From Bacteroidales bacterium (GTDB lineage Bacteria > Bacteroidota > Bacteroidia > Bacteroidales > P3): a stretch of 64,000 nucleotides of DNA. This document shows positions 1-64,000 of the stretch, piece after piece; positions within the stretch are counted from its first letter, which is position 1, and every line of letters starts with the position of its first letter. The notes beneath the pieces were generated by a model that was not told the DNA's origin, did no database searches, and was given only the letters and a program-made list of their open reading frames with translations. The stretch lies in contig JAFUGA010000027.1 of the NCBI GenBank assembly GCA_017469625.1, forward strand, positions 7,628-71,627, read 5' to 3'. A program made the position numbers and the translations under genes.

Positions 1-63
1 TGAGCAAATGCACTTAACCCAAAAACAAGTAATAATGCTAAATTGACTATAATCTTTTTCATC
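1..63 (-). CDS. 5' end of a hypothetical secreted protein (partial, continues beyond window edge)
   Basis: Reverse complement of 1-63 reads MKKIIVNLALLLVFGLSAFAQ, a typical signal peptide. The ORF runs off the window. Confidence 0.4.
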
Positions 64-67
64 TTGT

Positions 68-790
68 TTAATAATTTTTCCAATTTCTAAATCTCAAAGA
101 GAACACTCCAAAGAAAGCCTCTTTAAATATTTTCATACTCATCTTGCTTTGACCGAGAACCCTATCTGTAAATATTATAGGTACTTCTTTTATCTTTGCA
201 CCAAGTTTCCAAGCGGTGTATTTCATTTCTATCTGAAAAGCATAGCCTACAAACTTTATTTTGTCAAAGTTTATGCGTTGTAACAGTTCTTTTCTATAGC
301 AAACAAATCCAGCAGTAGCATCGCAAACCTTCATACCCAAGACTTTCCTTACATAAACCGAAGCATAGTAAGACATAATTACACGTCCTATAGGCCAATT
401 GACAACAGATATTTTGCCGTCCAAATACCTTGAACCTATGCTTAAGTCAGCACCTTCTTTGCAAGCCTTGTACAAGTTCATCAAATCTTTTGGTGGGTGA
501 GAAAAGTCTGCATCCATTTCAAAAACATAGTCATAGTTCCTTTCCAAAGCCCATTTGAAACCATGTATATAGGCTGTACCCAAACCCAACTTACCTTTTC
601 TCTGCTCAAGAAACAATCTGTTAGGATATTCTTGCATAAGATTTTTCACAATATCCGCCGTACCATCTGGCGAATTGTCATCTATGATAAGAATATCAAA
701 CTCTTGTTCAAGATTGAAAACATACTTTATAATGTTTTCTATGTTTTCTCTCTCTTTGTACGTTGGTATGATTACTATACTGTCGGACAT
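68..790 (-). CDS. GT2 polyprenol-phosphate mannosyl/glucosyl transferase (DPM1/GtrB-like)
   Basis: 240 aa. Motifs IIPTYKEREN, IIDDNSPDGT and EMDADFSHPP are typical of dolichyl/polyprenyl-phosphate sugar synthases. Confidence 0.85.
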   Translation of the reverse strand: MSDSIVIIPTYKERENIENIIKYVFNLEQEFDILIIDDNSPDGTADIVKNLMQEYPNRLFLEQRKGKLGLGTAYIHGFKWALERNYDYVFEMDADFSHPPKDLMNLYKACKEGADLSIGSRYLDGKISVVNWPIGRVIMSYYASVYVRKVLGMKVCDATAGFVCYRKELLQRINFDKIKFVGYAFQIEMKYTAWKLGAKIKEVPIIFTDRVLGQSKMSMKIFKEAFFGVFSLRFRNWKNY

Positions 791-796
791 ATTCTT

Positions 797-2203
797 TTAC
801 TGTTGTTTTTTCTTAAAAGTTAATAAAGCACCCAAAGACGGCGAGTCCATAGGATTTTTCACTATCTTGCCCTCTGGGTTTATAAGTACAAAAGTAGGAA
901 AGGTTCTTATATGAAACTTCTCAAAAATATCGTAGTTATTATCAAAATAAACAAAATCCCACTTGTATTTGTTGCCAACTTTATTGTTTTTTATAAAGTT
1001 GTACATTTTTTCGTAATTATCAGAACAACAGATAGTAAGTACATCGCAATAGTCCTTTATAGAGTCGTAACAAAAATGCACTCCCTCCATTTCTTTCAAA
1101 GATATTTCTTGGTCAAATCTTATGAAACAAACTATAAGAGTTTTATCCTTTATGAACTTGTTTAGAGGTACTTTTTGTCCGTCTATATCTTTGACTTCTA
1201 AGTCTTTAATATCCGAATTTTCTGCATTTATATTGCTCAACACATCTACAAGATTTTGGGCTATTTGTTTGTGTGCTTCAAACTTTGTAATACCTACAAA
1301 CTGTTCTAACATCTGCAAAACCAACTTCCTATCAAAATAACCGTCCAAATACGCATCTTTCATTCCCTGCAAGAAGACAAACTCTCTAAATACCTCATTT
1401 TCCAATACTTTATCTCTACCCAAAGCATCGTTGAAAGCGTTGTAATTCTTGCTTGCCAACCAATTTTCAATATCTTTGCGTTTTATGTATTTGTAACCCT
1501 TTGAGAAATATTTGCTGAATATGTTTTTAAAACAGTCTGTGTAGGCTAAGTTGTTGTATAATATAGGCTTATGTGCAAAAAGAGAGTCTTTTAGGCTTGC
1601 TCTACTTTTTATAGCAAAGGCGTAATCAACATTTGCAACACTATATACAACATAGTTTTTTATATAATCGTTATCTTTGTAAATTTCTATAAGAGAGTCT
1701 TTTAAAGAATGTAAAGAGGCTATGGTAGAAGAGTCTTTAACAAACAACAATCTTTGATTATCAACTATAAAATCGTTCAACACCATATCCACGTCAAACA
1801 TAGGCAAATTTATACCGTCATACCTTTCCATAGTCAATGAACATGGAAGCACCTTACCGTATGCAAGCCCAAGCAAAGAATCTTCCTTAGATAGCGAAAA
1901 ATCATCTATTTGCAGATGATATTTTGTACCGGGTTTGGTTACAAAAGAGTAGGACATAAAATCTATTTTCACCACAACACTTCTTTCACCCGAAAGAGTT
2001 ATAGCAAAAGAAAACGTGCTATCCTCTTCGGATAATTTCAATACCTGTTCTTCTTTTTGTTTCTCTGAAATATCGTCCGCTATGGAATATAACTTAACTG
2101 CCTTACCCTTAATATCTTTGCCCTCTCCACTAATATACACGTTTTGGGCAAAAACCAAAGGTTGAACAGCAAATAATATTAAAACCAATAATAATTTTTT
2201 CAT
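797..2203 (-). CDS. secreted protein with C-terminal thioredoxin-fold (TlpA/redoxin-like) domain lacking CxxC
   Basis: 468 aa. Signal peptide MKKLLLVLILFAVQPLVFAQ. C-terminal region (LIVCFIRFDQE...TFPTFVLINPEGKIV) resembles a redoxin fold, but no CxxC is present at the expected position. Confidence 0.5.
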   Translation of the reverse strand: MKKLLLVLILFAVQPLVFAQNVYISGEGKDIKGKAVKLYSIADDISEKQKEEQVLKLSEEDSTFSFAITLSGERSVVVKIDFMSYSFVTKPGTKYHLQIDDFSLSKEDSLLGLAYGKVLPCSLTMERYDGINLPMFDVDMVLNDFIVDNQRLLFVKDSSTIASLHSLKDSLIEIYKDNDYIKNYVVYSVANVDYAFAIKSRASLKDSLFAHKPILYNNLAYTDCFKNIFSKYFSKGYKYIKRKDIENWLASKNYNAFNDALGRDKVLENEVFREFVFLQGMKDAYLDGYFDRKLVLQMLEQFVGITKFEAHKQIAQNLVDVLSNINAENSDIKDLEVKDIDGQKVPLNKFIKDKTLIVCFIRFDQEISLKEMEGVHFCYDSIKDYCDVLTICCSDNYEKMYNFIKNNKVGNKYKWDFVYFDNNYDIFEKFHIRTFPTFVLINPEGKIVKNPMDSPSLGALLTFKKKQQ

Positions 2204-2207
2204 ACTA

Positions 2208-2215
2208 CAAAGATA
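2208..2215 (-). promoter_or_regulatory. Bacteroidota -7 promoter box TATCTTTG (TAnnTTTG), 4 nt upstream of the ATG at 2203
   Basis: Plus strand reads CAAAGATA, so the minus strand reads TATCTTTG. This matches the TAnnTTTG consensus of Bacteroides-type sigma-A promoters. Confidence 0.4.
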
Positions 2216-2425
2216 ATATATTTTTTTCTAACAGCAACATATAAAGCGAATAAATGCTCAAAAAAATATTCTTTGATTAGAAAATATAGATAACTGTTGT
2301 AATATGTAATATCTTAATATTAAAGTATTTATATACTATAATTAAATGTGCTTCTTCACCAATATACTTATAACCAACAAAATTACTACCATAGGAAAAT
2401 AACCCCATACTCTATTATGCATAAA

Positions 2426-2698
2426 CAAAATTTCGCTCGTGTGTAACTTTGTTTTAATTTTCTATCTCTTTGTTTTAATTTCACGAAACAAAGAAAGAGA
2501 ATTCTAAAACTTTGTTTTAATTTTCTGAAACGAAGAGATAGAAAGTTAGAATCAAGTTCTACGAAATTAAAACAAAGTTCTACAAAAATAGAATAAAGAG
2601 ATAGAATTTTAAAACGAAGTTACATACGAGCGAAACAAAGTTTTGCGAGCGTGAAACAAGACTTTGTGAGATTAAAATCAAGTTTTATTTTATTCGGG
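2426..2698. repeat. phased 21-bp repeat array, copy A (13 units, about 200-bp palindromic core)
   Basis: Parses without gaps into 21-mers starting at 2426, 2447, 2468 ... 2678, e.g. CTTTGTTTTAATTTTCTATCT, CAAAGTTCTACAAAAATAGAA and TAAAGAGATAGAATTTTAAAA. Segment 2431-2457 is the reverse complement of 2609-2635 at 25/27 positions. Confidence 0.9.
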
Positions 2699-2854
2699 TC
2701 TTACAGGTCAGCAAAAACTTTAAGGAGTTTAAAATAAAAACAAAATTTGGTAAATTTTTTTTTGTGTCTAATAGTTTGATAATCAAAGAATAGACTTAAA
2801 ATTCTCTTTCACCCACAAAAAAAAATCAACAAAAAACGTAACCTTAAAGACGAA

Positions 2855-2905
2855 AAAAACGTACCAAACAAACATTGCTTTGTGCAGTTTGTTTGGTACG
2901 TTTTT
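2855..2905. terminator. perfect 19-bp stem hairpin with flanking A/T runs (bidirectional terminator-like), core of a longer palindrome 2824-2930
   Basis: AAAAACGTACCAAACAAAC (2855-2873), a 13-nt loop, then GTTTGTTTGGTACGTTTTT (2887-2905). Outer arms AATCAACAA...TTGTTGATT extend the pairing. Confidence 0.4.
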
Positions 2906-3388
2906 CAGTCAAAGGTTAAACTTGTTGATTTTCATTATTTTCCGATTTTTCACAAAATTTTCATTTTTTAGGTTTTTACTACTGTTAAAACTTTGTGCAG
3001 AAATACAGTAACATAATAAAATTTTTACTCTGAAACATAAAAATCAAATTGTTTTCATTATCTTATTATTATACTGTGTTTTGTAGAGATATTATCTTTT
3101 GATAATAAACTCTTTTTTAAGAATAACTATGTTATTTTTTAATAAACTCTATAAGTTTAATTCTTTTATAGTTAGTTATTTACAAAGTTTAACTAAAGTA
3201 GTACTTTATGTAAATCTTGTAATATATCTGTAATATAGTGAATTAACTATTTTTATTTTAACAATATATCTTAAAAAATAACTTATAACATTATAAAACA
3301 ATCGTTTATATTGATTACCTCAAGTAAATTACTTTAGGTAAACCTTGTAACATATATGATAAACAAGTAATTAACTTTTTTTTACTTA

Positions 3389-5230
3389 CTATTCTTTTTC
3401 TGTATGGTAAAAATTCCAAACCTTTAGAGCTTTGCTTTTGCCGATACAGTCTGTTAAGGATTGTAGAGTAGCAATTTTTATCTTCTCTACAGAAGAGAAT
3501 TTTAGCAATAAATCTCTCGCTGTTTTTTCTCCTATACCCTCTATATCTGTAAGTTGTGTCTTAAAAGTGGCTTTGCTTCTCTTATCTCTATGGAACGTTA
3601 TACCAAATCTATGAGCCTCGTCCCTTATATGCTGAATTATTTGCAGAGTATGGCACCTTTTGTCCAAACAAATAGGTATTGGGTCGTTTGGAAAATAAAT
3701 CTCTTCCAATCTTTTTGCCAAGCCTATGACGGTAACCTTGTCCAAAACACCGGCTTTTTTCAATGCCTCGCAAGCACTGTGCAACTGTCCTTTTCCTCCA
3801 TCTATTACGATAAGGTCTGGCAAAGGTTTGCCCTCGTTTTCCAAACGTGAATACCTCCTATAGACTATCTCACGCATAGAAGCGAAGTCATCGGGTCCTA
3901 CAACTGTTTTTACGTTGAAATGTCTGTACTCTTTGTTTGACGGTTTGCCCTCACGGAAGACAACACAAGAGGCAACAGGGTTAGTTCCTTGAATATTAGA
4001 GTTATCAAAGCATTCTATATGATGTGGAGGTTTTTCAAGGTGAAGGTCTTTCTGCATCTCCAAAACAACTTTATTGCTCCAACGTTCAGGGTCAAGTATC
4101 TTGGCTTTTTTTATCTTTTGATTTCTGTAAAACAATGTGTTATGCAAAGAAAAATCCAAAATCTTTTTCTTCTCACCAGAAAGAGGTACAGTCTGCAAAA
4201 CATAGTCTTTTGGTAAATCTAAATACTCTGGTACTATGATTTCTTTGCTCAGCCACCCTTTGTCTATACGGTTCTGAACTATAGCCATAGTAAAGGTTTC
4301 CAAAGCAGAAATATCAAGTTTCTTTTCTATACTTACAGAAAATGAAGTGTTTATCTTGCCCTCAACAACCTTAGTCATATTCATATATATCTTGTCGCTG
4401 TCGTCTATAAAAGAGTAACATTCTATCTCTTTCACGGTGTTGGAAACTATGGCACTCATAGCCGAATAGTTTTCCAACAAGGTTATCTTCTCTTTTATTT
4501 GCTGGGCTTTTTCAAACTGTAGTTTGTCGGCGTATTCCATCATCTTGTCTTTCATTTCATTGAGATAAGAAGAGAAATTGCCCTTGATTATCTGTCGTAT
4601 TCCGTTTATTTCCTTATGGTATTCCACTCGGGATTGTTCGCCTGTGCAAGGGGAAAGACAAAGTCCTATTTGTGCATTCAGACAAGAAGAGTATTTGCCC
4701 TTGTTTATGCTTTCTTCTGTAAGAGGTAGGTTACAAGTGCGGTAAGTGAAAACTCTACGAATTAGGCTCAAAAGTTCTTTAAGTATCTTACCACTTGGAT
4801 AAGGTCCATAATACTGAGAACCGTCTTTGACTTGATGTCTTGTAGAATAGATTTTAGGAAACTCTTCGTTGGTAATCCTTATCCACGGATAAGTTTTGTC
4901 ATCTTTGAGCATTATGTTATACTTTGGTTGAAACTTTTTTATAAGGTTGTTCTCCATAAGAAGAGCCTCTGTTTCAGTATTAACATGTATGAATTTTATA
5001 TCCGCAATCTTTCTTACAAGTATCTGAGTTTTAAGACTATGCTGTGTATCGTTGCGAAAATAGGATAGTACTCTTGCTTTCAGATTTTTTGCCTTGCCTA
5101 CATAGATTATCTTCCCATTCTTGTCAAAATACTGATACACTCCCGGAGTAGATGGTAAAGAGGCAAGAATGGGAAGAATGTGTTGATTGTAAGGGTTGTT
5201 CTCAAGAATTTTGTATGGATTATTTAGCAT
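3389..5230 (-). CDS. uvrC: excinuclease ABC subunit C
   Basis: 613 aa. GIY-YIG motif (GVYQYFDKNGKIIYVGKAKNLKARV), central UVR/endonuclease region, C-terminal helix-hairpin-helix (IEGIGEKTARDLL). Confidence 0.95.
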   Translation of the reverse strand: MLNNPYKILENNPYNQHILPILASLPSTPGVYQYFDKNGKIIYVGKAKNLKARVLSYFRNDTQHSLKTQILVRKIADIKFIHVNTETEALLMENNLIKKFQPKYNIMLKDDKTYPWIRITNEEFPKIYSTRHQVKDGSQYYGPYPSGKILKELLSLIRRVFTYRTCNLPLTEESINKGKYSSCLNAQIGLCLSPCTGEQSRVEYHKEINGIRQIIKGNFSSYLNEMKDKMMEYADKLQFEKAQQIKEKITLLENYSAMSAIVSNTVKEIECYSFIDDSDKIYMNMTKVVEGKINTSFSVSIEKKLDISALETFTMAIVQNRIDKGWLSKEIIVPEYLDLPKDYVLQTVPLSGEKKKILDFSLHNTLFYRNQKIKKAKILDPERWSNKVVLEMQKDLHLEKPPHHIECFDNSNIQGTNPVASCVVFREGKPSNKEYRHFNVKTVVGPDDFASMREIVYRRYSRLENEGKPLPDLIVIDGGKGQLHSACEALKKAGVLDKVTVIGLAKRLEEIYFPNDPIPICLDKRCHTLQIIQHIRDEAHRFGITFHRDKRSKATFKTQLTDIEGIGEKTARDLLLKFSSVEKIKIATLQSLTDCIGKSKALKVWNFYHTEKE

Positions 5231-5732
5231 TCTTGTAGTCTTTCAGATTAGATTTCTTAACCATTACACCTATATCCATTATACCTACAAGTTTGCTGTA
5301 TTTTCCAAGATTGGTAAGAGATATAGTGTAAACGCCTTTTTCAGGTAAGGAAACGAAATGTTTTACTTGGTCTTCCACGTCTATCAAATCTCCCATAGCA
5401 TCACCAACCCATTTTTTATCAAAACGGTCGCGTAATTTTATAGTATGAACAGACTCTCTGGATATTCCACTTGGATAGATTACTTTCATAAGCACTTTAA
5501 CCTTGTTTTCGTTTATGAAAGGTGCGTGCCTTAGGGTTACATATATGTCATATACACTTGTGGTGTCTTCTATCTCTATATCGGAAAAAGTAACTGTGTT
5601 GTCCTTTGTTAGTCTGTCCCAAGTATTGTCTGAAAAGGTTTCCCTACTCTGATAAACCTTGTCTTTGCCACAAGATGATACTATTGTAGTCAAGCAAATG
5701 ACAAAGACAAAGTACAACAAATATTTTCTCAT
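5220..5732 (-). CDS. small lipoprotein, GldH-like (tentative)
   Basis: 170 aa. Lipobox VSSC. Size and C-terminal pattern (LVGIMDIGVMVKK) resemble the gliding-motility lipoprotein GldH family. Overlaps the uvrC start by 11 nt. Confidence 0.45.
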   Translation of the reverse strand: MRKYLLYFVFVICLTTIVSSCGKDKVYQSRETFSDNTWDRLTKDNTVTFSDIEIEDTTSVYDIYVTLRHAPFINENKVKVLMKVIYPSGISRESVHTIKLRDRFDKKWVGDAMGDLIDVEDQVKHFVSLPEKGVYTISLTNLGKYSKLVGIMDIGVMVKKSNLKDYKNAK

Positions 5733-6688
5733 TATAAACTGTTTATATAGTTTGTAACGTTCTTTTCTATACGTTCAACGATATTGCCTTCAGAGTTTTC
5801 TTTTACAAATTTCTCTCCTGTGATATGTTCGTAAAGTTCTATGTAACGATTAGATATGTTCTCTATGATTTCATCTGTCATCTCAGGAACAGTTTGTCCT
5901 TCTTTGCCTTGGAAATTGTTTTCCATAAGCCATTCTCTTACAAATTCTTTACTTAGTTGGCGTTGTTTTTCTCCTTTTTGTTGTCTTTCTTCATAACCAT
6001 CAAGGTAGAAATAACGAGAAGAGTCTGGTGTGTGTATTTCATCTATAAGGTATATTTTGCCGTCATATTTTCCAAACTCGTACTTTGTATCTACAAGAAT
6101 AAGACCTCTTTGTTTTGCAACTTCACTACCTCTTGCAAATAGTTTCAAAGCGTATTGCTCTATTTGTTCGTAATCTTCTTTGGATATTAGGCCTTGTTCT
6201 ATGATTTCTTGTTTTGAAATGTTTTCATCATGACCTGCATCGGCTTTTGTTGTGGGTGTAATGACAGGAGTAGGAAACATATCGTTTTCTTTCATACCCT
6301 CTGGTAAAGCTACACCACAAAGTTCTCTGCAACCTTCTTTGTATGCTCTGTAAGCACTACCTGCCAAATAGCCTCTTACTATCATCTCTACTTTGAAAGG
6401 TTCGCACATCCTACCTACTGTAACCATAGGGTCTGGAGTTGCTATCTTCCAATTAGGAACTATATCCTGTGTAATATCAAGAAACTTTGCTGCAATCTGA
6501 TTAAGTATTTGTCCTTTGAAAGGTATTCCTTTTGGTAATACAACATCAAATGCAGAAATTCTGTCCGTTACAACCATAGCAAGATATTTGTTATCAATGT
6601 TATATACATCTCTTACCTTGCCTTCGTATAGGCTTTTTTGACCTTTAAAATTAAAGTTTGTTTTTGTTACTGCTTGCATAGAATTCAA
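5732..6688 (-). CDS. purC: phosphoribosylaminoimidazole-succinocarboxamide (SAICAR) synthase
   Basis: 318 aa. [10 protein letters not shown]...TDRISAFD...[12 protein letters not shown] motifs of the long-form PurC. Confidence 0.9.
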
Positions 6689-6723
6689 AAATATATAAAG
6701 TTAAAAATTAAAAATTCAGTCTG

Positions 6724-6731
6724 CAAAGATA
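6724..6731 (-). promoter_or_regulatory. -7 promoter box TATCTTTG upstream of purC
   Basis: Plus strand reads CAAAGATA. Located 35 nt upstream of the ATG at 6688. Confidence 0.45.
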
Positions 6732-6793
6732 CATTTTTTTATCAATAGATAGAAAAAAAACGTTTAAAAAACTTGTAAATACCAAATTTTTAC

Positions 6794-6801
6794 TATCTTT
6801 G
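6794..6801 (+). promoter_or_regulatory. -7 promoter box TATCTTTG upstream of the OmpA-family gene
   Basis: TAnnTTTG match 29 nt upstream of the ATG at 6831. Confidence 0.45.
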
Positions 6802-6830
6802 CACCGAATAAACAAACAATTAAATATATT

Positions 6831-8102
6831 ATGAAAAGGATAATAACAATATTATTAGTATTGCTTTTAGTCGCACCTTGTGTTTCTGCTCAGACTGTAA
6901 AGAAAAAGAAAAAGAAGGTGAAAAAGCAAGAAGTTGTTGAGAAACCTTTGGAAATTGCACTTCCACCACGTTCGGCGGATTGTTTGTTTGCGATGTCTTT
7001 GATGTTGGATTCTGCTTTTGGACCAACAGAACCATTGCAGGGAGCAGGATTTGTGGAAGATATAAAAAGAGATGCTCAAACCAAAAATGTTTTTGAACAA
7101 GAACATAACACAGTTTGGTACAAAATAGATTGTCCTTATAGTGGAAAACTTATTATAGATATAAAACCAAAAAGTGAATTGGACGATTATGATTTTTTGG
7201 TTTATAAATATACAGACAAATATTTTTGCAATAGGGTAGAGAAGAACAGAGTTAAACCTATAAGAAGTGTTATGTCTTCTGTAAATGGTACTCTTAAAGG
7301 TGCAACAGGTCTTTCTCTTACAGGTACTTCTGCTTTTATTTCTAAGTCTTCTACAGATGCTTATGGAAAATATATAGATGTAGAACAAGGAGAGTCCTAT
7401 ATAATTGTGCTTGACAATTTGCAAGACGGAGGTTTGGGACACACTATAAAGGCAGAGATTTATACTCAACATCATCCTTTGTATATAAATCCAATAGATA
7501 GTATTGCAAAACAAAGAACTACCGCTAACATAAGAGTAAAAGAAAGTGGTACAGATATAGAAATGCTTAACGTTATAGATGCCGGTAGCACTAAGATAAA
7601 ACTTCTGCCAAACAAATCATACGATATTTATGTTACAAAGAATGGTTATTTCAATTATTTCAGACATATATCTTACGATGATGCAACAGGTAAAGATACT
7701 ATCCTTACAGTAAGACTTTCTGAGATAAAAGTAGGTTCAAATATTCCTTTGAAAGGTGACCTTTATTTTGAAGAAAAAGAAGATGGTACAGTGGCTATGT
7801 TACCAGAAAGTAACGTTGTTTTGGACGATATAGTTAAGACTTTGTTATTGTACCCTAATATAAATGTAGAAATAGTTGGAAGAATAACAACTGATGGTTT
7901 AGACCTTAGAAAAGATAACGAGAATTCAAAGAAAAGAGCAGAGGCTATAAAAGAATATCTTGTATCTGAAGGAGTACCAGAATCAAATATTACTACAAGA
8001 GGTTCTTCAAACAAAGAACTTTTGAAGCAGATAGATAATCAAAACAAGTTGAACTCTACTATATTTCCACGTTGTGAAATAATAATAAAGAGTTTAAGAT
8101 AA
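6831..8102 (+). CDS. OmpA-family protein (signal peptide, lysine-rich linker, C-terminal OmpA-like peptidoglycan-binding domain)
   Basis: 423 aa. Signal peptide ...APCVSAQ followed by TVKKKKKKVKKQ. C-terminus NVEIVGRITTDG...NSKKRAEAIKEYLVSEGV is OmpA_C-like. Confidence 0.7.
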   Translation: MKRIITILLVLLLVAPCVSAQTVKKKKKKVKKQEVVEKPLEIALPPRSADCLFAMSLMLDSAFGPTEPLQGAGFVEDIKRDAQTKNVFEQEHNTVWYKIDCPYSGKLIIDIKPKSELDDYDFLVYKYTDKYFCNRVEKNRVKPIRSVMSSVNGTLKGATGLSLTGTSAFISKSSTDAYGKYIDVEQGESYIIVLDNLQDGGLGHTIKAEIYTQHHPLYINPIDSIAKQRTTANIRVKESGTDIEMLNVIDAGSTKIKLLPNKSYDIYVTKNGYFNYFRHISYDDATGKDTILTVRLSEIKVGSNIPLKGDLYFEEKEDGTVAMLPESNVVLDDIVKTLLLYPNINVEIVGRITTDGLDLRKDNENSKKRAEAIKEYLVSEGVPESNITTRGSSNKELLKQIDNQNKLNSTIFPRCEIIIKSLR

Positions 8103-8225
8103 AAAAATGATAAATTTATTTTATTGAAACACAGAGAAAAACAAAAAAAAATAAAAATTTTTTAAAAAAATATACAATAATAAAATAAACTTAACGTTTT
8201 AGACTTGTTCTTAGAAAGAAAATAA

Positions 8226-8296
8226 TGTCCCATAGTGTAGTGGCAACACGAGAGATTCTGGCTCTCTTAACTCAAGTTCGAATCTTGATGGGACAA
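8226..8296 (+). tRNA. tRNA-Gln (anticodon CUG)
   Basis: Manual cloverleaf. Acceptor 8226-8232 pairs with 8289-8295 (U1-A72). D stem 8235-8238/8246-8249. Anticodon stem 8251-8255/8263-8267 with loop TTCTGGC (CTG at 8258-8260). T stem 8272-8276/8284-8288 with loop TTCGAAT. No encoded CCA. Confidence 0.8.
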
Positions 8297-8301
8297 CAAA
8301 G

Positions 8302-8339
8302 GGAGGTAATTTTTAAAAGTTATCTCCTTTATTTTTTTT
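8302..8339 (+). terminator. rho-independent terminator after tRNA-Gln
   Basis: GGAGGTAA (8302-8309) pairs with TTATCTCC (8320-8327, one G-T pair), followed by a T-rich run. Confidence 0.55.
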
Positions 8340-8599
8340 ATAATGATTATACTCTGTTAGGATAAGTATATACTATGCTATTACATATATTTCTATTACA
8401 ATAACTAAGTATTCATCTTATGAAATTTTTATACATTTTCTTAACACTTCCGCACCACCTTTGCACAACAAGTAGTGAGTTGTTCAAGATTTAGAGATAA
8501 GTTTTTTAATTCTATTTTTTGTAAAAGAAACTTTTGTATTTAGATAAAAAAAAGACGATAACAAAATTACCGTCCCAATAAAAAGAGAAAAATTATCGT

Positions 8600-9127
8600 T
8601 TAATCAATCAATGTACTTAAATCAAAATACATAGGAATAGTAACACTTTCTACAGGTTTCTCTTTTAATAAAGGACGAAAACCATTATGTTGATAAAAAC
8701 CTATAGCAGAAGGTAATGCATCTACCGTAACAAAACAACAACCTGTACGATTGTTTGTAACAAATAATCTTTTGATAAAGTAAAGAATTTCAGAGCCTAA
8801 ATTATGTCTTTGATAATTTTTACTAATACCTAAACGTCCTATCTTAACAGCAGGATAATCTTTTCTATGTTTGCGATGTGGAAAAATATTTTTAATCTTT
8901 CGCCATGTTGCCTTATCAGAATCTTCAAATGAAATTCTGTCATTTGAAACAGAGAAGTAACCTACAATATCTTGGTCTGTCTCTATAATATATGTAACAG
9001 ATAAAAGATGTTTTAAATAATTTTTTGCATCATTAAGTAAAAAATCATTTAAATCTCCTTCACCACAATCAAAAGAAGAAAAATGGTAATCTTGTGTCAA
9101 TCTTACAATTCTTATGTTATCTTCCAT
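8600..9127 (-). CDS. GNAT-family acetyltransferase, TacT/AtaT-like toxin architecture
   Basis: 175 aa. N-terminal FDCGEGDLNDFLLNDA motif. Acetyl-CoA region IGRLGISKNYQRHNLGSEIL and VDALPSAIGFYQHNGF. This layout is typical of GNAT toxins of type II TA systems. Confidence 0.7.
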   Translation of the reverse strand: MEDNIRIVRLTQDYHFSSFDCGEGDLNDFLLNDAKNYLKHLLSVTYIIETDQDIVGYFSVSNDRISFEDSDKATWRKIKNIFPHRKHRKDYPAVKIGRLGISKNYQRHNLGSEILYFIKRLFVTNNRTGCCFVTVDALPSAIGFYQHNGFRPLLKEKPVESVTIPMYFDLSTLID

Positions 9128-9133
9128 ATATTT

Positions 9134-9292
9134 TTATATGTCAAACGTAAGCCAAGACTTTAATTTTTGATAAGCCTCTTCCATTTTCTCTTTTTCTTCT
9201 TGCGACACCTTTTCAGCTTCTTCCATTGCCTTAACGAAGTTAAACGCATCTTCGCCTTTTAGTACAGGTGTTGGTTCTATTGGTCTTGCCAT
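9134..9292 (-). CDS. 52-aa acidic helical protein, candidate partner/antitoxin of the GNAT (not in ORF track)
   Basis: Hand translation: MARPIEPTPVLKGEDAFNFVKAMEEAEKVSQEEKEKMEEAYQKLKSWLTFDI. The stop lies 6 nt before the GNAT ATG. Confidence 0.45.
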   Translation of the reverse strand: MARPIEPTPVLKGEDAFNFVKAMEEAEKVSQEEKEKMEEAYQKLKSWLTFDI

Positions 9293-9302
9293 AATTTTGT
9301 TT

Positions 9303-9407
9303 TTATTTACTTGTTTGTTTCTTATTTTGTTTGTTCTCTAAATGGATAAACAAACAACCTATAAGCACACATACAATCAACAATATAAAACTAACATACG
9401 CATTCAT
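9303..9407 (-). CDS. 34-aa single-TM hydrophobic peptide (not in ORF track)
   Basis: Hand translation: MNAYVSFILLIVCVLIGCLFIHLENKQNKKQTSK. AGGAG lies 7 nt upstream. Gaps are 15 nt to the upstream ORF and 10 nt to the downstream ORF. Confidence 0.3.
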   Translation of the reverse strand: MNAYVSFILLIVCVLIGCLFIHLENKQNKKQTSK

Positions 9408-9422
9408 TATAAACTCCTTTCT

Positions 9423-9620
9423 CTATTCTTTACTTTCTTTTGTAAAATATAATCCTAATATCAATACACCTACAACAGCAACACATATTAAGATATGTGT
9501 GATTGTATTCCAATCCCCAATTCCGTTAAACCACGTTGATAACAATACCGCAGTCATTAAATACTTTGCAATATCCATCAACCATTTTCCGAATTCTTTT
9601 TTCATTTTATCTTCTTTCAC
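9423..9620 (-). CDS. 65-aa two-TM small membrane protein
   Basis: MKEDKMKKEFGKWLMDIAKYLMTAVLLSTWF...ILICVAVVGVLILGLYF. First ORF of a tightly spaced 4-ORF minus-strand cassette. A promoter box lies immediately upstream. Confidence 0.45.
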   Translation of the reverse strand: MKEDKMKKEFGKWLMDIAKYLMTAVLLSTWFNGIGDWNTITHILICVAVVGVLILGLYFTKESKE

Positions 9621-9624
9621 ACTG

Positions 9625-9632
9625 CAAAGTTA
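9625..9632 (-). promoter_or_regulatory. -7 promoter box TAACTTTG, 4 nt upstream of the ATG at 9620
   Basis: Plus strand reads CAAAGTTA. Same TAnnTTTG-N4-ATG geometry as at 2208-2215. Confidence 0.4.
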
Positions 9633-9698
9633 CAAAATGTTTTACTTTTAGCAAGTATAAACTCCAATTTTTCAGAGAGAAAAGGTAGAATTTATATA

Positions 9699-9909
9699 TA
9701 AAGTTTCGTTTTCTTGTAACTTTATTTTGAAAATTCTCTTTCTTTGTTTCGCTATTCTGAAACTTTGTTTTAGAATTCTATCTCTTTGTTTTAATTTTCT
9801 ATCTCTTTGTTTTAGAAAATTAGAATCAAGTTCTACGAAATTAAAACGAAGTTCTACAAAAATAGAATAAAGAGATAGAAAATTCTTTCTTTGTTTTAGA
9901 AAAATGAGA
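9699..9909. repeat. phased 21-bp repeat array, copy B (about 10 units)
   Basis: Units start at 9720 (22 nt), then 9742, 9763, 9784, 9805, 9826, 9847, 9868 and 9889. Examples: CTTTGTTTTAATTTTCTATCT, TCAAGTTCTACGAAATTAAAA, CGAAGTTCTACAAAAATAGAA. Confidence 0.9.
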
Positions 9910-9960
9910 TAAAGTTGTATTCAGATGGGGTAAAAAATTGTTAGTTTGATTAAAAAGTAT

Positions 9961-9968
9961 TAACTTTG
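9961..9968 (+). promoter_or_regulatory. -7 promoter box TAACTTTG upstream of the polysaccharide locus
   Basis: TAnnTTTG match 88 nt upstream of the ATG at 10056. It is the only such box between repeat B and the first locus gene. Confidence 0.45.
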
Positions 9969-10055
9969 CACCTCATTTTTAATATATTTCTTTTGTTAGT
10001 CTATGGGACTGACAGGGCTTTGCCGTTTTTGGATGTTAGGTCTTAAAGGTGTTAA

Positions 10056-11591
10056 ATGCTTGAAAATAATTTAGATAGTAAAAGAATAGCCAAAAATACA
10101 CTTATTCTCTACATCAGGATGTTTATCTTGATGATAGTGAATTTGTATATCAGCAGGGTTGTTTTGCATGTGTTGGGTGAAGACGACTATGGAATTTACA
10201 ATGTCGTTGGGGGTGTGGTGGCTATGTTCTCTATACTTTCACAATCTCTTTCTACTGCTGTTAGTAGGTTCATTACCTTTGAGTTAGGTAAAGGAGATAA
10301 GAACAAACTTAAGACTATATTTTCCACATCTCTTATAATACAAATACTTATGGCTCTAATTATCATAATCTTAGCAGAAATTATAGCGGTGTGGTTTCTA
10401 AACAACAGAATGAACATTCCATTGGGAAGGTTAAGTGCTGCTAATTGGGTGTTACAGTTTGCGATAATGTTGTTTGCTCTAAACCTTATAAACGTACCTT
10501 TTAATGCTTGCATAATAGCGCACGAAAAAATGAGTACCTTTGCATACGTTTCTTTGTTGGAAGCTGGTTTGAAACTGTCTGTTGCATACCTTATTACAGC
10601 CACGTCTATGGATAAACTAAAGGCTTATGCTCTTTTGCTTTTATGTGCAGATATGGTAATAAAAGGTATTTATATTATCTATTGCAGACGAAAATTTGAA
10701 GAGTGCAGACTTTCTTTTACTTTTGATAAAAAACTTTTGACAGAATTAGGGTCTTTTGCCGGTTGGAATTTAATAGGTAATGGAGTGTGGATACTTAGTA
10801 CTCAGGGAGTTAATGTGCTTACCAATATGTTTTTTCACGTAAAAGTAAATGCAGCACGAGGTATAGCCGCACAGGTAGATAGTGCTGTGCATAAGTTTGT
10901 TGGCAATTTTTCTTTGGCTCTTTCTCCTCAGATAACGAAATCTTATGCTATGGGTGAGAAATCTTATATGCATTCGTTGATAATAAGAGGCTCAAAATAT
11001 TCTTATTTTCTTATATTTTTCTTTGCTCTTCCTATATGTTTGGAAACTGAAACGGTGTTGGATATATGGCTACACAAGGTACCGGAATATTCTGTTATCT
11101 TTGTGAGGTTGAGTTTTATAGGTACACTTTGTACAGTTTTAGCAGATACACTTGTAAAGAGTATGTTGGCAACAGGAAAGATAAAAAAATATCAAATAAT
11201 TGTGGGAACGGTTGCTTTTTTGGATTTTCCACTTACTTATTTGGTCTATAAATTAGGTTGTTCCCCTGTTTCAGCATATATAGTTTTCATAGCGGTTTAT
11301 TTTGTACTGATATTTGTGCGACTGTATCTTGTGAAGGATTTAATAAACCTGAAACCCTCTTTGTATTTGAAAAACGTGTTGTTAAGAGTTTTTGAAGTAT
11401 CTCTTGTAGCCTGTGTGTTGCCACTGATTATAGTTTTATTGCAACCTCAATCCATGCTAAGACTATTTGAAACTTTGGTAGTAAGTTCTTTAAGTGTATT
11501 GACAACAATATACTTCATAGGTATGGAAAAGAATGAGAGAGAGTTTGTTGTAGAAAAAATCAAAACAAGAATAAATAAATTACGTCCATGA
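10056..11591 (+). CDS. wzx: Wzx-type polysaccharide flippase (MOP superfamily), copy 1
   Basis: 511 aa, hydrophobic throughout with many predicted TM helices. Typical polysaccharide-biosynthesis-protein N-terminus (KNTLILYIRMFILMIVNLYISRVVL). Confidence 0.75.
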   Translation: MLENNLDSKRIAKNTLILYIRMFILMIVNLYISRVVLHVLGEDDYGIYNVVGGVVAMFSILSQSLSTAVSRFITFELGKGDKNKLKTIFSTSLIIQILMALIIIILAEIIAVWFLNNRMNIPLGRLSAANWVLQFAIMLFALNLINVPFNACIIAHEKMSTFAYVSLLEAGLKLSVAYLITATSMDKLKAYALLLLCADMVIKGIYIIYCRRKFEECRLSFTFDKKLLTELGSFAGWNLIGNGVWILSTQGVNVLTNMFFHVKVNAARGIAAQVDSAVHKFVGNFSLALSPQITKSYAMGEKSYMHSLIIRGSKYSYFLIFFFALPICLETETVLDIWLHKVPEYSVIFVRLSFIGTLCTVLADTLVKSMLATGKIKKYQIIVGTVAFLDFPLTYLVYKLGCSPVSAYIVFIAVYFVLIFVRLYLVKDLINLKPSLYLKNVLLRVFEVSLVACVLPLIIVLLQPQSMLRLFETLVVSSLSVLTTIYFIGMEKNEREFVVEKIKTRINKLRP

Positions 11592-12643
11592 TAAAACAAA
11601 GACAATCCAATATAGAACTTCTAAGAATCGTTTCTATGATTATGATTCTTGGTTTGCACGTAAATTTTTACGCTCTTGGTCCTGTGTCTTTGCAAGAGTT
11701 GAACCATAGACCATTAGGTGCTACAAGCAGAATGTTTTTTGAGTTTCTGTGCATAGTAGCCGTTAATGTATTTATTTTTATCTCGGGCTGGTTTTCTATA
11801 AATGCCAAAATAAAAGGTTTTCTAAAGTTTCTCTACCAGATATTGTTTTTCTATATAGGTATATATCTTGTCTTTGTATTTATAGGAGAAAGACAAATAT
11901 CTTGGGAAGGAATACAAGAATGTTTTTTTGCAAAGAAACAAGGCTGGTTTATAAAGGCTTATATCTGTCTTTATATACTTTCACCGGTTTTAAATGCTTT
12001 TGTAAAACACTCAAACGAAAGACAGTTGCGTTTGGTTCTTATAGCCTTTTACATTTTCCAAACAATATATGGTTGGTACTTTGTAGATGCTACCAAATTC
12101 TTTGCTCAAGGATATTCAACACTTTCTTTTATAGGTCTTTATCTTTTGGCAAGATACATAAAACTTTATGCTATGGATAAGAAACTGTTTTCTATGAAAA
12201 AAGAGAAAGATTTAATAGTTTTCTTATCTATTTGCGTTTTGGAAACATTGCTTTTTGTCATCACAAAACAAAACCGTTTAGATGATATAGTGCAGATACT
12301 TTGGATATATTCTTCGCCTTTGGTTATTGTTTCTGCATTGTACTTGCTTTTGTTTTTCTCTAAACTTGAAATTTCAAATAAACATATAAACCGTATAGCC
12401 TTAAGTTCTTTCACGGTTTATTTGTTCCATAGTAACCCTAATATTATGCCTTATTATGTCAAAACAGCGAGAGAAATTTTTTCGACCTATTCTTCTCTTT
12501 CTTGTTTGTTGCTTATGCTTTTAGAGATTATAGTTTTCTATATAGTAGCAACACTGTTAGACTATTTAAGAATAGTAAGTTGGAATGCTCTTTGGCAAAA
12601 ATTTGGCAAAAAAATAGAACACACTTTTTCTAAGAAGCTATAA
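11588..12643 (+). CDS. acyltransferase family 3 (O-acetyltransferase) membrane protein
   Basis: 351 aa multi-TM. N-terminal NIELLRIVSMIMILGLHVNFY pattern of acyltransferase_3. 4-nt overlap with the upstream gene. Confidence 0.8.
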   Translation: MIKQRQSNIELLRIVSMIMILGLHVNFYALGPVSLQELNHRPLGATSRMFFEFLCIVAVNVFIFISGWFSINAKIKGFLKFLYQILFFYIGIYLVFVFIGERQISWEGIQECFFAKKQGWFIKAYICLYILSPVLNAFVKHSNERQLRLVLIAFYIFQTIYGWYFVDATKFFAQGYSTLSFIGLYLLARYIKLYAMDKKLFSMKKEKDLIVFLSICVLETLLFVITKQNRLDDIVQILWIYSSPLVIVSALYLLLFFSKLEISNKHINRIALSSFTVYLFHSNPNIMPYYVKTAREIFSTYSSLSCLLLMLLEIIVFYIVATLLDYLRIVSWNALWQKFGKKIEHTFSKKL

Positions 12644-12645
12644 TT

Positions 12646-13869
12646 ATGAAAAAAGTTATAATCTTCACACAACCTTTACGCATCAATTTTGGAGGAATAC
12701 TCCAAGCCTATGCTCTTCAAAAGACAGTAAGAGATTTAGGTTTTGATGTTATAACAGATAATCCTACTTTGAGAAGAAGATCTTTAATAGTTATATTAAA
12801 AGACTATGCAGCAAGGTTCTTTTATGGAGTTTTGAAAAACGATGACAAATATAAACCTTTTTTCAAAAAACGAGTGAAAAAAGAAGATTATGAAGTTATA
12901 TCTCGTAATCCTCAGAGGTTTATAAAAGAAAATATAAGGACTGTAGATTTTTTTTGCGGAAAACGACATCCTGATAAAAACAAAATAAAACAATACGATA
13001 TATATATAGCAGGTAGCGACCAAGTTTGGCGAAGAAGATATGCAGATGTTAAAAGATATTTCTTTGATTTTTTGGACGATGATTCTATAGATAGATTTTC
13101 TTATGCGGCTTCTTTTGGAGTAGATAATTTGAACGAGTATTCATTGGAAGAAAAGCAGATTTGCAAACAACTTGTTAAGAAATTCAAAGCCGTAAGCGTT
13201 AGAGAGTCCTCTGCAATAGATATTTTGAAAAAAGAGTTTGACCAAGAGGCAGTCTTGGTTTTAGACCCTACTATCCTATTGACAAAAGAGGATTATCTAA
13301 AACTTTGTTCTAATTTTTTAGAATCAAGTTCTACAAACGTAGAATCAAGTTTTAGAAAATTAAAACAAAGTTCTACAAACGAAGAAAAAGGAGATAAAAA
13401 ACGTATGTTTTGTTATGTCCTTGACCAAACAGAACAGACGGGTACTTTGACAAAAAAACTTGCTACTTATTTAAATATGGATACTGAGGGTGTAGGAGTT
13501 AAAGAAAATGTAGATTCAAAAGCCGAAGATATAACCCAATATATACTTCCAGATGTAGAGAAATGGATAATGATGTTTGATGATAGCGATTATATCTTTA
13601 CGGATTCTTTTCACGGTACAGTATTCTCCATTATTTTCAATAAACCTTTTGTAGTCATAATCAATAAAATAAGAGGTGGTTCAAGGTTGTATTCTTTGCT
13701 TTCTTTGTTAGGGTTGGAGGGTAGGATAATAAATTCTGAAGAAGATTTGACAGAGGAGTTTCTAAATCATCTTTACGATATAGATTACGAAAAAGTAAAT
13801 AAAAAGAAAGAAGAACTAAGAGAGTTTTCTTTGAATTATCTTAAACGTGCTTTAGGAGTAGAAGAATAA
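12646..13869 (+). CDS. polysaccharide pyruvyl transferase carrying an in-frame 21-bp-repeat insertion
   Basis: 407 aa. GGILQAYALQKTV, IAGSDQVWRR and TDSFHGTVFSIIFNKPF motifs shared with the paralog at 26694-27898. An extra segment SNFLESSSTNVESSFRKLKQSSTNEE is encoded by repeat units. Confidence 0.8.
   Translation: MKKVIIFTQPLRINFGGILQAYALQKTVRDLGFDVITDNPTLRRRSLIVILKDYAARFFYGVLKNDDKYKPFFKKRVKKEDYEVISRNPQRFIKENIRTVDFFCGKRHPDKNKIKQYDIYIAGSDQVWRRRYADVKRYFFDFLDDDSIDRFSYAASFGVDNLNEYSLEEKQICKQLVKKFKAVSVRESSAIDILKKEFDQEAVLVLDPTILLTKEDYLKLCSNFLESSSTNVESSFRKLKQSSTNEEKGDKKRMFCYVLDQTEQTGTLTKKLATYLNMDTEGVGVKENVDSKAEDITQYILPDVEKWIMMFDDSDYIFTDSFHGTVFSIIFNKPFVVIINKIRGGSRLYSLLSLLGLEGRIINSEEDLTEEFLNHLYDIDYEKVNKKKEELREFSLNYLKRALGVEE
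13303..13386. repeat. phased 21-bp repeat array, copy C (4 units, inside a CDS, in frame)
   Basis: CTTTGTTCTAATTTTTTAGAA / TCAAGTTCTACAAACGTAGAA / TCAAGTTTTAGAAAATTAAAA / CAAAGTTCTACAAACGAAGAA. These are the same unit types as the intergenic arrays. Confidence 0.85.
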
Positions 13870-14876
13870 TGCATAATCCTCTTGTTTCTATAATAGTACC
13901 TGTGTATAATGCAAGCAAGTTTCTGAATGTTTGTATAAAAACACTCGTTGAACAAACCTACAAAAACATAGAGATAATACTTTTTGATGATGGTAGCAAA
14001 GACTCTTCGTTTGAGGTTTGTAAAACATGGGCAGAAAAAGACAAGAGAATAAAAACCTATACACAAGAAAACCAAGGCGTATCTATTACAAGGCTAAACG
14101 CTTTTGAAAAATCTGTGGGAGAGTACGTTACTTTTGTAGATTCGGACGATTATGTAGAAACATCATATATAGAGAAAATGCTCTCTTATGCACAGAAATA
14201 TAATGTAGATGTTGTTTCATCTCAGCACTACAGCGTTATAGATAATCAAAAACATAAGGTAATAAGGAAGTATGTAGGTTTGTACGAAGGGAAATCAAAA
14301 GATGATTTGATAGAAAACGCTTTTCTTTACGACAAACAAACCCAGACAACAGGTATAACGGTGTATCTCTGTACCAAATTGATAAAAAGAGAGTTTGTAA
14401 GAAAGACTTTGCAAGCTGGGTTAAACCTTTGGTACGGTGAAGACCAAGCAGGAGTTTTGCAACTCTTGTATGATTGCGGTTCTGTTTATGTTTCAGATGA
14501 TTATACTTATTATTACGTTATACATAACTCTCAAGTAACCTCCATTTATAAAGACAATCTTTTGCAGGGACAAATAGAGTGCTGGAAAAGACTGAAAGAG
14601 ATAGACTATAAACACCTTTTGGATAAGTATTTTCCTATAAGGATAATGCTGAATTTGAACAACATAATATCAAACAAACTATTGAAACACGTACATAAAT
14701 TTTCAGAGTTCAAGGATAAGGTTAAAACTATAAGAAACGAAGAATTTTTAAAAGATTTCTTTGCTCTGAAGTCCTTACCTTTGTCTATGAAAATGCGTAT
14801 AGAGTTTTCACTTTTGAAGCATAAGTTATTTTTTTGTTTGTATTTGTTTTTGCTGTTGTTGAACAAGATAAGATAA
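13869..14876 (+). CDS. glycosyltransferase family 2
   Basis: 335 aa. VSIIVPVYNASKFL...LFDDGSKDSS...FVDSDD (DxD) motifs. Confidence 0.85.
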   Translation: MHNPLVSIIVPVYNASKFLNVCIKTLVEQTYKNIEIILFDDGSKDSSFEVCKTWAEKDKRIKTYTQENQGVSITRLNAFEKSVGEYVTFVDSDDYVETSYIEKMLSYAQKYNVDVVSSQHYSVIDNQKHKVIRKYVGLYEGKSKDDLIENAFLYDKQTQTTGITVYLCTKLIKREFVRKTLQAGLNLWYGEDQAGVLQLLYDCGSVYVSDDYTYYYVIHNSQVTSIYKDNLLQGQIECWKRLKEIDYKHLLDKYFPIRIMLNLNNIISNKLLKHVHKFSEFKDKVKTIRNEEFLKDFFALKSLPLSMKMRIEFSLLKHKLFFCLYLFLLLLNKIR

Positions 14877-14892
14877 ACCTGTATTTTTTGTT

Positions 14893-15744
14893 ATGCAACC
14901 CTCTCTTAAAGATATTTGGAAAGTAGAAACAGATTTGCTGAAAGAGTTTCAGCGAGTGTGCGAAAAATATTCTATAAAATACATCGCATCTGGTGGAACT
15001 ATGATAGGGGTTGCAAGACACAAAGGATTTATTCCTTGGGATGATGATGTGGATTTGATGATGGAAAGGAGTGAATACAATAAATTACTCTCTCATAGTG
15101 AGGAATTTACTCACCCTTATTTTCTTCAAACTTGGCAAAACGATAAAGGGTATTTTCGTTGTTTTGCTCGTCTGAGAAATTCTGAAACAACGGCTATACA
15201 GAAATCAGAATTGGGGTGCAAATATCCTTATAATCAGGGAGTGTTTATAGATATTTTTCCTATGGACGTTGTTATAGATGATGCAGAACTATTAAAACAA
15301 CAATCCAAACGAGCAAACCATTATCTAAAAAAGGCTTTGTTTTATTCTTCTTTCAAATCTCGCTATTATAAGGATAAAAATCCACTGAAAAGAATTATAA
15401 GACAAACAATTAGAACTTGTTTTTCTTCTTTTATGAACGATGAAAAATATCTTTCTCTTTATGAAAAAGAATGCCAAAAGTACAATAACACATCTTCAAA
15501 CACTCTTTCGCTTTTGTCTTTTCAGTTTGACAATAGAAAACACGATATTTTAAAACAGGATATAGAACAAACGGTGTATATGGATTTTGAAGATATAAAA
15601 ATACCTATGCCAAAAGATTATGATAGATTGCTAACGCATAAATACGGAGATTGGAAAACACCTGTAAAGATGCCAAACTATCACGGCGATATATTTTTTG
15701 ATTTGGATAAACCCTATACATATTATATAAAGGAAAAGAGTTAG
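14893..15744 (+). CDS. LicD-family phosphotransferase (phosphocholine/polyol-phosphate transferase family)
   Basis: 283 aa. GGTMIGVARHKGFIPWDDDVDLMM and IDIFPMD motifs of LicD/fukutin-like nucleotidyltransferase-fold enzymes. Confidence 0.85.
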   Translation: MQPSLKDIWKVETDLLKEFQRVCEKYSIKYIASGGTMIGVARHKGFIPWDDDVDLMMERSEYNKLLSHSEEFTHPYFLQTWQNDKGYFRCFARLRNSETTAIQKSELGCKYPYNQGVFIDIFPMDVVIDDAELLKQQSKRANHYLKKALFYSSFKSRYYKDKNPLKRIIRQTIRTCFSSFMNDEKYLSLYEKECQKYNNTSSNTLSLLSFQFDNRKHDILKQDIEQTVYMDFEDIKIPMPKDYDRLLTHKYGDWKTPVKMPNYHGDIFFDLDKPYTYYIKEKS

Positions 15745-15775
15745 GAAATTTTCTCAAAGAAAAGATAACACATAG

Positions 15776-16513
15776 ATGAAAAATATTCTTGTAATAGGAG
15801 GAGCGAACGGTATAGGTCTTTCACTGGCAAAAACACTTTGCGAAAGACAAGACACTAAAACCGTATATGTTGTAGATAAAAGCAAATGGGACGATACTAT
15901 TTTCAGTAGTGAAAAGGTGCAGAGTTTCGTTTTTGATTTAACAAACGAAGATTACTCATTTTTTAACCGTTTTACAGATATAGATTCTTTGATAATAACG
16001 GCAGGTTTTGGACGGTTGGCTTTGTTCAAAGATATTTCAGACAAAGAGATACAAAACTATTTCGCTGTAAATACTCTTCCTGCTATACGCCTTATACGTT
16101 TGTTTTACGATAAACTGCTTTCAAAAGAAGATTTCTTTTGTTCTGTTATGGTAAGTATTGCAGGTTATATGTCTTCACCTTTCTTTTCTGTTTATGGAGC
16201 AACGAAAGCAGCTTTGAAAATCTTTATAGAGAGTGTGAATGTAGAACTTGAAAAATCTGGAGCAACAAATAGAATACTTAATGTTTCACCTGGTTCTATC
16301 AAAGGAACATCTTTCAACGGCGAAAAGACAGATATTTCTCTTACCTCTTCACTTGCCAACGATATTATAAACAATATGTTACAGAAAAACGATGTTCTTA
16401 TACCTCAATACGAAGAAGTATTTAAACACGTTTTGGAAAGATACCACGAGGATTTTAGAAAAGAGGGACTACATAGTTATGATTATAAATTAAACTCTGG
16501 TAGAGTAAAATGA
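15776..16513 (+). CDS. short-chain dehydrogenase/reductase (SDR)
   Basis: 245 aa. VIGGANGIGLS Rossmann motif and catalytic YGATKAALK (YxxxK). Confidence 0.8.
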   Translation: MKNILVIGGANGIGLSLAKTLCERQDTKTVYVVDKSKWDDTIFSSEKVQSFVFDLTNEDYSFFNRFTDIDSLIITAGFGRLALFKDISDKEIQNYFAVNTLPAIRLIRLFYDKLLSKEDFFCSVMVSIAGYMSSPFFSVYGATKAALKIFIESVNVELEKSGATNRILNVSPGSIKGTSFNGEKTDISLTSSLANDIINNMLQKNDVLIPQYEEVFKHVLERYHEDFRKEGLHSYDYKLNSGRVK

Positions 16514-17298
16514 TAACACAACAAGAACTTGACAAAGTCCATACATACGTACTGCAAATAGCGAAAGAGTTTCACAGTATTTGCTTGGCAAATGGTATTA
16601 CCTATTATATGCTTGGCGGAAGTATGCTTGGAGCAGTGCGACACAAAGGTTTCATTCCTTGGGACGATGATATGGATTTTGGAGTTTTTAGAAAGGATTT
16701 TGAGAAACTTAAAACCCTCTTGCAGAGTTCTATTTCAAAGGATTTAAAACTTGTTTCTAAAGAAAATACTCCAAACTTTTACGGTGGTTTTATAAAGATA
16801 GAAAACACAAAAACACAAATACAAGAAATAAATTCTGAGTTTTATTCTGGCGTAAGTATAGATATTTTTCCTTTGGACAAAACAGACGGCGACACATCTT
16901 TCTTTTCAAACAATCATAAGATAAACCTGCTTTACCATATAAACAATTACCGCTTTTATGATTTGAAAAACTATTCTTTTCTTAAGAAAATGATTTCTCG
17001 TTGTCTGCATATACTACATTTTCCTAAAGATAAGTTTCAAGTATTCAATATTATAGAAAAACGATATTTGAAAAACGAAGGCGATTACATAGCAAACCAT
17101 TATGGAGCGTGGGGAATGAAAGAAACGGTAAAAGAAAAAGTAATGGGAAAACCTACTTTGTATGATTTTGAAGATACAAAGTTTTATGGAGTGGAGGATT
17201 ACGAAGAGTATCTTAAAGCCTTGTACTCGGATTATACTGTTTTACCTCAGCAAGACAAAAGAGTTACCCATATAAAATCTTTTAAAGAAATAGTATGA
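16510..17298 (+). CDS. LicD-family phosphotransferase, second copy
   Basis: 262 aa. GGSMLGAVRHKGFIPWDDDMDFGV and IDIFPLD motifs. Confidence 0.85.
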   Translation: MITQQELDKVHTYVLQIAKEFHSICLANGITYYMLGGSMLGAVRHKGFIPWDDDMDFGVFRKDFEKLKTLLQSSISKDLKLVSKENTPNFYGGFIKIENTKTQIQEINSEFYSGVSIDIFPLDKTDGDTSFFSNNHKINLLYHINNYRFYDLKNYSFLKKMISRCLHILHFPKDKFQVFNIIEKRYLKNEGDYIANHYGAWGMKETVKEKVMGKPTLYDFEDTKFYGVEDYEEYLKALYSDYTVLPQQDKRVTHIKSFKEIV

Positions 17299-18419
17299 TA
17301 ATATTAGTAAATACCACAAACTTAAGTTCTGGTGGTGGTTTGCAAGTAGCAGATTCTTTTTGCAAGACACTGAACACTTATACAGGAAAACACCGTTTTA
17401 TAGTCGTGTTGTCTTCTTTTCTGAAAAACACTGGCGAATATATAAAAGGGTATGAAAATGTAGAGGTGTTCTTTTACGATATTACAAACTCACTTTCCAC
17501 TCTTATATTAGGAAGAGATAAGTTTTTGGATAATCTTGTGAAAGAGAAAAATGTAGATATGGTATTTACTGTCTTTGGTCCTTCTCGTTGGAATCCTAAA
17601 GTAAAACATCTGAGTGGTTTTGCTATGTCGCAAATAGTTATGAAAGAATCACCTTTCTACACTATAATAAACGCAAAACAAAAACTGAAATGGTTTATAG
17701 GCAATAGAGTAAGGAAGTATCTTTTTAAACGAAGCACAAACCTTTTCTACACAGAAAACAAAGAGATAACAAGAAGACTACAACTTCTATTCAAAAAAGC
17801 CAAATGTTATACTGTTACCAATTATTACAATCAAATCTATGATAACCCTTCACTTTGGAAACCAAAAACTTTACCACAGTTTGACGGATATACATTTTTG
17901 ACTATCTCTACTTATTACGATTTCAAAAACTTAACTATTTCCATACCTATAGCAAAGATTTTAAAACAGAGGTACAAAGATTTGAAATTTAGATTTGTAT
18001 TTACTTGCAAAGAAAGTGCTTTTCCACAGATAGACAGCAATATAAGAGATAATTTTCTTTTCATAGATACGGTGGATATAGAAGAATGTCCTTCTCTTTA
18101 CGAGCAATGCGATATAGTTTTTCAACCTACACTTATGGAATGTTTTACTGCCGTATATCCTGAGGCTATGAAAATGAACAAACCTATACTTACAGTAGAT
18201 TTACCTTTTGCAACAGGTCTTTGTGGTAAGGCAGTAGAATATTATTCTCCTCTTTCACCAGAAGATGCTGCAGATAAGATTTACTCTCTTTTGACAAACA
18301 AGCAGAAAAGAGAAACTTTGATAGCACAGGGCAAAGAGCAACTAAAATCCTATGACAACTACACCCAGCGAAGTGAGAAACTTATAAACATAATGGAGAA
18401 AGAATTTTTGTCCAAATAA
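17295..18419 (+). CDS. glycosyltransferase (GT1/GT4-like, GT-B fold)
   Basis: 374 aa. C-terminal ECFTAVYPEAMKMNKPILT resembles the E-x7-E motif of GT4 enzymes. Confidence 0.65.
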   Translation: MIILVNTTNLSSGGGLQVADSFCKTLNTYTGKHRFIVVLSSFLKNTGEYIKGYENVEVFFYDITNSLSTLILGRDKFLDNLVKEKNVDMVFTVFGPSRWNPKVKHLSGFAMSQIVMKESPFYTIINAKQKLKWFIGNRVRKYLFKRSTNLFYTENKEITRRLQLLFKKAKCYTVTNYYNQIYDNPSLWKPKTLPQFDGYTFLTISTYYDFKNLTISIPIAKILKQRYKDLKFRFVFTCKESAFPQIDSNIRDNFLFIDTVDIEECPSLYEQCDIVFQPTLMECFTAVYPEAMKMNKPILTVDLPFATGLCGKAVEYYSPLSPEDAADKIYSLLTNKQKRETLIAQGKEQLKSYDNYTQRSEKLINIMEKEFLSK

Positions 18420-18455
18420 AACATACGAGAGTATAACAAAACAATAATATAGAGA

Positions 18456-19610
18456 ATGAAAATTTTAGTAACAGGAGCCAAAGGTTTTGTAGGCAAAAAC
18501 CTTGTAGCACAACTGCAAAACATAAAGCAGGAGAAAGCAAGATGGTATTCAGTTTCCAAAGATATAGATATATATGAATACGATATAGATTCTACAGAAG
18601 AGGAACTTGATAAGTATTGTAGGGATTGTGATTTTGTTTTCCACCTTGCAGGAGTCAATCGTCCAAAAGAACAAAAAGAGTTTATGGAAGGTAATTTTGG
18701 TTTTACAGATACACTGTTAAACACTCTGAAAAAACACAAAAATACTTGTCCTGTAATGATTTCCTCTTCTATTCAGGCACTTTTGGATAACCCATACGGA
18801 GAAAGCAAAAGGGCAGGAGAGAACCTAATGCGAGAATACTCTAAACAAACAGGTGCAAAGGTTCTTATATATCGTTTTCCTAATGTTTTCGGTAAGTGGT
18901 GCAAACCAAACTACAACTCAGCCGTTGCTACATTTTGCAACAACATAGCAAACGATTTGCCTATACAAGTAAATGACCCTAACGTTTTGATGCACTTGGT
19001 TTATATAGATGATGTGGTAGATGAACTTATTTCAGCACTTTCCGGTAATGAAAACAGAGAGGGAGATTTTTGCAAAGTAAAGGTAGAACACGAGATAAAA
19101 TTGGGTGAGATAGTAGATTTGATAAAGATGTTTCGTTCTCAGAGTGAAACACTTATTGTACCCGAAATGGCAGAAGGAAGTTTTGAGAAAAAATTATATG
19201 CTACCTACCTATCTTATCTGCCAAAGGAGAAAGTAAAGTTTCCTTTGAAGATGAACACAGACGCAAGAGGCAGTTTTACAGAACTGTTAAAGACTAACAA
19301 ATGCGGACAATTCTCTGTCAATGTTTCAAATCCTGGAATTACAAAAGGAGAACATTGGCACAATACCAAGTGGGAATTTTTTATAGTAGTATCCGGCCAC
19401 GCTCTTATAGAGGAAAGAAAGATAGGAAGCGAGGAGGTAATAAGTTTTGAAGTAAGTGGAGATAAACCAGAGGCTGTTCATATGTTGCCGGGTTATACTC
19501 ATAATATTACTAACCTTAGTAAGACAGAGAAACTTATAACTCTTATGTGGGCAAATGAACTCTTTGACCCACAAAGACCAGACACCTATTTTGAAAAAGT
19601 AAATATGTAA
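18456..19610 (+). CDS. fnlB: UDP-L-FucNAc pathway reductase/epimerase FnlB/CapF (SDR + C-terminal cupin)
   Basis: 384 aa. Near-collinear with remembered S. aureus CapF: TGAKGFVGKNL, HLAGVNRP, SSSIQA..DNPYGESK, FGKWCKPNYNSAVATFC, LYATYLSYLP, PGITKGEHWHNTK, MWANELFDPQRPDTYF. Confidence 0.9.
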   Translation: MKILVTGAKGFVGKNLVAQLQNIKQEKARWYSVSKDIDIYEYDIDSTEEELDKYCRDCDFVFHLAGVNRPKEQKEFMEGNFGFTDTLLNTLKKHKNTCPVMISSSIQALLDNPYGESKRAGENLMREYSKQTGAKVLIYRFPNVFGKWCKPNYNSAVATFCNNIANDLPIQVNDPNVLMHLVYIDDVVDELISALSGNENREGDFCKVKVEHEIKLGEIVDLIKMFRSQSETLIVPEMAEGSFEKKLYATYLSYLPKEKVKFPLKMNTDARGSFTELLKTNKCGQFSVNVSNPGITKGEHWHNTKWEFFIVVSGHALIEERKIGSEEVISFEVSGDKPEAVHMLPGYTHNITNLSKTEKLITLMWANELFDPQRPDTYFEKVNM

Positions 19611-19619
19611 AAATAAAAC

Positions 19620-19808
19620 TTTGTTTTAATTTTCTAAAACTAAGAAAGAGATTTCTAAAACTTTGTTTTAATTTCGTAGAACTTGATTCTAATTTTCTAA
19701 AACGAAGAGATAGAATTCTAAAACAAAGTTCTACGAAATTAAAACAAAGAGATAGAAAATTAAAACAAAGTTCTACAAAAATAGAATAAAGAGATAGAAA
19801 AATAAAAG
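19620..19808. repeat. phased 21-bp repeat array, copy D (9 exact-register units) between fnlB and fnlC
   Basis: CTTTGTTTTAATTTTCTAAAA / CTAAGAAAGAGATTTCTAAAA / CTTTGTTTTAATTTCGTAGAA / CTTGATTCTAATTTTCTAAAA / CGAAGAGATAGAATTCTAAAA / CAAAGTTCTACGAAATTAAAA / CAAAGAGATAGAAAATTAAAA / CAAAGTTCTACAAAAATAGAA / TAAAGAGATAGAAAAATAAAA. Confidence 0.95.
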
Positions 19809-19815
19809 TAAAATT

Positions 19816-20985
19816 ATGGATTACAAACATATACAGTTCAAAAACAACGGTAAATTAAAACTCCTTATAATAGTAGGAACAAGACCTGAAATCATACGTT
19901 TGGCAGCCGTTATAAACAAATGTAGAAATTATTTTGATACTATTTTGGCTCATACGGGACAAAATTATGATTATAACCTTAATGGGATATTTTTTAAAGA
20001 TTTAAAACTTCAAGATGCTGAAGTTTATATGAACGCTGTTGGCAATGATTTGGGACAAACCATAGGAAACATTATAGCAGAGTCTTACAAACTTATGGTG
20101 GATATAAACCCAGATGCTTTGTTGATATTGGGCGATACAAATTCTTGCCTTTCTGCTATAGCAGCAAAACGTTTGCATATACCTATCTTTCACATGGAGG
20201 CTGGAAACCGTTGCAAAGATGAATGTTTGCCAGAAGAAACCAACAGAAGAATAGTAGATATAATCTCAGATGTAAATCTTGCATATTCAGAACACGCAAG
20301 AAGATATTTGGCAGAATGTGGTTTGCCAAAGGAAAGAACGTATGTTACCGGTTCTCCTATGGCAGAGGTTCTTAGAAACAACTTACAGGAGATAGAATCT
20401 TCGCAAATACTTGATAAATTGGGATTAAAGAAAAAAGGGTATATACTTTTATCTGCTCATAGAGAAGAAAACATAGACACAGAAAAGAATTTCATATCCT
20501 TATTTACTGCCATAAACAAATTGGCAGCAAAATATGATATGCCTATACTTTATTCTTGCCACCCAAGAAGTAAAAAAAGATTGGAACAAAGCAAGTTTGA
20601 ACTTGATAAACGTGTAATACAGCACGAACCATTGGGATTTCATGACTACAATAACTTGCAAATGAATGCTTTTGCGGTAGTTTCAGACAGTGGAACTTTG
20701 CCAGAAGAAAGTAGTTTCTACACTTCTTTGGGTAAAAGTTTTCCTGCTATCTGCATAAGAACGAGTACAGAACGCCCAGAGGCTTTGGACAAGGCTTGTT
20801 TTGTGCTTGCTGGTATAGATGAAAAAAGTTTGTTGCAAGCAGTAGAACTTGCAGTGGATATGAACGAAAACACCGACAACGGAATACCTGTTCCAAACTA
20901 CACAGACGAAAACGTATCAACCAAGGTTGTGAAAATAATACAATCTTATACAGGTATAGTAAATAAGATGGTGTGGAGAAAATAG
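19816..20985 (+). CDS. fnlC: UDP-N-acetylglucosamine/UDP-L-PneNAc 2-epimerase FnlC/CapG
   Basis: 389 aa. IVGTRPEIIRL, HTGQNYDY, LILGDTNSCL, FHMEAGNRC, SAHREENID, IRTSTERPE and VSTKVVKIIQSY all match the CapG/FnlC pattern. Confidence 0.9.
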   Translation: MDYKHIQFKNNGKLKLLIIVGTRPEIIRLAAVINKCRNYFDTILAHTGQNYDYNLNGIFFKDLKLQDAEVYMNAVGNDLGQTIGNIIAESYKLMVDINPDALLILGDTNSCLSAIAAKRLHIPIFHMEAGNRCKDECLPEETNRRIVDIISDVNLAYSEHARRYLAECGLPKERTYVTGSPMAEVLRNNLQEIESSQILDKLGLKKKGYILLSAHREENIDTEKNFISLFTAINKLAAKYDMPILYSCHPRSKKRLEQSKFELDKRVIQHEPLGFHDYNNLQMNAFAVVSDSGTLPEESSFYTSLGKSFPAICIRTSTERPEALDKACFVLAGIDEKSLLQAVELAVDMNENTDNGIPVPNYTDENVSTKVVKIIQSYTGIVNKMVWRK

Positions 20986-20989
20986 AAGA

Positions 20990-22183
20990 ATGAAAAAAAT
21001 TCTTGTCATATCTGAGGTTTTTTACCCCGAGAACTTTCTTATAAACGACCTTGTAAAAGAATGGAAAAAGCAGGGTTATAAGGTGGATATTATAAGTCAA
21101 TATCCGTCTTATCCCGAAAGTTATGTCTTTCCCGGATATGAAAACAAGGGAGAATCTATAGAAGAATGGGACGGCTCAAAAATATATAGGTTTCCATTTA
21201 TAGAAGGATATAAAACCAGTATAAGAAAGAAAATCTCTAACTATATAAAATACGTACGTGGAGCATCAAAGATAGGAAAGAGGATAGCAGGTGATTATGA
21301 CTTAGTGTTTGTATCTCAGACAGGACCTCTTACAGTGGCTTTGCCTGCTATTGCTATTAAAAAGAAATATCATAAACCTGTATCTATATGGACTTTTGAT
21401 ATTTGGCCCGATGTTGTGTATATGTACGGAGTTCCAAGATTTTTTTTGACAAGAATATTACTTAATCTTTTCGTTGCTTACGTATATAAAAATTGTGATA
21501 ATATCTTGGTTTCAAGTTCAGGCTTTAAAGATTCTATAGCAAAGTATGCAGGAGAGAAAACTATAACTTATACTCCTAATTGGTTGCAGCCTGTGGATTT
21601 TGTCATAAGTGAGATAAGGCTTGACAACACAAAATTTAACTTTACTTTTACCGGAAATATTTCTTTGTACCAAAATATGATAAACGTTGTAAAAGGTTTT
21701 GATGAAGCAAAACTTGAAAACAGTATTTTGAACATAATAGGTAACGGGTCATCATATACAGAGGTTAAGGAATATATAGAAGAACACAATATAAAGAACG
21801 TCAATCTGCATAAAAGAATACCATACAACCAAATAGACGATATATTGCGACATAGCGATGTTTTCGTTTTGCCTCTTATACCAAACGAGGAGATAGAAAA
21901 GACAGAACCACTGAAACTTCAGTCTTACTTGTCTGTAGGCAAGCCTATATTTGGTATTCTTAATGGGACGTGTAAGACAATCATAGAAGAAAATAACTTA
22001 GGTTTATGTTCCGACCCTGCAGATATTCATTCTATAGCAGAAGGTTTTAGAAATATGAGGATATTTTCTGAACAAAACACAGAGAAAGTAAGACTCTCTG
22101 CTATGAAACTAAAAGAAGAAAGATACAATAAAGAAAAGATAATACAGAAAATAAATAAGACTATAGGTTTACTTAGTAAATAG
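20990..22183 (+). CDS. GT4 glycosyltransferase, WbuB-like (L-FucNAc transferase family)
   Basis: 397 aa. N-terminus MKKILVISEVFYPENFLINDL. Sits directly after fnlC, as in L-FucNAc clusters. Confidence 0.7.
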   Translation: MKKILVISEVFYPENFLINDLVKEWKKQGYKVDIISQYPSYPESYVFPGYENKGESIEEWDGSKIYRFPFIEGYKTSIRKKISNYIKYVRGASKIGKRIAGDYDLVFVSQTGPLTVALPAIAIKKKYHKPVSIWTFDIWPDVVYMYGVPRFFLTRILLNLFVAYVYKNCDNILVSSSGFKDSIAKYAGEKTITYTPNWLQPVDFVISEIRLDNTKFNFTFTGNISLYQNMINVVKGFDEAKLENSILNIIGNGSSYTEVKEYIEEHNIKNVNLHKRIPYNQIDDILRHSDVFVLPLIPNEEIEKTEPLKLQSYLSVGKPIFGILNGTCKTIIEENNLGLCSDPADIHSIAEGFRNMRIFSEQNTEKVRLSAMKLKEERYNKEKIIQKINKTIGLLSK

Positions 22184-22188
22184 TATTT

Positions 22189-23646
22189 ATGGCAGAATCT
22201 CTAAAAAACAAAGCATTCTCTGGAATGGTGTGGGTAGGACTTGAAAAATTTGCATTACAGATTTTTGCATTTATTCAAGGTGTAATAATGGCACGATTGC
22301 TTATGCCCTCAGACTATGGTTTGGTTGCTATGACAGGAGTCTTCTTTTCTATATCATATACTTTTATAGACTCAGGATTTTCTAATGCTTTGATAAGAAA
22401 GAAAGACCTAATCCCTGTAGATTATTCTACAGTATATGTTACCAATGTAATATTATCTTTGTTCTTTGCTATACTTTTGTGTTTATGTTCTTCACTTATA
22501 GCAAACTTTTACAAAGAACCCATACTTCAACAAATAGTTTGTGTAGATGCTTTATCATTATTTTTAGGTTCTTTTTTGGCAGTACAGGGAGTAAGGCTAC
22601 AAGTAAATCTTAACTTCAAAGTCTTAAGTATAATAACCGTTGCAGAAAATGTTATAGGTGGTATAGCATCTATAGTTCTTGCCTTTTTAGGTTTTGGAGT
22701 TTGGTCATTGGTGTATCCTGCTTTTGTAAAGATAGTAGTAAAGGCTGTTTTGTTCTGGTACTATCAAAGATGGTTTCCAGGAATAAGGTTTTCCAAACAG
22801 TCTTTCAAGGAACTGTTTGCTTATGGTTCAAAACTACTAATATCAAGACTAATAGATTCTATATATAATAATATATACCCTTTGGTAATAGGAAAAAAGT
22901 TTTCATCAAAAGATTTAGGATTTTACACAAAAGCAACAGGCTATGCCAACTTACCTGCTATGACAGTGTCAGATGTTTTAGGTAGGGTAACCTTTCCTGT
23001 TTTGGCCAAACTACAAGACGATGAACCTACTCTGCAAAGAGTATATAGAAGAATGATACGTCTTTCTGCTTATGTGTTGTTTCCTATTATGGTAGGTGTA
23101 TCTGTTTTGGCTTATCCTCTTATAGTGTTACTTATAGGTATAAAATGGGAACCCTCTGTTATATACTTACAGATACTTTGTTTTGTTTTAATGTGGTATC
23201 CTATACATGCACTAAACCTCAACCTTTTGCAAGTTAAGGGTCGTTCGGATTTATTTCTTAGATTGGAAATAATAAAGAAAATAGTTGGTGTAATCATTCT
23301 TGTTATTACAGTGCCTATGGGTTTGATAGCTATGTGTGTAGGGGGTATTTTTTCTTCTATCATTTGTCTGGCTATAAATACCTACTACACAGGAAAACTG
23401 ATAAATGTAGGCTTTTTCAAACAAATGAAAGATTTGTTGCCAACACTTATTTACTCTCTTTCAATGGGTGTAGTTATTTATTGGAGTGTGTATTTTATCT
23501 CTTCATTATGGTTGAAATTGATAATAGGTCTGATAGTAGGAGTAGTGTTCTACTTTGGATTATCAAAACTTACTAAATCTCAAGATTTGGTTTATTTAAA
23601 AGAACTTTTACAAGAGAATATTTTATCAAGATGGAAAAAACAATAA
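22189..23646 (+). CDS. wzx: Wzx-type polysaccharide flippase (MOP superfamily), copy 2
   Basis: 485 aa multi-TM. N-terminus KNKAFSGMVWVGLEKFALQIFAFIQGVIMARLLMPSDYG is typical of the polysaccharide biosynthesis protein family. Confidence 0.8.
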   Translation: MAESLKNKAFSGMVWVGLEKFALQIFAFIQGVIMARLLMPSDYGLVAMTGVFFSISYTFIDSGFSNALIRKKDLIPVDYSTVYVTNVILSLFFAILLCLCSSLIANFYKEPILQQIVCVDALSLFLGSFLAVQGVRLQVNLNFKVLSIITVAENVIGGIASIVLAFLGFGVWSLVYPAFVKIVVKAVLFWYYQRWFPGIRFSKQSFKELFAYGSKLLISRLIDSIYNNIYPLVIGKKFSSKDLGFYTKATGYANLPAMTVSDVLGRVTFPVLAKLQDDEPTLQRVYRRMIRLSAYVLFPIMVGVSVLAYPLIVLLIGIKWEPSVIYLQILCFVLMWYPIHALNLNLLQVKGRSDLFLRLEIIKKIVGVIILVITVPMGLIAMCVGGIFSSIICLAINTYYTGKLINVGFFKQMKDLLPTLIYSLSMGVVIYWSVYFISSLWLKLIIGLIVGVVFYFGLSKLTKSQDLVYLKELLQENILSRWKKQ

Positions 23647-24737
23647 ATGTTACCTCGCCACTTCTTCCAAATATAGAAGAATTCGGTGAAATGTTAAAAG
23701 AAATTTGGGACAGTAAATGGATAACCAATAACGGTAGTTTTCATAAACGTTTGGAAGAAGCATTATGTGAATATTTGAAAGTACCATATATTAGTTTGTT
23801 TACAAACGGAACCTTACCTCTTATTACTTCTTTGCAAGCAATGAGAATATCTGGTGAAGTTATAACTACACCTTATAGTTTTGTTGCTACAACTCATTCT
23901 CTTTGGTGGAATGGTATAAAACCTGTTTTTGTAGATATATTAGAAGAAACAGGAAACATAAACCCTGAGAAAATAGAACAAGCAATAACGCCAAAGACTA
24001 CCGCTATAATGCCTGTACATGTTTATGGAAAACCTTGCGATACTAAGGCTATACAAGAGATAGCTGACAAATATGGATTGAAAGTTATTTACGATGCAGC
24101 ACACGCTTTTGGTGTAGAAGTAAATGGAGAAAGTCTTTTGAATGCTGGTGATTTATCTACTTTGTCTTTCCATGCTACAAAAGTTTATAACACCATAGAA
24201 GGAGGTGCTTTGGTAATGCACGATGAGAAGACAAAGAAAAGAATAGATTATCTTAAGAATTTTGGTTTTGCAGGCGAAACAGAAATAGTTGCACCAGGTA
24301 TAAACTCAAAGATGGACGAGATACGTTCGGCTTATGGTCTTTTGAATTTGAAACAGGTAGATGAGGCAATAGAAAAACGCCACCAAGCAGCAATAAAGTA
24401 TAGACAAGTTTTAAAAGATGTTAAAGGTATTAGATTTTGGGACGATATACAGGGAGTAAAACATAACTATTCTTATTTTCCAATCTTTGTAGATGCAAAC
24501 GAATATGGCAAAACAAGAGATGAACTATATTTTGATATGCAAAAACAAGGTGTATATGGAAGACGTTATTTCTATCCTTTGATAAGTACATTTACAACCT
24601 ATAAAGGATTGGATAGTGCAAAACCTTCCAACTTGCCTGTGGCTACAAAGATGGCAAACGAAGTTATTTGCTTGCCTATGTATAGCGATTTGTCAGAACA
24701 AGATGTAGAAAGAGTTTTAGATTGTATTGTAAAATAG
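23631..24737 (+). CDS. DegT/DnrJ/EryC1/StrS-family sugar aminotransferase (PLP-dependent)
   Basis: 368 aa. DAAHAFG and LSFHATKVYNTIEGGA (PLP-lysine) motifs. Confidence 0.85.
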   Translation: MEKTINVTSPLLPNIEEFGEMLKEIWDSKWITNNGSFHKRLEEALCEYLKVPYISLFTNGTLPLITSLQAMRISGEVITTPYSFVATTHSLWWNGIKPVFVDILEETGNINPEKIEQAITPKTTAIMPVHVYGKPCDTKAIQEIADKYGLKVIYDAAHAFGVEVNGESLLNAGDLSTLSFHATKVYNTIEGGALVMHDEKTKKRIDYLKNFGFAGETEIVAPGINSKMDEIRSAYGLLNLKQVDEAIEKRHQAAIKYRQVLKDVKGIRFWDDIQGVKHNYSYFPIFVDANEYGKTRDELYFDMQKQGVYGRRYFYPLISTFTTYKGLDSAKPSNLPVATKMANEVICLPMYSDLSEQDVERVLDCIVK

Positions 24738-24747
24738 ATATTATATT

Positions 24748-25683
24748 ATGACAAATGAGCCTGTATTTTTAACCATACACTGTTTAGTATATAACCACGA
24801 ACCGTTTTTAAGGGAGTGTTTAGATGGTTTTGTAATGCAGAAAACTAACTTCCGCTTTGAAGCCATAGTACATGACGATGCATCAACGGATAATTCTGCA
24901 AAGATAATACAAGAGTATGCAGAGAAATACCCAAATATAATAAAACCAATACTTCAAAAAGAAAACCAATGGTCAAAACACGCTGATTTAGGTTTAATAC
25001 TAAAAAACGCTACAGCAAAGACAACAAAATATATAGCCACTTGCGAAGGTGATGACTATTGGACAGACCCTAATAAACTACAAAAACAAGTAGATTTTTT
25101 AGAATCTCACCCAGATTATGTAGCCTGCGGACACGATATAAAGATAAAGTACGAAAAGAAAAATGTATATATAGATGATGTAATTATAAAACAGGCAATA
25201 GAAAATGATACAAAAACCTACTATATAGATTTTACCAAAGAAGACTACCTAAAAGAATCTAAATGGTTGTTGCATACCATATCAGTAGTACGTAGAAATA
25301 TAAAAATTCCAGAAAAAACTTTTTTTGATACAGAACTATTTTACTTCCTTTTTACAAAAGGAAAGATTGCCATACTAAAAGATAAGATGGGAGTGTATAG
25401 AAAACATTCTGGAGGAATGACAAACAGAACTATATATCAAGCAATAAAAAGAGAAATAATAGATTTTTATTCACTATATAAAAGGTATAAAGATAAGATG
25501 ATAATCTATCGTTTGAGTTGTAAAGAATTTGTTCTTTTGTACGATGAGTATCATAATTATGGAATAAAGAAAGCAATAAAAACACTAAGAGAATATAGAC
25601 ATATAACAGATAATTATGTTTTCTTTAGATTTCTAATTTCTTTTCCTAAACAACTTTATAAGATGAAAACAAATACTCTTTAA
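24748..25683 (+). CDS. glycosyltransferase family 2 (tandem paralog 1)
   Basis: 311 aa. HDDASTDNS and CEGDDYW (DxD) motifs. The first ~125 aa are nearly identical to the next gene. Confidence 0.8.
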   Translation: MTNEPVFLTIHCLVYNHEPFLRECLDGFVMQKTNFRFEAIVHDDASTDNSAKIIQEYAEKYPNIIKPILQKENQWSKHADLGLILKNATAKTTKYIATCEGDDYWTDPNKLQKQVDFLESHPDYVACGHDIKIKYEKKNVYIDDVIIKQAIENDTKTYYIDFTKEDYLKESKWLLHTISVVRRNIKIPEKTFFDTELFYFLFTKGKIAILKDKMGVYRKHSGGMTNRTIYQAIKREIIDFYSLYKRYKDKMIIYRLSCKEFVLLYDEYHNYGIKKAIKTLREYRHITDNYVFFRFLISFPKQLYKMKTNTL

Positions 25684-25739
25684 TTCACCGAAGAAATGTA
25701 TAACCCACTTTTATTTTAAAACAAGCCAAATACCATATT

Positions 25740-26687
25740 ATGACAGAAGAACCAGTATTAGTAACCATACATAGTTTAGTTTACAATCACGAACCGTTTT
25801 TAAGAGAGTGTTTAGACGGTTTTGTCATGCAGAAAACTAATTTTCGTTTTGAAGCCATAGTACATGATGATGCATCAACGGATAATTCCGCAAAGATAAT
25901 ACAAGAGTATGCAGAAAAATACCCAGATATAATAAAACCTATATTTGAGAAAGAAAACCAATATTCAAAACATAACAACATAGGTTTGATATTACAAAGT
26001 GCTACAGCAAAGACAACAAAGTATATAGCCACTTGTGAAGGCGATGATTATTGGACAGACCCTAATAAACTGCAAAAACAGTTTGATTTTTTAGAATCAC
26101 ACCCAGACCATTCAGCAGTAACAACAGACAATATAGATTATTGGGAAAACGAAAAGAGATTTGATGAACACTCAAAATGGTATTACTTAAATAGAATACC
26201 TAAAATAAACGGATTGAAGACTGCTACTTTGCACGATTTCTTTTATAATATAGAATGGATGTATTCTACTTGTACCCTAATGAGAAGAAATAATGGTGTA
26301 GAACTCTCACTACAAAAATATACATACAGGTACGACACTGTAAAAACATATTATCTTCATAAACAAGGAAAAATATCTATGATGCAGGATTGTACAGCAG
26401 TTTACCGTTATCACGATGGAGGAGTATGGTCTTCAAATACTAAGGAGAATAATGCTTGGGTGGGTGGTGTTTGTTACTATGAAATATACAAAATAGAGAA
26501 CGAAAAAGATGCTTTAAATAATGCAAATGAATATTTAAGTTATTATTTAAGACTATGTTATGAAGGTGGAGGTGTAGTTAGGTTAATAAAAGGTTTTATA
26601 AAAGTGCTTAAACTAATAGACTTTTATGCTTTCTATAGATTTTGTTCTTTTGAGATAGAGAAAATATTTAAAAAACTGAAAAAATAA
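25740..26687 (+). CDS. glycosyltransferase family 2 (tandem paralog 2)
   Basis: 315 aa. Same N-terminal ~125 aa as 24748-25683, then an unrelated C-terminal half. Confidence 0.8.
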   Translation: MTEEPVLVTIHSLVYNHEPFLRECLDGFVMQKTNFRFEAIVHDDASTDNSAKIIQEYAEKYPDIIKPIFEKENQYSKHNNIGLILQSATAKTTKYIATCEGDDYWTDPNKLQKQFDFLESHPDHSAVTTDNIDYWENEKRFDEHSKWYYLNRIPKINGLKTATLHDFFYNIEWMYSTCTLMRRNNGVELSLQKYTYRYDTVKTYYLHKQGKISMMQDCTAVYRYHDGGVWSSNTKENNAWVGGVCYYEIYKIENEKDALNNANEYLSYYLRLCYEGGGVVRLIKGFIKVLKLIDFYAFYRFCSFEIEKIFKKLKK

Positions 26688-26693
26688 CTTTCT

Positions 26694-27898
26694 ATGAGAA
26701 AAATACTTATAATATCTTTACCATTTAATAATAACTATGGTTACCTATTACAAAACTATGCTTTACAGAAGACTGTAAAAGATTTGTTTAAAGAAAAACA
26801 AATAGAAGATGTTCTTGTACAAACGGACTATAGGTGGAATTTGCAGAAAAATAGTCCTTTGAAAAAACTGTTGCTATTCTTTTATAGACTATTCAGATTG
26901 TATGTAAAAAAGGAATATGTTTATAAAAACAACCTATGGAACGATAATATACAGAAGACTTATCTTACCCCTCTTTTGATGGAAAAACAAAGAGTATTTG
27001 TAGATAAGTATCTGAATATGATAAATTTTACAGAAAAATGGGGGGGGGGGTAAAACTTTTCCCTAATAATAAAGATTTTCCTTATGATACCGTCATAGTA
27101 GGTTCAGACCAAGTGTTTAGACCTGCTTATGCAGAAAATATAAGACAATCCTATTTGGATTTTCTACAAGATAAACAAGTTACAAGAGTATCTTACGCTG
27201 CTTCGTTTGGTTGCAGAGATGAAAGAGAATACACCAAAAAAGAGTTAGAATACTGTAGTTTGTTGGCAAAAAAGTTTGATGCTATTTCTGTGAGAGAAAC
27301 CTCTGCTATAGATATTTGCAAACGTTGTTTCTCCATAGATTCTTTGGTTATGCCAGACCCTACTTTTCTTTTGAATAAACAAGATTATGAAAAGTTGATA
27401 GAAGACAAAGAAACCTCAAAATACAAAGGCAAGATAGGTTATTATTTTCTTGAAGACACAAAGCAAAACTTCACTTTGCTACATTCTTTGCAACAAACAA
27501 CAAACTTAGATATAGAAAGAATAGGACAGAAACAAAAACCAACTCCACAAACCAAAGACTATACAGATTGTATCTTTCCTTCCATATCCGAATTTTTTGC
27601 AGGATTTAGAGATAGTGAATATATAATAACAGACTCTTATCACGGAATGATATTCTCTATTATATTCCATAAACAGTTCTTTATTATAGACAAGAAAAAT
27701 GTAAATATAGAAAGAATAAAACATTTGTTGGATATATTTCCATTAAAAGAAAGGTTTATAGATTCTTCTCAGGAGATAGATAAGTTTTACTCTATGCCTA
27801 TAGATTATGAAACTATAGACAAACAAAGAGAGAAAATGAAAAAAGAAGGAAAAGACTTCCTAAACAAATACGTAGTGGAGAAAAATTTATCTAAATAA
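26694..27898 (+). pseudogene. polysaccharide pyruvyl transferase split into two ORFs by a frameshift at a G11 tract (phase-OFF candidate)
   Basis: ORF 26694-27053 (NNNYGYLLQNYALQKTV) and ORF 27038-27898 (VGSDQVFRP...TDSYHGMIFSIIFHKQF) together are collinear with the 407-aa paralog at 12646-13869. The junction is the G11 run. Confidence 0.8.
27040..27050 (+). repeat. homopolymeric G11 tract (slipped-strand phase-variation candidate)
   Basis: Counted directly: the g at 27040 plus ten g at 27041-27050. G12 or G9 would fuse the two ORFs. Confidence 0.9.
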
Positions 27899-27917
27899 GA
27901 TTTATTTTAAAACATAT

Positions 27918-28901
27918 ATGCCAGAAGTAAGTATAATAGTTGCTGTATATAAAGCAGAGGATTATATAAGAAGATGTATTGAGAGTATTTTATCTCAAAC
28001 ATTTAAGGATTTTGAACTTTTGCTTGTAGATGATGGTTCGCCCGATAAAAGTGGTGAAATATGCGAAGAGTATGCACAAAAAGACGATAGAGTAAGAGTT
28101 TTTCATAAACCAAACGGAGGAGTAAGTCATACAAGACAGTATGGTTTGGAAAGGACAAGAGGAAAATATGTTATACACATAGACCCTGATGATTACTCAG
28201 AGCCTACTATGTATGAAAAACTTTATAACAAGGCCATAGAAGAAGATAGCGATATGGTAATATGCGACTTTTTTAACGAAACTATATATGGTAACTTTTA
28301 TATGTTGCAAAGGCCTACTTCATTGTCTGCAAACGATGTTCTGCACGATTTACTCTCAGGAAAAATATGGGGAACGGTTACAAACAAGTTGATAAAGAAA
28401 GAATGCTTTGAAAAATACAACGTTACCTTTCCTAAGGATATAAACCTATGGGAAGATTTGTTTGTATGTTGTAGTCTTTTGAGAAATAATATAAAAGTAT
28501 CTTATATAAACGAGATATTATATCATTATGACAACATTACAAACCAAACATCTATGGTAAGAAAGATTACCCTAAAATCTGTACAAGACCAAGACGCTTT
28601 CATACGCCATTTTTCAGATATTATGACAGAAGAAGAACTGTATTTCAGAAAAGAAAACACACTCCTAAGGGCTTTTGCTGGTAGGGTAATGAGTGCAGAA
28701 GAATTTAGAAACTTTTATCCTGAGATAAACTCTCTTTATATACAAAAACACAAACGAGATTTCAAACATATAGAACCTTTTTTACTTGCTATGCTATTGA
28801 AAGGAACAAACGAGAAACTAATATATACACTGTACGATACAACAACGAGATTGGTGTTCTTATACCGTAAGATAAGAAAAATAATGGGGGGGAGAAAATA
28901 G
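27918..28901 (+). CDS. glycosyltransferase family 2 (paralog group a)
   Basis: 327 aa. VSIIVAVYKAEDYIRRCIESILSQTF, LLLVDDGSPDKSGEICE and IDPDD motifs. Confidence 0.85.
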   Translation: MPEVSIIVAVYKAEDYIRRCIESILSQTFKDFELLLVDDGSPDKSGEICEEYAQKDDRVRVFHKPNGGVSHTRQYGLERTRGKYVIHIDPDDYSEPTMYEKLYNKAIEEDSDMVICDFFNETIYGNFYMLQRPTSLSANDVLHDLLSGKIWGTVTNKLIKKECFEKYNVTFPKDINLWEDLFVCCSLLRNNIKVSYINEILYHYDNITNQTSMVRKITLKSVQDQDAFIRHFSDIMTEEELYFRKENTLLRAFAGRVMSAEEFRNFYPEINSLYIQKHKRDFKHIEPFLLAMLLKGTNEKLIYTLYDTTTRLVFLYRKIRKIMGGRK

Positions 28902-28907
28902 AATATC

Positions 28908-30068
28908 ATGATAGAGATAAAAGATAAAAAAGATTGTTGTGGCTGTGCAGCGTGCGAGTCTATCTGCAAGCAAAACTGTATAACTATGGTTTCAGATACA
29001 GAGGGCTTTCTTTACCCAAAGGTAGATAAAACCATCTGTATAGACTGTAATATGTGCGAAAAGGTTTGTCCTGTTTTGGCAAAAAAGGATAGGAGAGAAC
29101 CACTTCAAACCTTTGCTGCAAAAAATAAAGATATAGAAACAAGACGACAAAGTTCTTCTGGAGGAGTTTTTTCTCTTATAGCCTCACAAGTTATAGAAAA
29201 AGGAGGAAAAGTATATGGTGCAGTGTTTGATGAAAACTTTGATGTGTGTCATTCTTGTATAGAAAAGAAAGATGATTTACATCTTCTTAGAGGTTCAAAA
29301 TATGTTCAGAGTAACACACAAGGAATATTTCCAAAGGTAGAAAAAGACTTAAAGGACGGCAAACTTGTATTGTTTTCTGGCACTCCTTGTCATACAGCAG
29401 GACTTAGAACATTCCTTAGAAAAGATTATGACAACCTTATTCTATTAGATGTTGTTTGCCACGGAGTACCAAGTCCTAAGGTTTGGAGATTGTATTTGGA
29501 CAAGATAAGACAAGGAGAGAAAGTAACAAGTGTTTCTTTCAGAGATAAGGCAAAGGGTTGGAACAATTCAAGTATAACTATTAAGACCACAAAAAGAACT
29601 ATCTCACAAATAATGTATGGAAATACATACGTAAAAGGTTTTCTGAAAAATCTATATCTTCGTCCTGCTTGTCATCATTGTGCTTTCAAAGGGTATAAGT
29701 CTTTGAGTGATATAACCCTTGCAGACTTTTGGGGAGTAGAAAAAGAATATAAGGATTTTGCAGATAGAGATGGCGTTAGCCTTGTTATGATAAACACTTT
29801 GAAAGGCAAAGAGTGTTTGGATTTATCAAAGGTGGATAGTATAGAGACTTCGTTGGATTTTGCTGTAAAAAACAACTCTCCTATTGTTTCTTCTGTCAAA
29901 CCATACGAAACAAGAGAATACTTTTTTGCAAACATAGACAAAAAACCTATAGACAAACTTATAGAAAAAAGTCTTGCTCGTCCATGGGAAGATTTTAAAG
30001 ACAAGATAAAACATTATATAGTTATAGTTTTAAGATTTTTACATATAAAGAAACCCCTATGCCTTTAG
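28908..30068 (+). CDS. FrhB/FdhB-like (coenzyme F420 hydrogenase beta-subunit family) 4Fe-4S protein
   Basis: 386 aa. Two ferredoxin-type cysteine clusters (CCGCAACESIC, CIDCNMCEKVCP) followed by an FrhB-like domain (SSSGGVFS...GTPCHTAGL...VCHGVPSP). This family commonly accompanies pyruvyl transferases in polysaccharide loci. Confidence 0.7.
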   Translation: MIEIKDKKDCCGCAACESICKQNCITMVSDTEGFLYPKVDKTICIDCNMCEKVCPVLAKKDRREPLQTFAAKNKDIETRRQSSSGGVFSLIASQVIEKGGKVYGAVFDENFDVCHSCIEKKDDLHLLRGSKYVQSNTQGIFPKVEKDLKDGKLVLFSGTPCHTAGLRTFLRKDYDNLILLDVVCHGVPSPKVWRLYLDKIRQGEKVTSVSFRDKAKGWNNSSITIKTTKRTISQIMYGNTYVKGFLKNLYLRPACHHCAFKGYKSLSDITLADFWGVEKEYKDFADRDGVSLVMINTLKGKECLDLSKVDSIETSLDFAVKNNSPIVSSVKPYETREYFFANIDKKPIDKLIEKSLARPWEDFKDKIKHYIVIVLRFLHIKKPLCL

Positions 30069-31012
30069 TAAGTGTAATTATTCCTGTTTATAAAGCAGAA
30101 CAGTATATAGAAAAATGTATAGAAAGTTTTTTATCTCAAACTCTGAGAGATTTTGAACTTGTGCTTGTAGATGATGGTTCACCAGATAGAAGTGGAGAAA
30201 TATGTGAAAGTTTCACTGCAGATAAAAGGGTGAAAGTTTTTCATAAACAAAACGAAGGTGTAGCCCTTACGAGAGAATACGGTATGAATAAAGCAATAGG
30301 CGAATATACTATACACGCAGACCCGGACGATTGGGTGGAAAAGACTATGCTTGAAAAACTTTACAATAAAGCAAAGCAAGATGATGCGGATATGGTAATA
30401 TGCGATTTCTACCTTGAAACAAATGGCAAAGTTCTTTATCAACATCAAAAGCCTACAACAAACTCTACTGTGGCTAAGGATATATTACGCTTTAACATAG
30501 AGAGGTCTTTATGTACCAAACTTATAAGGAGAGAATGTTACAGTAGATATGATGTGCATTTTGTAAAGGGCTTCAATCATGGAGAGGACTTTTTGGTTTC
30601 TATGCAACTATGTTGTCACCCAGAACTGAAGATTTCTTATCTACCAGAGGCTTTTTATCATTATGTAAAGATATTCAACGAAAACTCTATAACGAAAAAC
30701 CGTGAAAATTCTTACAACAAAGAGTCTTTTGATTATGATTGCAGATATTTACAAGTGCTTTCAAAATACATAGACGACAAAGAAGAATACGATTATCAAG
30801 AGGCGGTGAATATTTTTAGGGCTTTTAGTTACAAGGTTTTCACTTCCAAAGAGTTCAAAGATAATTTCTACTCCAAAAGAAAGATGTTATATCACCAAAT
30901 GGGTAAAATGAAAGGTGGACTCTTATATCTGTCTTCTTTGGGTTTTAATTGGTTGTCATATCCTTTGTACAAGATTATCTCAAACACGAAAAAGACTATT
31001 CTAAACTCTTAA
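30059..31012 (+). CDS. glycosyltransferase family 2 (paralog group a)
   Basis: 317 aa. VSVIIPVYKAEQYIEKCIESFLSQT, LVLVDDGSPDRSGEICE and ADPDDW motifs. Confidence 0.85.
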   Translation: MPLVSVIIPVYKAEQYIEKCIESFLSQTLRDFELVLVDDGSPDRSGEICESFTADKRVKVFHKQNEGVALTREYGMNKAIGEYTIHADPDDWVEKTMLEKLYNKAKQDDADMVICDFYLETNGKVLYQHQKPTTNSTVAKDILRFNIERSLCTKLIRRECYSRYDVHFVKGFNHGEDFLVSMQLCCHPELKISYLPEAFYHYVKIFNENSITKNRENSYNKESFDYDCRYLQVLSKYIDDKEEYDYQEAVNIFRAFSYKVFTSKEFKDNFYSKRKMLYHQMGKMKGGLLYLSSLGFNWLSYPLYKIISNTKKTILNS

Positions 31013-31077
31013 CCCATAAACACACAATAAAATAAAGAAATTCTTACTCTTTTAACTGAAATATAAAAACTTTATCT

Positions 31078-31085
31078 TAACTTTG
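31078..31085 (+). promoter_or_regulatory. internal -7 promoter box TAACTTTG within the polysaccharide locus
   Basis: TAnnTTTG match in the 219-bp gap, directly abutting repeat array E and 146 nt upstream of the ATG at 31232. Confidence 0.35.
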
Positions 31086-31090
31086 CAGAA

Positions 31091-31195
31091 CTTTATTTCG
31101 TGTTTCTATCTCTTTGTTTTAATTTTCTCTTTCTTTGTTTTAGAAAATTAAAACAAAGCTTTAGAAAAATAGAATAAGGTTTTAGAAAATTGTAA
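31091..31195. repeat. phased 21-bp repeat array, copy E (5 units)
   Basis: CTTTATTTCGTGTTTCTATCT / CTTTGTTTTAATTTTCTCTTT / CTTTGTTTTAGAAAATTAAAA / CAAAGCTTTAGAAAAATAGAA / TAAGGTTTTAGAAAATTGTAA. Confidence 0.85.
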
Positions 31196-31231
31196 CTTTA
31201 TTATATAAATATATAACTGTGTTTTAACTTA

Positions 31232-32170
31232 ATGGCTTTAATAAGTGTAATTGTTCCTATATACAAAGCAGAAGATTATATAAGAAGATGTGTTGAGAGT
31301 ATTTTATCTCAGACGTTTGAGGATTTTGAACTACTGCTTGTAGATGATGGTTCGCCCGATAATAGTGGTGAGATATGCGAGCAGTATACACTAAAAGATA
31401 GTAGAGTAAAAGTTATACACAAACAAAACGGAGGAGTAGCCTCTGCAAGACAAGAGGGACTAAACCATTCCACAGGAACATACACCATACATGCAGACCC
31501 AGACGATTGGGTAGAGAAAACGTGGTTGGAAGATTTGTACTCCAAATCCCAAGAGATAGAAAACGGAGCCGATATTGTAGTTTGCGACTATTATTTTGAT
31601 ACAGAAAAAAAATCTACAATCTTTTCTCAAAAACCAGAGGAAGAAACACCGCAATCTTTCCTTGATGGAATGGTGAGAGATAAACATTTAGGAGCCTTAT
31701 GGAACAAACTTATAAAACGTTCCTGCTATGAGAGATACGGCATCTTTTTTGAAAAAGATTTGAACTATTGTGAAGACTTTCTTGTTTGCGTAAAACTATT
31801 GTTACATAACGATGTAAAACTCCTATATTTAGATAAACCACTCTACCATTACGACCAGATAGTGAATAAACTTGCTTATACAAAGACCTATTCTCAAAAG
31901 ATACATTCGTATGACTGTATGCTTATGGAGATACTAAAACCTATGCTTACCAAACCTCTGTACGATGCTCGTATATATGTTGTGGCTTATAAAGAATTTA
32001 ATTCTAAGATGCTGACTTCAAAAGAGTTCAAAGCCAAATATTTTTCTATGAAAAACATTCTTTGGAAAGAATCTCCTATGAAGTTGAAACTCTTTATGTA
32101 TTTTTCGGCTTGTGGTTTTATGTTCATATTAAGACCTATTTATAGCCTATTTCAGAAAATAAAAAATTAG
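31232..32170 (+). CDS. glycosyltransferase family 2 (paralog group a)
   Basis: 312 aa. ISVIVPIYKAEDYIRRCVESILSQTF, LLLVDDGSPDNSGEICE and ADPDDW motifs. The 5' ~150 nt are about 90% identical to 27918-28901 by eye. Confidence 0.85.
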   Translation: MALISVIVPIYKAEDYIRRCVESILSQTFEDFELLLVDDGSPDNSGEICEQYTLKDSRVKVIHKQNGGVASARQEGLNHSTGTYTIHADPDDWVEKTWLEDLYSKSQEIENGADIVVCDYYFDTEKKSTIFSQKPEEETPQSFLDGMVRDKHLGALWNKLIKRSCYERYGIFFEKDLNYCEDFLVCVKLLLHNDVKLLYLDKPLYHYDQIVNKLAYTKTYSQKIHSYDCMLMEILKPMLTKPLYDARIYVVAYKEFNSKMLTSKEFKAKYFSMKNILWKESPMKLKLFMYFSACGFMFILRPIYSLFQKIKN

Positions 32171-32186
32171 AAAACTATAAGAAGAT

Positions 32187-33218
32187 ATGCTATTGTGGAT
32201 TGCTATATTAGTTATTTTGTATGCTCTAAGTCAGTTTTATAGATACAACCCTTTGATATTCTGGTCCAGTGTCATAATCCTCATACTTTTGGCAGGATTT
32301 AGGGACGTTACTATGGGAGTAGATACCAGAAGTTACAAACAAGGTATGGAATATGTTTCTATGGGAATATCGCCATACAAAGAATACGGGTGGAATAAAC
32401 TGAATTGGTTTATAATAAACCACGGTAAAGATTTTCACATGCTAACACTTTTGGCTTCTATTCTTACTATAGTACCTGTAGCATTAGTTTTCGTACGTTC
32501 AAGTGCTAATCCTCAGTTCTCTTTGTTTGTATATTATGCTATGTTTGCTTATCTTAACTCCTTTAACGGTATGCGTCAGTTTATTGCTATATCGTTTGTT
32601 TTGGTTGCATATATGTTTTTCATAGAGGATAAAAAGATATGGACTTTGATTTTTATCTTTTTGGCATACCAATTTCACCATTCGGCGTGGTACTCTGTCA
32701 TAGTGTTTGCTCTTCCTTATATAAAACTGAACAAGGATTTGTATGTATATTTACTTCTTATAGTTACTTTGGCTTTAGGTTGTGTTTTCAATGCTAATAT
32801 CTTTAAAACCCTATCTTTTGGTTACTCTTCGTACGTGGATTCCTCTAACTTTGGATATAGGGACTCTTTCCTATGGGGATTTATCCTCTCTTTGCTTATG
32901 AATGGTTTGTTTGTGTATATGTACATAAAAACAGAAGCAAGCAGAAGAAATTCATTGATATTCAAAATCTTCTTTCTCTCTATACTTATAAACAATACAA
33001 CTTTTAGACTCGTGCTTGGAGCAAGACTTATACTTTATTTCACTATAATACAAACGTTGTTGTTCCCACGATATTTCAACTATAGATACCAATACACAAG
33101 ATGGATAATTCTGACTTATCTTACTGTTTTGTTCTTGAAAATTCTTAACTCTTCAGGTGGTTTTGTCGGAGGAGTTTATCCATATAAGAGCGTTATTTCA
33201 CAATATATTTATTACTAA
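32187..33218 (+). CDS. EpsG-family / Wzy-like polysaccharide polymerase candidate
   Basis: 343 aa, about 10 TM segments, aromatic-rich. Composition and size fit the EpsG/O-antigen polymerase class. It is the only such protein in the locus. Confidence 0.6.
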   Translation: MLLWIAILVILYALSQFYRYNPLIFWSSVIILILLAGFRDVTMGVDTRSYKQGMEYVSMGISPYKEYGWNKLNWFIINHGKDFHMLTLLASILTIVPVALVFVRSSANPQFSLFVYYAMFAYLNSFNGMRQFIAISFVLVAYMFFIEDKKIWTLIFIFLAYQFHHSAWYSVIVFALPYIKLNKDLYVYLLLIVTLALGCVFNANIFKTLSFGYSSYVDSSNFGYRDSFLWGFILSLLMNGLFVYMYIKTEASRRNSLIFKIFFLSILINNTTFRLVLGARLILYFTIIQTLLFPRYFNYRYQYTRWIILTYLTVLFLKILNSSGGFVGGVYPYKSVISQYIYY

Positions 33219-33221
33219 GAG

Positions 33222-34043
33222 ATGTTGTTTTCCGTTATCATACCTTTATATAATAAAGCTGAATACATAAGACAGACTGTAGAAACTGTGCTTAGACAAA
33301 GTTTTTCGGACTTTGAGATAATTATAGTCAATGATGGTTCTACGGATAATAGTGTTGAGGTTGTAAATTCTATAAAAGATAACCGTATAAACCTTTATTC
33401 CAAAGAGAATGAGGGTGTTTCCATAGCGAGAAATTATGGTATAAGTCTATCAAAAGGTGAGTACATAACTTTTCTTGATGCAGACGATGAGTGGCACGAA
33501 GACTTTTTGAAGAATATGCACGATTTGATACAGCATTATCCTAAAAACGCTTTCTATACTACAGCAACGATTTTGAATAGAGAAGGAAAACATCAGATAA
33601 TAACACATAAGAAACAAAGGGGAGAATGTTTTGAAATAGAGGATTACTGTTGGGATAGGACATTTACAAGAATCAATCTTTGTGCAGTAGGTTCTGTTTG
33701 CATAAAAAAAGATTTGCTTGATAGGGTTGGAGGTTTTCCTGTTGGGGTAAAATATGGTGAGGATTTGGATTTATGGTTGCGTTTGGCTTGCATAACGAAG
33801 TTGGTTTATTCAAACAAACCTTATTTTACTTATAACATAACAACCCTGAACAATACAGCAACAAACTATAGAGATAAGAACTTTGTTTTTCCTTATTGGA
33901 AATGGTACGACTACAAGTATTCAAAAAAACTCAGCCTTTATTTGTTTGCTACAAGACAAATATTGGGAGAAATGAAAGATGCTTTATCTGCCAAAAAGTT
34001 TTCAGACTTTTGGTTTTACTTAAAGAAAATAAGACTGTTCTAA
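33222..34043 (+). CDS. glycosyltransferase family 2
   Basis: 273 aa. FSVIIPLYNKAEYI, IIIVNDGSTDNS and FLDADDEW motifs. Confidence 0.85.
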   Translation: MLFSVIIPLYNKAEYIRQTVETVLRQSFSDFEIIIVNDGSTDNSVEVVNSIKDNRINLYSKENEGVSIARNYGISLSKGEYITFLDADDEWHEDFLKNMHDLIQHYPKNAFYTTATILNREGKHQIITHKKQRGECFEIEDYCWDRTFTRINLCAVGSVCIKKDLLDRVGGFPVGVKYGEDLDLWLRLACITKLVYSNKPYFTYNITTLNNTATNYRDKNFVFPYWKWYDYKYSKKLSLYLFATRQILGEMKDALSAKKFSDFWFYLKKIRLF

Positions 34044-34044
34044 G

Positions 34045-35133
34045 ATGAAGAAAGATGTAAAGAAAATAAGATTTTTTATTCCTTCTTTGGTGAATTCTGC
34101 CGGTATGGAAAGAATATCTACAGGTTTGGCAAATATCTTACAAAGGCAAGGTTATAATTGTGGTTTTGTGGTAAAGGATAGCGATACTACTTCTTTCTTT
34201 CCTCTACATAGTTCTATACAAGTGAAGTCTATACTTTCAGACGGAGATATAAAAAAGGTAAGATACAAGGCTGCAAAAAGATTGCGTCAATACTTAAAGA
34301 GAGAAAAACCTGACGTACTTATAAATGTAGATGTTTCTATGATACAGATTTCAGCCCTTGCTTTTACTCGTTTGTATGGGGTTAAACTTCTGACTTGGGA
34401 ACAGTTTTCTGCTGGTGCTATAAACACATTTGCAAAAAAGATTCAGAGATATTTGGCAGCTTTTATCAGTAAAAAACTCATTGTACTAACAAAGGCAGAC
34501 AAACAGATGTACCCTTTATTTTTGCAAAACAAAGTTGAGATTATAGGAAACTTTACTCAGATAAACCCAGATAATATTCTATCCACCTTAGACAACAAAA
34601 CCGCTCTTTCTGTAGGAAGAATGGCAAAAGAGAAAGGTTTTGATTTGCTTATAAAAGCGTGGAAGAAAGTAAAGGAACAAAATTCCGATTGGCACTTAAG
34701 AATAATAGGGGGAGGAAAACAAGAGTATGTGGATTATTTACAAGGTATTGTAGATAGTTTGTCTTTAAACGATGTTGTGAAAATACTACCTCCTACAAAA
34801 GAGATAGGCAAAGAGTATGCAGAGGCTTCACTCTATGTTTTGCCATCAAGACACGAGCCTTTTGGATTGGTACTTATAGAGGCTAAATCTTTTGGTCTGC
34901 CTACTGTTTCTTTTGATTGTCCATACGGACCAAAGGAAATAATAAACGATAAGATAGACGGTTATCTTGTAGAGAACGAAAACACTGACGATTTGGCAGA
35001 AAAGATAAACAATCTAATATCTGACAAAGACAAAATGCAATCTTTTTCACTCAAAGCCATAGAAGATTACAACAAGAGATGGACAGAAAAATGTGTGGAA
35101 GAGAAATGGTTGAACCTATTAAAAAGATTATAA
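34045..35133 (+). CDS. glycosyltransferase family 4 (GT-B)
   Basis: 362 aa. LPSRHEPFGLVLIEAKSFGLPTVSFD (E-x7-E) motif. Confidence 0.85.
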   Translation: MKKDVKKIRFFIPSLVNSAGMERISTGLANILQRQGYNCGFVVKDSDTTSFFPLHSSIQVKSILSDGDIKKVRYKAAKRLRQYLKREKPDVLINVDVSMIQISALAFTRLYGVKLLTWEQFSAGAINTFAKKIQRYLAAFISKKLIVLTKADKQMYPLFLQNKVEIIGNFTQINPDNILSTLDNKTALSVGRMAKEKGFDLLIKAWKKVKEQNSDWHLRIIGGGKQEYVDYLQGIVDSLSLNDVVKILPPTKEIGKEYAEASLYVLPSRHEPFGLVLIEAKSFGLPTVSFDCPYGPKEIINDKIDGYLVENENTDDLAEKINNLISDKDKMQSFSLKAIEDYNKRWTEKCVEEKWLNLLKRL

Positions 35134-35139
35134 TATACT

Positions 35140-35892
35140 ATGCAAGATTTGATTTCTGTTATAACACCTTGTTACAATGCAGAGAAATATATCTTTGATA
35201 CAATAACGTTGGTTATGCAACAGTCTTACACCCATTGGGAGTTATTGGTAATAGACGACTGTTCTACCGATAGTTCAGCAGAGATTATCAAAGATTTGGC
35301 AAAACAAGACGATAGAATAAAGTACTATAAAACTTCTTCACCATCTGGTTCTCCATCTTTACCAAGAAATATAGGCATAGAAAATGCACAAGGCAAGTAT
35401 ATAGCCTTTTTAGATGCAGACGACAATTGGAAGAAAGATAAGTTGGAAAAACAATACAAGTATATAAAAGAATACAATGTAGATTTTGTATATTCAAACT
35501 ATGAAAAAATAGATTCTAAAGGAAACAAGAATGACCGCATAGTAAAAGTTAGAAAAACAACTTCATATAAGGATATGCTGAAAATAAACTCTATACCTTG
35601 TCTTACAAGTATGCTAAGTAGGGAGTTAATAGGGGATAAACGTTTTAAACCTATTCTGAACGAAGATTTTGAGTTTTGGCTTCAGATATTAAAACAAGGG
35701 GTAACGGCATACAACATAAACGAAGTTACTGCTTATTATAGAGAGGCAGAAAACTCACGTTCCAGCAACAAAACAAAAGTTATAAAAAGCAGATGGAATA
35801 TTCTGAGAGAAAATGAAAAGATAGGATTTCTTCCTGCTTTGTATTATATAGGATATTATGCAGTAAAGGCAACACTAAAATATATAAAATAG
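35140..35892 (+). CDS. glycosyltransferase family 2
   Basis: 250 aa. ISVITPCYNAEKYI, LLVIDDCSTDSS and FLDADDNW motifs. Confidence 0.85.
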   Translation: MQDLISVITPCYNAEKYIFDTITLVMQQSYTHWELLVIDDCSTDSSAEIIKDLAKQDDRIKYYKTSSPSGSPSLPRNIGIENAQGKYIAFLDADDNWKKDKLEKQYKYIKEYNVDFVYSNYEKIDSKGNKNDRIVKVRKTTSYKDMLKINSIPCLTSMLSRELIGDKRFKPILNEDFEFWLQILKQGVTAYNINEVTAYYREAENSRSSNKTKVIKSRWNILRENEKIGFLPALYYIGYYAVKATLKYIK

Positions 35893-35895
35893 ATT

Positions 35896-36891
35896 ATGAA
35901 CATAACATTGATAGGAGCAAGTGGTTTTGTAGGTACCAGATTGTTGGATTTGTTAAACCAAGATAAAGAAAAATACACCTTAAAAAATATAGATATAGCA
36001 CAGAGTCATTTCTTTCCAACTCTTACACAAAAAGGCGATGTGAGAAAACAAGAAGATATGGATACAGGTCTAAAAAACACAGACTTAGTTATTCTACTTG
36101 CAGCACAGCATAGAGATGATGTTACACCTATATCTCTTTATTACGATACCAATGTAGAGGGTATGAAAGTAACCCTAAATGCTATGGAAAAGAATAATGT
36201 AAAACGTCTTATATTCTTTTCTTCTGTAGCAGTCTATGGCTTAAATAAAGATAACCCAAACGAGAATTTTTCTCCCGACCCTTTCAACCATTACGGTAAA
36301 AGCAAATGGCAGGCTGAACAAGTTTTGCAAGAATGGTATAAAACACATAAAGATTGGAATATAAACATAATACGTCCTACTGTTATCTTTGGAGAAAGAA
36401 ACAGAGGTAATGTTTATAATCTTTTAAATCAAATATCCTCTGGTAAGTTTTTAATGGTAGGAAATGGAAACAACAAAAAATCTATGGCATACGTAGGTAA
36501 CGTTGTAGGTTTTGTAAAATATATGACTGACAATGTAAAAGAGGATTATAACGTGTTTAACTATATAGACAAACCAGACTGTAATATGAACGATTTGGTA
36601 GCACACGTGAGCAAGGTTCTTAATAAACATATACCTACAATACATTTTCCTTATTGGTTAGGAATGTTGGGAGGTTATTGTTTTGATATTATGGCCAAGA
36701 TAACAGGAAAGAAGTTTGCCGTTTCATCTGTTAGGGTTAAAAAGTTTTGTTCCACAACAGAGTATGACTCTTCTAAGGCTATGGCTACAGGTTTCCTTCC
36801 TCCATATACATTAAAAGAGGGTATAGCACGTACATTGGAATTTGAGTTTGTACATCCTAAACCAGACGATATTCAATTTGTATCTGAATAA
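35896..36891 (+). CDS. NAD-dependent sugar epimerase/dehydratase (extended SDR)
   Basis: 331 aa. LIGASGFVGTRL Rossmann motif and catalytic YGKSK. Confidence 0.8.
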   Translation: MNITLIGASGFVGTRLLDLLNQDKEKYTLKNIDIAQSHFFPTLTQKGDVRKQEDMDTGLKNTDLVILLAAQHRDDVTPISLYYDTNVEGMKVTLNAMEKNNVKRLIFFSSVAVYGLNKDNPNENFSPDPFNHYGKSKWQAEQVLQEWYKTHKDWNINIIRPTVIFGERNRGNVYNLLNQISSGKFLMVGNGNNKKSMAYVGNVVGFVKYMTDNVKEDYNVFNYIDKPDCNMNDLVAHVSKVLNKHIPTIHFPYWLGMLGGYCFDIMAKITGKKFAVSSVRVKKFCSTTEYDSSKAMATGFLPPYTLKEGIARTLEFEFVHPKPDDIQFVSE

Positions 36892-36897
36892 TAAAGA

Positions 36898-37686
36898 ATG
36901 AACTTTCTCACAATAGATTTTGAGGAGTGGTATAACGTTTTTGGAGTAGATACTTCAAAGTATGAAAAAGAAAAACGTTTGAAAGAAAGTTGTCTTTCTT
37001 TGCTTGAGGTTTTGGAAGAAACAAACACTTCTGCTACTTTTTTCTTTTTGGGTAAGGATATAAAGGATAACAAAGATTTAGTCAAACTTATATCTTCCAA
37101 ATACGATATAGGCATACACGGTTATGAACATAAACTATTGCAACACTTGGATATACATTCTTTTAAAGAAGATACACTAAAAGCAAAAGAGATTTTAGAA
37201 GATGTTTCTAATAAGGTCGTTACCAAATACCGAGCAGCAGGATTTTCATTGGAAAAGACAGAATTTTTTGAAGTCCTTTGCGATTGTGGGATAAAGATAG
37301 ACAGTTCTTTATCTGCTATAAATCATCAGTATGGTAAAAAAACAATCTCTTTGGACAACATACAGCAAATACATATACCAAATACAGAAAAATATATTAA
37401 AGAATACCCACCTACTATCTTCAATATCATAGGGTTTAAAGGCTTTTTGGGTGGTGGATATTTTAGAATACTTCCTTATAAATTTATTCATAATATTATA
37501 CTTTCAAGACAAAATCAAAAGAAAGATACTCTTATCTATATACACCCAAGAGATATAGATGAAACTCTTCCTTATATGAATGATGTTTCTTCGTTTAGAA
37601 ACTTTAAAAATAGGGTAGGAGTGAGCAAAACTAAAAACAAACTCAAACAAATCCTAACCACTTTCCCCTTTACTTCCATAGAATAA
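36898..37686 (+). CDS. polysaccharide deacetylase family protein (NodB-like with DUF3473-type C-terminus)
   Basis: 262 aa. LTIDFEEWYN, ATFFFLG, GIHGYEH and GGGYFRILPY motifs. Confidence 0.7.
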   Translation: MNFLTIDFEEWYNVFGVDTSKYEKEKRLKESCLSLLEVLEETNTSATFFFLGKDIKDNKDLVKLISSKYDIGIHGYEHKLLQHLDIHSFKEDTLKAKEILEDVSNKVVTKYRAAGFSLEKTEFFEVLCDCGIKIDSSLSAINHQYGKKTISLDNIQQIHIPNTEKYIKEYPPTIFNIIGFKGFLGGGYFRILPYKFIHNIILSRQNQKKDTLIYIHPRDIDETLPYMNDVSSFRNFKNRVGVSKTKNKLKQILTTFPFTSIE

Positions 37687-37691
37687 AAGAG

Positions 37692-37732
37692 AAAATTACG
37701 CTTTGAAACATTATGCTTCAAAGCGTAATTTT
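37692..37732 (+). terminator. strong rho-independent (bidirectional-type) terminator closing the polysaccharide locus
   Basis: Perfect 16-bp stem AAAATTACGCTTTGAA (37692-37707) / TTCAAAGCGTAATTTT (37717-37732) with a 9-nt loop. Starts 6 nt after the stop at 37686. Confidence 0.8.
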
Positions 37733-37778
37733 ATAAATTTGTCTTCTTTTTATAAGATTTTACTCTATTTTTACGAAA

Positions 37779-37883
37779 TATTGTTTCGTTCTCGTAAAGC
37801 TTTGTTTTAATTTTCTAAAACAAAGAGATAGAAAAATAAAACAAAGTTCTACAAAATTAAAACAAAGTTTCGCTGAAGCAAAA
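37779..37883. repeat. phased 21-bp repeat array, copy F (5 units)
   Basis: CTTTGTTTTAATTTTCTAAAA (37800) / CAAAGAGATAGAAAAATAAAA / CAAAGTTCTACAAAATTAAAA / CAAAGTTTCGCTGAAGCAAAA, preceded by a TTTCGTTCTCGTAAAG terminal-type unit. Confidence 0.85.
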
Positions 37884-37952
37884 CAAAATCTTATGTTTTT
37901 ATAATATAAGATAGACAAGGTACGTTAATAAGAAGATAGTATAAAATACAGA

Positions 37953-38822
37953 ATGCACTTTGTTGAAGTAAAAAATATTCTTACGGGAGTGAACAATGGA
38001 ATGAACGTTTATAGGGGTTGCGTTCATGGGTGTGTCTATTGCGATACGAGAAGTAATTGTTATGGCTTTACTCACGCAATGGAAGATGTGGAGGTAAAAC
38101 AAAATGCAGTGGAATTATTGGATAACACTTTGAAACACAAGAAACAAAGATGTATGATAGGAACAGGCTCTATGGCAGACCCATACCAGCCTTGCGAAAA
38201 AGGGTTGTTGATTACGAGAAAGTGTTTAGAGGTTATTCTAAAAAGAGGTTTCGGTGCTACTATGATAACTAAATCCGATTTGGTTTTGAGAGATTTGGAC
38301 TTTTTAAAGGAAATAAATCATAGGTCTAAATGCGTGGTTCAGATAACATTGACTTGTACAGATGATGTTTTGAGCAAAAAGATAGAACCCAACGTTTGTA
38401 CCACTAACGAGAGAATAAAAGTATTGGAAACGCTGAAATACAATAATATACCTACAGTTGTTTGGCTTTCGCCTATACTTCCTTTTATTACAGATACGAA
38501 AGAGAATATCAAAAACATACTTGAAGCCTGTGTATCAACGAACGTAAAAGGTATAGTTTGTTTTGGAATGGGTATGACCTTAAGAAAGGGTAATAGAGAA
38601 TATTTTTATGATTTCCTTGATAAGTTTTATCCTCCTTTGAAACAGAAATATATAGATACATTCAGAGAAGATTATCAACTTTCTTCACCAAACAATAAAG
38701 AGTTGATGACTATGTATTACGAGGTTTGTGATAAACACAATATTATCTCATATCCAAATGATGTTTTCAATTATTTAAAAGACTTCCCAAAGAAAGAAAA
38801 ACAGTTGGAACTAATGTTTTAA
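37953..38822 (+). CDS. radical SAM protein (SPL/COG1533-like)
   Basis: 289 aa. CxxxCxxC cluster motif GCVHGCVYCDTR near the N-terminus. Confidence 0.8.
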   Translation: MHFVEVKNILTGVNNGMNVYRGCVHGCVYCDTRSNCYGFTHAMEDVEVKQNAVELLDNTLKHKKQRCMIGTGSMADPYQPCEKGLLITRKCLEVILKRGFGATMITKSDLVLRDLDFLKEINHRSKCVVQITLTCTDDVLSKKIEPNVCTTNERIKVLETLKYNNIPTVVWLSPILPFITDTKENIKNILEACVSTNVKGIVCFGMGMTLRKGNREYFYDFLDKFYPPLKQKYIDTFREDYQLSSPNNKELMTMYYEVCDKHNIISYPNDVFNYLKDFPKKEKQLELMF

Positions 38823-38922
38823 CAGAGAGATTTCGTTAAGTTTTTTTATGTTAAAGTTATATTTTTTTCGGTGTTTTGAAACATTTTAAGGCAAAATAGC
38901 ATTGTTTTTTAGAAAATTTCTC

Positions 38923-38930
38923 TATCTTTG
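38923..38930 (+). promoter_or_regulatory. -7 promoter box TATCTTTG
   Basis: TAnnTTTG match 39 nt upstream of the ATG at 38970. Confidence 0.45.
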
Positions 38931-38969
38931 CAAAATCATAATTTTAACATAAAAAAAATAAAAAGACCC

Positions 38970-40697
38970 ATGAGAAAAAAGTCCTTTCTTTATTTGATTG
39001 CTTCTTTCACAGTTCTTGTTTTTTATAGTTGTGTAGATGAAAACGACTTTGATGTTGATAGAATTGCACGTACTACTCTAAAACCCACGGTAGAAGCAAA
39101 TTTAATTGATGTAGATTTCTATTTAAGCGACTTCTTTAGTTTTGATTCCATTACAGACGAAAAAGAAGGTGTGGAATTGGTTACCGTTTATGATGCAAAC
39201 GGGAATTATGACTACATGCAGATAGAAGTAGATAAGAACTTCTCTATATCAGAGGAAGATATAGTAGATTTCAACACTGTTATGGAAATACCAGATGTAG
39301 AACTAAATCTTGGTAGTGTGTATATACCAGCATTGGGTGGTATAACAGGAACATACACCCTGGCTTCAAACCAAGATGCTTCTATTATAGTAGCACCATT
39401 TGAACCTGTAGAAGAACACAGACAAATAGACAGTGCATGGCTTTCAAATGCAGATATTAGAGTTGCTACTTCTTCGGCTTTGCCTGTTACTTTGAAATTA
39501 GTAATCTATTCTTCAAGCATAAAAAGTCCTGCAGGTGAAACTCTAAGAGATACTCTTGTACTTTCATCTACTTCTTTGTCAGATGTAGTAGAGTTGAACA
39601 ATTACAGAGTATATCTTGATAAAATGACAGGTTCAGACAGTTCAAAGATAGATTTAAAATACGACCTTTTAGCAGAAATGGAAACTGCAACGGTTGCAGG
39701 TAACTATGATTTGGATTTGAGTTTGAGTTTTGCCAATGGACAATTGGGACTTTGGGATATAGCTTTGGCATACGGTAAAGTAGGTTCTTTGCAATTGGAT
39801 TACAACGATACAGTATTTATCAATTATTTCAGCGGAGAAGATTTTGCAGAGATAGTTAAACCAGGAGATTTTGATTTTGAGGATATGTTTATGAATTTGG
39901 AAGTAAGAACAAACATAGGTTTAGGTTGCGATGTTGATTTCTCTTCATTGATAACGGAGAGTGCTGGAGAGTTGAAACACAACCTTATAAACGGAACACA
40001 AGGTTTGTTCTTAAACAGAGCATTAAATCCTAACACAGAATCTGTTACTACTTATGCATTTGGTAAAAATACAGAGAGAACAATAAACACTACAGCTTTT
40101 GAAATGTTGCCTGATAAGTTGATATACAACATTAAGTTCAACCTTAGAGATGTAGATACTTTGATAAACGGTGTTCATTACCCAAGTTTTGTTTATCCTA
40201 ACTCATCTTATATAAATGTAAACTCACATTTCATTGTTCCATTGAAAACAAAGATTATGAATCTTTCTACTGTACAAGATATAGGCGATATGAAATTCTT
40301 GCAAGAAGATGGAGGAGTGGGGGATTATCTTGAATCTGTGGATTTGATGATAGAACTAACCAATTCTTTTCCAGCAGATTTAGACTTTAATATTGTATTA
40401 AGAAAAGATGACGGTACAGTATATGACACTATACTTGATGCACCTGTACATATTGCATCAGCAACAGTGGATAACGAAGGAAGAGTGGGCAGTGCTACCA
40501 ATACAAGTTTTACACGTAGGATTACAAAAGAGAAGTACGAAGCCTTGAGAGATGCAGAAAAAGTAGGAGCAAGCATAATCCTAAATACAGGTAAATCTAC
40601 TGATGGAACACAACATTATATTAAGTTTGACAAAGACTCAAAAGTTAATCTAAAACTTAGAGTAAAAGCAAATACTGCTATAGGATTTGATATATAA
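38970..40697 (+). CDS. hypothetical lipoprotein (575 aa)
   Basis: Start moved from the tracked TTG at 38928 (which overlaps the promoter box) to the ATG at 38970, giving MRKKSFLYLIASFTVLVFYSC with a lipobox. No recognisable domain. Confidence 0.5.
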   Translation: MRKKSFLYLIASFTVLVFYSCVDENDFDVDRIARTTLKPTVEANLIDVDFYLSDFFSFDSITDEKEGVELVTVYDANGNYDYMQIEVDKNFSISEEDIVDFNTVMEIPDVELNLGSVYIPALGGITGTYTLASNQDASIIVAPFEPVEEHRQIDSAWLSNADIRVATSSALPVTLKLVIYSSSIKSPAGETLRDTLVLSSTSLSDVVELNNYRVYLDKMTGSDSSKIDLKYDLLAEMETATVAGNYDLDLSLSFANGQLGLWDIALAYGKVGSLQLDYNDTVFINYFSGEDFAEIVKPGDFDFEDMFMNLEVRTNIGLGCDVDFSSLITESAGELKHNLINGTQGLFLNRALNPNTESVTTYAFGKNTERTINTTAFEMLPDKLIYNIKFNLRDVDTLINGVHYPSFVYPNSSYINVNSHFIVPLKTKIMNLSTVQDIGDMKFLQEDGGVGDYLESVDLMIELTNSFPADLDFNIVLRKDDGTVYDTILDAPVHIASATVDNEGRVGSATNTSFTRRITKEKYEALRDAEKVGASIILNTGKSTDGTQHYIKFDKDSKVNLKLRVKANTAIGFDI

Positions 40698-40718
40698 ACC
40701 TTTAAATTTGATAGAATT

Positions 40719-42128
40719 ATGAGAAATATAAGAATAATAGTTTTGTTTGCATCTTTGCTTGCCTTTGTATCTACTTTGAATGCACAGAGATTAGGTGATG
40801 CAGTATATTTTAGTTCTTTGCCACAAGCATCTCAATACAATCCTGCTTTTCACGGCGACAATTCATTCTATCTTTCTATACCTGCATTAGGTAAGTTGGG
40901 ATTTAATTTCAACACATCTGGCTTTGCATGGCACGATTTTGTAAATCAACACCCAGATTATAAAGATTCATTGAGATTGGATTTTGAAGGTTTTGATAAG
41001 AAACTAAAAGATAATAATTATTTTGATTTAGGTTTCACTGACGAAATCTTAGGTTTTGGTTTTAAAATAGGAAAAAATCACTTCTCATTTGACGTTTTGT
41101 TGAATGTAGAAACAAAGTTGTCTTTCTCAAAAGGTTTGTTTGACCTTATAGTCTATGGAACGGATTACAAGGATAAACACATGAATATTTTTGATAAGAA
41201 ATTATTAGATGTAAATGCTTATGTGTCATACGCTTTAGGGTTATTCAGAGAGATAAACGATAAACTTACTGTCGGAGGAAACTTAAAGATGTATATGGGT
41301 TTGGCAAATGTTTCTTCAAAGAAAACAAACGTTCATTTGGATTTTAGAAACGACAAAATACAAACTTTGAGTGATGTAGAGATAAATACTGCTAACTCAT
41401 TCATACATTGGTATATGACAGGAGATAATCTTTTCAAAGATGGTTCTGTAGAAAACGATGATTTTAAACTTTCACTGAACAATATGGGATTTGGTTTTGA
41501 TGTTGGTGCATCTTACAAACTGAACGAGGATATGCAACTTAGTTTCTCTTTGGTAGATGTTGGTTATATAAAATGGAAATCCAATGCTAACACTGTACGT
41601 TCAAAACACCCTAATACACCTGTTGAGTTCTCTGGTATAAGGACTTCATACAATAATATTGGAGATGATATAGACCAATACCTTGATGATATAGTAGATA
41701 GTTTGAAATATGCTTTTGACCTTGAAACAGTAGAAAATTCAGGCTATACTACTATGGTACCTACAAAGGTTTATTTGGGATATTCTTGGGAGTTCTTTTC
41801 ACATAACTATTTGAACGCTTTGTATAAAGGTCGTTTCATAGGTGGAGGTTATGAAAATTCTTTGATGCTTAACTATAGTTTCAAAATGAAATACTTCCAA
41901 CTTTCATTGGGAAATACTTTTGCATCTAAGTTCTTTAATCCTAATGTGTTTGTATCTCTTGCCGATATATTCTATTTTGGTGCTTCTTTTGCATCTTCTC
42001 TAAATGCAGCAGACGCAAGCGGTTTGTCATTTCAATTTGGTTTCAACGTTGCTTTGAAATCAAAAACCGAAAAGAAAACACAAGTAGAAGACACACCAAA
42101 ACAAGACGTTTCATTCTTAGAAAAATAA
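40719..42128 (+). CDS. hypothetical outer-membrane protein (beta-barrel-like)
   Basis: 469 aa. Signal peptide ...STLNAQ. Alternating beta-strand-like pattern with frequent aromatic residues. N-terminal SQYNPAF is loosely reminiscent of PorP/SprF-type OMPs. Confidence 0.4.
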   Translation: MRNIRIIVLFASLLAFVSTLNAQRLGDAVYFSSLPQASQYNPAFHGDNSFYLSIPALGKLGFNFNTSGFAWHDFVNQHPDYKDSLRLDFEGFDKKLKDNNYFDLGFTDEILGFGFKIGKNHFSFDVLLNVETKLSFSKGLFDLIVYGTDYKDKHMNIFDKKLLDVNAYVSYALGLFREINDKLTVGGNLKMYMGLANVSSKKTNVHLDFRNDKIQTLSDVEINTANSFIHWYMTGDNLFKDGSVENDDFKLSLNNMGFGFDVGASYKLNEDMQLSFSLVDVGYIKWKSNANTVRSKHPNTPVEFSGIRTSYNNIGDDIDQYLDDIVDSLKYAFDLETVENSGYTTMVPTKVYLGYSWEFFSHNYLNALYKGRFIGGGYENSLMLNYSFKMKYFQLSLGNTFASKFFNPNVFVSLADIFYFGASFASSLNAADASGLSFQFGFNVALKSKTEKKTQVEDTPKQDVSFLEK

Positions 42129-42151
42129 CCCACCCAAACATATTCACAAAC

Positions 42152-42181
42152 AAAAGGGAATACATTTTGTATTCCCTTTTT
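42152..42181. terminator. bidirectional rho-independent terminator between convergent genes
   Basis: AAAAGGGAATAC (42152-42163) pairs with GTATTCCCTTTT (42169-42180). An A-run and a T-run flank the stem. Confidence 0.75.
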
Positions 42182-42205
42182 CTTTACTTTGAAAACACTA
42201 ACAAA

Positions 42206-43330
42206 CTATTCTTCTTTTGGTGGTATTTTTATATCATTTTCTATCAATATGTTCATAAGTTTGGAAGCATATTCGTGTTCAGAATTATATAATTCTTTAT
42301 AATTCTGTATGCACATATCATCAAATGGTTCAGGCATCTGCACTACTTTTACATCAGCAGTCATTTTGTCTGTTGTTATTGACTTTAGAGTTTTTGATAT
42401 TTCAATAAGTTGTTTTTCTGTTTCATTTTGCTCTCTTTCTTTTGGTAACGCGAGTGAAATTAGAAACGCAATGCAAAAACCAATGAATAATACAAAAACT
42501 AATACTTTCACAAGTTCTCCAGTAAAAATTTCTTTGATAATAGTTTTCCAAGTCATATTCTCAGATGTTTTAAATGTTTTATTATCATTTAACCAACCAA
42601 AAATAGTCATTGCATTACGCATTGCTTTAGATTTTAAAATAATAATTCCTTCTTCTATATTACCATTTTCATTTAATCCTAAGTATGTTTCTTTCATTGC
42701 TTGCTGAAGAGTACTGTCAATATAATATGTCATATCAAGTCCGTTTTTTTCTATATATTTAAGACTTCGTAACATTTTACCTATACGATTATTGACATAT
42801 TGCCAACCATCTTCCCATTTTAGGTTTGGATTTTCTTTCATAATAGAACTATGAAAAAATTCTGCACAATCTGATATTGTTGCAAGATAAGGAAGTGCGA
42901 ATACAGAAATAGCAACGGTGTCCTCTTTTTTTGGTGGACTACACCCAGCACTTATTGCACTATAGTATGCATATAATACATCACTATAGAGGTCATTATA
43001 AGACCTGTTTACCATAGAATCCGGAAAAGAGAATGGTGCTGAAGAATCTTCGTTTTTTTTTACTACAATTTCAACAATATCTAGCAATATAGGACCATAC
43101 TTTATATTTAAAGAATCTATTATTGGTTTAACTTTTGCAGTATATTCAGCATTTGCTAATACACTTGATGCATCTGCATTCTTTTTTGCAATAATATCCT
43201 GCACATATAAACCAAACCAAAAAGTAATACAGATAAGTATGATATTGGAAAAAGTCATCCAATAATTAACTTTTTGCTCTTTTGCAATATTTCTGTAAAT
43301 ACGTCCGGGACATAAAGATTTTATTTTCAT
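42206..43330 (-). CDS. orphan hypothetical membrane protein (two TM segments flanking a ~240-aa domain)
   Basis: 374 aa. TM1 WMTFSNIILICITFWFGLYV and TM2 LVKVLVFVLFIGFCIAFLISLAL. No motif recognised. Confidence 0.5.
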   Translation of the reverse strand: MKIKSLCPGRIYRNIAKEQKVNYWMTFSNIILICITFWFGLYVQDIIAKKNADASSVLANAEYTAKVKPIIDSLNIKYGPILLDIVEIVVKKNEDSSAPFSFPDSMVNRSYNDLYSDVLYAYYSAISAGCSPPKKEDTVAISVFALPYLATISDCAEFFHSSIMKENPNLKWEDGWQYVNNRIGKMLRSLKYIEKNGLDMTYYIDSTLQQAMKETYLGLNENGNIEEGIIILKSKAMRNAMTIFGWLNDNKTFKTSENMTWKTIIKEIFTGELVKVLVFVLFIGFCIAFLISLALPKEREQNETEKQLIEISKTLKSITTDKMTADVKVVQMPEPFDDMCIQNYKELYNSEHEYASKLMNILIENDIKIPPKEE

Positions 43331-43649
43331 TTTTTTATTTTTCCTTTGGTGATTTCTTCAAAAGAGAGGATATTCCTTCTATACCCTAAATAAGATTGCA
43401 CAAAAAAAAGCGTGAAACCACATATCCTTTATTATATCTCTTCCAGCAGGTACCTGAGAAATAACCCGAATCTAAAAGATATAAAACGAGTGATAACACG
43501 CTGCAAATGCAGTAAGTAATTCACACGCTCAAAACTTGTTAGATTCAAAAAGTTTCTCAGGCTTTTGCTTGGAACAAGTTATACAAGCATAACGCTTTAC
43601 TCTAAAAACTGTAAAATTATACAGTTGCCTATTCCACAATAAGCAAGTG

Positions 43650-43657
43650 CAAAGATA
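43650..43657 (-). promoter_or_regulatory. -7 promoter box TATCTTTG about 320 nt upstream of the ORF at 43330
   Basis: Plus strand reads CAAAGATA. It is followed on the minus strand by an ORF-free, visibly more GC-rich block with nested helices. Confidence 0.35.
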
Positions 43658-43805
43658 GTCTTTTTTTCTTTCTTAACAAAAAAAATAAACTTAATTGTCT
43701 TTTATCTTATAGTGAAATTAACAAACACTATCAAAACGAAATAAAACATCATCTTACAAAAACAATATGGAATTTTAGAACAGTTGATAGAAATGGTAGA
43801 GGTCT

Positions 43806-44070
43806 GAAACTTTGTTTTAGATTTATAAAAAGGTATTTTCGGACAAAAATATATTCTTTTTAGAATACTAAAAGGTATTTTAGAACACTATTTTTTAACT
43901 TTATTATTACAAAGTTTTCCTTGAATTTTCTAACTCTTTATTCTAATTTTCTAAAACGAAGAGATAGAAAATTAGAACGAAGTTCTACAAAATTAGAATC
44001 AAGTTTTAGAAAACTAAAACAAAGAGATAGAAAATTAAAACAAAGTTCTACAGAATTAAAACTTTGTTTT
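43806..44070. repeat. phased 21-bp repeat array, copy G (6 clean units at 43936-44061 plus a degenerate upstream part)
   Basis: CTTTATTCTAATTTTCTAAAA / CGAAGAGATAGAAAATTAGAA / CGAAGTTCTACAAAATTAGAA / TCAAGTTTTAGAAAACTAAAA / CAAAGAGATAGAAAATTAAAA / CAAAGTTCTACAGAATTAAAA. Confidence 0.85.
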
Positions 44071-44091
44071 GTGGGGAGGTGGTAGGAAAAA

Positions 44092-44133
44092 GAAAACAAA
44101 CAAGATGATTTTATAAAAATCTTGTTTGTTTTC
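44092..44133 (-). terminator. rho-independent terminator downstream of the Sel1-repeat gene
   Basis: Perfect 15-bp stem GAAAACAAACAAGAT (44092-44106) / ATCTTGTTTGTTTTC (44119-44133). A T-run follows on the minus strand. Confidence 0.75.
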
Positions 44134-44159
44134 TGTGTATTTAATTAAGAATAAGGAGT

Positions 44160-44714
44160 TTAGTATTGAAAACTTTCTTTTGCAGGGTTTTCATTGTATT
44201 GTTTTATCCAATAGTTTGCCATATAATTGCTTTGTGCTACTCCTTGTCCATACATATAGCAGACACTGAGATTGTATTGTGCTGTTTTATGTCCTTGTTT
44301 GGCTGCTTTTTCAAAAAGTTTGAATGCCATTTTGTCATTAACCTCAACACCTTTTCCGAAAAGATAACATCTGCCAAGATTGTATTGTGCGTTTGCGTTG
44401 CCTTTGTCCGCAGCCATCTTGTACCAATAAAGTGCCTTTGTCATATAAGAAGGTTTCAAAGTGTCCTTTTCGTACAATGAACCTGCACGGTTTTGTGCCT
44501 CAGTATGACCTTGAACGGCTGCTTGTTCAAACCAAAACAATGCAGAGTCTAAATCTCTTATTACTTCTTTGCCTTCAGAAAATATTTTACCTAATTGGTA
44601 CTGTGCCTCTGTGTTTCCATCTTGTGCCAAAAGGCGAAAATCTTCCATAGTTTGAGCCTTTAGACCCAAAGATATGAAACATAATACTAATATTGCTAAC
44701 CTTTTCATTATCAT
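44160..44714 (-). CDS. Sel1-repeat (SLR/TPR-like) secreted protein
   Basis: 184 aa. Signal peptide, then four repeats of the A.Y.LG..Y..G.GV..D...A..W..KAA..G...AQ type. Confidence 0.85.
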   Translation of the reverse strand: MIMKRLAILVLCFISLGLKAQTMEDFRLLAQDGNTEAQYQLGKIFSEGKEVIRDLDSALFWFEQAAVQGHTEAQNRAGSLYEKDTLKPSYMTKALYWYKMAADKGNANAQYNLGRCYLFGKGVEVNDKMAFKLFEKAAKQGHKTAQYNLSVCYMYGQGVAQSNYMANYWIKQYNENPAKESFQY

Positions 44715-45233
44715 TTATCTAAGATGTTCGCTGGAACGTACAAGTTGTTCGTCTTTTCTTATACCATTACGAGCAAAAACCAACATTAACATTTGTATTA
44801 TAGGACAATATGATGCAAAACCGTAACTTATATCGTAACTGTCCAAGTAGGTTTTCAACAAATCCTCTCTTCCTTTGCAGAATACAGCAAGAATATCTTT
44901 CAAACCTGCATCTACTTGATATAAAAACAAATAACAAGTATATGCAACGAGAACCAAAAATGCTAAAGCCACGATTTTCAATTGTAACTGTCTGTTTTTG
45001 TACAAGAAAATAGATATTATACTTAAGACTATAAAGACTATGTTAAGTATAATCAAAACCCAAACAGGATTTTGTTGATAAAAACTTGTGGAATCTATGC
45101 TTGCTGGTTTAGGTATTAGGTTGAAAATAATTGATTGGTCGGAAAGTACAAAATTTCCAATAGGGAAGAAGAATGCACTTATTGCAACAATTGCTGCCAA
45201 CGATAACCATAATGTTTGAATTCTTTGTATCAT
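44715..45233 (-). CDS. small multi-TM membrane protein (DUF4293-like)
   Basis: 172 aa. The N-terminus MIQRIQTLWLSLAAIV is characteristic of a conserved Bacteroidota membrane protein family. Confidence 0.55.
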   Translation of the reverse strand: MIQRIQTLWLSLAAIVAISAFFFPIGNFVLSDQSIIFNLIPKPASIDSTSFYQQNPVWVLIILNIVFIVLSIISIFLYKNRQLQLKIVALAFLVLVAYTCYLFLYQVDAGLKDILAVFCKGREDLLKTYLDSYDISYGFASYCPIIQMLMLVFARNGIRKDEQLVRSSEHLR

Positions 45234-45399
45234 AATTTTACTGTTTATTTTTGTTTAAATATTACTTACAGACATAGGTAACGAAAAAAGTATGCTTTTT
45301 ATTTTATAAAATCCTAATATTTTCTTGAAATAAAAAAAGAGAAGGAAGTTTTTATCTTCCTCCTCAATGCTTTATACTATAATTTTTTATTTTAATCTA

Positions 45400-47345
<1,946 letters not shown>

Positions 47346-47445
47346 CGTTAATATTATTTTAAGTTATTTTTATATCTTATTAAACTATTGTTTTTCTTTA
47401 TTAAGTTACTTGTATTTCTTAGAAATACGCAAACCCTAAGTCAAA

Positions 47446-48798
47446 TTATATGCCACTGCCAAAACCCTCTGTCATTTTGTCAGTAAAAAAATTAACTATA
47501 TTATTAAACTCATTTCCCCTTATATATCCTCGTTTTCTTTTGTTTAGATAAACCTCTTGCAATATTCCCTTATCAATTAACCCTATTATATCCGTTTTGG
47601 CTGTTGTAGGAGTAATGGAAAATTTGGTTTGAATATCCTTTACCGTAATTATTTCCTCAGGTTCATCAACAAACATTTGTATTATTTGAGATTGTCTTTC
47701 GTTAATGTTTCCTATTTTCAAATACTTTTTTGAGAAGAGTTTCTCGTTCTGTTTCTTTTGAATATACTCCTTGAGTTGTTGAAAAGACTGTTCTAATACA
47801 TTTAAATTATAATCAATGAAATATCCCAAATCCATATCATCGTTTTCAGTGTATAGAAATGACTTTTCATATTGTTTTTTAGATTTTGCAATAACACGAG
47901 ATATTGATAAATATTCTGTCATCCAATATCCCTATTTCAACATATACCAATAAAATAATGCTCTTGCAGTACGACCATTACCGTCTATAAATGTGTGAAA
48001 ATAACTTACCATAAAATGTATAATTATTCCTCTAATTACAGGGAGGATAAAATGTTTTTTATTTTCATCATTAAAATAATCGCAAAGGTCTTTTGCAAAT
48101 TCTGGAATTTTCTCTGCAGATGGTGGAGTATGGACAATTTCACTTTCCATTACATTATATACAACAACGTCATCATCTTCTTTCCTAAATCTACCAGCAT
48201 CTTCTGTATTTTCCAAAGTATTTTCTGTTATCAATTTATGAATTTTTAACAACAGTTCAACAGATAATGATTCGTTTTTATGGTCAGATATAAATTGTAT
48301 AGTTTTGTAGTTATTGACTATCATCTGTTGGGATTTGCCTTTTGGCTTTTTATTTTTTAGTAGCATTTCTTTTGCAACTTCTCTTGTTGTAATAGCCCCT
48401 TCCATTATACTTGAATAAATGGCTTCTTCCATCAAAGAACTTCTCAGGTATTGTTTTTTATTCTCTATGGAAATATCTGGCTGATGTATCCAAGCCTGTC
48501 CAAAATTCATATCAAATTCATGACAGAGTCTTTCCATTTTATTAGTGAAACCATAATGAACTTTGTATTTGTCCCAAGAATAAACAGTTTTCAGGATACG
48601 AGATACCTTAACCCTCTTCCACAATTCCTCATTAGAAAATCCTTTTGGACATTGTTTATATTTTACAGTATTCCAATATTCATAGTTATCGTTAATTTTA
48701 TCTATGAGAACATTTATTTCCTCATTACTTCTGTATCCATCATTTAAAAATAACCTACTATAATCCGTTTCTAATAACTTTGGTGTTTGCTCTATCAT
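47446..48798 (-). pseudogene. Fic-family protein interrupted by one in-frame TAG (Fic catalytic part plus separate C-terminal winged-helix part)
   Basis: The upstream ORF carries the inhibitory-helix motif SSIMEG and the Fic motif HTFIDGNGRTAR, then reads ...YWYMLK-TAG-GYW-MTEYLSISR... in the same frame. The stop codon is at 47932-47934. Confidence 0.8.
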
Positions 48799-48821
48799 AA
48801 TGCTATAATTTATCTAAGTTG

Positions 48822-48829
48822 CAAAGATA
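48822..48829 (-). promoter_or_regulatory. -7 promoter box TATCTTTG upstream of the Fic gene
   Basis: Plus strand reads CAAAGATA. Located 23 nt upstream of the ATG at 48798. Confidence 0.45.
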
Positions 48830-48972
48830 TAAAATATTTTCCAATTAGTTCCAATTTTTAAAACATTGGAACTAATTTTAATATTTTTTGAATAAAGATA
48901 GATGAAAATTATTACAAAAAAAACAGGAAAAGGTCTTTCCTGTTTTCTTTTCTTATTTGAATAGATTGTGTT

Positions 48973-49296
48973 TTATTTTAAAGGTGTAGCAGTATTAGAA
49001 GAGTTTGCATTAGTATTGTTTGCTGGTACCGTAGGAACATTAGAATTGTTAAGAGTGTTTATTCTTGTTCTTGTGTTAGGTATCAAAGCTGAAGATACAA
49101 GACATAAAACAACTAAAACAACAGCAAGTGTCCAGGTTGCTTTCTCTAAAAAGTCTGTTGTTCTTCTAACACCCATTACTTGATTTTGTGAAGCAAAGTT
49201 CGCTGCTAATCCTCCACCTTTTCCATTTTGTATTAACACAACAAGTGCAAGCAAAATAGCCGCAATCATAATCAATACAGTTACTACTATAAACAT
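48973..49296 (-). CDS. secG: preprotein translocase subunit SecG
   Basis: 107 aa. Two TM helices separated by LIQNGKGGGLAANF, typical of SecG. Confidence 0.8.
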   Translation of the reverse strand: MFIVVTVLIMIAAILLALVVLIQNGKGGGLAANFASQNQVMGVRRTTDFLEKATWTLAVVLVVLCLVSSALIPNTRTRINTLNNSNVPTVPANNTNANSSNTATPLK

Positions 49297-49317
49297 TTTC
49301 TTTTCTATTTTTGGTTA

Positions 49318-49926
49318 TTAACTATTTTTTATTTTCTCAATTTGGTTTGCAAAGTAAATACTTTTTTTTGGATTAGAGACCATAAGTTGTTGATAAATTT
49401 TTATTGCACCTTCTTTATTTCCTTGTTTTAGATATACTTTTGCCATAGTTTCAGTAACAATAGCAAATTCTTTTGATGCAGATTTTTTTATTATTTTATC
49501 AATACTTTCACCCTCTTTTTCCTGTTCAATAGGTGTTGGTTTTGGATTTTCTATCTTCAAAAATCTATCTATCAACTCTTGTCTTGTAGGATTATCTGAA
49601 AGGTCTTCTTCTTTATAAGAATTTATTTCACTCATAATGCTACCTTTTGTTGATTGTTTTTCCTCCACGGTTGGTAAGATTTGTGGTTGTGGTTTTATAG
49701 TTAGAAAATCTTTTAACCTTTCTCTGTCTGAAACATATACAGAAGCAGTATGCAACCATGTTTCTTTGTTGAAACTATTCGTTATCATAGCATATTTAAC
49801 ACCTAAAACTCTAAACAAAGTACAATAAGGATACTTATTCACTAAGCGTTCCATAAGTACAAGTTCTTGCATACTAATTATGCTGTCCTGCATTGATAAT
49901 ATTTCGTTCAGTTTTGTTTTATCCAT
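49318..49926 (-). CDS. conserved hypothetical protein with C-terminal TPR-like helix pair
   Basis: 202 aa. The C-terminus ETMAKVYLKQGNKEGAIKIYQQLMVSNPKKSIYFANQIEKI resembles a family commonly found upstream of secG in Bacteroidota. Confidence 0.5.
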   Translation of the reverse strand: MDKTKLNEILSMQDSIISMQELVLMERLVNKYPYCTLFRVLGVKYAMITNSFNKETWLHTASVYVSDRERLKDFLTIKPQPQILPTVEEKQSTKGSIMSEINSYKEEDLSDNPTRQELIDRFLKIENPKPTPIEQEKEGESIDKIIKKSASKEFAIVTETMAKVYLKQGNKEGAIKIYQQLMVSNPKKSIYFANQIEKIKNS

Positions 49927-49958
49927 CTATAAAAACATAGAAAAGTATTTTAATCGTG

Positions 49959-49966
49959 CAAAGTTA
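49959..49966 (-). promoter_or_regulatory. -7 promoter box TAACTTTG upstream of the 49926 gene
   Basis: Plus strand reads CAAAGTTA. Located 32 nt upstream of the ATG. Confidence 0.45.
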
Positions 49967-50071
49967 TAAAAAAAATCTGTTCTGAGAAAATTTAAACGCA
50001 AATTCCTACAACTTTATTTCGTTGAAAATATTTATAAAGGTATAGAAATGCGAAAAAAAATAAATTTTTCT

Positions 50072-50079
50072 TAACTTTG
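50072..50079 (+). promoter_or_regulatory. -7 promoter box TAACTTTG upstream of the antiporter gene
   Basis: TAnnTTTG match 67 nt upstream of the ATG at 50147. Confidence 0.45.
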
Positions 50080-50146
50080 CAAAAAAAATTCTTTTAGGGG
50101 ATTTTTATTGATTTATTATTATAAAATTAACATTATTCTTTATTGT

Positions 50147-52444
50147 ATGGAGTCATTTATTTCAGATTTAGCGGTATTACTTATATTAGGTAGTGTCTTT
50201 TCTCTTATTTGTAAAATACTTAAACAACCTGTAGTCTTGGGTTATATAGTTGCAGGATTTATAGCAGGACCTCATTTTTCATTTTTTCAAACTGTCAATC
50301 CCGATAATATAAAAACCTGGGCGGATATAGGTGTTATCTTCCTGTTGTTTGGTATGGGATTGGAGTTTTCTTTCAAAAAACTTTTCACTATAGGAAAGGT
50401 TGGGGGAATAGCAGTAGCTACAGAAGTAATATGTTTAAGTATCTTAGGTTTTCTTGTTGGTAAGATAATGAAGTGGCCAACCTCTGATAGTCTTCTTTTA
50501 GGTGGTATGCTCATAATGTCATCTACCGCTATAGTTTTCAAAGCCTTTTCAGACCTTGGCTTGCAAAAAGAAAAGTTTGCTTCAATAGTATTTGGTATCT
50601 TGGTGTTTGAAGATTTGTTTGCTATCATTCTTATGGTTATTGTTTCTACTTTGGGTGTTAGCAAACAGTTTGAAGGTACTCAAATGTTGATGGTAGTGGC
50701 CAAACTTGTCTTTTTCCTTGTGGTATGGATGGTTTGCGGTATATATCTTATACCTACATTTTTAAAGAAAGTAAAAAAATACCTTAACAACGAAACCTTG
50801 CTTTTGGTTTCTATGGGATTATGTCTTGGAATGGTAGTTTTTGCAACAAGTGTTGGCTTTTCATCTGCATTAGGTGCTTTTATAATGGGTTCTCTTTTGG
50901 CAGAAACTTTGGCAGCAGAATCCATAGAAAAAGTTATCGCCCCTATAAAAGATTTGTTCGGTGCTATCTTCTTCGTATCTGTAGGTATGATGGTTGACCC
51001 TAAAATCTTGGCAGAAAACTTTACCACAGTAATAGTTATAGCCATAGCATCTATACTTGGAAAGATGATTTTCACAACTATGGGTGTAAGATTGGCAGGC
51101 GAGAACCTAAAAACAGCCATGCAAAGTGGTTTTTCTTTGGCTCAAATGGGAGAGTTCTCTTTTATAGTTGCAAGTTTGGGTATGAGCATGGGAATAGTTT
51201 CACCAACGGTTTATCCTGTTGTAATAGCCGTTTCTGTTATTACTACTTTCACTACTCCTTATTGCATACGTTTAGCAACTCCTGCATACGATGTTATAGA
51301 AGCCATAGTTCCAAAACGTTGGCATAGAATATTATATCCAAATTCTGTTTCAGAACAAACCATAAAAACATCTTCTACTTGGCGACAATTCATTGTTTCT
51401 TACTTCTCTCGTCTTGCTACATATATAATAATATGTATAGCTATCTTATCTCTATCCTTTACTATAGGAGTAAATTTTGCCAATACAGGAGAACAACAAT
51501 TTTTGAAAAAGATAATACTTAGTGTTTTAACTATTTCTATACTTGCTATCTTTATTAGGCCAATGATTCACAATCAAGGCAAACAAGCCAATCTGTTTCT
51601 ATCTCTTTGGACTTCAGATATAAACAACAGGTTTATTCTTTCGTTCTTTATAGTTATAAGATACGTAATAGCCTTTATAATGCTTTGTATGGTAATAAAC
51701 AGATATTGGGCTTTACCTTTTTATATTATAGTTGTGTTGGCAGGAATATTTTTCGCCGTTATCTTTCATTCAAAAAAACTTTTGCGAATATATTGGACTA
51801 TGGAGTCAAGATTTGTTAAGAATTTCAATGCAAGACAAATCATGCAACAAAGATTGTCAAACAAGGGTAATATGAACGAGTTGAATAATCTTCATTGGAT
51901 AGATAGCAATATGAATATAGCACCATTTGATTTGCAAAAAGATACAGAATTAGAGGGAGAAAGTTTGAAAAACCTTAATTTCAGAAAAAAATACAACGTT
52001 CTTATTATATCCGTTCAAAGAGGTAAAAACCAATACGATTTTCCAGACGGAGATTTTCAACTTCAAGCCGAAGATAAACTGCTTTTGCTTGGTTCGTTGA
52101 ACAATCTAAGACACTTGGATAGTGATTACGATACCTTAGTTATGCAATACGAACAGGTACAGACTCTTAACGATTTCAATAATCAACAAAACAACGACCC
52201 TAACTCAAAAATCAACTGTCTAAACTTTATAATAGAAAAAGGTTCTGAATGGATAGGTCATTCACTTATAGACTCTTCTTTGATGAAAGACAAATGTATG
52301 GTTATTGCTATAGAGAGAAATGACTCGCCTATAGTCAATCCTTCTTCTCATGTAGTGTTTCAAGAAAATGATTTTGTGTGGGTTATGGGTGAAAAGAAGA
52401 TATTGTATAAACTATTGGAAAAGAATTATTTTACAACAATGTAA
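50147..52444 (+). CDS. CPA2-family cation:proton antiporter with two C-terminal RCK_C (TrkA-C) domains
   Basis: Start moved from the tracked TTG at 50108 to the ATG at 50147 (MESFISDLAVLLILG). Has a Kef/NapA-like TM core (GYIVAGFIAGP, GLEFS) and two TrkA-C-like segments near the C-terminus. Confidence 0.8.
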   Translation: MESFISDLAVLLILGSVFSLICKILKQPVVLGYIVAGFIAGPHFSFFQTVNPDNIKTWADIGVIFLLFGMGLEFSFKKLFTIGKVGGIAVATEVICLSILGFLVGKIMKWPTSDSLLLGGMLIMSSTAIVFKAFSDLGLQKEKFASIVFGILVFEDLFAIILMVIVSTLGVSKQFEGTQMLMVVAKLVFFLVVWMVCGIYLIPTFLKKVKKYLNNETLLLVSMGLCLGMVVFATSVGFSSALGAFIMGSLLAETLAAESIEKVIAPIKDLFGAIFFVSVGMMVDPKILAENFTTVIVIAIASILGKMIFTTMGVRLAGENLKTAMQSGFSLAQMGEFSFIVASLGMSMGIVSPTVYPVVIAVSVITTFTTPYCIRLATPAYDVIEAIVPKRWHRILYPNSVSEQTIKTSSTWRQFIVSYFSRLATYIIICIAILSLSFTIGVNFANTGEQQFLKKIILSVLTISILAIFIRPMIHNQGKQANLFLSLWTSDINNRFILSFFIVIRYVIAFIMLCMVINRYWALPFYIIVVLAGIFFAVIFHSKKLLRIYWTMESRFVKNFNARQIMQQRLSNKGNMNELNNLHWIDSNMNIAPFDLQKDTELEGESLKNLNFRKKYNVLIISVQRGKNQYDFPDGDFQLQAEDKLLLLGSLNNLRHLDSDYDTLVMQYEQVQTLNDFNNQQNNDPNSKINCLNFIIEKGSEWIGHSLIDSSLMKDKCMVIAIERNDSPIVNPSSHVVFQENDFVWVMGEKKILYKLLEKNYFTTM

Positions 52445-52481
52445 TAGCAAATTATAAACATAAAACAAAAATACAAAAACA

Positions 52482-53090
52482 ATGAAAAAACTAATAGTTT
52501 ATTTGTTTATACTTGCAAGTCTTTTTCCTTGTTATGCACAATATGATTTGAAAGGAAAGCAAGATATAAGTGTAAGTGCAGGATTCTTACCTACAACAGA
52601 TGGAAGAATGTTTGCAGATATTCTTGTAATGATAATAACTTTCGGATTGATTGTGCCTGAAGATATGTCTGCGTATGGTGCCTATTCTTTAGAATATGCA
52701 TATCATACAAGCGACAATATAGCTTGGGGACTTGTTGCAGGATACAGTGCAAACAAATCTACATACAAAAGTGGATATGAAAACATAAATTACAGAAGAG
52801 AAAGTTTTAGACAATATTATTTTGTTATGCCAACGTTGCGCTACACATGGCTTCAAAAGGAAAGAATCAATTTCTACTCTTCTATAGGTGTGGGACTATG
52901 CCTTAGAAATGAAAAGAATACTCCTTTGGATAATAACGGTAATAGTGTAACTTATGACAACGATTTCTTGCCAGCCTTTCAGGTTACCCCAATAGGATTT
53001 GAAGCAGGTGGTGAAAGTCTAAAGTTTTTTGCAGATTTAGGAGTGGGAAACAAAGGTCTGTTGCATGCAGGTGTTAGATATAGATTTTAA
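52482..53090 (+). CDS. small outer-membrane beta-barrel protein
   Basis: 202 aa. Signal peptide ...PCYAQ. Alternating hydrophobic strands and a C-terminal aromatic residue (RYRF). Confidence 0.55.
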   Translation: MKKLIVYLFILASLFPCYAQYDLKGKQDISVSAGFLPTTDGRMFADILVMIITFGLIVPEDMSAYGAYSLEYAYHTSDNIAWGLVAGYSANKSTYKSGYENINYRRESFRQYYFVMPTLRYTWLQKERINFYSSIGVGLCLRNEKNTPLDNNGNSVTYDNDFLPAFQVTPIGFEAGGESLKFFADLGVGNKGLLHAGVRYRF

Positions 53091-53176
53091 ATCTGTATAA
53101 CACTTCTCAAAATTCTTATACAAATTTCCAACCATTTTATAACAAAATATAACAATAATACAAACATACACCACAA

Positions 53177-53345
53177 CGAAGTTACATTCCTCACAGAACT
53201 TCGTTTTAGTTTTCTATCTCTTTGTTTTAATTTTCTAAAACTTCGTTTTAATTTCATAGAACTTGATTCTAATTTCACGAAACAAAGTTTTAGAATTCTA
53301 TCTCTTTGTTTTAATTTTGTAGAACTTTGTTTTGTAAAAGTAGAA
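53177..53345. repeat. phased 21-bp repeat array, copy H (8 units) between convergent genes
   Basis: Units start at 53199, 53220, 53241, 53262, 53283, 53304 and 53325. Examples: CTTCGTTTTAGTTTTCTATCT, CTTTGTTTTAATTTTCTAAAA, CTTCGTTTTAATTTCATAGAA, CTTGATTCTAATTTCACGAAA. The array ends flush with the stop codon of the 53346 gene. Confidence 0.9.
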
Positions 53346-55442
53346 CTAAATTTTGCCCCAATATTTTCTTAGGAACCATTCACCACCAAGCGTTAGGGCT
53401 ATCAAAAGCCAATACCACCAAAGAGAGATAAAGCGTTTGGATTCTGTGCTTTCGTGCATTATAGGTTTTATATTTTGATTGTTTTTTATAACATCTACTA
53501 ATTTTTCCACATCTTTAGGATAAAACATTTTGCCATTTGTTTTTGATGCAAGTGTATATAAATCACTGTGTTTTGCAACCAAATCGCTTTCTTCCATTTC
53601 TATGTTATGGATAACGAAATTGCCTTTGTCGGTGTATGTTTTATTGCCAAGTGTCGTTGTGGCAGAGAAAGAGTATTCGCCTGCATTCATCTTGCCCAAG
53701 TTAAGAAAATATGCGTTGTTCGTTTTGCCAAAAGAATGATTTACACTCTTGCCTTTATTTGTTATAATTATCTCTGCTTCAGGTGTATTTACAAGTTCAA
53801 AATTCTCGTTATATAGTTGTGCTTGCAAGATAATATCTTCATTTTGAGAATAAAAATCTTTGCTTTCCACATGGAAATGAGCCCGAGTAGATTTTTCACC
53901 TACCAACTGTATGGTTTTGTTTATGATTTCATCTGCTTCGTTATGTGTTTGATTGATTAAATAGTTAGTCAATCGCCATCTCCAAATATTTTCACCAGTT
54001 ATAAATCCTGTCTTCGTTGTTCCATTTTCAGAAAAAGCAATCAAAGGATAATTTGTAGAAACTGAACCTATATTTTGGTACATCAAAACATTGGAAGACG
54101 CTGTTAAAGAATACTTTGCTATAGGTGAGAGTAGAGGAGGGAAGTTCTTTATCATATCCTCTGCATTTGGCGAAAGGGTGAATGAAGAGAAAGATTTGTT
54201 ATAAGAAGGTGTTGTTTGGTTCAGCCCAGAGGATAAAGGCAAGATGTTTAACGAAGTTTTCAGAGAATTAAATAAAGCAATGTTTGTCCCTTGTCCCAAA
54301 ACGAAAAGGGTAGGAATGTTTTTGTTTAATATTTGTGAGATTTCATTTGCAGAGATTGTGTTTTGAGGAAGATTGTGCAGTATTACCATATCATAATCCT
54401 CTATTTTGCCCACTTTTCTTAAATTATCAAACATAGAAAACGTGCATTCGTAATTCTGATTTGCCTCTATAACAGATTTAAATGCAGATATATCCGGGTG
54501 TGGTGCAGATGCAAGGATAAGTATCTTCTTTTTGGAATTGATAACCTCTATATAAATATCTTTTTTGTTATTTATAATGTTGTATTCCTTATCTATTTTA
54601 GAAACAATAAAAGAAACTTTTTCTCTGCCAATTTGTTGTGCCAAAGACTTATAAGGTATAGTAATAGCGAAGTCATCGTCTTCTATTTTGAAGTTTTTTA
54701 TCAAAGTACGTTTTCCTGCTTTCTCCATAAACAAAGAAGCATTCTCACCTTTGGCTTTATATGCTGAAACGGTAATCTCTAAAGGGTACTCGTTGTTTAA
54801 AAGTACTACCTTATTGTATCTTACATCTGCTATTTTTATGTCTTTTCTTATGGAATTATCTCCCATTGCTATGGTATAGATAGGGCAATTAAACTCGTTG
54901 TTATACGAAAGCAAATCTCCACCTACAGTATTTATACCATCGGAAGCAATAACTATGGCAGCAATATTTTGAGAAGAATAATTTTCTGCAACAAAGGAAT
55001 AAAGGTTATCAAAATCCGTTGCAAAATCATTGTAATCCACCTTATTATCTGAAAGTTTACTGTCTATGATATTAGTTTTGCTACCAAAGGTTACAGGTAT
55101 TAGATTGTAGTCTTCTTTTTCTATCTTTGAGAAAATATTTTGCAGTTTTTTAAGGTATTCTTTCTTGTAAAAACTACTATCTTTTGTATTTACGATAGAA
55201 GAAGAATTGTCTTGTGCATAAAGGATTATAGGTTTTTCTACATCAAAATGTTTTATCTTTTTCACAGGTGAGAGAAATAAAAACAAGATAAGAAACAGCG
55301 AAACAAACCTTAAGGCAGATAAAACATACCTTTGCAAAGAGGTATAGGCTTTATCTTTCTTGTAAAAATAGAAAAAATAAGTTAGTCCAAAACAAACGGC
55401 TACTATAAGCAAACCCCACCAAAGTGAATACTCTGTAAACAT
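53346..55442 (-). CDS. large conserved hypothetical membrane-anchored protein
   Basis: 698 aa. Two N-terminal TM helices, one C-terminal TM helix (LWWYWLLIALTLGG) and a large intervening domain with no motif I can name. Confidence 0.5.
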   Translation of the reverse strand: MFTEYSLWWGLLIVAVCFGLTYFFYFYKKDKAYTSLQRYVLSALRFVSLFLILFLFLSPVKKIKHFDVEKPIILYAQDNSSSIVNTKDSSFYKKEYLKKLQNIFSKIEKEDYNLIPVTFGSKTNIIDSKLSDNKVDYNDFATDFDNLYSFVAENYSSQNIAAIVIASDGINTVGGDLLSYNNEFNCPIYTIAMGDNSIRKDIKIADVRYNKVVLLNNEYPLEITVSAYKAKGENASLFMEKAGKRTLIKNFKIEDDDFAITIPYKSLAQQIGREKVSFIVSKIDKEYNIINNKKDIYIEVINSKKKILILASAPHPDISAFKSVIEANQNYECTFSMFDNLRKVGKIEDYDMVILHNLPQNTISANEISQILNKNIPTLFVLGQGTNIALFNSLKTSLNILPLSSGLNQTTPSYNKSFSSFTLSPNAEDMIKNFPPLLSPIAKYSLTASSNVLMYQNIGSVSTNYPLIAFSENGTTKTGFITGENIWRWRLTNYLINQTHNEADEIINKTIQLVGEKSTRAHFHVESKDFYSQNEDIILQAQLYNENFELVNTPEAEIIITNKGKSVNHSFGKTNNAYFLNLGKMNAGEYSFSATTTLGNKTYTDKGNFVIHNIEMEESDLVAKHSDLYTLASKTNGKMFYPKDVEKLVDVIKNNQNIKPIMHESTESKRFISLWWYWLLIALTLGGEWFLRKYWGKI

Positions 55443-56164
55443 TATTTAAAATTCCTTTCTTTTTTTATTATTTCGTATGCCTCGTTTATCTTTTGAAATT
55501 TCTCGTTAGCAGATTTTTGTATCTCTTCTCCAAGGTGTGCAACCTTATCTGGGTGATATTTTATGCAGAGTTTTTTATATGCTTTCTTTATCTCTTCTTC
55601 AGAAGCGGATTTATCTACTTGAAGTATAGCGTATGCAGAATCTGTATCTTTGAAATACATATTTAGTATAGTTTTGTAGTCTGCAGAAGATAGTCTAAGG
55701 TAGTTTGATATTCTTTCTATAGCGTTTATCTCCGTCTTGCTACATTCTCCATCTGCCAACGCTATTTGAAACAAACAATGAAGCAGTTGCAATCTATTAG
55801 GATAGGAAAGAAAAGTTGTTATTCTTTCACAAGCGTTTTGTATATCTGTGTTTTGATTTAATAGTTCTCTTAACAAAAGAACTTGTTTTTGTGCTTCGTT
55901 TTCGCCAAAGTTCTGCACAAGCCACTGTTTTACATAATTGAGTTCGCTCTTTAAAATCCTACCGTCCGATTTCATAACTTCGGCAAAAAGGATTAGAAGC
56001 GAAATATGAAAATCTCCTTGTGTTCTTCCATTGGACAGATACTCTTGTCTGGCGTTATCTTTTCCTTTTTTAGATTCAAACAATGAACCTAAACCATAAC
56101 CAACAAAAGCACCCCAAATAGAACCGCTAAAAAGAAAACCTAATGCTGAAAATATCCACTTCAT
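55442..56164 (-). CDS. DjlA-like co-chaperone (N-terminal TM, TerB-like domain, C-terminal J domain)
   Basis: 240 aa. J domain [31 protein letters not shown] with the HPD motif. Confidence 0.75.
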
Positions 56165-56191
56165 TTGTTTAATATTATAATTTTAAGGTTG

Positions 56192-56199
56192 CAAAAATA
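56192..56199 (-). promoter_or_regulatory. -7 promoter box TATTTTTG upstream of the djlA-like gene
   Basis: Plus strand reads CAAAAATA. Located 27 nt upstream of the ATG at 56164. Confidence 0.4.
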
Positions 56200-56220
56200 C
56201 GAAATTTCATATAAAAAACT

Positions 56221-56228
56221 TATCTTTG
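56221..56228 (+). promoter_or_regulatory. -7 promoter box TATCTTTG upstream of the GT2 fusion gene
   Basis: TAnnTTTG match 24 nt upstream of the ATG at 56253. Divergent from the box at 56192. Confidence 0.45.
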
Positions 56229-56252
56229 CACCTTTAAATATTGAAATGAATA

Positions 56253-58202
56253 ATGATAAAACTCTCAATAGTTATAGTTAATTATAACGTAGAACATTTT
56301 TTAGAACATTGTCTTTTAAGTGTTAGACAGGCGGTAAAAAACATAGAAACAGAGATATTTGTAGTAGATAATAACTCTGTTGATAACTCCGTGCCTATGC
56401 TTAAAGAGAAGTTTACAGAAGTAAAACTTATAGAAAACAAAGAAAATGTTGGTTTTGCTAAAGCGAACAATCAAGCCATAAGAATTTCACAAGGAGAGTA
56501 TGTTCTTTTGTTAAACCCCGATACAGTTGTAGAAGAGGATACTTTTACTAAATGTATAGATTTTATGGACAAAACTCCTGATGCGGGTGCTTTGGGTGTG
56601 AAGATGATAGACGGACAAGGTAAAATTCTTAAGGAGAGTAAGAGAGGTTTTCCTACGCCATGGGTTTGTTTTTGCAAGATGACAGGACTAACTTCTTTGT
56701 TTCCAAATTCTAAAAAATACTGTGGCTACTATATGGGACACTTATCTTACGATGAAACAAACCAAGTAGATATTCTTGCAGGGGCTTATATGCTTATGAG
56801 AAAGAAAGCCTTGTATAAGAGTGGATTATTGGACGAAACTTTCTTTATGTACGGCGAAGATATAGACTTGTCTTACCGTATAACTTTGGCTGGATACAAG
56901 AACTACTACTTTGCAGATACAAATATCATACACTACAAAGGCGAATCCACAAAAAAAGGTTCTTTAAACTATGTTTATACTTTCTATAACGCTATGGATA
57001 TTTTTGCAAAAAAGCATCTATCTTCCTCTCAGACGAAAATATTTTCTCTTATCATAAAATTGGCTATATGGTTTAGGGCTTCGTTGGCTTTCTTTAAAAG
57101 AATATTCAAAAATCTCTTACTTCCTCTAATAGATTTTGTGCTTTTATACTTGGGATTTTTCTTTTTAGAGAAATTTTGGGCTGTAACCTATTGGCACAAT
57201 GCAGAATACTACCCATTGCATTATTTGATTGTAGCGGTACCTTTGTATATCATCATTCTACTTTTCGGAGTCTATGTTTTCGGAGGTTATGAAAAAAAAT
57301 TCAAACCTTATAAACTTATGTACGGAGTAGGTATGGGAATGATAAGTCTTTTAGTTGTCTATTCCTTAATGCCTGCCTCTATGAGATATTCAAGAGCTAT
57401 GGTTCTAATGGGGTCTATCCTTAGTTTCTTTATTCTTTTTGCTATAAGGTATCTTCGTCATTTTATTCAGGAAAGAACTTGGACGCTGAGCAAAGAGCAT
57501 ATAAATTCTTTCGCTATTGTAGGCGATAAAGCAGAAACACAAAGGGTTACTCGCTTGTTGAAAGATACCAACCTGAAACCTGAATTTATAGGAATGGTGT
57601 CAGACAAAGAAGACGAGGATAAAAACTATTTCTTAGGTAATATCAATCAATTAGAAGATATAATAAGGATATACAAAGTAGGAGAGGTAATCTTTTGTTC
57701 CAAAACCTTATCTCAAAGTACTATTATTTCCACAATGACAAACTTATCAAAGGAAAACGTAAGGTTTACCATAGCACCCGATAGCGATTTTATAATAGGT
57801 AGCAACACTATAAATACCCCTACAGATATATACGTAATGAGTGTTAGTAGTATAAGCAGTGAAACCAATAGAAGAAAGAAACGTTTGTTGGATTTCTCAC
57901 TTTCGTTTGTTTTTCTGTTACTTACGGTGGTACTTTTGTTTGTTACAAAAAAGCCTTTCCGTGCTATAAAAAACAATTTTTTAGTTCTTATTTCCAAGAA
58001 AACCTTTGTAGGTTATGACCTTAAAGATACAAACGTAAATGATTTGCCAAAACTAAAACCAAGTATATTCTCAGTTTCAGATAATATGAATAGCGACAAA
58101 TTAGACGAACAAACTCTTCACCGTCTTAACCTTTTGTATGCACGAAACTATAACGTAAAAAACGACCTTGATACAGTACTAAAGAATTTTAGGAGAATGT
58201 AA
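56253..58202 (+). CDS. GT2 glycosyltransferase fused to a multi-TM region and a degenerate phosphoglycosyl-transferase-like C-terminus
   Basis: 649 aa. GT2 motifs LSIVIVNYN, FVVDNNSVDNS and LLNPD. Then about 5 TM helices, a Rossmann-like linker (FAIVGDKAETQR...EVIFCS) and KRLLDFSLSFVFLLLTV, without the catalytic core that normally follows in PGTs. Confidence 0.65.
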   Translation: MIKLSIVIVNYNVEHFLEHCLLSVRQAVKNIETEIFVVDNNSVDNSVPMLKEKFTEVKLIENKENVGFAKANNQAIRISQGEYVLLLNPDTVVEEDTFTKCIDFMDKTPDAGALGVKMIDGQGKILKESKRGFPTPWVCFCKMTGLTSLFPNSKKYCGYYMGHLSYDETNQVDILAGAYMLMRKKALYKSGLLDETFFMYGEDIDLSYRITLAGYKNYYFADTNIIHYKGESTKKGSLNYVYTFYNAMDIFAKKHLSSSQTKIFSLIIKLAIWFRASLAFFKRIFKNLLLPLIDFVLLYLGFFFLEKFWAVTYWHNAEYYPLHYLIVAVPLYIIILLFGVYVFGGYEKKFKPYKLMYGVGMGMISLLVVYSLMPASMRYSRAMVLMGSILSFFILFAIRYLRHFIQERTWTLSKEHINSFAIVGDKAETQRVTRLLKDTNLKPEFIGMVSDKEDEDKNYFLGNINQLEDIIRIYKVGEVIFCSKTLSQSTIISTMTNLSKENVRFTIAPDSDFIIGSNTINTPTDIYVMSVSSISSETNRRKKRLLDFSLSFVFLLLTVVLLFVTKKPFRAIKNNFLVLISKKTFVGYDLKDTNVNDLPKLKPSIFSVSDNMNSDKLDEQTLHRLNLLYARNYNVKNDLDTVLKNFRRM

Positions 58203-58254
58203 ATCTTATACATTATTATGTATATGTGTGTAGTAAAATTTCATTTTTCTAACT

Positions 58255-58401
58255 CTTCGTTCTTTTTTCACGAAACAAAGTTTTAGATTTCTATTTCTTT
58301 GTTTTAATTTCACGAAACTTTGTTTTAGAATTCTATCTCTTTGTTTTAGAAAATTAAAACAAAGAAAGAGAAATTTAGAATCAAGTTTTATTTTACTGAT
58401 A
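58255..58401. repeat. phased 21-bp repeat array, copy I (7 units)
   Basis: CTTCGTTCTTTTTTCACGAAA / CAAAGTTTTAGATTTCTATTT / CTTTGTTTTAATTTCACGAAA / CTTTGTTTTAGAATTCTATCT / CTTTGTTTTAGAAAATTAAAA / CAAAGAAAGAGAAATTTAGAA / TCAAGTTTTATTTTACTGATA. Confidence 0.9.
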
Positions 58402-58446
58402 TTTTATTTCGTTGTGGTATAATATTCATATTTTACAAAAATATTG

Positions 58447-58454
58447 TATCTTTG
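58447..58454 (+). promoter_or_regulatory. -7 promoter box TATCTTTG upstream of lpdA
   Basis: TAnnTTTG match 32 nt upstream of the ATG at 58487. Confidence 0.45.
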
Positions 58455-58486
58455 TGGTGTAATTTCTAATTTAAAACAAATATTAT

Positions 58487-59860
58487 ATGCAATACGATAT
58501 AGCGATTATAGGTTCAGGTCCAGGAGGATACGTTGCAGCAGAGAAGGCTGCAGAAGAAGGTTACAAAGTTGCCCTTATAGAAAAAGAAAGATTGGGAGGT
58601 ATTTGTCTTAATTGGGGTTGTATTCCTACCAAAGCTTTATTGAAATCTGCTCAAGCCTATCATTATGCAGAAAAATCTTTAGAATATGGTATAGAGATAA
58701 GCGGAGAGGTTAAACCAAACTTTACTAAGATAGTAGAACGCTCAAGAGGAGTAGCCGATGCTATGAATAAAGGAGTGGAGTTTCTTATGAAGAAAAACAA
58801 TGTTGATGTTATATTTGGTACAGCCTCACTTACAAAAGACAAGACCATAGAAGTAGAACAACAAGACGGCAAACAAACCATACAAGCCGATAGAATAATT
58901 TTGGCAACAGGTGCTCACTCAAAGGTTTTACCTAACTTGCCACAAGACGGTAAGTATATAATAGGTTATAGGCAAGCCATGACTTTGCCAGAACAACCAA
59001 AGAGTATGGTAGTTGTAGGTAGTGGAGCAATAGGAAGTGAGTTTGCACATTTCTATCAAAGCATAGGAACACAGGTTACTCTTGTTGAGTTTATGCCTCA
59101 AATAGTTCCAAACGAAGATAAAGAAGTGGCTTCTACTTTGCAACGTTGCTTCAAAAAGAATGGAATGAAGGTTTATACAGGAACATCTGTTGAAAAGGTA
59201 GATGTTGTTGATGGCCGTTGCATAGTAACTCTTGCAGGAAAGAAATCTGAAACTATTGAATGCGATGTTGTTCTTTCGGCAGTAGGTGTTGAAACAAATT
59301 TAGAAGGTTTAGGTCTTGAAAATCTTGGAATAAATACCGAAAGAGGAAAAGTTCTTGTCAATGAATGGTATGAAACAAATGTTTCTGGTATATATGCTAT
59401 AGGCGATATAGTAAAAGGACCTGCTTTGGCACATGTTGCGAGCAAAGAAGCAGAAGTTTGTATCAAACATATAAAAGGAATAGATGTAAAACCTGTTTCT
59501 TATGGTAATATTCCGGGTTGTACATATACTACTCCAGAGATTGCATCTGTAGGTCTAACAGAAGACAAGGCAAAAGAACAATCAATAGACGTGAAAGTAG
59601 GAAAGTTTATGTTTATGGCCTCTGGCAAAGCTACAGCAGCAGGAAACAGAGATGGATTTGTGAAAGTAGTTTTGAACGCTAAGGATAACACTATTGTGGG
59701 TTGTTCTATGATAGGAGATAATGTTACAGAGATGATAGAAGAAATAGTTGTCGCAAGAGAAAACAACCTAACAGCACAACAACTTATAGATTCTGTACAT
59801 CCACACCCTACAATGTCAGAAGCAGTTATGGAGGCTTTAACTGCTGCTTTGAAAGCATAA
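58487..59860 (+). CDS. lpdA: dihydrolipoyl dehydrogenase
   Basis: 457 aa. FAD motif IIGSGPGGYVAA, redox-active disulfide GGICLNWGCIPTK and the C-terminal HPHPT interface motif. Confidence 0.93.
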   Translation: MQYDIAIIGSGPGGYVAAEKAAEEGYKVALIEKERLGGICLNWGCIPTKALLKSAQAYHYAEKSLEYGIEISGEVKPNFTKIVERSRGVADAMNKGVEFLMKKNNVDVIFGTASLTKDKTIEVEQQDGKQTIQADRIILATGAHSKVLPNLPQDGKYIIGYRQAMTLPEQPKSMVVVGSGAIGSEFAHFYQSIGTQVTLVEFMPQIVPNEDKEVASTLQRCFKKNGMKVYTGTSVEKVDVVDGRCIVTLAGKKSETIECDVVLSAVGVETNLEGLGLENLGINTERGKVLVNEWYETNVSGIYAIGDIVKGPALAHVASKEAEVCIKHIKGIDVKPVSYGNIPGCTYTTPEIASVGLTEDKAKEQSIDVKVGKFMFMASGKATAAGNRDGFVKVVLNAKDNTIVGCSMIGDNVTEMIEEIVVARENNLTAQQLIDSVHPHPTMSEAVMEALTAALKA

Positions 59861-59895
59861 GAAACAGAAAATTATACTAAAAGACAAAGGAATAA

Positions 59896-61599
59896 TTGAA
59901 AGAACCTTTGGAAATATTACAAAAGTATTGGGGATATTCATCTTTTGTTGGTATTCAGGAAAAGATAATATCCTCTATTCTTTCTAAAAAAGATACCCTT
60001 GGAATAATGCCAACGGGTGGTGGAAAGAGTATATGCTATCAGGTACCTGCAATGTTGCAAAGTGGTATCTGTCTTGTCATTGAACCTTTAATATCTTTGA
60101 TTAAAGACCAGATAGATAATTTAGACAAAGTAGGAATACGAGCCGTTACTATCAACCATCTGCAATCCAAAGACAAGAACCTTTCGGCTATGAATCAATG
60201 TTTAAATCATAGAGCGAAGTTTCTGTTTGTTTCTGCTGAAAGATTGCAATCCTCTTCATTTATAAACAATTTAATACAATTAAATATCAACCTTATAGCA
60301 ATAGATGAAGCCCATTGTATTTCTCAATGGGGACACTCATTTCGTCCATCTTATTTGAGGATAGGAGATTTAAAGGATATATTTCCAAATGTTCCATTTC
60401 TTGCTCTTACTGCTACAGCCACAGAATATGTAAAGGAGGATATAAAAAAAGTATTACGGTTCAAGGAATATAATTCCAACATACTTACAACTTCGTTTTT
60501 TAGGGAGAATATCCACTTAAAATTCCACGAAACAGAAGATAAAATAGAGAAAATAGCCATAACGGCCAAACATCTTAAAACTGCTGGAATAGTTTATTGC
60601 AATAAGAGAGTGGATACCGTTATGATAGCACATCATCTTAAAGAAGATTATGGACTAAATGCAGAAGCCTATCATGCACAACTTACTCCGTACGAAAGAA
60701 ACAATGTTCAAAATCTATGGATTAAAAATGAAATTCAGATAATAGTTGCTACTACTGCTTTCGGTATGGGTATAGATAAAGCAGATGTAGGTTTTGTCAT
60801 TCATACAAGCATACCTTCTTCTATAGAAAGATACTATCAGGAGTTTGGAAGAGCAGGACGAAACAAGCAAAAAGCCTTTAGTGTGGTCCTTTACAATAAA
60901 GATGATTTGTATTCACAGAAATATATTACCGAAAACATATACCCGGACAAGAAAATAATAAAAGCCGTATATAATAAGGTATGTTCGGACGCTAAAATAG
61001 CAACAGGTTGTGGTAAAGGAGAGAACTTTCCTATTGATTTCAAAGAATTGTCTGTTAAGTTGGACTTATCCGAAACTGTAGTTTTCAATTCATTAAAGAT
61101 ATTAGAGAACGAGGGCTGGTGGCGTTTGTCTTGTGAAGAAAGTCCTTTATCTCAAGCTAGGATATTAGTGGATAACAAAACTCTAAACGACTTTCTGTAC
61201 GATTATGAGGCGTATTATTATATCATTGCTTATCTTCTGAGAGAATATCCTGCTATTCACCACGAGTATGTAAGAATAAACGAAACCTATATGGCACAAC
61301 AGGAACATATATCCGAAACGCAGGTAAAGAAAGATTTGGTTTTCCTAATGAAAAACAACATAATAGAATATGTAAGAAAAGAAAAAGGGGATAATATTAC
61401 ACTTTTAGAAGATAGAACTTATTTTGATAATGGTCTGCTTTCAAAAGAGATTTACACCATTCCTAAACAATCTACCATAGAAAAAGGCAAGAAAATGAGA
61501 GAACTTGTTCTTACTAAAGCGTGTCGTTGGCAGTATATTCTAAATTATTTTGGAGAGAAATCGGATAAATGTTTCGTTTGCGATAATTGTAAGAAATAA
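59896..61599 (+). CDS. recQ: RecQ-family ATP-dependent DNA helicase
   Basis: 567 aa. Probable TTG start (a TAA lies immediately upstream, and the next Met falls inside motif I). MPTGGGKS, DEAH box AIDEAHCISQWGHSFRPSY and ATTAFGMGIDK motifs. Confidence 0.88.
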   Translation: MKEPLEILQKYWGYSSFVGIQEKIISSILSKKDTLGIMPTGGGKSICYQVPAMLQSGICLVIEPLISLIKDQIDNLDKVGIRAVTINHLQSKDKNLSAMNQCLNHRAKFLFVSAERLQSSSFINNLIQLNINLIAIDEAHCISQWGHSFRPSYLRIGDLKDIFPNVPFLALTATATEYVKEDIKKVLRFKEYNSNILTTSFFRENIHLKFHETEDKIEKIAITAKHLKTAGIVYCNKRVDTVMIAHHLKEDYGLNAEAYHAQLTPYERNNVQNLWIKNEIQIIVATTAFGMGIDKADVGFVIHTSIPSSIERYYQEFGRAGRNKQKAFSVVLYNKDDLYSQKYITENIYPDKKIIKAVYNKVCSDAKIATGCGKGENFPIDFKELSVKLDLSETVVFNSLKILENEGWWRLSCEESPLSQARILVDNKTLNDFLYDYEAYYYIIAYLLREYPAIHHEYVRINETYMAQQEHISETQVKKDLVFLMKNNIIEYVRKEKGDNITLLEDRTYFDNGLLSKEIYTIPKQSTIEKGKKMRELVLTKACRWQYILNYFGEKSDKCFVCDNCKK

Positions 61600-61653
61600 T
61601 ACCTAAAAATAAAATTTTACCCTCAAAATACTACAAACCTAAATAAATTTGTT

Positions 61654-61661
61654 TAACTTTG
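61654..61661 (+). promoter_or_regulatory. -7 promoter box TAACTTTG
   Basis: TAnnTTTG match 43 nt upstream of the ATG at 61705. Confidence 0.45.
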
Positions 61662-61704
61662 CACTAATCTAATAAAACAAGGAACAATTAACAGTATTTT
61701 GTTA

Positions 61705-62874
61705 ATGATTTTTTTGATAATACATAACGAATACAGAGATAGAGGAGGAGAGGAAACGGTTGTAGAATTTCAAAAACAACTGTTGGAGTCCTATAGTCAT
61801 AAAGTACTGTTGTATAAACGCAATTACCATGAGTATGGCGATAGTTTGTTTGGTAAGATTAAATCTGTATTTACCTCTGTATATAATTCACGTTCTGTAA
61901 AAGATATAGCATCTATTGTAAATAAAGAAAAACCTCAAGTAGCCATTATTCACAATGTTTTTTCCATTATTTCACCCGCTGTTATTCCAACACTAAAAAA
62001 ACAAGGTGTAGAAGTATGGCAGGTTGTTCATAATTATAGAATGTTTTGTCCTATAGGTATTTTTTACAATACAAGAAAAGGTAAAATATGTGAAGAATGT
62101 TTAGGCAAAAACCGTGAATGGAATTGTCTGAAAAACCATTGTACAGAAAATATATTCAACGATTTTGCTTTCTCTTTGAAGTTTTCTCTTGTTAGAAAAA
62201 AGAATTACTATGATAGTGTAGATAAATATCTTTGTCTAAACAAAAGGCAGATGGATAAATTGAAATCATATGGTATCAATGAAAAGAAACTCTATTTTCT
62301 ACCTAATGCTATAAAAGAAGAAAACGAAGAAACACATATACCATACGAAGAAAAAAAATACGTAGGTTTTGCAGGACGATTGACAAAAGAGAAAGGCTTT
62401 TATGATTTTATGAAATTGGCAAAACTTATGCCTGAATATACATTTAGGGTTGCAGGAAAAGTGCCAGAGAATTTAGAAAAAGAAAAACTACCAGCAAACA
62501 TTGTATTTTTAGGTTTTTTAGATAAGAAAGCAATGATGGATTTCTACAAAACCAATAAATTACTTCTGTTTCTAAGTCATTGGTATGAAACTTTTGGATT
62601 GACAGCTTTAGAATCTATGATGCAACATACTCCTGTTATAACCTACTCTGTGTCGGCTGCAAGTGAGATAATAGAAGATAAAAAAGACGGTTTCGTTCTA
62701 CAGAAAACAGGAGATATACTTTCTTTGCAACAAAAAGTGAAAGAATTATTTGACAACCAAGAACTATATTCTTATATGTGTAAAAATGCTTATGAAAAGG
62801 CAAGCAAAGAATACACCCCTAAGAAATATTATGAAAGACTTATGAATATAAACACAAATTTGAAAGATAAATAA
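61705..62874 (+). CDS. glycosyltransferase family 4
   Basis: ATG at 61705 preferred over the tracked TTG at 61699. RGGEE near the N-terminus and the E-x7-E region ETFGLTALESMMQHTPVIT. Confidence 0.8.
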   Translation: MIFLIIHNEYRDRGGEETVVEFQKQLLESYSHKVLLYKRNYHEYGDSLFGKIKSVFTSVYNSRSVKDIASIVNKEKPQVAIIHNVFSIISPAVIPTLKKQGVEVWQVVHNYRMFCPIGIFYNTRKGKICEECLGKNREWNCLKNHCTENIFNDFAFSLKFSLVRKKNYYDSVDKYLCLNKRQMDKLKSYGINEKKLYFLPNAIKEENEETHIPYEEKKYVGFAGRLTKEKGFYDFMKLAKLMPEYTFRVAGKVPENLEKEKLPANIVFLGFLDKKAMMDFYKTNKLLLFLSHWYETFGLTALESMMQHTPVITYSVSAASEIIEDKKDGFVLQKTGDILSLQQKVKELFDNQELYSYMCKNAYEKASKEYTPKKYYERLMNINTNLKDK

Positions 62875-62889
62875 AAAAGATATACGAAT

Positions 62890-63648
62890 ATGAGACACCC
62901 TTTAGTTTCCATAATAACAGTTTGTTACAATGCACAAGATACAATAGAGGCAACTATAAACAGTGTAAGAAAGCAGACTTATGACAATTATGAATATATA
63001 GTAATAGATGGCGATTCTACAGACTCAACAAAAGATATTCTTTTGGCAAATAGAGATGTTATTACAAAATATGTGTCCGAGAAAGACAACGGATTGTACT
63101 ATGCAATGAATAAAGGTTTGGATATAGCAGAGGGAGAGTATGTTTGGTTTATGAATGCTGGCGATAGAATACCACATTCCAACACTCTTGAAAAGATTAT
63201 GGAATCCTCTTACAAATTCCAAGATATTTATTACGGAAATACAAAAATTATAGACAAATCTGGTACAGTTGTGGGCAAAAGACGTTTGAAAGCACCTGAG
63301 ATTTTGACCAAGAATTCTTTTCTTTGGGGTATGGTAGTGTGTCATCAAGCGGCTGTTGTGAAGAAAAGTTTAGTCAAACATTACGATACTAGATATAAGA
63401 TAACATCTGATTACGATTGGCTTCTTAGTGCAATAGAAAAATCTGACCCTGTACTTATGCGTGGTAGCAGAAGAACGTATTGTTATTTTCTTGAGGGAGG
63501 ATTATCTCAAAAAAATATGTTAAAAAGTAATATGGAAAGATTTCGTATTATGGTAAAACATTACGGAGTTTTCCTTGCGGTAATATTTAATATCCTTATG
63601 TTTTTTAGATATATAAAAGACAAAATTACACGTCCTACTATGTCTTAA
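62890..63648 (+). CDS. glycosyltransferase family 2
   Basis: 252 aa. VSIITVCYNAQDTI, IVIDGDSTDST and FMNAGD motifs. Confidence 0.85.
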   Translation: MRHPLVSIITVCYNAQDTIEATINSVRKQTYDNYEYIVIDGDSTDSTKDILLANRDVITKYVSEKDNGLYYAMNKGLDIAEGEYVWFMNAGDRIPHSNTLEKIMESSYKFQDIYYGNTKIIDKSGTVVGKRRLKAPEILTKNSFLWGMVVCHQAAVVKKSLVKHYDTRYKITSDYDWLLSAIEKSDPVLMRGSRRTYCYFLEGGLSQKNMLKSNMERFRIMVKHYGVFLAVIFNILMFFRYIKDKITRPTMS

Positions 63649-63752
63649 TTTTTTTTGCAAATATAGAGGAAAAACAAAGAAATGGATTTGCAAAACAAAG
63701 TTGAAAAACTAAAAAACTAAGACAAAAACGCAAAACTATTAAAAAAAAGTTT

Positions 63753-63760
63753 TATCTTTG
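63753..63760 (+). promoter_or_regulatory. -7 promoter box TATCTTTG upstream of the fabG-like gene
   Basis: TAnnTTTG match 43 nt upstream of the ATG at 63804. Confidence 0.45.
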
Positions 63761-63803
63761 TAAAAATAATTTTTTTTAAAACAGAAAATAAAAGTATCAA
63801 AAT

Positions 63804-64000
63804 ATGAAATTATTAGAAAATAAAGTGGCTTTGGTAACAGGAGCCTCAAAAGGAATAGGCAAACAAATAGCCATAGCATACGCAAAAGAAGGAGCAATGG
63901 TTGCTTTCACAGATTTGAACAGAGATAGCGTTATGGAAGAAACAGAAAAAGAACTTTTGGCTTTGGGTGTTAAAGCAAAAGGTTATGCTTCCAATGCAGC
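63804..64000 (+). CDS. fabG: 3-oxoacyl-ACP reductase-like SDR (5' part only, runs off window)
   Basis: Hand translation: MKLLENKVALVTGASKGIGKQIAIAYAKEGAMVAFTDLN... with the TGxxxGIG motif typical of FabG. Confidence 0.7.
   Translation, partial: MKLLENKVALVTGASKGIGKQIAIAYAKEGAMVAFTDLNRDSVMEETEKELLALGVKAKGYASNA

Follow-up and report, generated by a model that had tools for sequence, protein, structure and literature searches.

A dispersed, apparently undescribed family of in-register 21-bp repeat arrays in an uncultured gut Bacteroidales bacterium

Interspersed repeats such as REP/REPIN, BOX, ERIC and Correia elements are well studied in Proteobacteria and Firmicutes. The BOX elements of Streptococcus pneumoniae, for instance, are modular and carry a variable number of boxB modules, the modules being 45-59 nt long and arranged in a fixed A-B(n)-C order. 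To our knowledge, interspersed repeats have barely been described in Bacteroidales, a dominant gut order. One described case is BrickBuilt of Porphyromonas gingivalis, a MITE/minisatellite with 19 dispersed intergenic copies built on a 23-nt repeat (Klein et al. 2015, PMC4596501). A REP unit is itself palindromic, 20-40 nt long, and has GTAG or CGTC at its foot; the RAYTs of Bacteroidetes form a subclass of their own (2.6), with 'atypical' REPs (PMC3733652, PMC6006769). Among eukaryotic foldback elements, the sub-repeats of Galileo are transposase-binding sites (PMC3688188).

The window analysed here, a 64-kb stretch of DNA from an uncultured gut Bacteroidales bacterium, holds nine loci, all of which are gap-free arrays of 21-bp cells and all but one of which (array C) are non-coding. 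They occur about once per 7 kb, make up about 2.5% of the window and lie in tandem, convergent, divergent and intragenic contexts; of their cells, about 40 are well conserved and some 30 degenerate. Cells are called A-oriented or T-oriented after their anchors, CAAAG or CTTTG, and the arrays are as follows.

Array A, 2426-2698: 13 cells, a mosaic of T-oriented and A-oriented cells with inverted, GC-richer terminal cells.
Array B, 9700-9909: 10 cells, with a hinge cell at 9805-9830.
Array C, 13303-13386, + strand: four cells, in frame within a polysaccharide pyruvyl-transferase gene (12646-13869).
Array D, 19619-19807: nine cells, between two + strand cistrons of the capsule operon.
Array E, 31070-31195: six cells, with a hinge cell at 31133-31158, between two + strand genes of the capsule locus.
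Array F, 37779-37883: five cells, with terminal-type cells at both ends, between two + strand genes.
Array G, 43810-44066: one cell at 43810, five degenerate in-register cells and seven good cells (43915-44061).
Array H, 53178-53345: eight cells, nearly all T-oriented, an essentially direct array.
Array I, 58234-58401: eight cells, with a hinge cell at 58339-58364.

A position at gene 3' ends or operon boundaries, given for all intergenic copies in the preliminary description, does not apply to five of the nine: B is in a divergent region, D, E and F separate cistrons of a single capsule operon, and C is intragenic. Array A sits in the 1.2 kb that separate uvrC from a thioredoxin-like gene (both -); array B separates a GNAT/small-ORF pair (-) from the first gene of the capsule locus, a MatE flippase gene (+); and array D occupies the entire 205-bp intercistronic gap between a stop codon ending at 19610 and the next ATG at 19816. 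Array G is found between two - strand genes, with a separate terminator-like hairpin beyond it at 44091-44137. Array H, which separates convergent genes, directly adjoins the stop codon at 53346 of the one on the - strand, and array I has a GT2 glycosyltransferase gene on one side and a pyridine-nucleotide disulphide oxidoreductase gene on the other (both +). When 56 single-orientation runs of cells were compared with their flanking genes, no orientation bias emerged (14, 12, 12 and 9).

The periodicity is robust. Tandem Repeats Finder returned arrays of period 21 or 42 at all nine loci, and the proposed autocorrelation analysis gave the expected 21-bp peak, with pooled values of 0.575, 0.565 and 0.50 at lags 21, 42 and 63 over a background of about 0.32 and small bumps at lags 10-11. 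The suggested 42-bp super-period is not borne out, its autocorrelation being no stronger than that at 21 bp (0.565 vs 0.575). A position weight matrix made from the units, applied at a cut-off of at least 18 bits, found 37 cells, every one of them within the nine arrays, where Markov-1 simulations predicted 0.07 by chance. As first delimited, the arrays parse into 21-mers that start with C or T followed by TTTG, AAAG, GAAG or CAAG, as described; E and I each begin one cell further left (31070 and 58234) than first listed, and the first five units assigned to G, although still in register, are degenerate (43831-43914).

Each cell consists of a 5-nt anchor C-W3-G (CAAAG or CTTTG) followed by a 16-nt body of 6+4+6 nt. 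A conserved block of 11-15 nt, AAAATTAAAA-CAAAG, is combined with a variable hexamer drawn from a small vocabulary (AGATAG, TTCTAC, TTTTAG, AAAGAG and TTTCGT/TTTCAC), and a self-complementary hinge cell, CTTTGTTTTA-GAAAAT-TAAAACAAAG, also occurs. The claim that both orientations share a single 21-bp register holds, in that CAAAG-like and CTTTG-like anchors fall on residue 0 modulo 21 in all nine arrays. Window-wide, exact CAAAG (A) and CTTTG (T) anchors stand 21 nt apart in 6 AA, 10 TT, 6 TA and 6 AT pairs, with no more than three pairs at any other distance within 10-33. The spacing is strict: no indels were found inside cells, and it holds through changes of orientation and from species to species. 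The TTTCGCTCGTGTGTAA-type terminal cell, described as recurring at array ends, is confirmed at A (both ends, inverted: TTTCGCTCGTGTGTAAC at 2431-2447 and GTTACATACGAGCGAAA at 2619-2635), B, F and H, and is not a feature of all arrays.

The family extends beyond the window. Just outside it, this genome has three further arrays, which brings the count to 12 over about 84 kb, all with the same cell vocabulary; two of the outer arrays, J and K, are almost purely direct, like H. Other Bacteroidales metagenome contigs carry variants with the same anchors and 21-bp spacing, mostly as direct runs, and the genes between paired arrays in these contigs are ordinary ones (TPR, EamA, epimerase and LPG synthase), with no transposases. 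An exact 26-mer was found in only three Bacteroidales MAGs of a genome collection whose representative genomes do not include the species of the window, each MAG carrying a remnant of 1-3 cells. The arrays stayed below the gathering threshold of Rfam, the tRNA-Gln being the only passing match within the window, and in E-value mode gave only sub-threshold matches to generic models of plant miRNA hairpins; nothing in plasmid or phage records matched them, and a literature search by sequence motif and keywords returned only BrickBuilt and general REP papers. Like the preliminary description, which recognised no named family, we thus found no match in Rfam, the plasmid and phage records or the literature searched. 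The 21-bp arrays are a real interspersed repeat family, apparently one that has not been described before.

Comparison among strains and relatives shows that arrays gain and lose whole cells. Array A is exactly 84 bp (four cells) longer in strains L005, L006, L008 and L009, and array D differs from that of the relative L112 by a 42-bp and a 21-bp indel; array I is identical in strain L123. L112, about 96% identical, holds B, C and D at the same positions, with 30 bp missing from B at the hairpin tip, and there is no sign of recent movement. Strain SNPs in array H cluster in two cells, and clustered SNPs of this kind turn one cell into another existing cell type. Substitutions in the arrays amount to 3.5%, as against 7.8% at third codon positions (Fisher p = 0.0007). 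Blocks of at least three cells are common to separate loci, for example A and B (68 nt at 97% identity), A and D (43 nt at 100%), A and G (104 nt at 85%) and G and H (81 nt at 88%). Relatives with 79-82% glycosyltransferase identity have one unit or none, and three relatives whose GroEL is 96-98% identical (L118/L119, L120/L121 and L126) showed no arrays in the sampled groEL neighbourhood of 16-22 kb.

Array C is translated within the pyruvyl-transferase as ...CSNFLESSSTNVESSFRKLKQSSTNEE..., which forms part of a variable linker. This stretch is missing from homologues of about 50% identity, which are 385 aa long, and is kept in the enzymes of relatives that are 98% and 90% identical; the coding sequence at its left edge (YLKLC = TAT CTA AAA CTT TGT) is native and resembles a cell boundary. 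Rickettsia palindromic elements likewise lie in frame in protein genes and are not known to have internal periodic cells.

With about even confidence, we read the family as a lineage-specific, modular, non-autonomous interspersed repeat, or interspersed minisatellite, that evolves by slippage, inversion and gene conversion; most likely it is modular and selfish, and not a device dedicated to regulation. Whole cells would be gained and lost by slipped-strand mispairing or unequal recombination, and cells would flip orientation when inverted copies recombine or the template is switched between them, as could happen at the self-complementary hinge, an event that by its geometry would keep the 21-bp register. 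Cells may be homogenised through gene conversion. Multi-cell blocks would have been copied into a large number of intergenic sites and, in one case, into the linker of a gene, either by a trans-acting transposase or recombinase or by recombination, and the copies would now be inherited vertically at fixed sites. This reading is favoured by the in-register lattice, the 12 arrays in this genome, the whole-cell indels, the 30-bp loss from B, the shared blocks, the in-frame insertion absent from homologues, the relatives without arrays in the sequence sampled, the variants in other Bacteroidales contigs, the varied gene contexts with no orientation bias and the clustered SNPs. Against it, the low substitution rate in the arrays could reflect functional constraint rather than gene conversion, and the 21-bp spacing maintained across species is not required by a purely selfish or neutral model. 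It also counts against this reading that no transposase, RAYT or other candidate enzyme was detected in the window or in about 954 kb of fetched loci (about 84 kb of them from this genome), all ORFs of which were scanned for motifs, or among the genes between paired arrays, and that neither an empty orthologous site nor a target-site duplication was found. In that comparison L112 shares B, C and D, and the remoter relatives, chosen by glycosyltransferase (82-73%) and GroEL (98-94%) identity, turned out to be non-syntenic.

The strict spacing without intra-cell indels, kept through flips and across species, may instead point to a host protein-binding lattice, in which each cell is a site for a nucleoid-associated protein or regulator that binds cooperatively on one helix face every two turns. 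We consider this unlikely, though worth keeping in view, and the same holds for the corollary that such a lattice would organise or silence local DNA such as the AT-rich capsule locus. A conserved 11-15-nt block with a small hexamer vocabulary, a substitution rate below that of third codon positions and an orientation independent of the genes, which fits a role at the DNA level, would all suit a lattice. However, no candidate protein emerged, strains differ freely in cell number, close relatives do without arrays in the sequence sampled, one copy (C) is intragenic, and recombination alone can explain flips that preserve the register. Nor does the proposed intrinsic curvature of the DNA prove specific to the unit. 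In our own implementation of the wedge model, with parameters after Bolshoy et al. 1991, the arrays are only moderately curved (their means rank between the 3rd and 33rd percentiles of the window), but tandems of shuffled units are on average equally curved and 38% of the shuffles exceed the real unit, so that curvature as a specific property was rejected.

The long RNA hairpins foreseen in the preliminary description were recovered in silico, with predicted minimum free energies of -96.3 kcal/mol for A (z = -10.7), -60.2 kcal/mol for D (z = -10.5) and about -59 kcal/mol for B (z about -5.8). Such stability, together with the position of D, E and F between cistrons of one operon, would be in keeping with a REP/BIME-like RNA element whose hairpins are selected for mRNA stabilisation, RNase III processing between cistrons or attenuation of read-through, and versions of the arrays recast in one orientation fold two to three times more weakly. 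We nevertheless regard such an element as quite improbable. Typical single cells fold at 0 kcal/mol, only the hinge cell folding (-6.2 kcal/mol); permuting the cell order leaves the fold energy nearly unchanged (z 0 to -2.9, p < 0.05 only for D and E); and array H folds no better than its permuted or one-orientation versions. H, J and K are almost purely direct and the arrays of relatives are mostly direct runs, no U-tract follows the hairpins, and Rfam gave no match above threshold. The REP/BIME analogy fails at the level of the unit, and the strong hairpin potential is predicted to arise from the mixed orientation of the cells. On our preferred reading of a modular repeat, the long hairpins and mild curvature would be by-products of orientation mixing and the two-turn period, which may still influence mRNA processing or local DNA structure.

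Two other candidate roles were set aside. An intrinsic terminator was rejected because the A-rich arm comes last, which leaves the hairpin without a trailing U-tract. A Bacteroidetes promoter was rejected as the main role, the cells reading TA-N4-TTTG rather than the TAnnTTTG of the -7 box; -7-like boxes are only about 2.5-fold enriched within arrays, and their placement relative to genes is inconsistent.

It is very unlikely that the arrays are independent local minisatellites, each grown by in-place slippage from an AT-rich intergenic seed such as AAAACAAAG with no copying between loci. Whole-cell indels do show active slippage, and the native sequence at the left edge of array C resembles a cell boundary, but rare cell variants occur in the same order at distant loci (the 68-nt and 43-nt blocks above), one cell vocabulary serves all 12 loci, related species of similar base composition are without arrays in the sequence sampled, and comparison of blocks between loci suggests that cells cluster by type across loci and not by locus. 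Decayed genes with a coding 7-residue repeat (21 bp being seven codons) have next to no standing as a source, since, even though one frame is open in both orientations and array C is translated in frame, this origin is effectively refuted by the switches of orientation within loci, the A-oriented AGATAG cell has stop codons in other frames, and all copies but one are intergenic with no ORF of at least 100 aa across them.

The architecture of the family, with one register, two orientations and a small cell vocabulary, is unusually strict. Because arrays change by whole cells among strains, they could serve as a strain-typing marker, and they probably also cause breaks in metagenome assemblies. 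Their location, in intercistronic gaps of a capsule operon and within one gene, means that they may influence gene expression and the evolution of proteins. A cognate enzyme or binding protein, if there is one, could be sought directly by means of the cell grammar.

BrickBuilt is analogous to the 21-bp family and is not the same element. Both are found in Bacteroidales as dispersed, intergenic, spacer-free tandem arrays of a unit of about two helical turns, with variable copy number, imperfect units and confinement to one species group (PMC4596501). Unlike BrickBuilt, the 21-bp family has a period of 21 bp, both orientations in one register and neither leader nor tail, and the sequences are unrelated. 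The arrays abut genes directly without conserved flanks, and the IS5-like terminal inverted repeats of BrickBuilt (GAGACCTTTGCA and TGCAAAGGTCTC) are absent from them (of 9 matches with at most two mismatches, against 4.5 expected, none is at an array). Of the generic MITE features, inverted terminal cells occur at A and, in part, at B, F and H. The cells are contiguous and vary only in a 6-nt core from a small recurring vocabulary, which separates them from CRISPR arrays.

With REP/BIME/REPIN elements the family shares a high extragenic copy number, clusters of both orientations, hairpin potential, vertical stability and occasional in-frame insertion into genes (PMC3733652, PMC6006769). Unlike a REP, the 21-nt cell does not fold and has no conserved foot; where GTAG appears, in some cells only, it is the TTCTAC core in reverse complement, and the other cores are without it.

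Eukaryotic foldback elements (Drosophila FB and Galileo; PMC3688188) resemble the arrays in having unequal inverted arms of short tandem sub-repeats in variable number. They differ in being eukaryotic and much longer and in having a known transposase, and many 21-bp copies are purely direct, with cells that flip several times per array. It is conceivable, if on balance doubtful, that three kinds of array from Bacteroidales lineages whose units are unrelated in sequence, namely the 21-bp family, the mirrored arrays of L117 (22 bp) and those of P. gingivalis (22/23 bp), are products or substrates of one machinery. This could be a nucleoid protein, or a family of transposases or recombinases, binding units cooperatively at two-turn spacing. 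If so, these arrays would be a prokaryotic counterpart of the eukaryotic foldback elements, with a defined in-register cell grammar.

The repeat family is real and statistically solid. Tandem Repeats Finder detected period-21 or period-42 arrays at each of the nine loci put forward in the preliminary description, and these loci can indeed be parsed without gaps into 21-mers that start with C or T followed by TTTG, AAAG, GAAG or CAAG. A position weight matrix of the 21-bp cells, built iteratively from the units and used to scan the 64-kb window at a threshold of at least 18 bits, returned 37 cells, 37/37 of them within the nine arrays, against 0.07 expected from first-order Markov simulations. 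The autocorrelation of the pooled arrays (0.575, 0.565 and 0.50 at lags 21, 42 and 63 vs about 0.32 elsewhere, with small bumps at lags 10-11) confirmed the 21-bp period; the 42-bp super-period also suggested earlier proved no stronger than this basic period. Arrays make up 2.5% of the window, about 1.6 kb in total.

All arrays can be written as a lattice of 21-bp cells, each consisting of an anchor of 5 nt (CAAAG or the complementary CTTTG, with CGAAG, TCAAG and TAAAG as variants) and a body of 16 nt, divided 6+4+6. Read in the A-rich orientation, this body is a variable hexamer (AGATAG, TTCTAC, TTTTAG, AAAGAG or TTTCGT/TTTCAG/TTTCAC) followed by AAAA and TTAAAA; GC-richer "terminal" cells such as TTACACACGAGCGAAA are also present. 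As previously claimed, both orientations share one register: modulo 21, CAAAG- and CTTTG-type anchors occupy a single position in 9/9 arrays. A random inversion point would keep register about once in 21. Exact CAAAG/CTTTG pairs at distance 21 number 6, 10, 6 and 6 in the whole window for the orientations AA, TT, TA and AT, whereas no other distance between 10 and 33 gives more than three, indicating that cell flips go both ways and always in register. Even the five weak cells of the partly degenerate array G (43831-43914) keep the register intact. A recurring hinge cell, CTTTGTTTTA-GAAAAT-TAAAACAAAG, is self-complementary (-6.2 kcal/mol as DNA); single-cell prediction gave no folding at all for ordinary cells.

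The host is an uncultured Bacteroidales bacterium, with a window G+C of 32%, GldH and a long capsule locus. Identical or near-identical proteins are recorded as "MAG: Bacteroidales bacterium", and the window GroEL is 95% identical to a protein with the nr name Candidatus Scybalousia and 88% identical to a Candidatus Onthomorpha protein. Same-species contigs from other samples (L004 and L123) lengthen the window by about 10 kb per side and carry three more arrays, so the family is not confined to the window:

2426-2698, array A, between tandem genes
9700-9909, array B, in a divergent region
13303-13386, array C, inside a gene
19619-19807, array D, between capsule operon cistrons
31070-31195, array E, between capsule operon cistrons
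37779-37883, array F, between capsule operon cistrons
43810-44066, array G, between tandem genes
53178-53345, array H, between convergent genes
58234-58401, array I, between tandem genes
L004:21069-21236, array outside the window
L123:11695-11880, array outside the window
L123:15131-15298, array outside the window

These 12 arrays in about 84 kb amount to one per 7 kb. Two of the three additional arrays have 8-9 cells in essentially one orientation (direct), and array D occupies the entire 205-bp gap separating its two cistrons. The arrays show no preference of context; the statement that all copies lie at gene 3' ends or operon boundaries is incorrect, given the tandem, inter-cistron, convergent, divergent and intragenic sites. 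The contig of the syntenic relative L112 stops a few hundred bases beyond uvrC, roughly at the expected position of array A, and another contig (L007) stops within about 600 bp of a GNAT pair on the array-B side; these ends suggest that the repeats break metagenome assemblies. Other features of the window are as follows:

8600-9330, minus strand, a GNAT acetyltransferase (175 aa) beside an upstream 52-aa ORF
2852-2905, a strong hairpin with perfect pairing that resembles a bidirectional terminator (AAAAACGTACCAAACAAAC ... GTTTGTTTGGTACGTTTTT), downstream of uvrC in a 1.2-kb spacer of unusual length
47359-47421, three copies, with indels, of an imperfect repeat of 21-bp period (TTAAGTTATTTTTATTTCTTA), adjoining groEL and upstream of the expected groES position; its sequence is not related to the family
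58404-58488, a 40-bp tandem duplication (2.2 copies) directly after array I

The GNAT gene and its small neighbor look like a TacT/TacA-type toxin-antitoxin pair, which is found in the window strain and close strains and is absent from L112; the OmpA-to-MatE gap is 938 bp in L112 vs 1954 bp in the window. A box resembling the Bacteroidetes -7 element is present in each 40-bp copy (for instance TATCTTTG at 58447), so the duplication may represent a doubled promoter for the downstream oxidoreductase gene.

Array C is inserted in the gene of a polysaccharide pyruvyl transferase and is translated as part of its reading frame. Homologs at about 50% identity have 385 aa and lack the stretch SNFLESSSTNVESSFRKLKQSSTNEE, which is located in a length-variable linker and is kept in relatives at 98% and 90% identity. 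At the left edge, the native codons (Y-L-K-L-C, TAT CTA AAA CTT TGT) are already cell-boundary-like, which hints at homology-guided insertion or seeding.

The phylogenetic distribution of the family among relatives, which were picked by protein identity (GroEL or a glycosyltransferase), is patchy. Three lineages whose GroEL is 96-98% identical (L118-L121 and L126) have no arrays in the 16-22 kb of sampled sequence surrounding groEL, one small array occurs in L122 (GroEL 94%), and upstream of groES in L127 (42% G+C, GroEL 98%) the lattice recurs in a GC-richer form. The two L127 intervals, L127:9235-9314 and L127:12541-12683, cover this lattice and an unrelated tandem array (42 bp x 3) next to a putative tRNA gene. 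By glycosyltransferase identity, L115 (82%) has one unit, L116 (79%) has none in the sampled stretch, and L117 (73%) has mirrored arrays of 22-bp units (L117:4735-4973 and L117:18270-18450) unrelated in sequence to the window family; they follow the same architecture with different "words". One L117 array pair flanks a 90-bp core with its own repeats. The 21/22-bp tandem repeats within the DNA polymerase I gene of two relatives (L126:15503-15588 and L118:15549-15589) probably encode a repeat of seven residues in a linker, and they belong to a different family. An exact 26-mer scan covering one genome per species found three Bacteroidales MAGs only, with 1-3 cells each adjoining terminator-like hairpins. 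The degenerate pattern CAAAG-N6-AAAATTAAAACAAAG matched 95 metagenome stretches; about half of them have more cells at exact 21-bp spacing, with cores mostly AAAGAA or AAAGAG, about 98 of 125 ACAAAG pairs at distance 21 being a product of the search pattern itself. These variants are typically direct runs of 3-5 cells, some of them mirrored. One match is a predicted viral contig from IMG/VR (L014:9530-9660), in which 4-5 AAAGAA-core cells are followed by a terminator-like hairpin; Bacteroidales phages or prophages may therefore carry the family.

Co-occurring strains differ in array A by exactly 84 bp, or 4 cells. In L112, whose DNA is about 96% identical, sites B, C and D are likewise occupied by arrays; array D differs by one 42-bp and one 21-bp indel, and in array B the tip of the hairpin is shorter by 30 bp. 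Aligned array positions differ at 15/427 sites (3.5%) and third codon positions of the flanking genes at 344/4406 (7.8%), the arrays being lower (Fisher p = 0.0007). Together with the whole-cell indels, this indicates that substitutions are relatively rare and whole-cell changes frequent. The main rival explanation, a lattice bound by a host protein, draws on this low substitution rate and on the two-turn spacing conserved across species, but no candidate protein was found, and gene conversion would also account for the low rate. Five strain SNPs in array H are concentrated in two cells and convert CTTTGTTTTAA to CTTTATTCTAA, a cell form found elsewhere, which suggests gene conversion.

A selected RNA-hairpin role ranks third. 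The long hairpins anticipated earlier are indeed predicted for arrays A, D and B (-96, -60 and -59 kcal/mol; z = -10.7, -10.5 and -5.8, respectively, vs dinucleotide shuffles). However, permuting cell order gives nearly as low an energy (z 0 to -2.9, only D and E falling under 5% of permutations), and the fold becomes two to three times weaker when every cell is set to the same orientation; the hairpin potential thus arises from orientation mixing and not from a selected palindromic order. Array H, the arrays J and K outside the window and those of most relatives are nearly direct. A strand-specific RNA role is further disfavored by 56 single-orientation runs from the window species and metagenome relatives (14 sense, 12 antisense, 12 convergent and 9 divergent), which show no orientation bias relative to flanking genes. 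Canonical intrinsic terminators are ruled out because no U-tract follows the hairpins. The proposed intrinsic curvature is not specific either: in our own implementation of the Bolshoy-Trifonov wedge model, with the 1991 parameters, array curvature is moderate (array means rank between the 3rd and 33rd percentiles of the window), and shuffled units in five tandem copies match the real unit in average curvature, 38% exceeding it. Curvature is therefore a generic outcome of any 21-bp period and is not optimized in the cells. The most curved segments of the window are 38809-38955, 6700-6825 and 59368-59500, none a repeat array.

Independent local origin of each array is argued against by common blocks of at least three cells at far-apart loci, in the same order and with rare variants included (best matches A-B, 68 nt, 97%; A-D, 43 nt, 100%; A-G, 104 nt, 85%; G-H, 81 nt, 88%), which point to block copying by transposition or conversion. 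The 21-bp family is most likely a lineage-specific modular interspersed repeat. We propose that its blocks would be copied between loci by a putative enzyme or by recombination, that cells may flip via recombination or template switching between inverted cells, and that gene conversion may homogenize them. Such flips would preserve the register, since the symmetry point is always at the anchor centre or the body centre.

The family is apparently undescribed so far and its grammar unusually strict; in line with the earlier failure to recognize a named family, Rfam gave no match above threshold. It nevertheless belongs to a known kind of element and is not a new kind of system. REP/BIME/REPIN elements are likewise extragenic, bi-oriented and clustered with occasional in-frame insertion, and a RAYT subclass of their own, with atypical REPs, exists in Bacteroidetes (PMC3733652, PMC6006769); in contrast, the 21-bp cells are not palindromic and lack a GTAG or CGTC foot, and no RAYT-like ORF was found in 954 kb of fetched sequence. 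In architecture, the mirrored copies are similar to the foldback elements of eukaryotes, in which tandem sub-repeats make up the inverted arms (PMC3688188). By analogy, the nearest described relative in kind is BrickBuilt of P. gingivalis, which differs in having only direct repeats together with a leader, a tail and terminal repeats of the IS5 type, features that are absent here, but is also an intergenic, spacer-free minisatellite of Bacteroidales, with units of 23 nt (PMC4596501).

Follow-up and report, generated by a model that had tools for sequence, protein, structure and literature searches.

A strictly phased array of 21-nt units between uvrC and an ahp gene in a Bacteroidales genome: probably one locus of a REP/BIME-like mosaic repeat

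BOX of Streptococcus pneumoniae and the intergenic mosaic elements of Neisseria are modular, consist of few sub-unit types, and vary in the number of their central units. BOX has the arrangement boxA-boxB(n)-boxC, while the Neisseria elements are composed of RS units flanked by dRS3; in unit size and architecture both differ from the arrays described here. To our knowledge, no dedicated transposase has been assigned to either group. In Enterobacteria and Pseudomonas, the corresponding literature concerns REP sequences, BIME clusters and REPINs (PMC2817692, PMC3733652; bioRxiv 10.1101/2021.07.10.451892). A further element, BrickBuilt of Porphyromonas gingivalis, is a minisatellite-bearing MITE; its tandem units lie between a leader and a tail that are both non-repetitive, and it has IS5-like TIRs (Klein et al. 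2015, PMC4596501).

The locus analyzed in this study lies at positions 2426-2698 of the window, i.e. the whole 64-kb stretch of DNA under examination. Direct reading of the sequence, a repeat search and a lattice parse revealed that it is composed of 13 units of 21 nt, arranged without gaps (12 units up to position 2677, followed by a degenerate 13th). Every unit opens with a C-WWW-G-like pentamer (the centre), which is followed by a 16-nt spacer. The orientation of the units changes from forward-type to reverse-type, and it is because of this switch that the array forms a palindrome. The components of the array are as follows:

2426..2698, unstranded: the array, 13 units of 21 nt without gaps
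2426..2446, + strand: unit H2, forward copy (CAAAA-TTTCGCTCGTGTGTAA), the left 'TIR' of an earlier note on this DNA; about 17 copies of H2 genome-wide
2431..2481, + strand: left arm of the long inverted repeat (pair I1), 51 nt, 86% complementary to 2585-2635
2585..2635, + strand: right arm of the long inverted repeat (pair I1, repeat search)
2615..2635, - strand: unit H2, reverse copy (CGAAG-TTACATACGAGCGAAA), the right 'TIR' of the earlier note
2636..2656, - strand: unit H1, reverse copy (CAAAG-TTTTGCGAGCGTGAAA); H1 is the usual neighbor of H2 in other arrays
2657..2698, unstranded: two degenerate units in which the 21-nt phase is kept; the module ttaatctcacaaagtcttg... recurs at other arrays

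The symmetry reported in the earlier note was borne out: the segment 2431-2457 (TTTCGCTCGTGTGTAACTTTGTTTTAA) matches the reverse complement of 2609-2635 (TTTCGCTCGTATGTAACTTCGTTTTAA) at 25 of 27 positions, and the two arms, separated by 103 nt, mirror each other around position ~2533 (2532 in the note). The lattice extends past the arms, by one unit on the left (2426-2446) and by three on the right (2636-2698), the latter having been recognized previously and being in 21-nt phase; in a sister strain it continues for seven units beyond the right arm. The proposed capacity for hairpin or cruciform formation is supported by the predicted fold, which, whether computed for DNA or for RNA, is 8-11 SD better than that of shuffled sequence, the control suggested in the same note: (i) as DNA, -55.8 kcal/mol, while the shuffled controls gave -26.95 +/- 3.52 (z -8.2; none of 200 controls folded equally well) and (ii) as RNA, z -11.3 for the + strand and z -9.6 for the - strand. 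When the whole window was compared with Rfam, a tRNA alone passed the gathering score; the uvrC-ahp gap yielded sub-threshold look-alikes of miRNA hairpins. The array had also been described as the largest repeat copy, which holds within the window, but not genome-wide, since arrays of 14-17 units are present elsewhere.

The array is placed in a gap (2204-3388) of 1185 bp, with a G+C content of 23% and without any ORF of at least 50 aa, in agreement with the earlier description of non-coding 21-bp units in a 1.2-kb, ORF-free, AT-rich region beside uvrC. This gap and its borders contain the following features:

797..2203, - strand: gene of an AhpC/TSA-like thioredoxin-fold lipoprotein (ahp; Pfam scan); the distance from its start to the array, which is upstream, is 223 bp
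2208..2215, - strand: putative -7 promoter box TATCTTTG, adjoining the ahp start codon and conserved in G009, the nearest sequenced congener
2742..3310, unstranded: second, unrelated non-coding repeat module of ~570 bp, 87% identical to positions 85595-86159 of contig C41
3315..3383, unstranded: third repeat family, ~69 bp, with ~10 genomic copies, immediately past the uvrC stop codon
3389..5230, - strand: uvrC (Pfam scan); the array lies ~690 bp downstream of its stop codon

We take TATCTTTG to be the -7 promoter box of Bacteroidota (consensus TAnnTTTG). It abuts the ahp start codon, and therefore the inserted DNA is located upstream of the putative promoter. Among the unit types, TAnnTTTG occurs in H2 only (TAACTTTG, 2444-2451), without a suitably spaced TTTG upstream. 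A scan of JGI metagenomes with the Ahp-like protein revealed no relative. The ~570-bp module includes a palindrome (2855-2905), and its copy in C41 likewise adjoins a 21-nt array. Gene conversion from this paralogue was considered as the origin of a hyper-diverged patch (2951-3170) and rejected, as the version found in the other strain is no closer to C41.

The genome, which comes from a rumen bacterium, is a 99%-complete MAG of 65 contigs, the shortest of 2990 bp. A search with the conserved core gave 1527 matches, which fall into 288 mostly intergenic arrays (13 are located inside crude ORF calls). In total, the family comprises ~2316 units and 48.6 kb, i.e. 2.05% of the genome. A single 21-nt phase is maintained in 277 of the 288 arrays, and in 190 of the 195 that contain both orientations. 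The unit consists of a 5-nt symmetric centre (C-WWW-G) and 16 nt. Its core of 10-11 nt (CTTTGTTTTAA) is conserved, whereas its other half varies among a few types, namely TTTTCTATCT, TTTCGTAGAA, TTTCACGAAA and two that are richer in G+C, H1 and H2. The commonest centres are CTTTG/CAAAG (57%). The centre is its own reverse complement except for the middle three bases; therefore forward and reverse units can adjoin without loss of phase, and a long imperfect palindrome arises where a series of forward units gives way to reverse ones. One third of the arrays contain units of a single orientation and fold weakly. H2 is usually paired with H1 (the conserved pair GTTTCACGCTCGCAAAACTTTGTTTCGCTCGTGTGTAAC is present at 12 loci), and in several arrays (in contigs C11, C41, C46 and C48) it is flanked by ordinary units on both sides. 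We found no description of this strictly phased repeat in the literature searched. Arrays are also carried by 18 of the 130 contig ends of the MAG, and are present at one synteny breakpoint between species.

Taken together, it is probable that 2426-2698 is one locus of a genome-wide REP/BIME-like mosaic repeat built on a strict 21-nt lattice, and not a discrete transposon. Eight sister arrays were identified in the window:

9721..9909, unstranded: 9 units (repeat search, lattice parse)
13282..13386, unstranded: 5 units, within a pyruvyl-transferase ORF (lattice parse)
19598..19807, unstranded: 10 units, at the fnlB-fnlC junction; the orthologous site of G009 holds a 4-unit array in its own dialect
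31049..31237, unstranded: 9 units (lattice parse)
37800..37904, unstranded: 5 units (lattice parse)
43873..44061, unstranded: 9 units, identical in the diverged strain
53199..53345, unstranded: 7 units; +63 bp (3 units) and one flipped centre in the diverged strain
58234..58422, unstranded: 9 units; +21 bp (1 unit) in the diverged strain

The uvrC-ahp locus was compared in four assemblies, which represent two strains diverged by ~2% (the alignment of the window included L019 and L021). One insertion point was mapped within the array:

2650..2651, unstranded: +84 bp in the diverged strain, exactly four units

On either side of these 84 bp there is a direct repeat of 18 nt, GCGAG(C/T)GTGAAACAAGAC. 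All four arrays compared are present in both strains and differ in unit number only, the length differences (+84, +63 and +21 bp) corresponding to whole units. Such gains and losses may result from slippage or unequal recombination between units. The flipped centre (CAAAG in the window, CTTTG in the diverged strain) was seen in one array, and a single loop inversion distinguishes the strains at an ordinary terminator hairpin; both could be products of hairpin-mediated template switching. A strain-variable Fic/HTH cassette has no flanking arrays.

An 18-mer of the family occurs in 206 copies in this genome vs 0-1 in each of 21 congeners, and variants are patchily distributed in the bacterial family, having been found in 31 genomes out of 261. 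The locus thus belongs to a dispersed family amplified in one species. In the arrays of G009, 27 of 40 units have CGAAG/CTTCG centres and none has CTTTG/CAAAG, and its own dialect (AAAACGGCGTTTT) was confirmed. Seven of its 10 arrays occupy gaps orthologous or adjacent to those occupied here, a comparison that covers 10 loci of one congener whose genes are ~75% identical in DNA. The intergenic positions of the arrays are thus shared by congeners, but each species has its own dialect of unit sequences, which has taken the place of the others. This replacement at fixed sites may proceed by gene conversion among arrays or by turnover in place. Positional orthology with G210, a member of another genus, was limited to 2 of 9 sites, which is not over background.

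At the uvrC-ahp site itself, G009, the only syntenic relative, lacks the array, so that the empty site sought in the earlier note exists: its gap measures ~55-70 bp vs 1185 bp, a difference that spans three repeat families. G009 lacks the whole 1.1 kb, with at least two further repeat families, and so this is not a clean excision footprint. Judging from this single comparison, the site was probably filled only once this lineage and its nearest sequenced congener had separated.

Most likely, the arrays represent tolerated DNA, predicted to form hairpins, at the 3′ side of transcription units; like REP/BIME elements, they may affect transcripts that read through them or serve as binding sites of a host protein. 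Their maintained position and short-range exclusion (see below) suggest more constraint than expected of a purely tolerated repeat.

An alternative that we regard as possible, although rather unlikely, is that the arrays serve a host system in cis, with phased binding sites, one per two helical turns, for a co-evolving DNA-binding protein. This protein might be a nucleoid organizer, a supercoil or domain barrier, or an insulator of transcription units; position and spacing would then be under selection, and 2426-2698 would be one such site. The exact 21-nt period is retained through orientation switches, and the core, containing GTTTTA/TAAAAC, is constant across dialects and genera, whereas the centres vary. 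The conservation of 7/10 sites between such distant congeners points in the same direction. Array loci are also over-dispersed (spacing CV of 0.52 vs 0.76-0.88 for random choice among eligible gaps). Adjacent eligible gaps less than 3 kb apart are both occupied in 1-2 cases vs 16-28 expected (p 1e-7 to 1e-10), while pairs 3-8 kb apart are as frequent as expected; a weaker depletion of close pairs was observed in another genus. Moreover, congeners without this family (e.g. G017) carry unrelated families with a period of 21-22 nt. Against this reading, (i) no candidate protein was found, (ii) unit number and sequence turn over rapidly between strains, (iii) individual sites are dispensable, as the empty uvrC-ahp gap of G009 indicates, and (iv) only one dyad half of each unit is strongly conserved. 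Furthermore, the exclusion could stem from recombinational loss of close pairs or an effect resembling transposition immunity, and may partly reflect the 3-kb contig cut-off of the MAG. Unit orientation is at best marginally related to replication (rho -0.13, p 0.05). We propose only tentatively, and with low confidence, that these arrays, together with the unrelated 21-22-nt families of sister species, are cis-elements of an undescribed chromosome-level system of Bacteroidales, acting as short series of binding sites, spaced by two helical turns, for a host protein that co-evolves rapidly. If so, sites inherited at fixed intergenic positions, re-written in each species and kept at least ~3 kb apart would be boundary or anchoring sites, and not selfish repeats.

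A role at the RNA level, in which the arrays would be 3′-end hairpins that terminate transcripts or shield them from exonucleases, as proposed for REPs, seems less probable still. It would agree with the distribution of the arrays, which occupy 71 of 194 convergent gaps (37%), 33 of 202 divergent gaps (16%) and 147 of 1393 tandem gaps (10.5%), as defined by crude ORF calls, and which lie closer to the end of the upstream gene (median 99 nt) than to the start of the downstream one (240 nt). The strong RNA fold predicted for both strands is compatible with such a role, and the lack of strand bias in tandem gaps (273 forward vs 307 reverse units) suits a palindrome, whose action would be independent of orientation. 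However, separate canonical hairpins are present beside the arrays (2855-2905, and ~44107-44118 near array 43873-44061), and the single-orientation third of the arrays folds weakly. The stems are A/U-rich and have no T-tract, and a terminator scan of 2100-3500 found no terminator. The exact 21-nt phase and the exclusion would also be left unexplained.

The earlier note had likened the locus to a non-autonomous mobile element with MITE-like TIRs. As a classical, discrete MITE bounded by TIRs, it would depend on mobilization in trans by a transposase, of the DDE or another type (unassembled, lost, or encoded by another replicon). We consider this very improbable. The array is small (273 bp), non-coding and multi-copy (288 arrays), has long inverted repeats and a strong predicted fold, and the high copy number is confined largely to one species. 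A 15-nt inverted repeat, TTTCACGAAAC-WWW-G, forms the borders of many sub-elements of 25+21n nt (the commonest, of 88 nt, in 22 copies). That G009 has an empty site is compatible with insertion, and BrickBuilt provides a precedent for a MITE carrying a minisatellite (PMC4596501). Nevertheless, TIRs at true ends and target-site duplications are absent, and no cognate autonomous IS was found in the MAG with the four Pfam families searched. H2, the supposed terminus, is an ordinary internal unit, and the lattice passes both arms. We also considered H1/H2 or TTTCACGAAA units as true element termini, and rejected them, since they are followed by further lattice units; the sequences beside them revealed no conserved flank. 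Coverage by BLAST copies is ~500 inside the array and 1-15 in its flanks, and no leader or tail segments of the BrickBuilt type were found there. No target-site duplication was detected at this copy, where AAACAAA on either side is part of the unit itself, or across the family: when the +/-6 nt around the lattice ends of 277 arrays were searched for direct repeats, the longest had a mean length of 4.28 nt vs 4.19 +/- 0.07 for shuffled pairings. Strains gain or lose units, not whole arrays, and array sites are inherited across species.

The search for a mobilizing enzyme in the MAG, which covered four Pfam families, was similarly negative, and a transposase or recombinase with matching ends, for which the note had suggested a search, was not found. 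A six-frame search gave no match to Y1/RAYT (PF01797) at E <= 0.01, while 6 of 14 control genomes were positive, and no rve transposase (PF00665) was detected. PF01609 identified one IS982-like DDE element, split across the ends of contigs C44 and C61; the DNA around it is free of unit motifs. In favor of a MITE, IS copies are often missing from MAGs, and this one is itself fragmented. The two tyrosine recombinases found with PF00589 are XerC/D-like. There are no transposases among the multi-copy proteins of this genome. Genes flanked by arrays on both sides, as a REPtron-like mobilizer would be, were rejected as candidates, since no nuclease or transposase is among them, their identities having been assigned by reading the sequences (gyrB, glyA, and genes of a PIF1-like helicase, a HerA-like ATPase, a symporter, a WYL-domain protein and a small lipoprotein). 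A scan of IMG/VR with the 26-nt hairpin core yielded no match, vs 50 copies in the host genome, and so gave no indication that a phage acts as vector.

Invertons are common in gut Bacteroidales, and the 51-nt inverted repeats do surround a short segment (103 bp) 223 bp upstream of a surface-type gene, but an invertible promoter switch of the lipoprotein gene, with these repeats as recombination sites, is scarcely credible, as all four assemblies (two strains) show a single orientation, the repeats are generic family units found at ~280 loci, there is no invertase gene nearby, the putative -7 box abuts the ahp start and is conserved in G009 without the array, and 2482-2584 contains no TAnnTTTG box.

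One strictly phased repeat makes up about 2% of this genome and one third of the longer intergenic regions in it. Even as mere REP-like passengers, the arrays account for most of the strain length variation in the regions compared, and they are able to insert into genes in frame, because 21 nt equals seven codons. If position and spacing were selected, this would point to a new DNA-binding or chromosome-organizing system in dominant gut and rumen bacteria, and would make REP-like function testable in a lineage without RAYTs. For annotation, inverted repeats alone are insufficient to classify such palindromic arrays as MITEs.

Of the systems described to date, BOX and the Neisseria mosaics share with the arrays a strong fold-back potential; we know of no strict two-helical-turn lattice or short-range exclusion described for either. 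BrickBuilt resembles the arrays in being intergenic, dispersed and limited to a species of the Bacteroidales, and in having short tandem units without spacers (23 nt vs 21 nt here), whose number varies by locus and strain. In contrast to the arrays, it is present in ~19 copies (~280 loci here), and its bricks are direct repeats only, whereas both orientations occur here, with no leader or tail and no IS with matching ends.

The similarity to REP/BIME is more extensive. In common with them, the arrays (i) consist of short, imperfectly palindromic units in hundreds of copies, (ii) are extragenic, located mainly on the downstream side of genes, in convergent or co-directional gaps, with a preference for 3′ and convergent positions, (iii) form regularly spaced mosaics of alternating orientation (195 arrays with both) and (iv) have a species-specific sequence, persist vertically at orthologous sites and occasionally lie within genes. 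On the other hand, the units are A+T-rich, while REPs are G+C-rich; the gap-free 21-nt lattice is strict and its vocabulary small; and unit number changes in whole units between strains, with exclusion below 3 kb. There is neither an associated RAYT (Y1 HUH) gene in this genome nor a general GTAG/CGTC tag, GTAG being found in one unit type only (…TTTCGTAGAA) and lacking from the commonest units. With no RAYT or other candidate mobilizer found and no general tag, the arrays do not belong to REP proper, and they are best read as an undescribed mosaic repeat of the REP/BIME-like kind.

The array at 2426-2698, which the earlier note described as a MITE-like repeat copy, is composed of 13 gap-free units of 21 nt (12-13 by lattice extension). 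The sequence itself was as reported: 2431-2457 agrees with the reverse complement of 2609-2635 in 25 of 27 bases, and the arms are 51 nt each (2431-2481 and 2585-2635; 86% complementary), separated by a 103 nt spacer. Folding of 2426-2700 as ssDNA yielded -55.8 kcal/mol versus -26.95 +/- 3.52 for dinucleotide shuffles (z -8.2), and RNA folding of the stretch gave z -11.3 (+ strand) and z -9.6 (- strand). The AT-rich gap (2204-3388; 1185 bp, 23% GC) contains no ORFs of at least 50 aa and is flanked by uvrC and a gene encoding an AhpC/TSA-like lipoprotein (ahp), both on the minus strand. The observation is confirmed. Its interpretation as a MITE is supported only in part. The GC-richer units of the array (types H1 and H2) are located as follows:

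2426-2446, + strand, forward H2 unit
2615-2656, - strand, reverse H2 followed by reverse H1; two degenerate units come next

The genome holding the window (G000; 2.37 Mb, 32% GC, 65 contigs, here numbered with the prefix C, 99% complete) contains 1527 matches to the core CTTTGTTTTAA (at most 1 mismatch), which form 288 arrays of at least 2 units, i.e. approximately one array per 8 kb. Lattice extension raised this to ~2316 units (48.6 kb; 2.05% of the genome), with a median of 8 and a maximum of 17 units per array. The presence of gldH assigns the genome to Bacteroidota. All cores share a single 21-nt phase in 277 of the 288 arrays, and one phase is also kept in 190 of 195 arrays of mixed orientation. 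Each unit consists of a C-WWW-G pentamer plus 16 nt; the pentamer is self-reverse-complementary except for its middle triplet, and forward and reverse units therefore stay in register. The most frequent spacers, TTTTAATTTTCTAAAA and TTTTAGAAAATTAAAA, are mutual reverse complements, which allows another reading of the lattice, with palindromic arms (TAAAAC / GTTTTA) that enclose 3-nt and 6-nt 'loops' occurring in both orientations. There are few kinds of alternative left halves (TATCTC, TAGAAC, CGAAAC).

The proposed terminal inverted repeats proved to be internal units. The sequence TTTCGCTCGTGTGTAA, found ~17 times (at most 2 mismatches), is the H2 unit, which is usually preceded by H1 (TTTCACGCTCGCAAAA), and in arrays of C11, C41, C46 and C48 the H1-H2 pair lies amid ordinary units on either side. 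Units of the type TTTCACGAAAC-WWW-G, commoner than H2, bound sub-elements of 25+21n nt (most frequently 88 nt; 22 copies); these were rejected as true termini, since in many cases the lattice runs past them too. The arrays have no target-site duplication: close to the lattice ends, the longest direct repeat has a mean length of 4.28 nt, versus 4.19 +/- 0.07 nt when right flanks were shuffled among arrays; the AAACAAA on either side of the target array is part of the unit itself. No conserved leader or tail was detected, the copy number falling from ~500 within the target array to 1-15 in its flanks.

The search of the genome for a matching autonomous element revealed no Y1/RAYT and no rve transposase. 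The sole DDE transposase detected is IS982-like and split over contig ends (C44:31500-31939 and C61:1-340), and the unit motifs were not found in the surrounding DNA. The two tyrosine recombinases of the genome are both XerC/D-like, its multi-copy proteins are secreted or are lipoproteins, with no transposases among them, and the genes with arrays on both sides encode only housekeeping functions (gyrB, glyA, helicases, a symporter), a WYL protein and a small lipoprotein. The hairpin core had no match in IMG/VR, and only generic hairpin look-alikes in Rfam.

One multi-copy family comprises small lipoproteins of 130-149 aa with a common signal peptide, MKH(L/F)RKLPIILTLAGLTLFIACNNDDDE, and most of its copies directly adjoin a 21-nt array:

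C8:36257-36649, C8:1277-1669, C19:400-813, C19:12753-13145, C25:49-441, C13:419-868 and C55:1217-1633, small-lipoprotein copies

An inverted overlap of 1850 bp (99.8% identity) links contigs C55 and C56; it is either a duplicate made by the assembly or a genuine repeat.

Changes in the arrays were followed using contigs from other metagenome assemblies that encode an identical UvrC or neighbouring protein. In a diverged strain (contigs L019, L021 and L029; about 2% from the window), all four comparable arrays are present, and in three of them the length difference is divisible by 21:

2426-2698 (target array), +84 bp in the diverged strain, four units flanked by an 18-nt direct repeat
53199-53345, array, +63 bp in the diverged strain
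58234-58422, array, +21 bp in the diverged strain

The target array also carries 8 substitutions between the strains, two of which turn CAAAG into CGAAG, a position that defines the species-specific unit sequence (dialect). In one unit of array 53199-53345 the sole difference is a flip of the centre (CAAAG versus CTTTG). Unit indels and flips are thus observed directly; judging from sequence, slippage and hairpin-mediated template switching would be their probable causes. Around 44107-44118, an ordinary hairpin resembling a terminator (GAAAACAAACAAGAT...ATCTTGTTTGTTTTC) likewise has its loop inverted, reading GATTTTATAAAA in the window and approximately its reverse complement in the other strain, which indicates that mutation by inversion of palindrome loops is ongoing in this species.

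Other differences between the strains were noted. The patch 2951-3170 shows 84% identity, versus 94-99% on either side; conversion from the C41 paralogue was rejected as its source, the diverged version being no closer to the C41 copy. The segment 42185-43739 (1.55 kb) is swapped for about 0.7 kb, its first breakpoint being ~130 bp from an array. The segment 47490-48907 is also strain-variable, and a Fic and HTH gene pair (47446-48798) is missing from the diverged strain; this cassette has no flanking arrays.

Two properties of the family as a whole merit attention: its positions are conserved with re-written sequence, and arrays exclude each other at distances below 3 kb. Regarding the first, the 18-mer CTTTGTTTTAATTTTCTA occurs 206 times here versus 0-1 times across 21 congeneric species, and its variants (1 mismatch allowed) are patchily distributed: of the 261 genomes in the bacterial family, 31 have them, among these G009 (15), G007 (19) and G210 (49). 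In the closest relative, G009 (uvrC about 75% identical in DNA), the arrays have the same 21-nt lattice in another dialect, with CGAAG/CTTCG/CGGCG centres and AGTTAG replacing AGATAG; CTTTG/CAAAG centres account for none of 40 in G009 versus 57% in G000. Seven of the ten G009 arrays nevertheless lie in a gap orthologous or directly adjacent to one with a G000 array, such as the array of the fnlB-fnlC junction (window 19598-19807); another is unclear, two lack a counterpart, and the remaining gaps of the same 5-kb G009 loci hold no G000 array. From this replacement of dialect at conserved sites we infer that units are probably homogenised within species. Against a different genus, 2 of 9 array sites overlap, which is not above background.

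Congeners without this family have others of the same period, as in G017, where an unrelated dispersed family has the palindromic core CATAATGGCATTATG (65 matches, ~30 loci, spacings of 21, 22, 43 and 44 nt), not found in G001, G015 or G009. A G+C-rich dispersed repeat of 21-nt period (AAAACCCTGCCGGCCTTTTGG / AAAACTCCGGCGGCCTTTTGG; 34 matches over several contigs) was also observed in G508, from another family of the same order. Examples are:

G017 C1:250872-250952, CATAATGGCATTATG repeat, about 470 bp past the 5' end of uvrC
G508 C2:145562-145633, G+C-rich repeat

At a synteny breakpoint between G009 (loci L046 and L038) and G000 (C41, C9 and C15), one G009 array lies at the junction, and both loci separated there carry a G000 array (C41:196643 and C9:103657). 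Rearrangements may thus have arrays as their markers or mediators.

Of the convergent junctions 37% hold an array, as do 16% of the divergent and 10.5% of the tandem ones; crude ORF calls place 13 within ORFs. In tandem junctions they lie a median of 99 nt from the end of the upstream gene (versus 240 nt from the start of the downstream gene), with no orientation bias relative to transcription; bias relative to GC skew is marginal at most. Any biological effect may involve hairpin formation, the ends of transcripts or the binding of a protein.

On contigs of at least 30 kb, array loci are spaced at a median of 7.2 kb (CV 0.52), with just 3.5-3.8% of spacings below 3 kb. When the same number of gaps was drawn randomly from eligible gaps (residual length cut-offs of >= 50 to >= 300 bp; 300-500 trials), the CV was 0.76-0.88 (lowest 0.68) and 15-29% of spacings were below 3 kb. 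Where two neighbouring eligible gaps were separated by less than 3 kb, both were occupied in 1-2 cases versus 16-28 expected (p 1e-7 to 1e-10, on crude gene calls), whereas for pairs 3-8 kb apart observed and expected numbers agree. Partial data for G210 point in the same direction (4 spacings below 3 kb versus 10.6 expected, p 0.012). As to the cause of the exclusion, the spacing may be under selection, close pairs may collapse through recombination, or insertion may be subject to an immunity-like effect. Since the shortest contig of this MAG measures 2990 bp, any segment enclosed by two arrays that break the assembly would drop out, but arrays at contig ends (18 of 284) are too few to account for a ten-fold deficit.

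In G009 the uvrC-ahp gap is just ~55-70 bp, with the gene order GT2-ahp-uvrC kept; the site therefore either gained its content in the G000 lineage or lost it in G009. The extra 1.1 kb includes the array, a module of ~570 bp and a 69-bp family. The non-coding module (2742-3310) has an 87% identical paralogue at C41:85595-86159, which also adjoins a 21-nt array but faces the other way with respect to the downstream gene. The module contains a ~105-bp palindrome (19-bp perfect stem, 2855-2873 / 2887-2905), and 113 bp of it match C41:125252-125364 at 97% identity. The ~69-bp repeat (3315-3383, directly after the uvrC stop codon, and 3180-3253; ~10 genomic copies) includes the near-palindrome TACCTCAAGTAA-A-TTACTTTAGGTA and often shares gaps with 21-nt arrays (C41, C46, C63, C24). 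The -7-type box of ahp, TATCTTTG, lies 4-5 nt upstream of the annotated ATG in both species (window 2208-2215, minus strand; L011 4459-4470), which places the inserted DNA upstream of the predicted promoter. Such a position suggests either an ahp mRNA with almost no leader or a start codon further downstream than annotated.

Phased arrays of this kind were not found described for Bacteroidales in our literature search. The family is not REP proper, having neither a RAYT nor a GTAG or CGTC tag, and it differs from BrickBuilt (PMC4596501) in the absence of a leader and tail with IS-like TIRs. The evidence fits a relative, in kind, of the REP/BIME/REPIN repeats, with which it shares palindromic units, high copy number, an extragenic 3'-side position and mosaic clusters, as well as a sequence specific to the species and vertical inheritance at sites that are orthologous (PMC2817692, PMC3733652, bioRxiv 10.1101/2021.07.10.451892).

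Follow-up and report, generated by a model that had tools for sequence, protein, structure and literature searches.

A toxin-like GNAT acetyltransferase and a 52-residue acidic partner form a recurrent gene pair in Bacteroidales, a likely type II-like toxin-antitoxin module beside an independent small-membrane-protein pair

Introduction

GNAT toxins that acetylate charged tRNA constitute an established class of toxin-antitoxin (TA) systems, studied almost entirely in Proteobacteria and with antitoxins of the DUF1778 type. Autoregulation through DNA binding by the antitoxin is a hallmark of these GNAT/DUF1778 systems. Outside the DUF1778 clade, Bikmetov et al. 2022 (PMC9177977) described TA-like bicistronic GNAT loci in which the short upstream ORFs have no DNA-binding domains and were called 'divergent', with no family being defined, and left room for other physiological functions of GNATs that do not belong to the 'true TA clade'.

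Here we analyze four consecutive minus-strand ORFs in a 64,000-nucleotide stretch of a Bacteroidales genome (contig JAFUGA010000027.1; hereafter the window), which had been predicted to form a single cassette and accessory islet next to a tRNA gene, possibly a non-canonical TA or defence module. We find this last proposal to be reasonable for the two distal genes, because the GNAT is toxin-like and its partner is non-DUF1778 yet tightly co-conserved with it, and not supported for all four ORFs.

Results

Layout of the locus

The ORFs follow one another on the minus strand at the coordinates originally given. The first, opened by a GTG at 9620 in the ORF list, encodes a predicted two-TM protein (9620-9423) and is followed after 15 nt by the ORF of a 34-aa one-TM peptide (9407-9303), after a further 10 nt by that of a 52-aa acidic protein (9292-9134) and, 6 nt on, by that of a 175-aa GNAT (9127-8600). 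A terminator-like hairpin and subsequent T run (8576-8552, minus strand) lie 24 nt past the GNAT stop codon; terminator-like sites number 3 in this region, where 0.3 would be expected.

The GNAT resembles aminoacyl-tRNA-acetylating toxins

By sequence and by predicted fold alike, the nearest solved relatives of the GNAT are all tRNA-acetylating TA toxins, as had been anticipated from its FDCG...L.DFL N-terminal signature. The latter (FDCG at residues 19-22, then DLNDFL) is also present in AtaT (FDCGEEALNLFL) and TacT3 (FDCGDADLNQFL), and the sequence further features GRLG at 97-100, the AcCoA loop QRHNLG at 106-111 and Tyr145, so that both the FDCG..LN.FL and the GRL motifs of the toxins are retained. 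The loop aligns with QGQGWG of AtaT and Tyr145 with AtaT Y144, the residue altered in the 'Y144F mutant' PDB entries; the Tyr at the catalytic position and the AcCoA loop are invariant or near-invariant in 22 homologues. In a phmmer search of the PDB the nine best matches were AtaT, TacT3 and KacT chains (assigned from the entry descriptions), with E between 4e-8 and 9e-6; generic GNATs come in only at E>0.02. Furthermore, the AF2 model of the protein (pLDDT 85, pTM 0.81) retrieved with Foldseek 38 top PDB chains that are all aminoacyl-tRNA-acetylating toxins (ItaT, AtaT, KacT, AtaT2, TacT1-3 and GmvT; TM 0.63-0.80), after which scores fall sharply to the next GNATs at TM about 0.5. Identity to the solved toxins is 16-25%. 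The GNAT matches phrog_1758 at 1e-39, and its lineage comprises more than 2000 clusters at 90% identity. We class it as a candidate toxin of the TacT/AtaT/KacT/ItaT type.

The 52-aa protein belongs to a large family with a conserved N terminus

The 52-aa protein is the candidate antitoxin. It is indeed acidic (pI 4.7), and its family, at E<=1e-3, comprises 578 clusters at 50% identity that share the N-terminal motif MA[RK]PIxxTP[VI]LxGxDAxxF, with Ala at position 2 in at least 90% of sequences; the C-terminal helix of the protein ends in a hydrophobic tail of the xTFxF type. No Pfam or NCBIfam model matched the protein or 59 of its relatives, and sequence and profile searches of the PDB with the family returned coiled-coil noise only. 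An RHH/DUF1778 domain was not detected by HMM, by profile-profile comparison or by AF2 on a shallow alignment, in agreement with the original prediction that the protein does not resemble antitoxins of that class. The AF2 model, built from 5 sequences only, features an extended N terminus and one long helix (pLDDT 70), and most relatives carry a Pro-containing break near residues 26-31. An extended segment-helix-loop-helix layout is compatible in size with a minimal RHH fold, and the absence of a DNA-binding domain is not proven. Homology to DUF1778 was not supported by hhalign comparison with AtaR, KacA and TacA (PDB sequences), which gave a non-significant P=0.07 over 17 columns in the C-terminal part only. 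This P=0.07 lead pairs VLKGEDAFNFVKAMEEA with ILNEESWTRVMDALSNP, in the toxin-neutralising part of AtaR.

Among about 60 non-redundant pairs, the N-terminal 22 residues of the small protein show a mean identity of 65%, versus 47% for the GNAT, and the divergence of its C-terminal half tracks that of the GNAT (r=0.78, Mantel 0/999), a co-variation that is indirect evidence of a toxin-antitoxin complex and could equally reflect plain co-inheritance of linked genes.

The small gene and the GNAT recur as a pair

Of the co-occurrence of four ORFs that was originally envisaged, the part concerning the last two is borne out. We surveyed 90 loci, 10 from genomes and anchored on the GNAT, and 80 from metagenomes and anchored on the small gene, the latter scanned with a profile from a 10-sequence alignment since a 59-sequence alignment was too degenerate. 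In 10/10 of the former, which come from different Bacteroidales and Rikenellaceae and have unrelated flanks, the gene immediately preceding the GNAT is a homologue of the 52-aa gene, and an adjacent GNAT match is present in 68/80 of the latter. The gap between the two genes is mostly -4 to +20 nt, against 6 nt in the window, and DNA homology to the nearest relative (L001) spans exactly 9295-8588, that is, the two genes only. The pair thereby has the generic layout of type II TA systems, with small co-directional genes, the small-protein gene first, a short gap and adjacency across distant genomes, as well as their generic spread over varied sites, phages and paralogous copies; tandem divergent pairs are found in two loci (L105 and L111).

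The two genes are not retained equally. In the 74 small-gene loci with enough downstream sequence the GNAT is intact in 49, a fragment in 17 and missing in 8, and the small ORF is always intact; 25/74 small-gene-anchored loci are thus without an intact GNAT, as compared with 10/10 GNAT-anchored loci that have the small ORF, in samples that differ in size and anchoring. Some of the fragments may be metagenome assembly errors. With the same proviso, a small gene that outlasts its GNAT is what one would predict for an antidote and its toxin.

These data bear on whether the GNAT could be an ordinary acetyltransferase acting on another substrate, the small protein being that substrate, a subunit for specificity or activation, or a partner in regulation. 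Other roles are allowed by Bikmetov et al. 2022 (PMC9177977) for GNATs that fall outside the DUF1778 clade, the partner lacks any recognisable antitoxin domain, its Ala2 is conserved as if a processed N terminus mattered, and the names given by NCBI to all members are only 'GNAT family N-acetyltransferase' or 'hypothetical protein'. We nevertheless consider such a role unlikely, as TA toxins alone make up the nearest relatives in sequence and structure, clearly set apart from other GNATs, and as the pair occurs in unrelated sites, on phages and as tandem paralogues; the frequent decay of the GNAT beside an intact small gene is, moreover, hard to square with a small protein that does no more than serve the enzyme. 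An example of what such an acetyltransferase might do is to acetylate the invariant Ala2 N terminus of the small protein.

DUF6722 and the 34-aa peptide form a separate pair

The first ORF matches Pfam DUF6722 (PF20482; E=2e-13, 50.8 bits for a gathering cut-off of 27), a family to which Pfam assigns no function. Its 315 homologues are all of Bacteroidia type, and because all of them begin with MKKEFGKW, translation most likely starts from the ATG at 9605, which would yield a small membrane protein of 60 aa (9605-9423, minus strand) in place of the 65 aa read from the GTG at 9620. Of the earlier description, the two hydrophobic segments are retained and the length is revised; on other contigs of the same species the gene is called as 60 aa. 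The 34-aa peptide (9407-9303, minus strand) consists of a single TM segment with a basic tail (MNAYVSFILLIVCVLIGCLFIHLENKQNKKQTSK) and has no family match in Pfam, NCBIfam or PADLOC scans. Its gene is not called on same-species contigs, and its two named neighbours carry the consecutive NCBI locus tags IJ213_04300 and IJ213_04305. In seven other lineages, and in unrelated contexts, a TM peptide of 32-40 aa is encoded within a few nt after DUF6722, and none of these DUF6722 loci contains the GNAT. Judged by this recurrent gene order, DUF6722 and the short peptide are an independent and widespread pair of small membrane proteins of the Bacteroidia. In several contexts DUF6722 pairs adjoin other TA-type genes (RHH-YafQ, PIN and Gp49/HigB-HTH).

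How the two pairs are transcribed in the window can be approached through their promoter signals. A pattern scan identified a Bacteroidetes-type -7 promoter box (TAnnTTTG), TAACTTTG, at 9632-9625 on the minus strand. None of the four ORFs has another such box ahead of it on this strand, and this one is the probable promoter of the DUF6722 pair; matches of this type number 159 in the window versus 106 expected. The 9632-9625 box does lie 4 nt from the first start codon, as had been proposed, although that codon is the GTG at 9620 and not an ATG. The 100 nt that precede the 52-aa ORF in the window contain no TAnnTTTG box, whereas 79/94 homologous pairs have one there; the own box of small ORF and GNAT pairs elsewhere is usually found 20-39 nt upstream of the small ORF. 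The window pair is without the promoter box that is normal for such pairs; read-through from the 9632-9625 box probably transcribes it in this genome. At this locus, and here alone, one transcript spanning the four ORFs is plausible. A candidate internal GNAT promoter, TACGTTTG at 9149-9142 and thus 14 nt ahead of the ATG of the GNAT, was rejected: with a comparable box in just 1/94 homologous pairs, we regard it as a codon by-product of the LTF tail.

Gaps of 15, 10 and 6 nt behind a single recognisable box, and hence probable co-transcription here, would be in line with all four ORFs acting as one functional unit, a novel GNAT TA or defence system with the membrane peptides as sensor or effector, for example. 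So would the missing box of the 52-aa and GNAT pair, which is seen elsewhere, and the TA-type neighbours of DUF6722 pairs. However, DUF6722 occurs in 0/90 of the small-protein/GNAT loci within 2.5-4 kb, the GNAT is absent from the DUF6722 loci of seven other lineages, and the homology shared with the closest GNAT relative ends 3 nt upstream of the 52-aa start codon. This co-occurrence census largely refutes the single unit, which we hold to be very improbable, and with it the claim of a four-gene cassette: the tight packing of the ORFs is a local juxtaposition and not a conserved system.

The surroundings do not delimit an islet

The locus had been viewed as an islet between a tRNA gene and repeat array B, a view that our data do not sustain. 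A tRNA-Gln(CTG) lies at 8226-8297 on the plus strand (RNA family scan) and is the only RNA family match in 8000-10200; a tRNA is nearby in just 1/30 related loci, and its role as an integration site was rejected on that ground. Repeat array B is physically present at 9694-9920. It is one copy of a repeat dispersed through the window, with at least 8 further copies there, and was discarded as an islet boundary because it is not specific to the cassette. No empty site was found, the recovered strains being all 98-100% identical to the window over the region and all carrying the genes.

Phage-borne copies of the pair and of the small gene

In the temperate Bacteroides phage BS-TP1 the pair adjoins the integrase, and further viral contigs carry it too. 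Among 25 viral-contig matches to the small-protein family, 15 are without a GNAT, and several of these orphan copies lie directly upstream of endolysin genes (Phage_lysozyme, Peptidase_M15); in addition, phrog_13585, of unknown function, matches 4/10 family members. Such a distribution is what one might see if the module served chiefly in anti-phage abortive infection or in prophage-borne exclusion, and not as a housekeeping or persistence TA, with phages countering it by means of orphan small proteins, a refinement that is compatible with the TA reading. We regard this emphasis on defence as doubtful. No PADLOC-DB v2 model matches the GNAT, the 52-aa protein or the 34-aa peptide, DUF6722 giving noise-level matches only; the orphan copies on phages diverge in the C-terminal half, and their roles could be unrelated; and IMG/VR contigs can include host DNA.

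Discussion

Overall, our favored explanation, which we consider likely without being secure, is that the locus comprises two independent units placed head to tail, of which the second (9292-8600) is a type II-like GNAT TA module with a new antitoxin family. The first unit (9605-9303) would comprise the DUF6722 two-TM protein and the 34-aa one-TM peptide, and the second would probably be transcribed through read-through from the promoter of the first at 9632-9625. By homology to the known toxins, the GNAT is predicted to acetylate the alpha-amino group of charged tRNA with acetyl-CoA as donor, thereby blocking translation, and the 52-aa protein most likely neutralises it through direct binding. 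The highly conserved N-terminal 22 residues of the latter probably make contact with a conserved region of the toxin, or else with a host factor that is likewise conserved, and its variable C-terminal helix probably provides cognate specificity.

A bolder version, which strikes us as improbable, would make the 52-aa protein a minimal class of antitoxin without a DNA-binding domain, whose invariant N terminus plugs the conserved aminoacyl/acetyl-CoA pocket of TacT-like toxins as a pseudo-substrate, and is maybe itself acetylated, with the C-terminal helix as specificity element, anti-phage defence or prophage exclusion in Bacteroidales of gut and rumen as function and the orphan phage copies as decoys. 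The N terminus concerned would be the processed Ala2-Arg/Lys-Pro-Ile...TPxLxGxDA, and the phage orphans beside lysis genes could be pictured as anti-toxin decoys that work universally by way of the conserved N-terminal plug.

Returning to the two-unit reading with a type II-like module, the 52-aa family is a large and so far undescribed one, frequent in Bacteroidales of the gut and rumen as well as in the phages of these bacteria. Together with its partner it traces a large parallel GNAT lineage in Bacteroidales (>2000 GNAT clusters at 90% and 578 small-protein clusters at 50% identity). Its members come from metagenomes of the rumen and the human gut and also from cultures, both of Bacteroides (B. 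fluxus, for one) and of a Bacteroides phage. If the small protein is an antitoxin, it would exemplify RHH-free neutralisation, and perhaps regulation, of a TacT-type toxin, would add a sizeable family to the TA annotation of gut Bacteroidota, where the genes are now 'hypothetical', and would offer a testable case of possible phage-borne antitoxin decoys.

With respect to described systems, the likeness to Pfam DUF6722 concerns the first ORF alone (50.8 bits vs 27), and what is added here is the constant pairing of DUF6722 with a TM peptide of 32-40 aa. The 'GNAT-XAT' pair of the B. fragilis cfiA element (PMC9138018) was considered as a case of the same architecture and set aside, its proposed partner being a second acetyltransferase. 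The GNAT/DUF1778 systems (TacAT, AtaRT, KacAT, ItaRT and GmvAT) provide the closest sequence relatives of the toxin and share its fold, as predicted here, with the FDCG..LN.FL motif, the GRL strand, the AcCoA loop and the position of the catalytic Tyr in common; in both cases the partner gene is immediately upstream in the same orientation, and both are found on mobile elements and phages. They differ in that the partner described here has 52 aa as opposed to about 90 aa and matches DUF1778/RHH neither by HMM nor by profile-profile comparison nor in the AF2 model, in that autoregulation through antitoxin DNA binding has no visible basis here, and in the 16-25% identity of this GNAT to the solved toxins. 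Finally, replacement of the canonical antitoxin by another upstream gene is shared with VcaA-VcaT (DUF4065(Panacea)-GNAT) and with the non-clade GNAT loci (PMC9177977). The partner described here is, however, not a DUF4065 protein as in VcaA-VcaT, and, where the paper on the non-clade loci defines no family, the short ORFs here make up a single coherent one, of 578 clusters, whose N-terminal motif is strongly conserved.

Two independent gene pairs beside tRNA-Gln

An ORF listing returned, at exactly the positions and spacings originally predicted, four minus-strand ORFs encoding a two-TM protein (9620-9423), a 34-aa one-TM peptide (9407-9303), an acidic 52-aa protein (hereafter the small protein, 9292-9134) and a 175-aa GNAT (9127-8600), separated by 15, 10 and 6 nt, and the predicted neighbouring tRNA gene, a tRNA-Gln(CTG), is present on the opposite strand (8226-8297, plus). 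A pattern scan likewise places a Bacteroidetes -7-type box, TAACTTTG, ahead of the first ORF (9632-9625, minus), although this ORF begins with GTG at 9620 and not with the expected ATG; its likely start is the ATG at 9605, since all homologues start with MKKEFGKW and gene callers give the ORF as 60 aa on contigs of the same species. Terminator-like hairpins follow the GNAT stop codon (8576-8552, minus) and, with a 14-bp stem, stand directly after tRNA-Gln (8299-8330, plus). Two ENA metagenome contigs (L012 and L014) are 100% identical to the window across the four-ORF stretch, and the protein names for this region trace to a Bacteroidales MAG, with nearest relatives from rumen samples.

The distribution of these ORFs across related loci resolves them into two units. 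In 10 of 10 GNAT-anchored loci, drawn from different Bacteroidales and Rikenellaceae MAGs (GNAT identity 52-80%) and with unrelated flanks (RNase Z-like, DnaK, others), a 52-56-aa homologue of the small protein is encoded immediately upstream, and DUF6722, the family of the first ORF, is found in none. DNA similarity to the closest of these loci spans window positions 9295-8588, exactly the two genes. Among 80 metagenome loci anchored on the small gene, 68 have an adjoining GNAT match, and in every one DUF6722 is missing within 2.5 kb of the gene. A GNAT of 174 aa also comes next after P0125, which belongs to a divergent subfamily, and in one library protein (P0365) the small protein reads through into a GNAT. 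The small protein and the GNAT are thus robustly linked as a unit of two genes, to which the membrane ORFs do not belong.

DUF6722 (Pfam E=2e-13; about 60 aa, two TM, 315 homologues) has its own partner. In every lineage examined (proteins P0139, P0175, P0130, P0242, P0168 and P0192, and L115, one of two viral contigs) it is followed within a few nucleotides by a 32-40-aa single-TM peptide whose tail is basic (e.g. MGAIFMSALVSIIAIVGVIYFNHQDKKEKGIK), a pattern that the 34-aa ORF of the window fits. The pair occupies 9303-9605 (minus) in the window and recurs in loci L019-L031, L115 and L142-L153, with the peptide gene in five tandem copies in L020 and L023 (2688-3416); on related contigs of the window's species the peptide is missing from the gene calls. 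Its surroundings include conjugative-element-like regions (DUF1896, RhuM, TraN-like DUF4138), Mfa/FimA fimbrial genes, the interval between methylmalonyl-CoA mutase and pantothenate kinase, and RHH-YafQ, PIN or Gp49/HTH modules, and none of the examined DUF6722 loci contains the GNAT. DUF6722 and its peptide are an autonomous two-gene pair across diverse Bacteroidia contexts, and no mention of DUF6722 was found in the literature searched. Of the co-occurrence originally predicted for all four ORFs, that of the small protein with the GNAT holds and that of the membrane ORFs does not; with DUF6722 absent from the GNAT and small-gene loci, and GNAT absent from the DUF6722 loci, the proposed four-gene cassette falls.

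Transcription and genomic setting

Most homologous pairs, 79 of 94, have a TAnnTTTG box in the 100 nt preceding the small ORF, and 61 of these 79 boxes lie 20-39 nt from its ATG. The pattern scan found no such box in window 9293-9624 (minus), and the small ORF begins just 10 nt after the end of the 34-aa ORF, so that the window's small protein and GNAT would probably be transcribed from the DUF6722 promoter; a single transcript of the four ORFs is therefore plausible as a local, not a conserved, property. A TACGTTTG box (9149-9142, minus) falls within the stretch that encodes the LTF tail of the small protein, 14 nt ahead of the GNAT start codon; as a GNAT promoter it was set aside, being conserved in only 1 of 94 pairs and thus probably a codon by-product.

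The genes had also been read as an islet bounded by the tRNA and repeat array B. This array (9694-9920) belongs to a dispersed repeat of ~21-nt units (e.g. CTTTGTTTTAATTTTCTATCT; 70-85% identity between copies) with at least eight further copies in the window (at least nine per 64 kb), at 2421-2640, 13292-13401, 19612-19816, 31091-31191, 37759-37887, 43923-44070, 53195-53345 and 58272-58388; it may represent a MITE-like element, a protein-binding array or a regulatory element of polysaccharide loci. A tRNA lies close to only 1 of the 30 related loci. An islet defined by tRNA and repeat is therefore without support. No empty site was found among the recovered strains, as all are 98-100% identical to the window here and carry the genes.

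The GNAT resembles TacT-like toxins

Pfam returns generic GNAT matches only, and phrog_1758 is matched at 1e-39. Against PDB sequences, the best nine matches are AtaT, TacT3 and KacT chains (E 3.6e-8 to 9.4e-6), followed by GmvT, AtaT2, ItaT and TacT and then by generic GNATs (E>0.02). The N-terminal toxin signature originally noted as FDCG...L.DFL is recovered by alignment as FDCG..LN.FL, at residues 19-30 of the window GNAT and from residue 20 in AtaT; the window GNAT also has a P..V.IGRL strand in common with its toxin relatives, and its Tyr145 aligns to AtaT Tyr144, the residue changed in 'Y144F' PDB entries. With an AF2 model built on an alignment of 22 homologues (pLDDT 85, pTM 0.81), the first 38 PDB chains ranked by Foldseek are ItaT, AtaT, KacT, AtaT2, TacT1-3 and GmvT (TM 0.63-0.80, rmsd 2.3-5.5), other GNATs ranking after them at TM ~0.5 and rmsd >6. 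These matches and the kept motifs uphold a TacT-like toxin in fold and active-site residues; we infer that the enzyme is active and toxic.

A widespread family of candidate antitoxins

Searches of Pfam, NCBIfam, PADLOC and PDB gave no match for the small protein. A word-seeded search found five relatives only, from whose profile an HMM search reached 578 clusters (50%-identity representatives, E<=1e-3), nearly all of 48-60 aa, revealing a large, unannotated family in gut and rumen Bacteroidales. Its N-terminus is strongly conserved (MA[RK]PIxxTP[VI]LxGxDAxxF; across 59 sequences M1, P9 and G13 are invariant and A2, P4, I5, T8, L11, D15, A16 and F19 at least 90% conserved), which suggests an unusual mode of neutralisation. 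The C-terminal halves vary, with frequent hydrophobic tails such as LLTFTF, IATFPM and IQWCW. None of 59 members has a consistent Pfam or NCBIfam match, all those with source names are called 'hypothetical protein', and phrog_13585, a PHROG without assigned function, matches 4 of 10 members. For two proteins of a '...FLxEC...YKK' subfamily (P0248, P0409) the deposited sources are Candidatus Woesearchaeota archaeon MAGs, which suggests that the family extends outside Bacteroidota or else that the bins are contaminated.

From an alignment of only five sequences, AF2 models the N-terminus as extended, followed by a single long helix (13-50, pLDDT 70), and neither this model nor Pfam/NCBIfam, PDB or profile-profile comparison places the protein among DUF1778/RHH antitoxins, in line with the original prediction. 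When its profile was compared with that of real AtaR, KacA and TacA sequences, VLKGEDAFNFVKAMEEA aligned to ILNEESWTRVMDALSNP, which lies in the part of AtaR that neutralises the toxin; with P=0.07, this likeness is not counted as evidence. A Pro-containing break near residues 26-31 in most relatives makes a minimal RHH conceivable.

Toxin-antitoxin-like behaviour and phage-borne variants

The two genes are mostly spaced by -4 to +20 nt in homologous pairs. Downstream sequence was long enough to judge the GNAT at 74 loci anchored on the small gene. All 74 retain an intact small ORF, and the GNAT is intact in 49, reduced to fragments in 17 and absent in 8; the small ORF is also kept in all GNAT-anchored loci. 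Clear GNAT remnants beside intact small ORFs in six loci (L048, L050, L066, L068, L086 and L101) are short C- or N-terminal fragments or interrupted genes, where, judging from sequence, the toxin gene appears to have decayed and its partner to have been kept. Over 61 non-redundant pairs, identity in the C-terminal half of the small protein rises with that of the GNAT (r=0.78, Mantel 0/999), and mean identity is 65% for its N-terminal 22 residues versus 47% for the GNAT. Two contigs carry two divergent pairs in tandem within ~1-2 kb (L105, 1615-3212; L111, 2501-4417), their small proteins bearing different C-terminal tails, and the cultured temperate Bacteroides salyersiae phage BS-TP1 carries the pair between terminase large subunit and integrase (L154, PQ571274.1 102518-103547; GNAT identity 48%), the small ORF being hidden within a longer annotated 'hypothetical protein', gp121. 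Spacing, decay, co-variation, and tandem and phage copies would all be consistent with a toxin whose cognate antidote binds it directly.

Viral-contig matches to the family include a GNAT in only 10 of 25. The orphans keep the N-terminal motif but differ in their C-termini. Several of them (L118; L120-L123, 2501-3280; L137, 2501-3242) immediately precede endolysin genes (Phage_lysozyme E=7e-27; Peptidase_M15/Peptidase_M15_3); speculatively, such copies may serve phages as anti-toxin decoys or do something unrelated for them. At a metagenome locus (L112, 1955-2906) the small protein is followed, in an overlapping ORF call, by a Fic/DOC protein (E=1e-21) with no GNAT, which could, again speculatively, reflect antitoxin-toxin partner swapping.

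Comparison with known GNAT systems

On balance, we consider it fairly probable that the GNAT and the small protein form a type II-like toxin-antitoxin pair, in which the antitoxin belongs to a new and widespread family lacking a detectable RHH, beside an independent DUF6722 membrane-peptide pair. From the earlier interpretation this retains the TacT-like toxin with a non-canonical partner and drops the islet and any part for the membrane peptides in a four-gene cassette. No paper describing the small-protein family was found in the literature searched. The architecture differs from that of the 'GNAT-XAT' proposal for the B. fragilis cfiA element (PMC9138018). Bikmetov et al. 2022 (PMC9177977) delineated a 'true TA clade', in which the GNAT toxins are linked to DUF1778, and a DUF4065-linked subclade, and noted outside that clade TA-like bicistronic GNAT loci with short upstream ORFs in which no DNA-binding domain can be predicted, without defining a family for these ORFs or experimenting on them; the window locus fits that description. 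GNAT toxin-antitoxin systems and antitoxin swapping are already established concepts; the new element here would be the widespread candidate antitoxin family.

Follow-up and report, generated by a model that had tools for sequence, protein, structure and literature searches.

Poly-G switches in glycan genes are known from Neisseria (PMC2192423, PMC2193922) and Campylobacter (PMC6321876, PMC8437040, PMC8355987). In the Bacteroidales, phase variation of capsules has been described as inversion of promoters or genes (PMC12632263, PMC11868660); for a C4/C5 run in the PSI acetyltransferase gene of Bacteroides fragilis, slippage at a simple sequence repeat (SSR) has only been speculated upon (PMC3090145). 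Our literature searches returned neither a phase-variable pyruvyl transferase nor an established case of SSR phase variation in the Bacteroidales. Here, we describe a 64-kb stretch of DNA (the window), in which a run of eleven G residues divides a predicted polysaccharide pyruvyl transferase gene. The sequence-only reading of this DNA had set the putative switch against the classic Bacteroides mechanism; on the organism a correction is needed, as the source is the metagenome-assembled genome (MAG) of an uncultured "Bacteroidales bacterium" and not a Bacteroides. Since poly-G switches are known and no phase-variable pyruvyl transferase was found, the proposed switch is of a known mechanism type, the taxon and the class of enzyme being unusual for it, and it shows most of the computable hallmarks of a contingency locus.

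As in the capsule and LOS contingency genes of Campylobacter jejuni, an intragenic tract in the range of G9-G11 lies in a low-GC genome and in a gene whose product decorates a surface polysaccharide (PMC6321876, PMC8437040, PMC8355987). Further parallels to the C. jejuni phasome are that slippage by one base would toggle the reading frame and that more than one tract is clustered in a glycan locus; as for C. jejuni, selection could plausibly come from phages. Unlike C. jejuni, the organism belongs to the Bacteroidota, the enzyme is a pyruvyl transferase rather than a MeOPN, methyl or glycosyl transferase, there are only two tracts in about 84 kb, and the alleles are all OFF. The lgt (PMC2192423) and pgtA (PMC2193922) genes of Neisseria likewise carry a Gly-encoding poly-G tract within an ORF for glycan biosynthesis, with expression depending on the frame. 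There, in contrast to our locus, ON and OFF states were demonstrated by experiment; also, Neisseria genomes are richer in GC and short G runs arise in them by chance, unlike in this window of 32% GC.

The G tracts of the sortase-pilus operons of Bifidobacterium breve offer another likeness, in that the first operon gene of a gut commensal is split by G10-12 into two annotated ORFs (PMC9187656). In B. breve, the length found in databases is OFF or misleading; the productive length makes up a minority and becomes enriched in vivo (PMC9187656). The differences are that the B. breve target is a pilin, that the host is an actinobacterium and that the lengths were obtained by error-controlled deep sequencing (PMC9187656). 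Capsule switching in B. fragilis and B. thetaiotaomicron concerns the same bacterial order and also varies a surface polysaccharide (PMC12632263, PMC3090145), but it acts on whole loci through site-specific promoter inversion, whereas here one intragenic repeat would affect a single modification. Finally, the C-terminal homopolymer switching of Helicobacter canadensis (PMC2823697) resembles a second tract of our locus, which sits at the 3' end of a gene, within its final codons, and on changing length swaps only the C-terminal tail and the stop position.

The G11 tract and the gene it divides

The window has a GC content of 32.1% and carries a long, single-strand polysaccharide locus (about 10056-37686) with two flippases, an EpsG-type polymerase, many GT2 and GT4 glycosyltransferases, LicD genes, sugar-nucleotide enzymes and a deacetylase. 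The locus is a long Wzx/Wzy-type surface-polysaccharide operon, in which tract 1 lies in the 5' third of the split gene:

26694-27898, + strand: split pyruvyl-transferase gene as a whole (PF04230), 400/401 aa at G9/G12
26694-27053, + strand: N-terminal fragment ORF, 119 aa at G11 and 123 aa at G10, ending in ...EKWGGG*
27038-27898, + strand: C-terminal fragment ORF, 286 aa, starting with MGGGVKLF; at G11 its ATG lies directly 5' of the tract
27040-27050, + strand: tract 1, G11 homopolymer, codons 116-119 (W-G-G-G) of the pyruvyl-transferase coding sequence

Tract 1 stands in the context ...ACAGAAAAAT-G11-TAAAAC..., and both fragment ORFs overlap there. The sequence-only reading had placed an 11-G run exactly at this overlap (27040-27050), had called G and C runs rare in this genome, and had deduced from the frames that G9 or G12 would be ON and G11 OFF; our recount and the rebuilt ORFs agree with it on all of these points. 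Tract 1 is the sole G/C run longer than 7 in the window. Runs of at least 6 number two only, the other being a G7 at 28886-28892, and the longest C run does not exceed 4; from the base composition of the window, about 1.7e-4 G runs of at least 11 would be expected. When the tract length was varied in silico, G9 gave an ORF of 400 aa and G12 one of 401 aa, while G8, G10, G11 and G13 all led to stops at codons 118-124.

The merged protein matches the Pfam profile PF04230 (PS_pyruv_trans) with 111.2 bits (cut-off 25.3) from residue 14 to 333, that is across the junction, and the match covers profile positions 1-277 of 280. The two ORFs together had also been reported to be collinear with an intact paralog, which proved to hold end to end (34% identity, E 1e-58). 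This paralog is used here as the reference for collinearity and is no part of the switch:

12646-13869, + strand: intact pyruvyl-transferase paralog, 407 aa

An AlphaFold (AF2) model of the merged protein, built from a 43-sequence alignment, reached a pLDDT of 86 and a pTM of 0.87. Its best Foldseek match in the PDB was the yeast pyruvyltransferase Pvg1p (5ax7_A; E 5e-7, TM 0.47/0.55), followed by GT-B epimerases and glycosyltransferases; a sequence search of the PDB with the enzyme gave zero matches, and the NCBIfam search returned no specific family for it. These profile and fold matches show the gene product to be a predicted polysaccharide pyruvyl transferase of the PF04230 (WcaK/CsaB/Pvg1) type. 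In the public record, the two fragments of the window are deposited as a "hypothetical protein" and a truncated pyruvyl transferase (MBQ9312266.1 and MBQ9312267.1).

The run of G residues is not explicable by coding alone, because GGG is the rarest Gly codon in the ORFs of the window (32 of 673, or 4.8%) and GGG-GGG is used in 0 of their 45 other Gly-Gly pairs. The W-G-G-G segment belongs to a gapped, variable part of the family alignment, where the homologs have no Gly run. The AF2 model places residues 114-120 in a loop of the N-terminal Rossmann-like domain, with pLDDT <50, and gain or loss of one Gly (G9 versus G12) should, judging from the model, be tolerated.

In the family alignment, invariant residues are found on either side of the break, namely N14, G16, Q20 and L24 on its 5' side, and G137-S-D-Q140, S171-F-G, R201-E, D222-P-T and D314-S-x-H317 on its 3' side. 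The earliest start in the downstream frame of G10 alleles is a GTG at V141, after the invariant G137-S-D-Q140; since this motif would be lost, the separate fragments are unlikely to be active. A split enzyme composed of cooperating fragments was considered and rejected for the same loss, and also for the position of the break within the N-terminal Rossmann-like domain.

Downstream, the split gene is followed by:

27918-28901, + strand: glycosyltransferase gene (GT2), flanked by the pyruvyl-transferase and FrhB-like genes
28886-28892, + strand: tract 2, a run of G7 within the final codons of the GT2 gene and 16 nt ahead of the ATG of the FrhB-like gene
28908-30068, + strand: FrhB/FdhB-like iron-sulfur protein gene (PF04432, PF04422)

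The nearby FrhB-like gene, already pointed out in the sequence-only reading, was recognized by matches to both PF04432 and PF04422. An intact homologous locus of another organism (L034, 46% identity) has the same order of pyruvyl transferase, GT2 and FrhB-like genes; in a second one (L035, 48% identity), the FrhB-like gene is also located downstream, there after a second, split pyruvyl-transferase-like gene instead of the GT2 gene. From its downstream position in both loci, the FrhB-like gene is thus a conserved neighbour of this pyruvyl-transferase subfamily; our literature searches found no paper tying FrhB-like proteins to pyruvyl transferases. Invertible capsule promoters of the Bacteroidales lie between inverted repeats at the head of their locus and usually precede upxY/upxZ. 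Near the start of the present locus (8000-10200), the only inverted repeats revealed by a non-exhaustive search had arms 27-48 nt apart and were situated in an array of short tandem or inverted repeats. No upxY-like gene was identified upstream of the locus in a search that was likewise non-exhaustive.

Tract lengths and gene integrity among relatives

Look-ups in protein collections, together with the contigs behind the hits, yielded five distinct alleles on about 18 contig records, some of which represent one sample put through different assembly pipelines. The names of the samples (XIEF21..., WOLF17...), the sole basis for this assignment, suggest a ruminant-gut origin. The alleles, labelled by their contigs, are:

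Window and L004: tract 1 G11, tract 2 G7
L007 and L008: tract 1 G10, tract 2 G7
L006: tract 1 G10, tract 2 G7
L001 and L002: tract 1 G10, tract 2 G10 (in L001; L002 ends before tract 2)
L003 and L009: tract 1 G10, tract 2 G9

A comparison of tract length across strains had been proposed as a check of the putative switch, and it did reveal variation within near-identical flanks, with G10 in four of the five alleles and G11 in that of the window. Apart from G10 versus G11 at tract 1, the window and L007 are separated by 2 SNPs in 14.5 kb, and the window and L008 by 1 SNP in 3.6 kb. Between the window and L001 (20.8 kb, 97.9% identity), the two G tracts are the only indels within genes. Relative to substitutions, the length of tract 1 thus changes very fast. 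L006 was set aside as evidence for slippage: three SNPs just upstream of its G10 match the L001 allele, and its tract is probably a small recombination patch rather than the product of an independent event. For each allele, the length of tract 1 was reproducible across independent pipelines and samples, G11 being seen in the NCBI MAG protein MBQ9312266.1, in Logan SRR12529338 and in ENA, and G10 in NCBI MBQ9254557.1, in a MEGAHIT-style ENA contig and in Logan runs.

Tract 2, 1.85 kb downstream of tract 1, measures G7, G9 or G10 among strains. Its length alters only the tail of the GT2 protein (MGGRK*, MGGGRK* or MGGGENRIS*) and the overlap of the GT2 stop with the next start (ATGA). The variation of tract 2 shows that, in this lineage, long G runs are unstable also at a site where little depends on their length. 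A role of tract 2 as a spacer that switches the Shine-Dalgarno distance of the FrhB-like gene was considered and discarded, the tract lying 5' of the GGAG-like end with the distance to the ATG unchanged. In about 84 kb of genome (the window plus the flanks L028 and L031), tracts 1 and 2 are the only G/C runs of at least 6, and they bracket the pyruvylation module.

One observation counts against free switching: G10 recurs at tract 1 in lineages that differ at tract 2, which a freely drifting tract would be unlikely to do.

All five alleles have OFF lengths at tract 1 (four times G10, once G11), and further searches brought up none with an ON length. In a collection of 5.8 billion protein clusters, neither full-length nor junction-centred queries retrieved a junction-spanning protein of >50% identity, and the exact ON proteins of the window and L001 alleles were absent from a collection of 15 billion proteins. 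Scanning for the tract with its flanks gave one unrelated chance match in the GTDB species genomes (a Peribacteria MAG) and no further allele, and nothing in the JGI metagenome contigs. A protein-guided scan of metagenome contigs recovered only relatives of at most 29% identity, on human-gut contigs and without G/C runs; no such G tracts were present in the homologous loci of other taxa either. By these comparisons, the G tracts would be lineage-specific.

With the tract set to G9, the gene forms an uninterrupted 400-aa ORF in three divergent lineages (window, L001 and L003), which differ by up to 7.7% at the nucleotide level and have acquired no extra stops or indels. Pairwise dN/dS values of the gene were 0.18, 0.31 and 0.21, within the range spanned by neighbouring intact genes (0.02-0.49), and were similar when the N- and C-terminal fragments were taken separately. 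The excess of synonymous changes was significant in all three comparisons (p = 6e-8, 3e-5 and 5e-11). Random placement of the 45-65 observed substitutions, as under neutrality, would create at least one stop with a probability of 0.92-0.98; none was seen. The substitution patterns show the tract-corrected gene to be intact and, by this measure, under purifying selection in three lineages, a pattern that an ancestral, unexpressed frameshift would not be expected to produce. The divergence between alleles is patchy along the sequence, so that recombination with intact donors could have contributed some of the dN/dS signal. The sequence-only reading had named, as an outcome speaking against a switch, relatives sharing the frameshift together with further decay; with dN/dS at 0.18-0.31 and no stops added to the gene, this scenario did not materialize. 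Among the near-clonal contigs, the only point differences are E351* in the 2-epimerase gene and, in the FrhB-like gene, G85* (L007) and D75Y (L008), all of them damaging.

A proposed slippage switch and its alternatives

We consider it rather probable that tract 1 is an SSR contingency locus, i.e. an on/off switch operated by slipped-strand mispairing that is presently OFF. According to this proposal, strand slippage during replication would add or remove one G. At G9 or G12, a full GT-B-like enzyme of 400/401 aa would be made and the repeat unit pyruvylated; at G10 or G11, translation would end within the N-terminal Rossmann-like domain (codons 119-123), and with each fragment lacking the full set of invariant residues, the polysaccharide would be produced without that pyruvate ketal. 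OFF lengths would dominate in the sampled populations, and ON variants would be selected often enough to keep the gene intact, for example under shifting pressure from phages, the host or competitors. Reversibility, switching rate and the existence of ON cells are what we infer here, and so are the fragments' lack of activity, the phenotype and the selecting agent.

The locus combines an improbable homopolymer within an ORF, a frame switch by one repeat unit, length polymorphism and a gene that is otherwise intact. The coexistence of ON and OFF lengths in nature, also typical of contingency loci, was not found among the five alleles, which are all OFF. The slipped-strand switch put forward by the sequence-only reading therefore stands in part: the length change between near-clones and the intact, constrained gene speak for it, whereas the uniformly OFF alleles, the predominance of G10 and the nonsense mutation in the FrhB-like gene speak against it. 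Database lengths of G tracts can misrepresent populations (PMC9187656). From alleles that are all OFF and a gene under purifying selection it follows that either ON variants are regularly selected or OFF templates yield some enzyme.

A non-adaptive hotspot with ongoing gene loss, in which an accident-prone tract marks a pseudogene in the making, strikes us as unlikely. The pyruvylation module would then be dispensable or counter-selected in the rumen, and each lineage would have suffered a separate, recent knockout of it. This would account for every public allele being OFF and for the other damaging changes in the locus of the near-clones (G85* and D75Y in the FrhB-like gene, E351* in the 2-epimerase gene), and the presence of an intact paralogous pyruvyl transferase upstream (12646-13869) also counts in its favour. 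Yet the three lineages show no decay outside the tract at a nucleotide divergence of up to 7.7%, their dN/dS ratios and the lack of stops are at odds with neutrality, and repeated independent events at one and the same site would be required. Gene loss also leaves unexplained why G10-11 of the rarest Gly codon should persist at 32% GC, and why two such runs occur in one module. Slippage from G9 to G10 would, moreover, also reverse, so that this explanation differs from phase variation in selection but not in mechanism.

Recoding, by which the out-of-frame template would be the normal state and slippage or frameshifting would provide a low, set dose of full-length enzyme, we regard as improbable. 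Two routes can be envisaged: slippage of RNA polymerase (shortening G10 to G9 or lengthening G11 to G12 at the mRNA level) or ribosomal frameshifting on the GGG codons; at G11, the run is immediately followed by the zero-frame stop, and slipping by -1 at GGG_UAA would lead to GUA and thereby to the ON frame. In line with recoding, all alleles are out of frame while both halves of the gene are under purifying selection, and G10 is found in four of the five alleles even though tract 2, close by, has a different length in each lineage. Such recurrence of G10 across lineages that differ at tract 2 would fit either recoding or a G9-to-G10 toggle. Frameshift suppression can make "OFF" SSR alleles leaky (bioRxiv 10.64898/2026.04.01.715767). 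On the other hand, G10 and G11 require opposite shifts, which no single programmed ribosomal mechanism fits, and no significant RNA structure was detected downstream of tract 1 (z = -0.94); the combination expected of programmed recoding, a conserved frameshift with a stimulatory element, is thus not what we found. Productive transcriptional slippage is mostly documented on A/T runs (see also PMC1088944). The difference in tract length between near-clones, in turn, points to instability at the DNA level. A stronger form of the same idea appears similarly doubtful: no natural DNA copy of the gene would be in frame, and the conserved out-of-frame tract (G10/G11) would serve as a recoding device that sets a low, noisy dose of the enzyme and, together with tract 2 ahead of the FrhB-like gene, makes up a slippage-tuned pyruvylation cassette in the Bacteroidales.

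A sequencing or assembly artefact, with short-read assemblies miscounting a true in-frame tract (G9 or G12), is very improbable: the allele data do all stem from consensus assemblies or MAGs of Illumina short-read metagenomes, and G tracts are hard to sequence, with reference lengths that can be wrong (PMC9187656), but the length of each allele is repeated by independent pipelines and samples, two lengths are consistently called for different alleles, and a systematic miscount would have to arrive at an OFF length every time.

Implications for surface variation in the Bacteroidales

Variation of surface polysaccharides in gut Bacteroidales is credited almost wholly to DNA inversions (PMC12632263). 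If the contingency-locus reading is true, repeat slippage would represent a second, finer layer of variation, toggling not an entire capsule but one decoration, a charged pyruvate ketal, and the switch would operate in an abundant, uncultured ruminant lineage. Pyruvate ketals affect charge, recognition by lectins and antibodies, and the adsorption of phages; the switch could therefore shape phage-host dynamics in the rumen. For genome annotation, it would mean that MAG genes split by a homopolymer may represent unrecognized contingency loci and not junk.

Arrangement of the polysaccharide genes and a short repeat

Two polysaccharide gene sets (10056-19610 and 19816-37686) follow one another on the same strand of the window, and each includes a separate pyruvyl transferase and a separate flippase-type gene, which is MatE-like in the first set (at 10056) and Polysacc_synt_3 in the second (at 22189). 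G tracts are confined to the second set, the first being without them. A short intergenic repeat with the core CTTTGTTTTAGAA, matched 12 times versus 0.73 expected, is concentrated in the gaps flanking the polysaccharide operons:

9763-9901, intergenic repeat
19632-19728, intergenic repeat
31133-31145, intergenic repeat
37813-37825, intergenic repeat
43810-43961, intergenic repeat
58318-58351, intergenic repeat

Indels of 41-42 nt between strains (at 19615 and 31151-31162) correspond to repeat units gained or lost.

Surroundings of the G tracts

Over the 14.4 kb compared, the related-strain copy L006 differs from the window by only 3 SNPs, all within 82 bp (26930-27012) just upstream of the tract that splits the pyruvyl-transferase gene; the more diverged L001 allele has the same bases at these positions. 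To judge from the shared bases, this cluster looks like a short recombination patch, with which the G10 state would have been carried along.

A second G tract also differs in length among strains:

window 28886-28892, G7
L001 11774-11783, G10
L003 3078-3086, G9

It occupies the final codons of the GT2 gene 27918-28901, with the FrhB-like start 16 nt downstream, so that its length affects nothing but the C-terminal tail of the GT2 protein and how the GT2 stop overlaps the next start.

Gene disruptions and point changes in relatives

In the diverged L003/L009 lineage, two 1-base deletions 9 nt apart (window 26564-26573) near the 3' end of another GT2 gene (25740-26687) shorten this gene; 82 nt separate it from the following gene in that lineage, versus 6 nt in the window. 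The distant homolog locus L035 is intact except for a second pyruvyl-transferase-like gene, adjoining the first, which is split into 213 aa and 74 aa (3646-4544 of that locus); no G or C run of at least 7 is present in the L035 locus.

The copies L007 and L008, which are near-clonal to the window, show very few SNPs, all of them damaging and within polysaccharide genes:

20866, L007, E351* in UDP-GlcNAc 2-epimerase
29160, L007, G85* in the FrhB-like gene
29130, L008, D75Y in the FrhB-like gene

Every one is a G-to-T change, and these SNPs are possibly an oxidative-damage artefact. Their damaging nature suggests within-clone selection on, or inactivation of, the polysaccharide locus.
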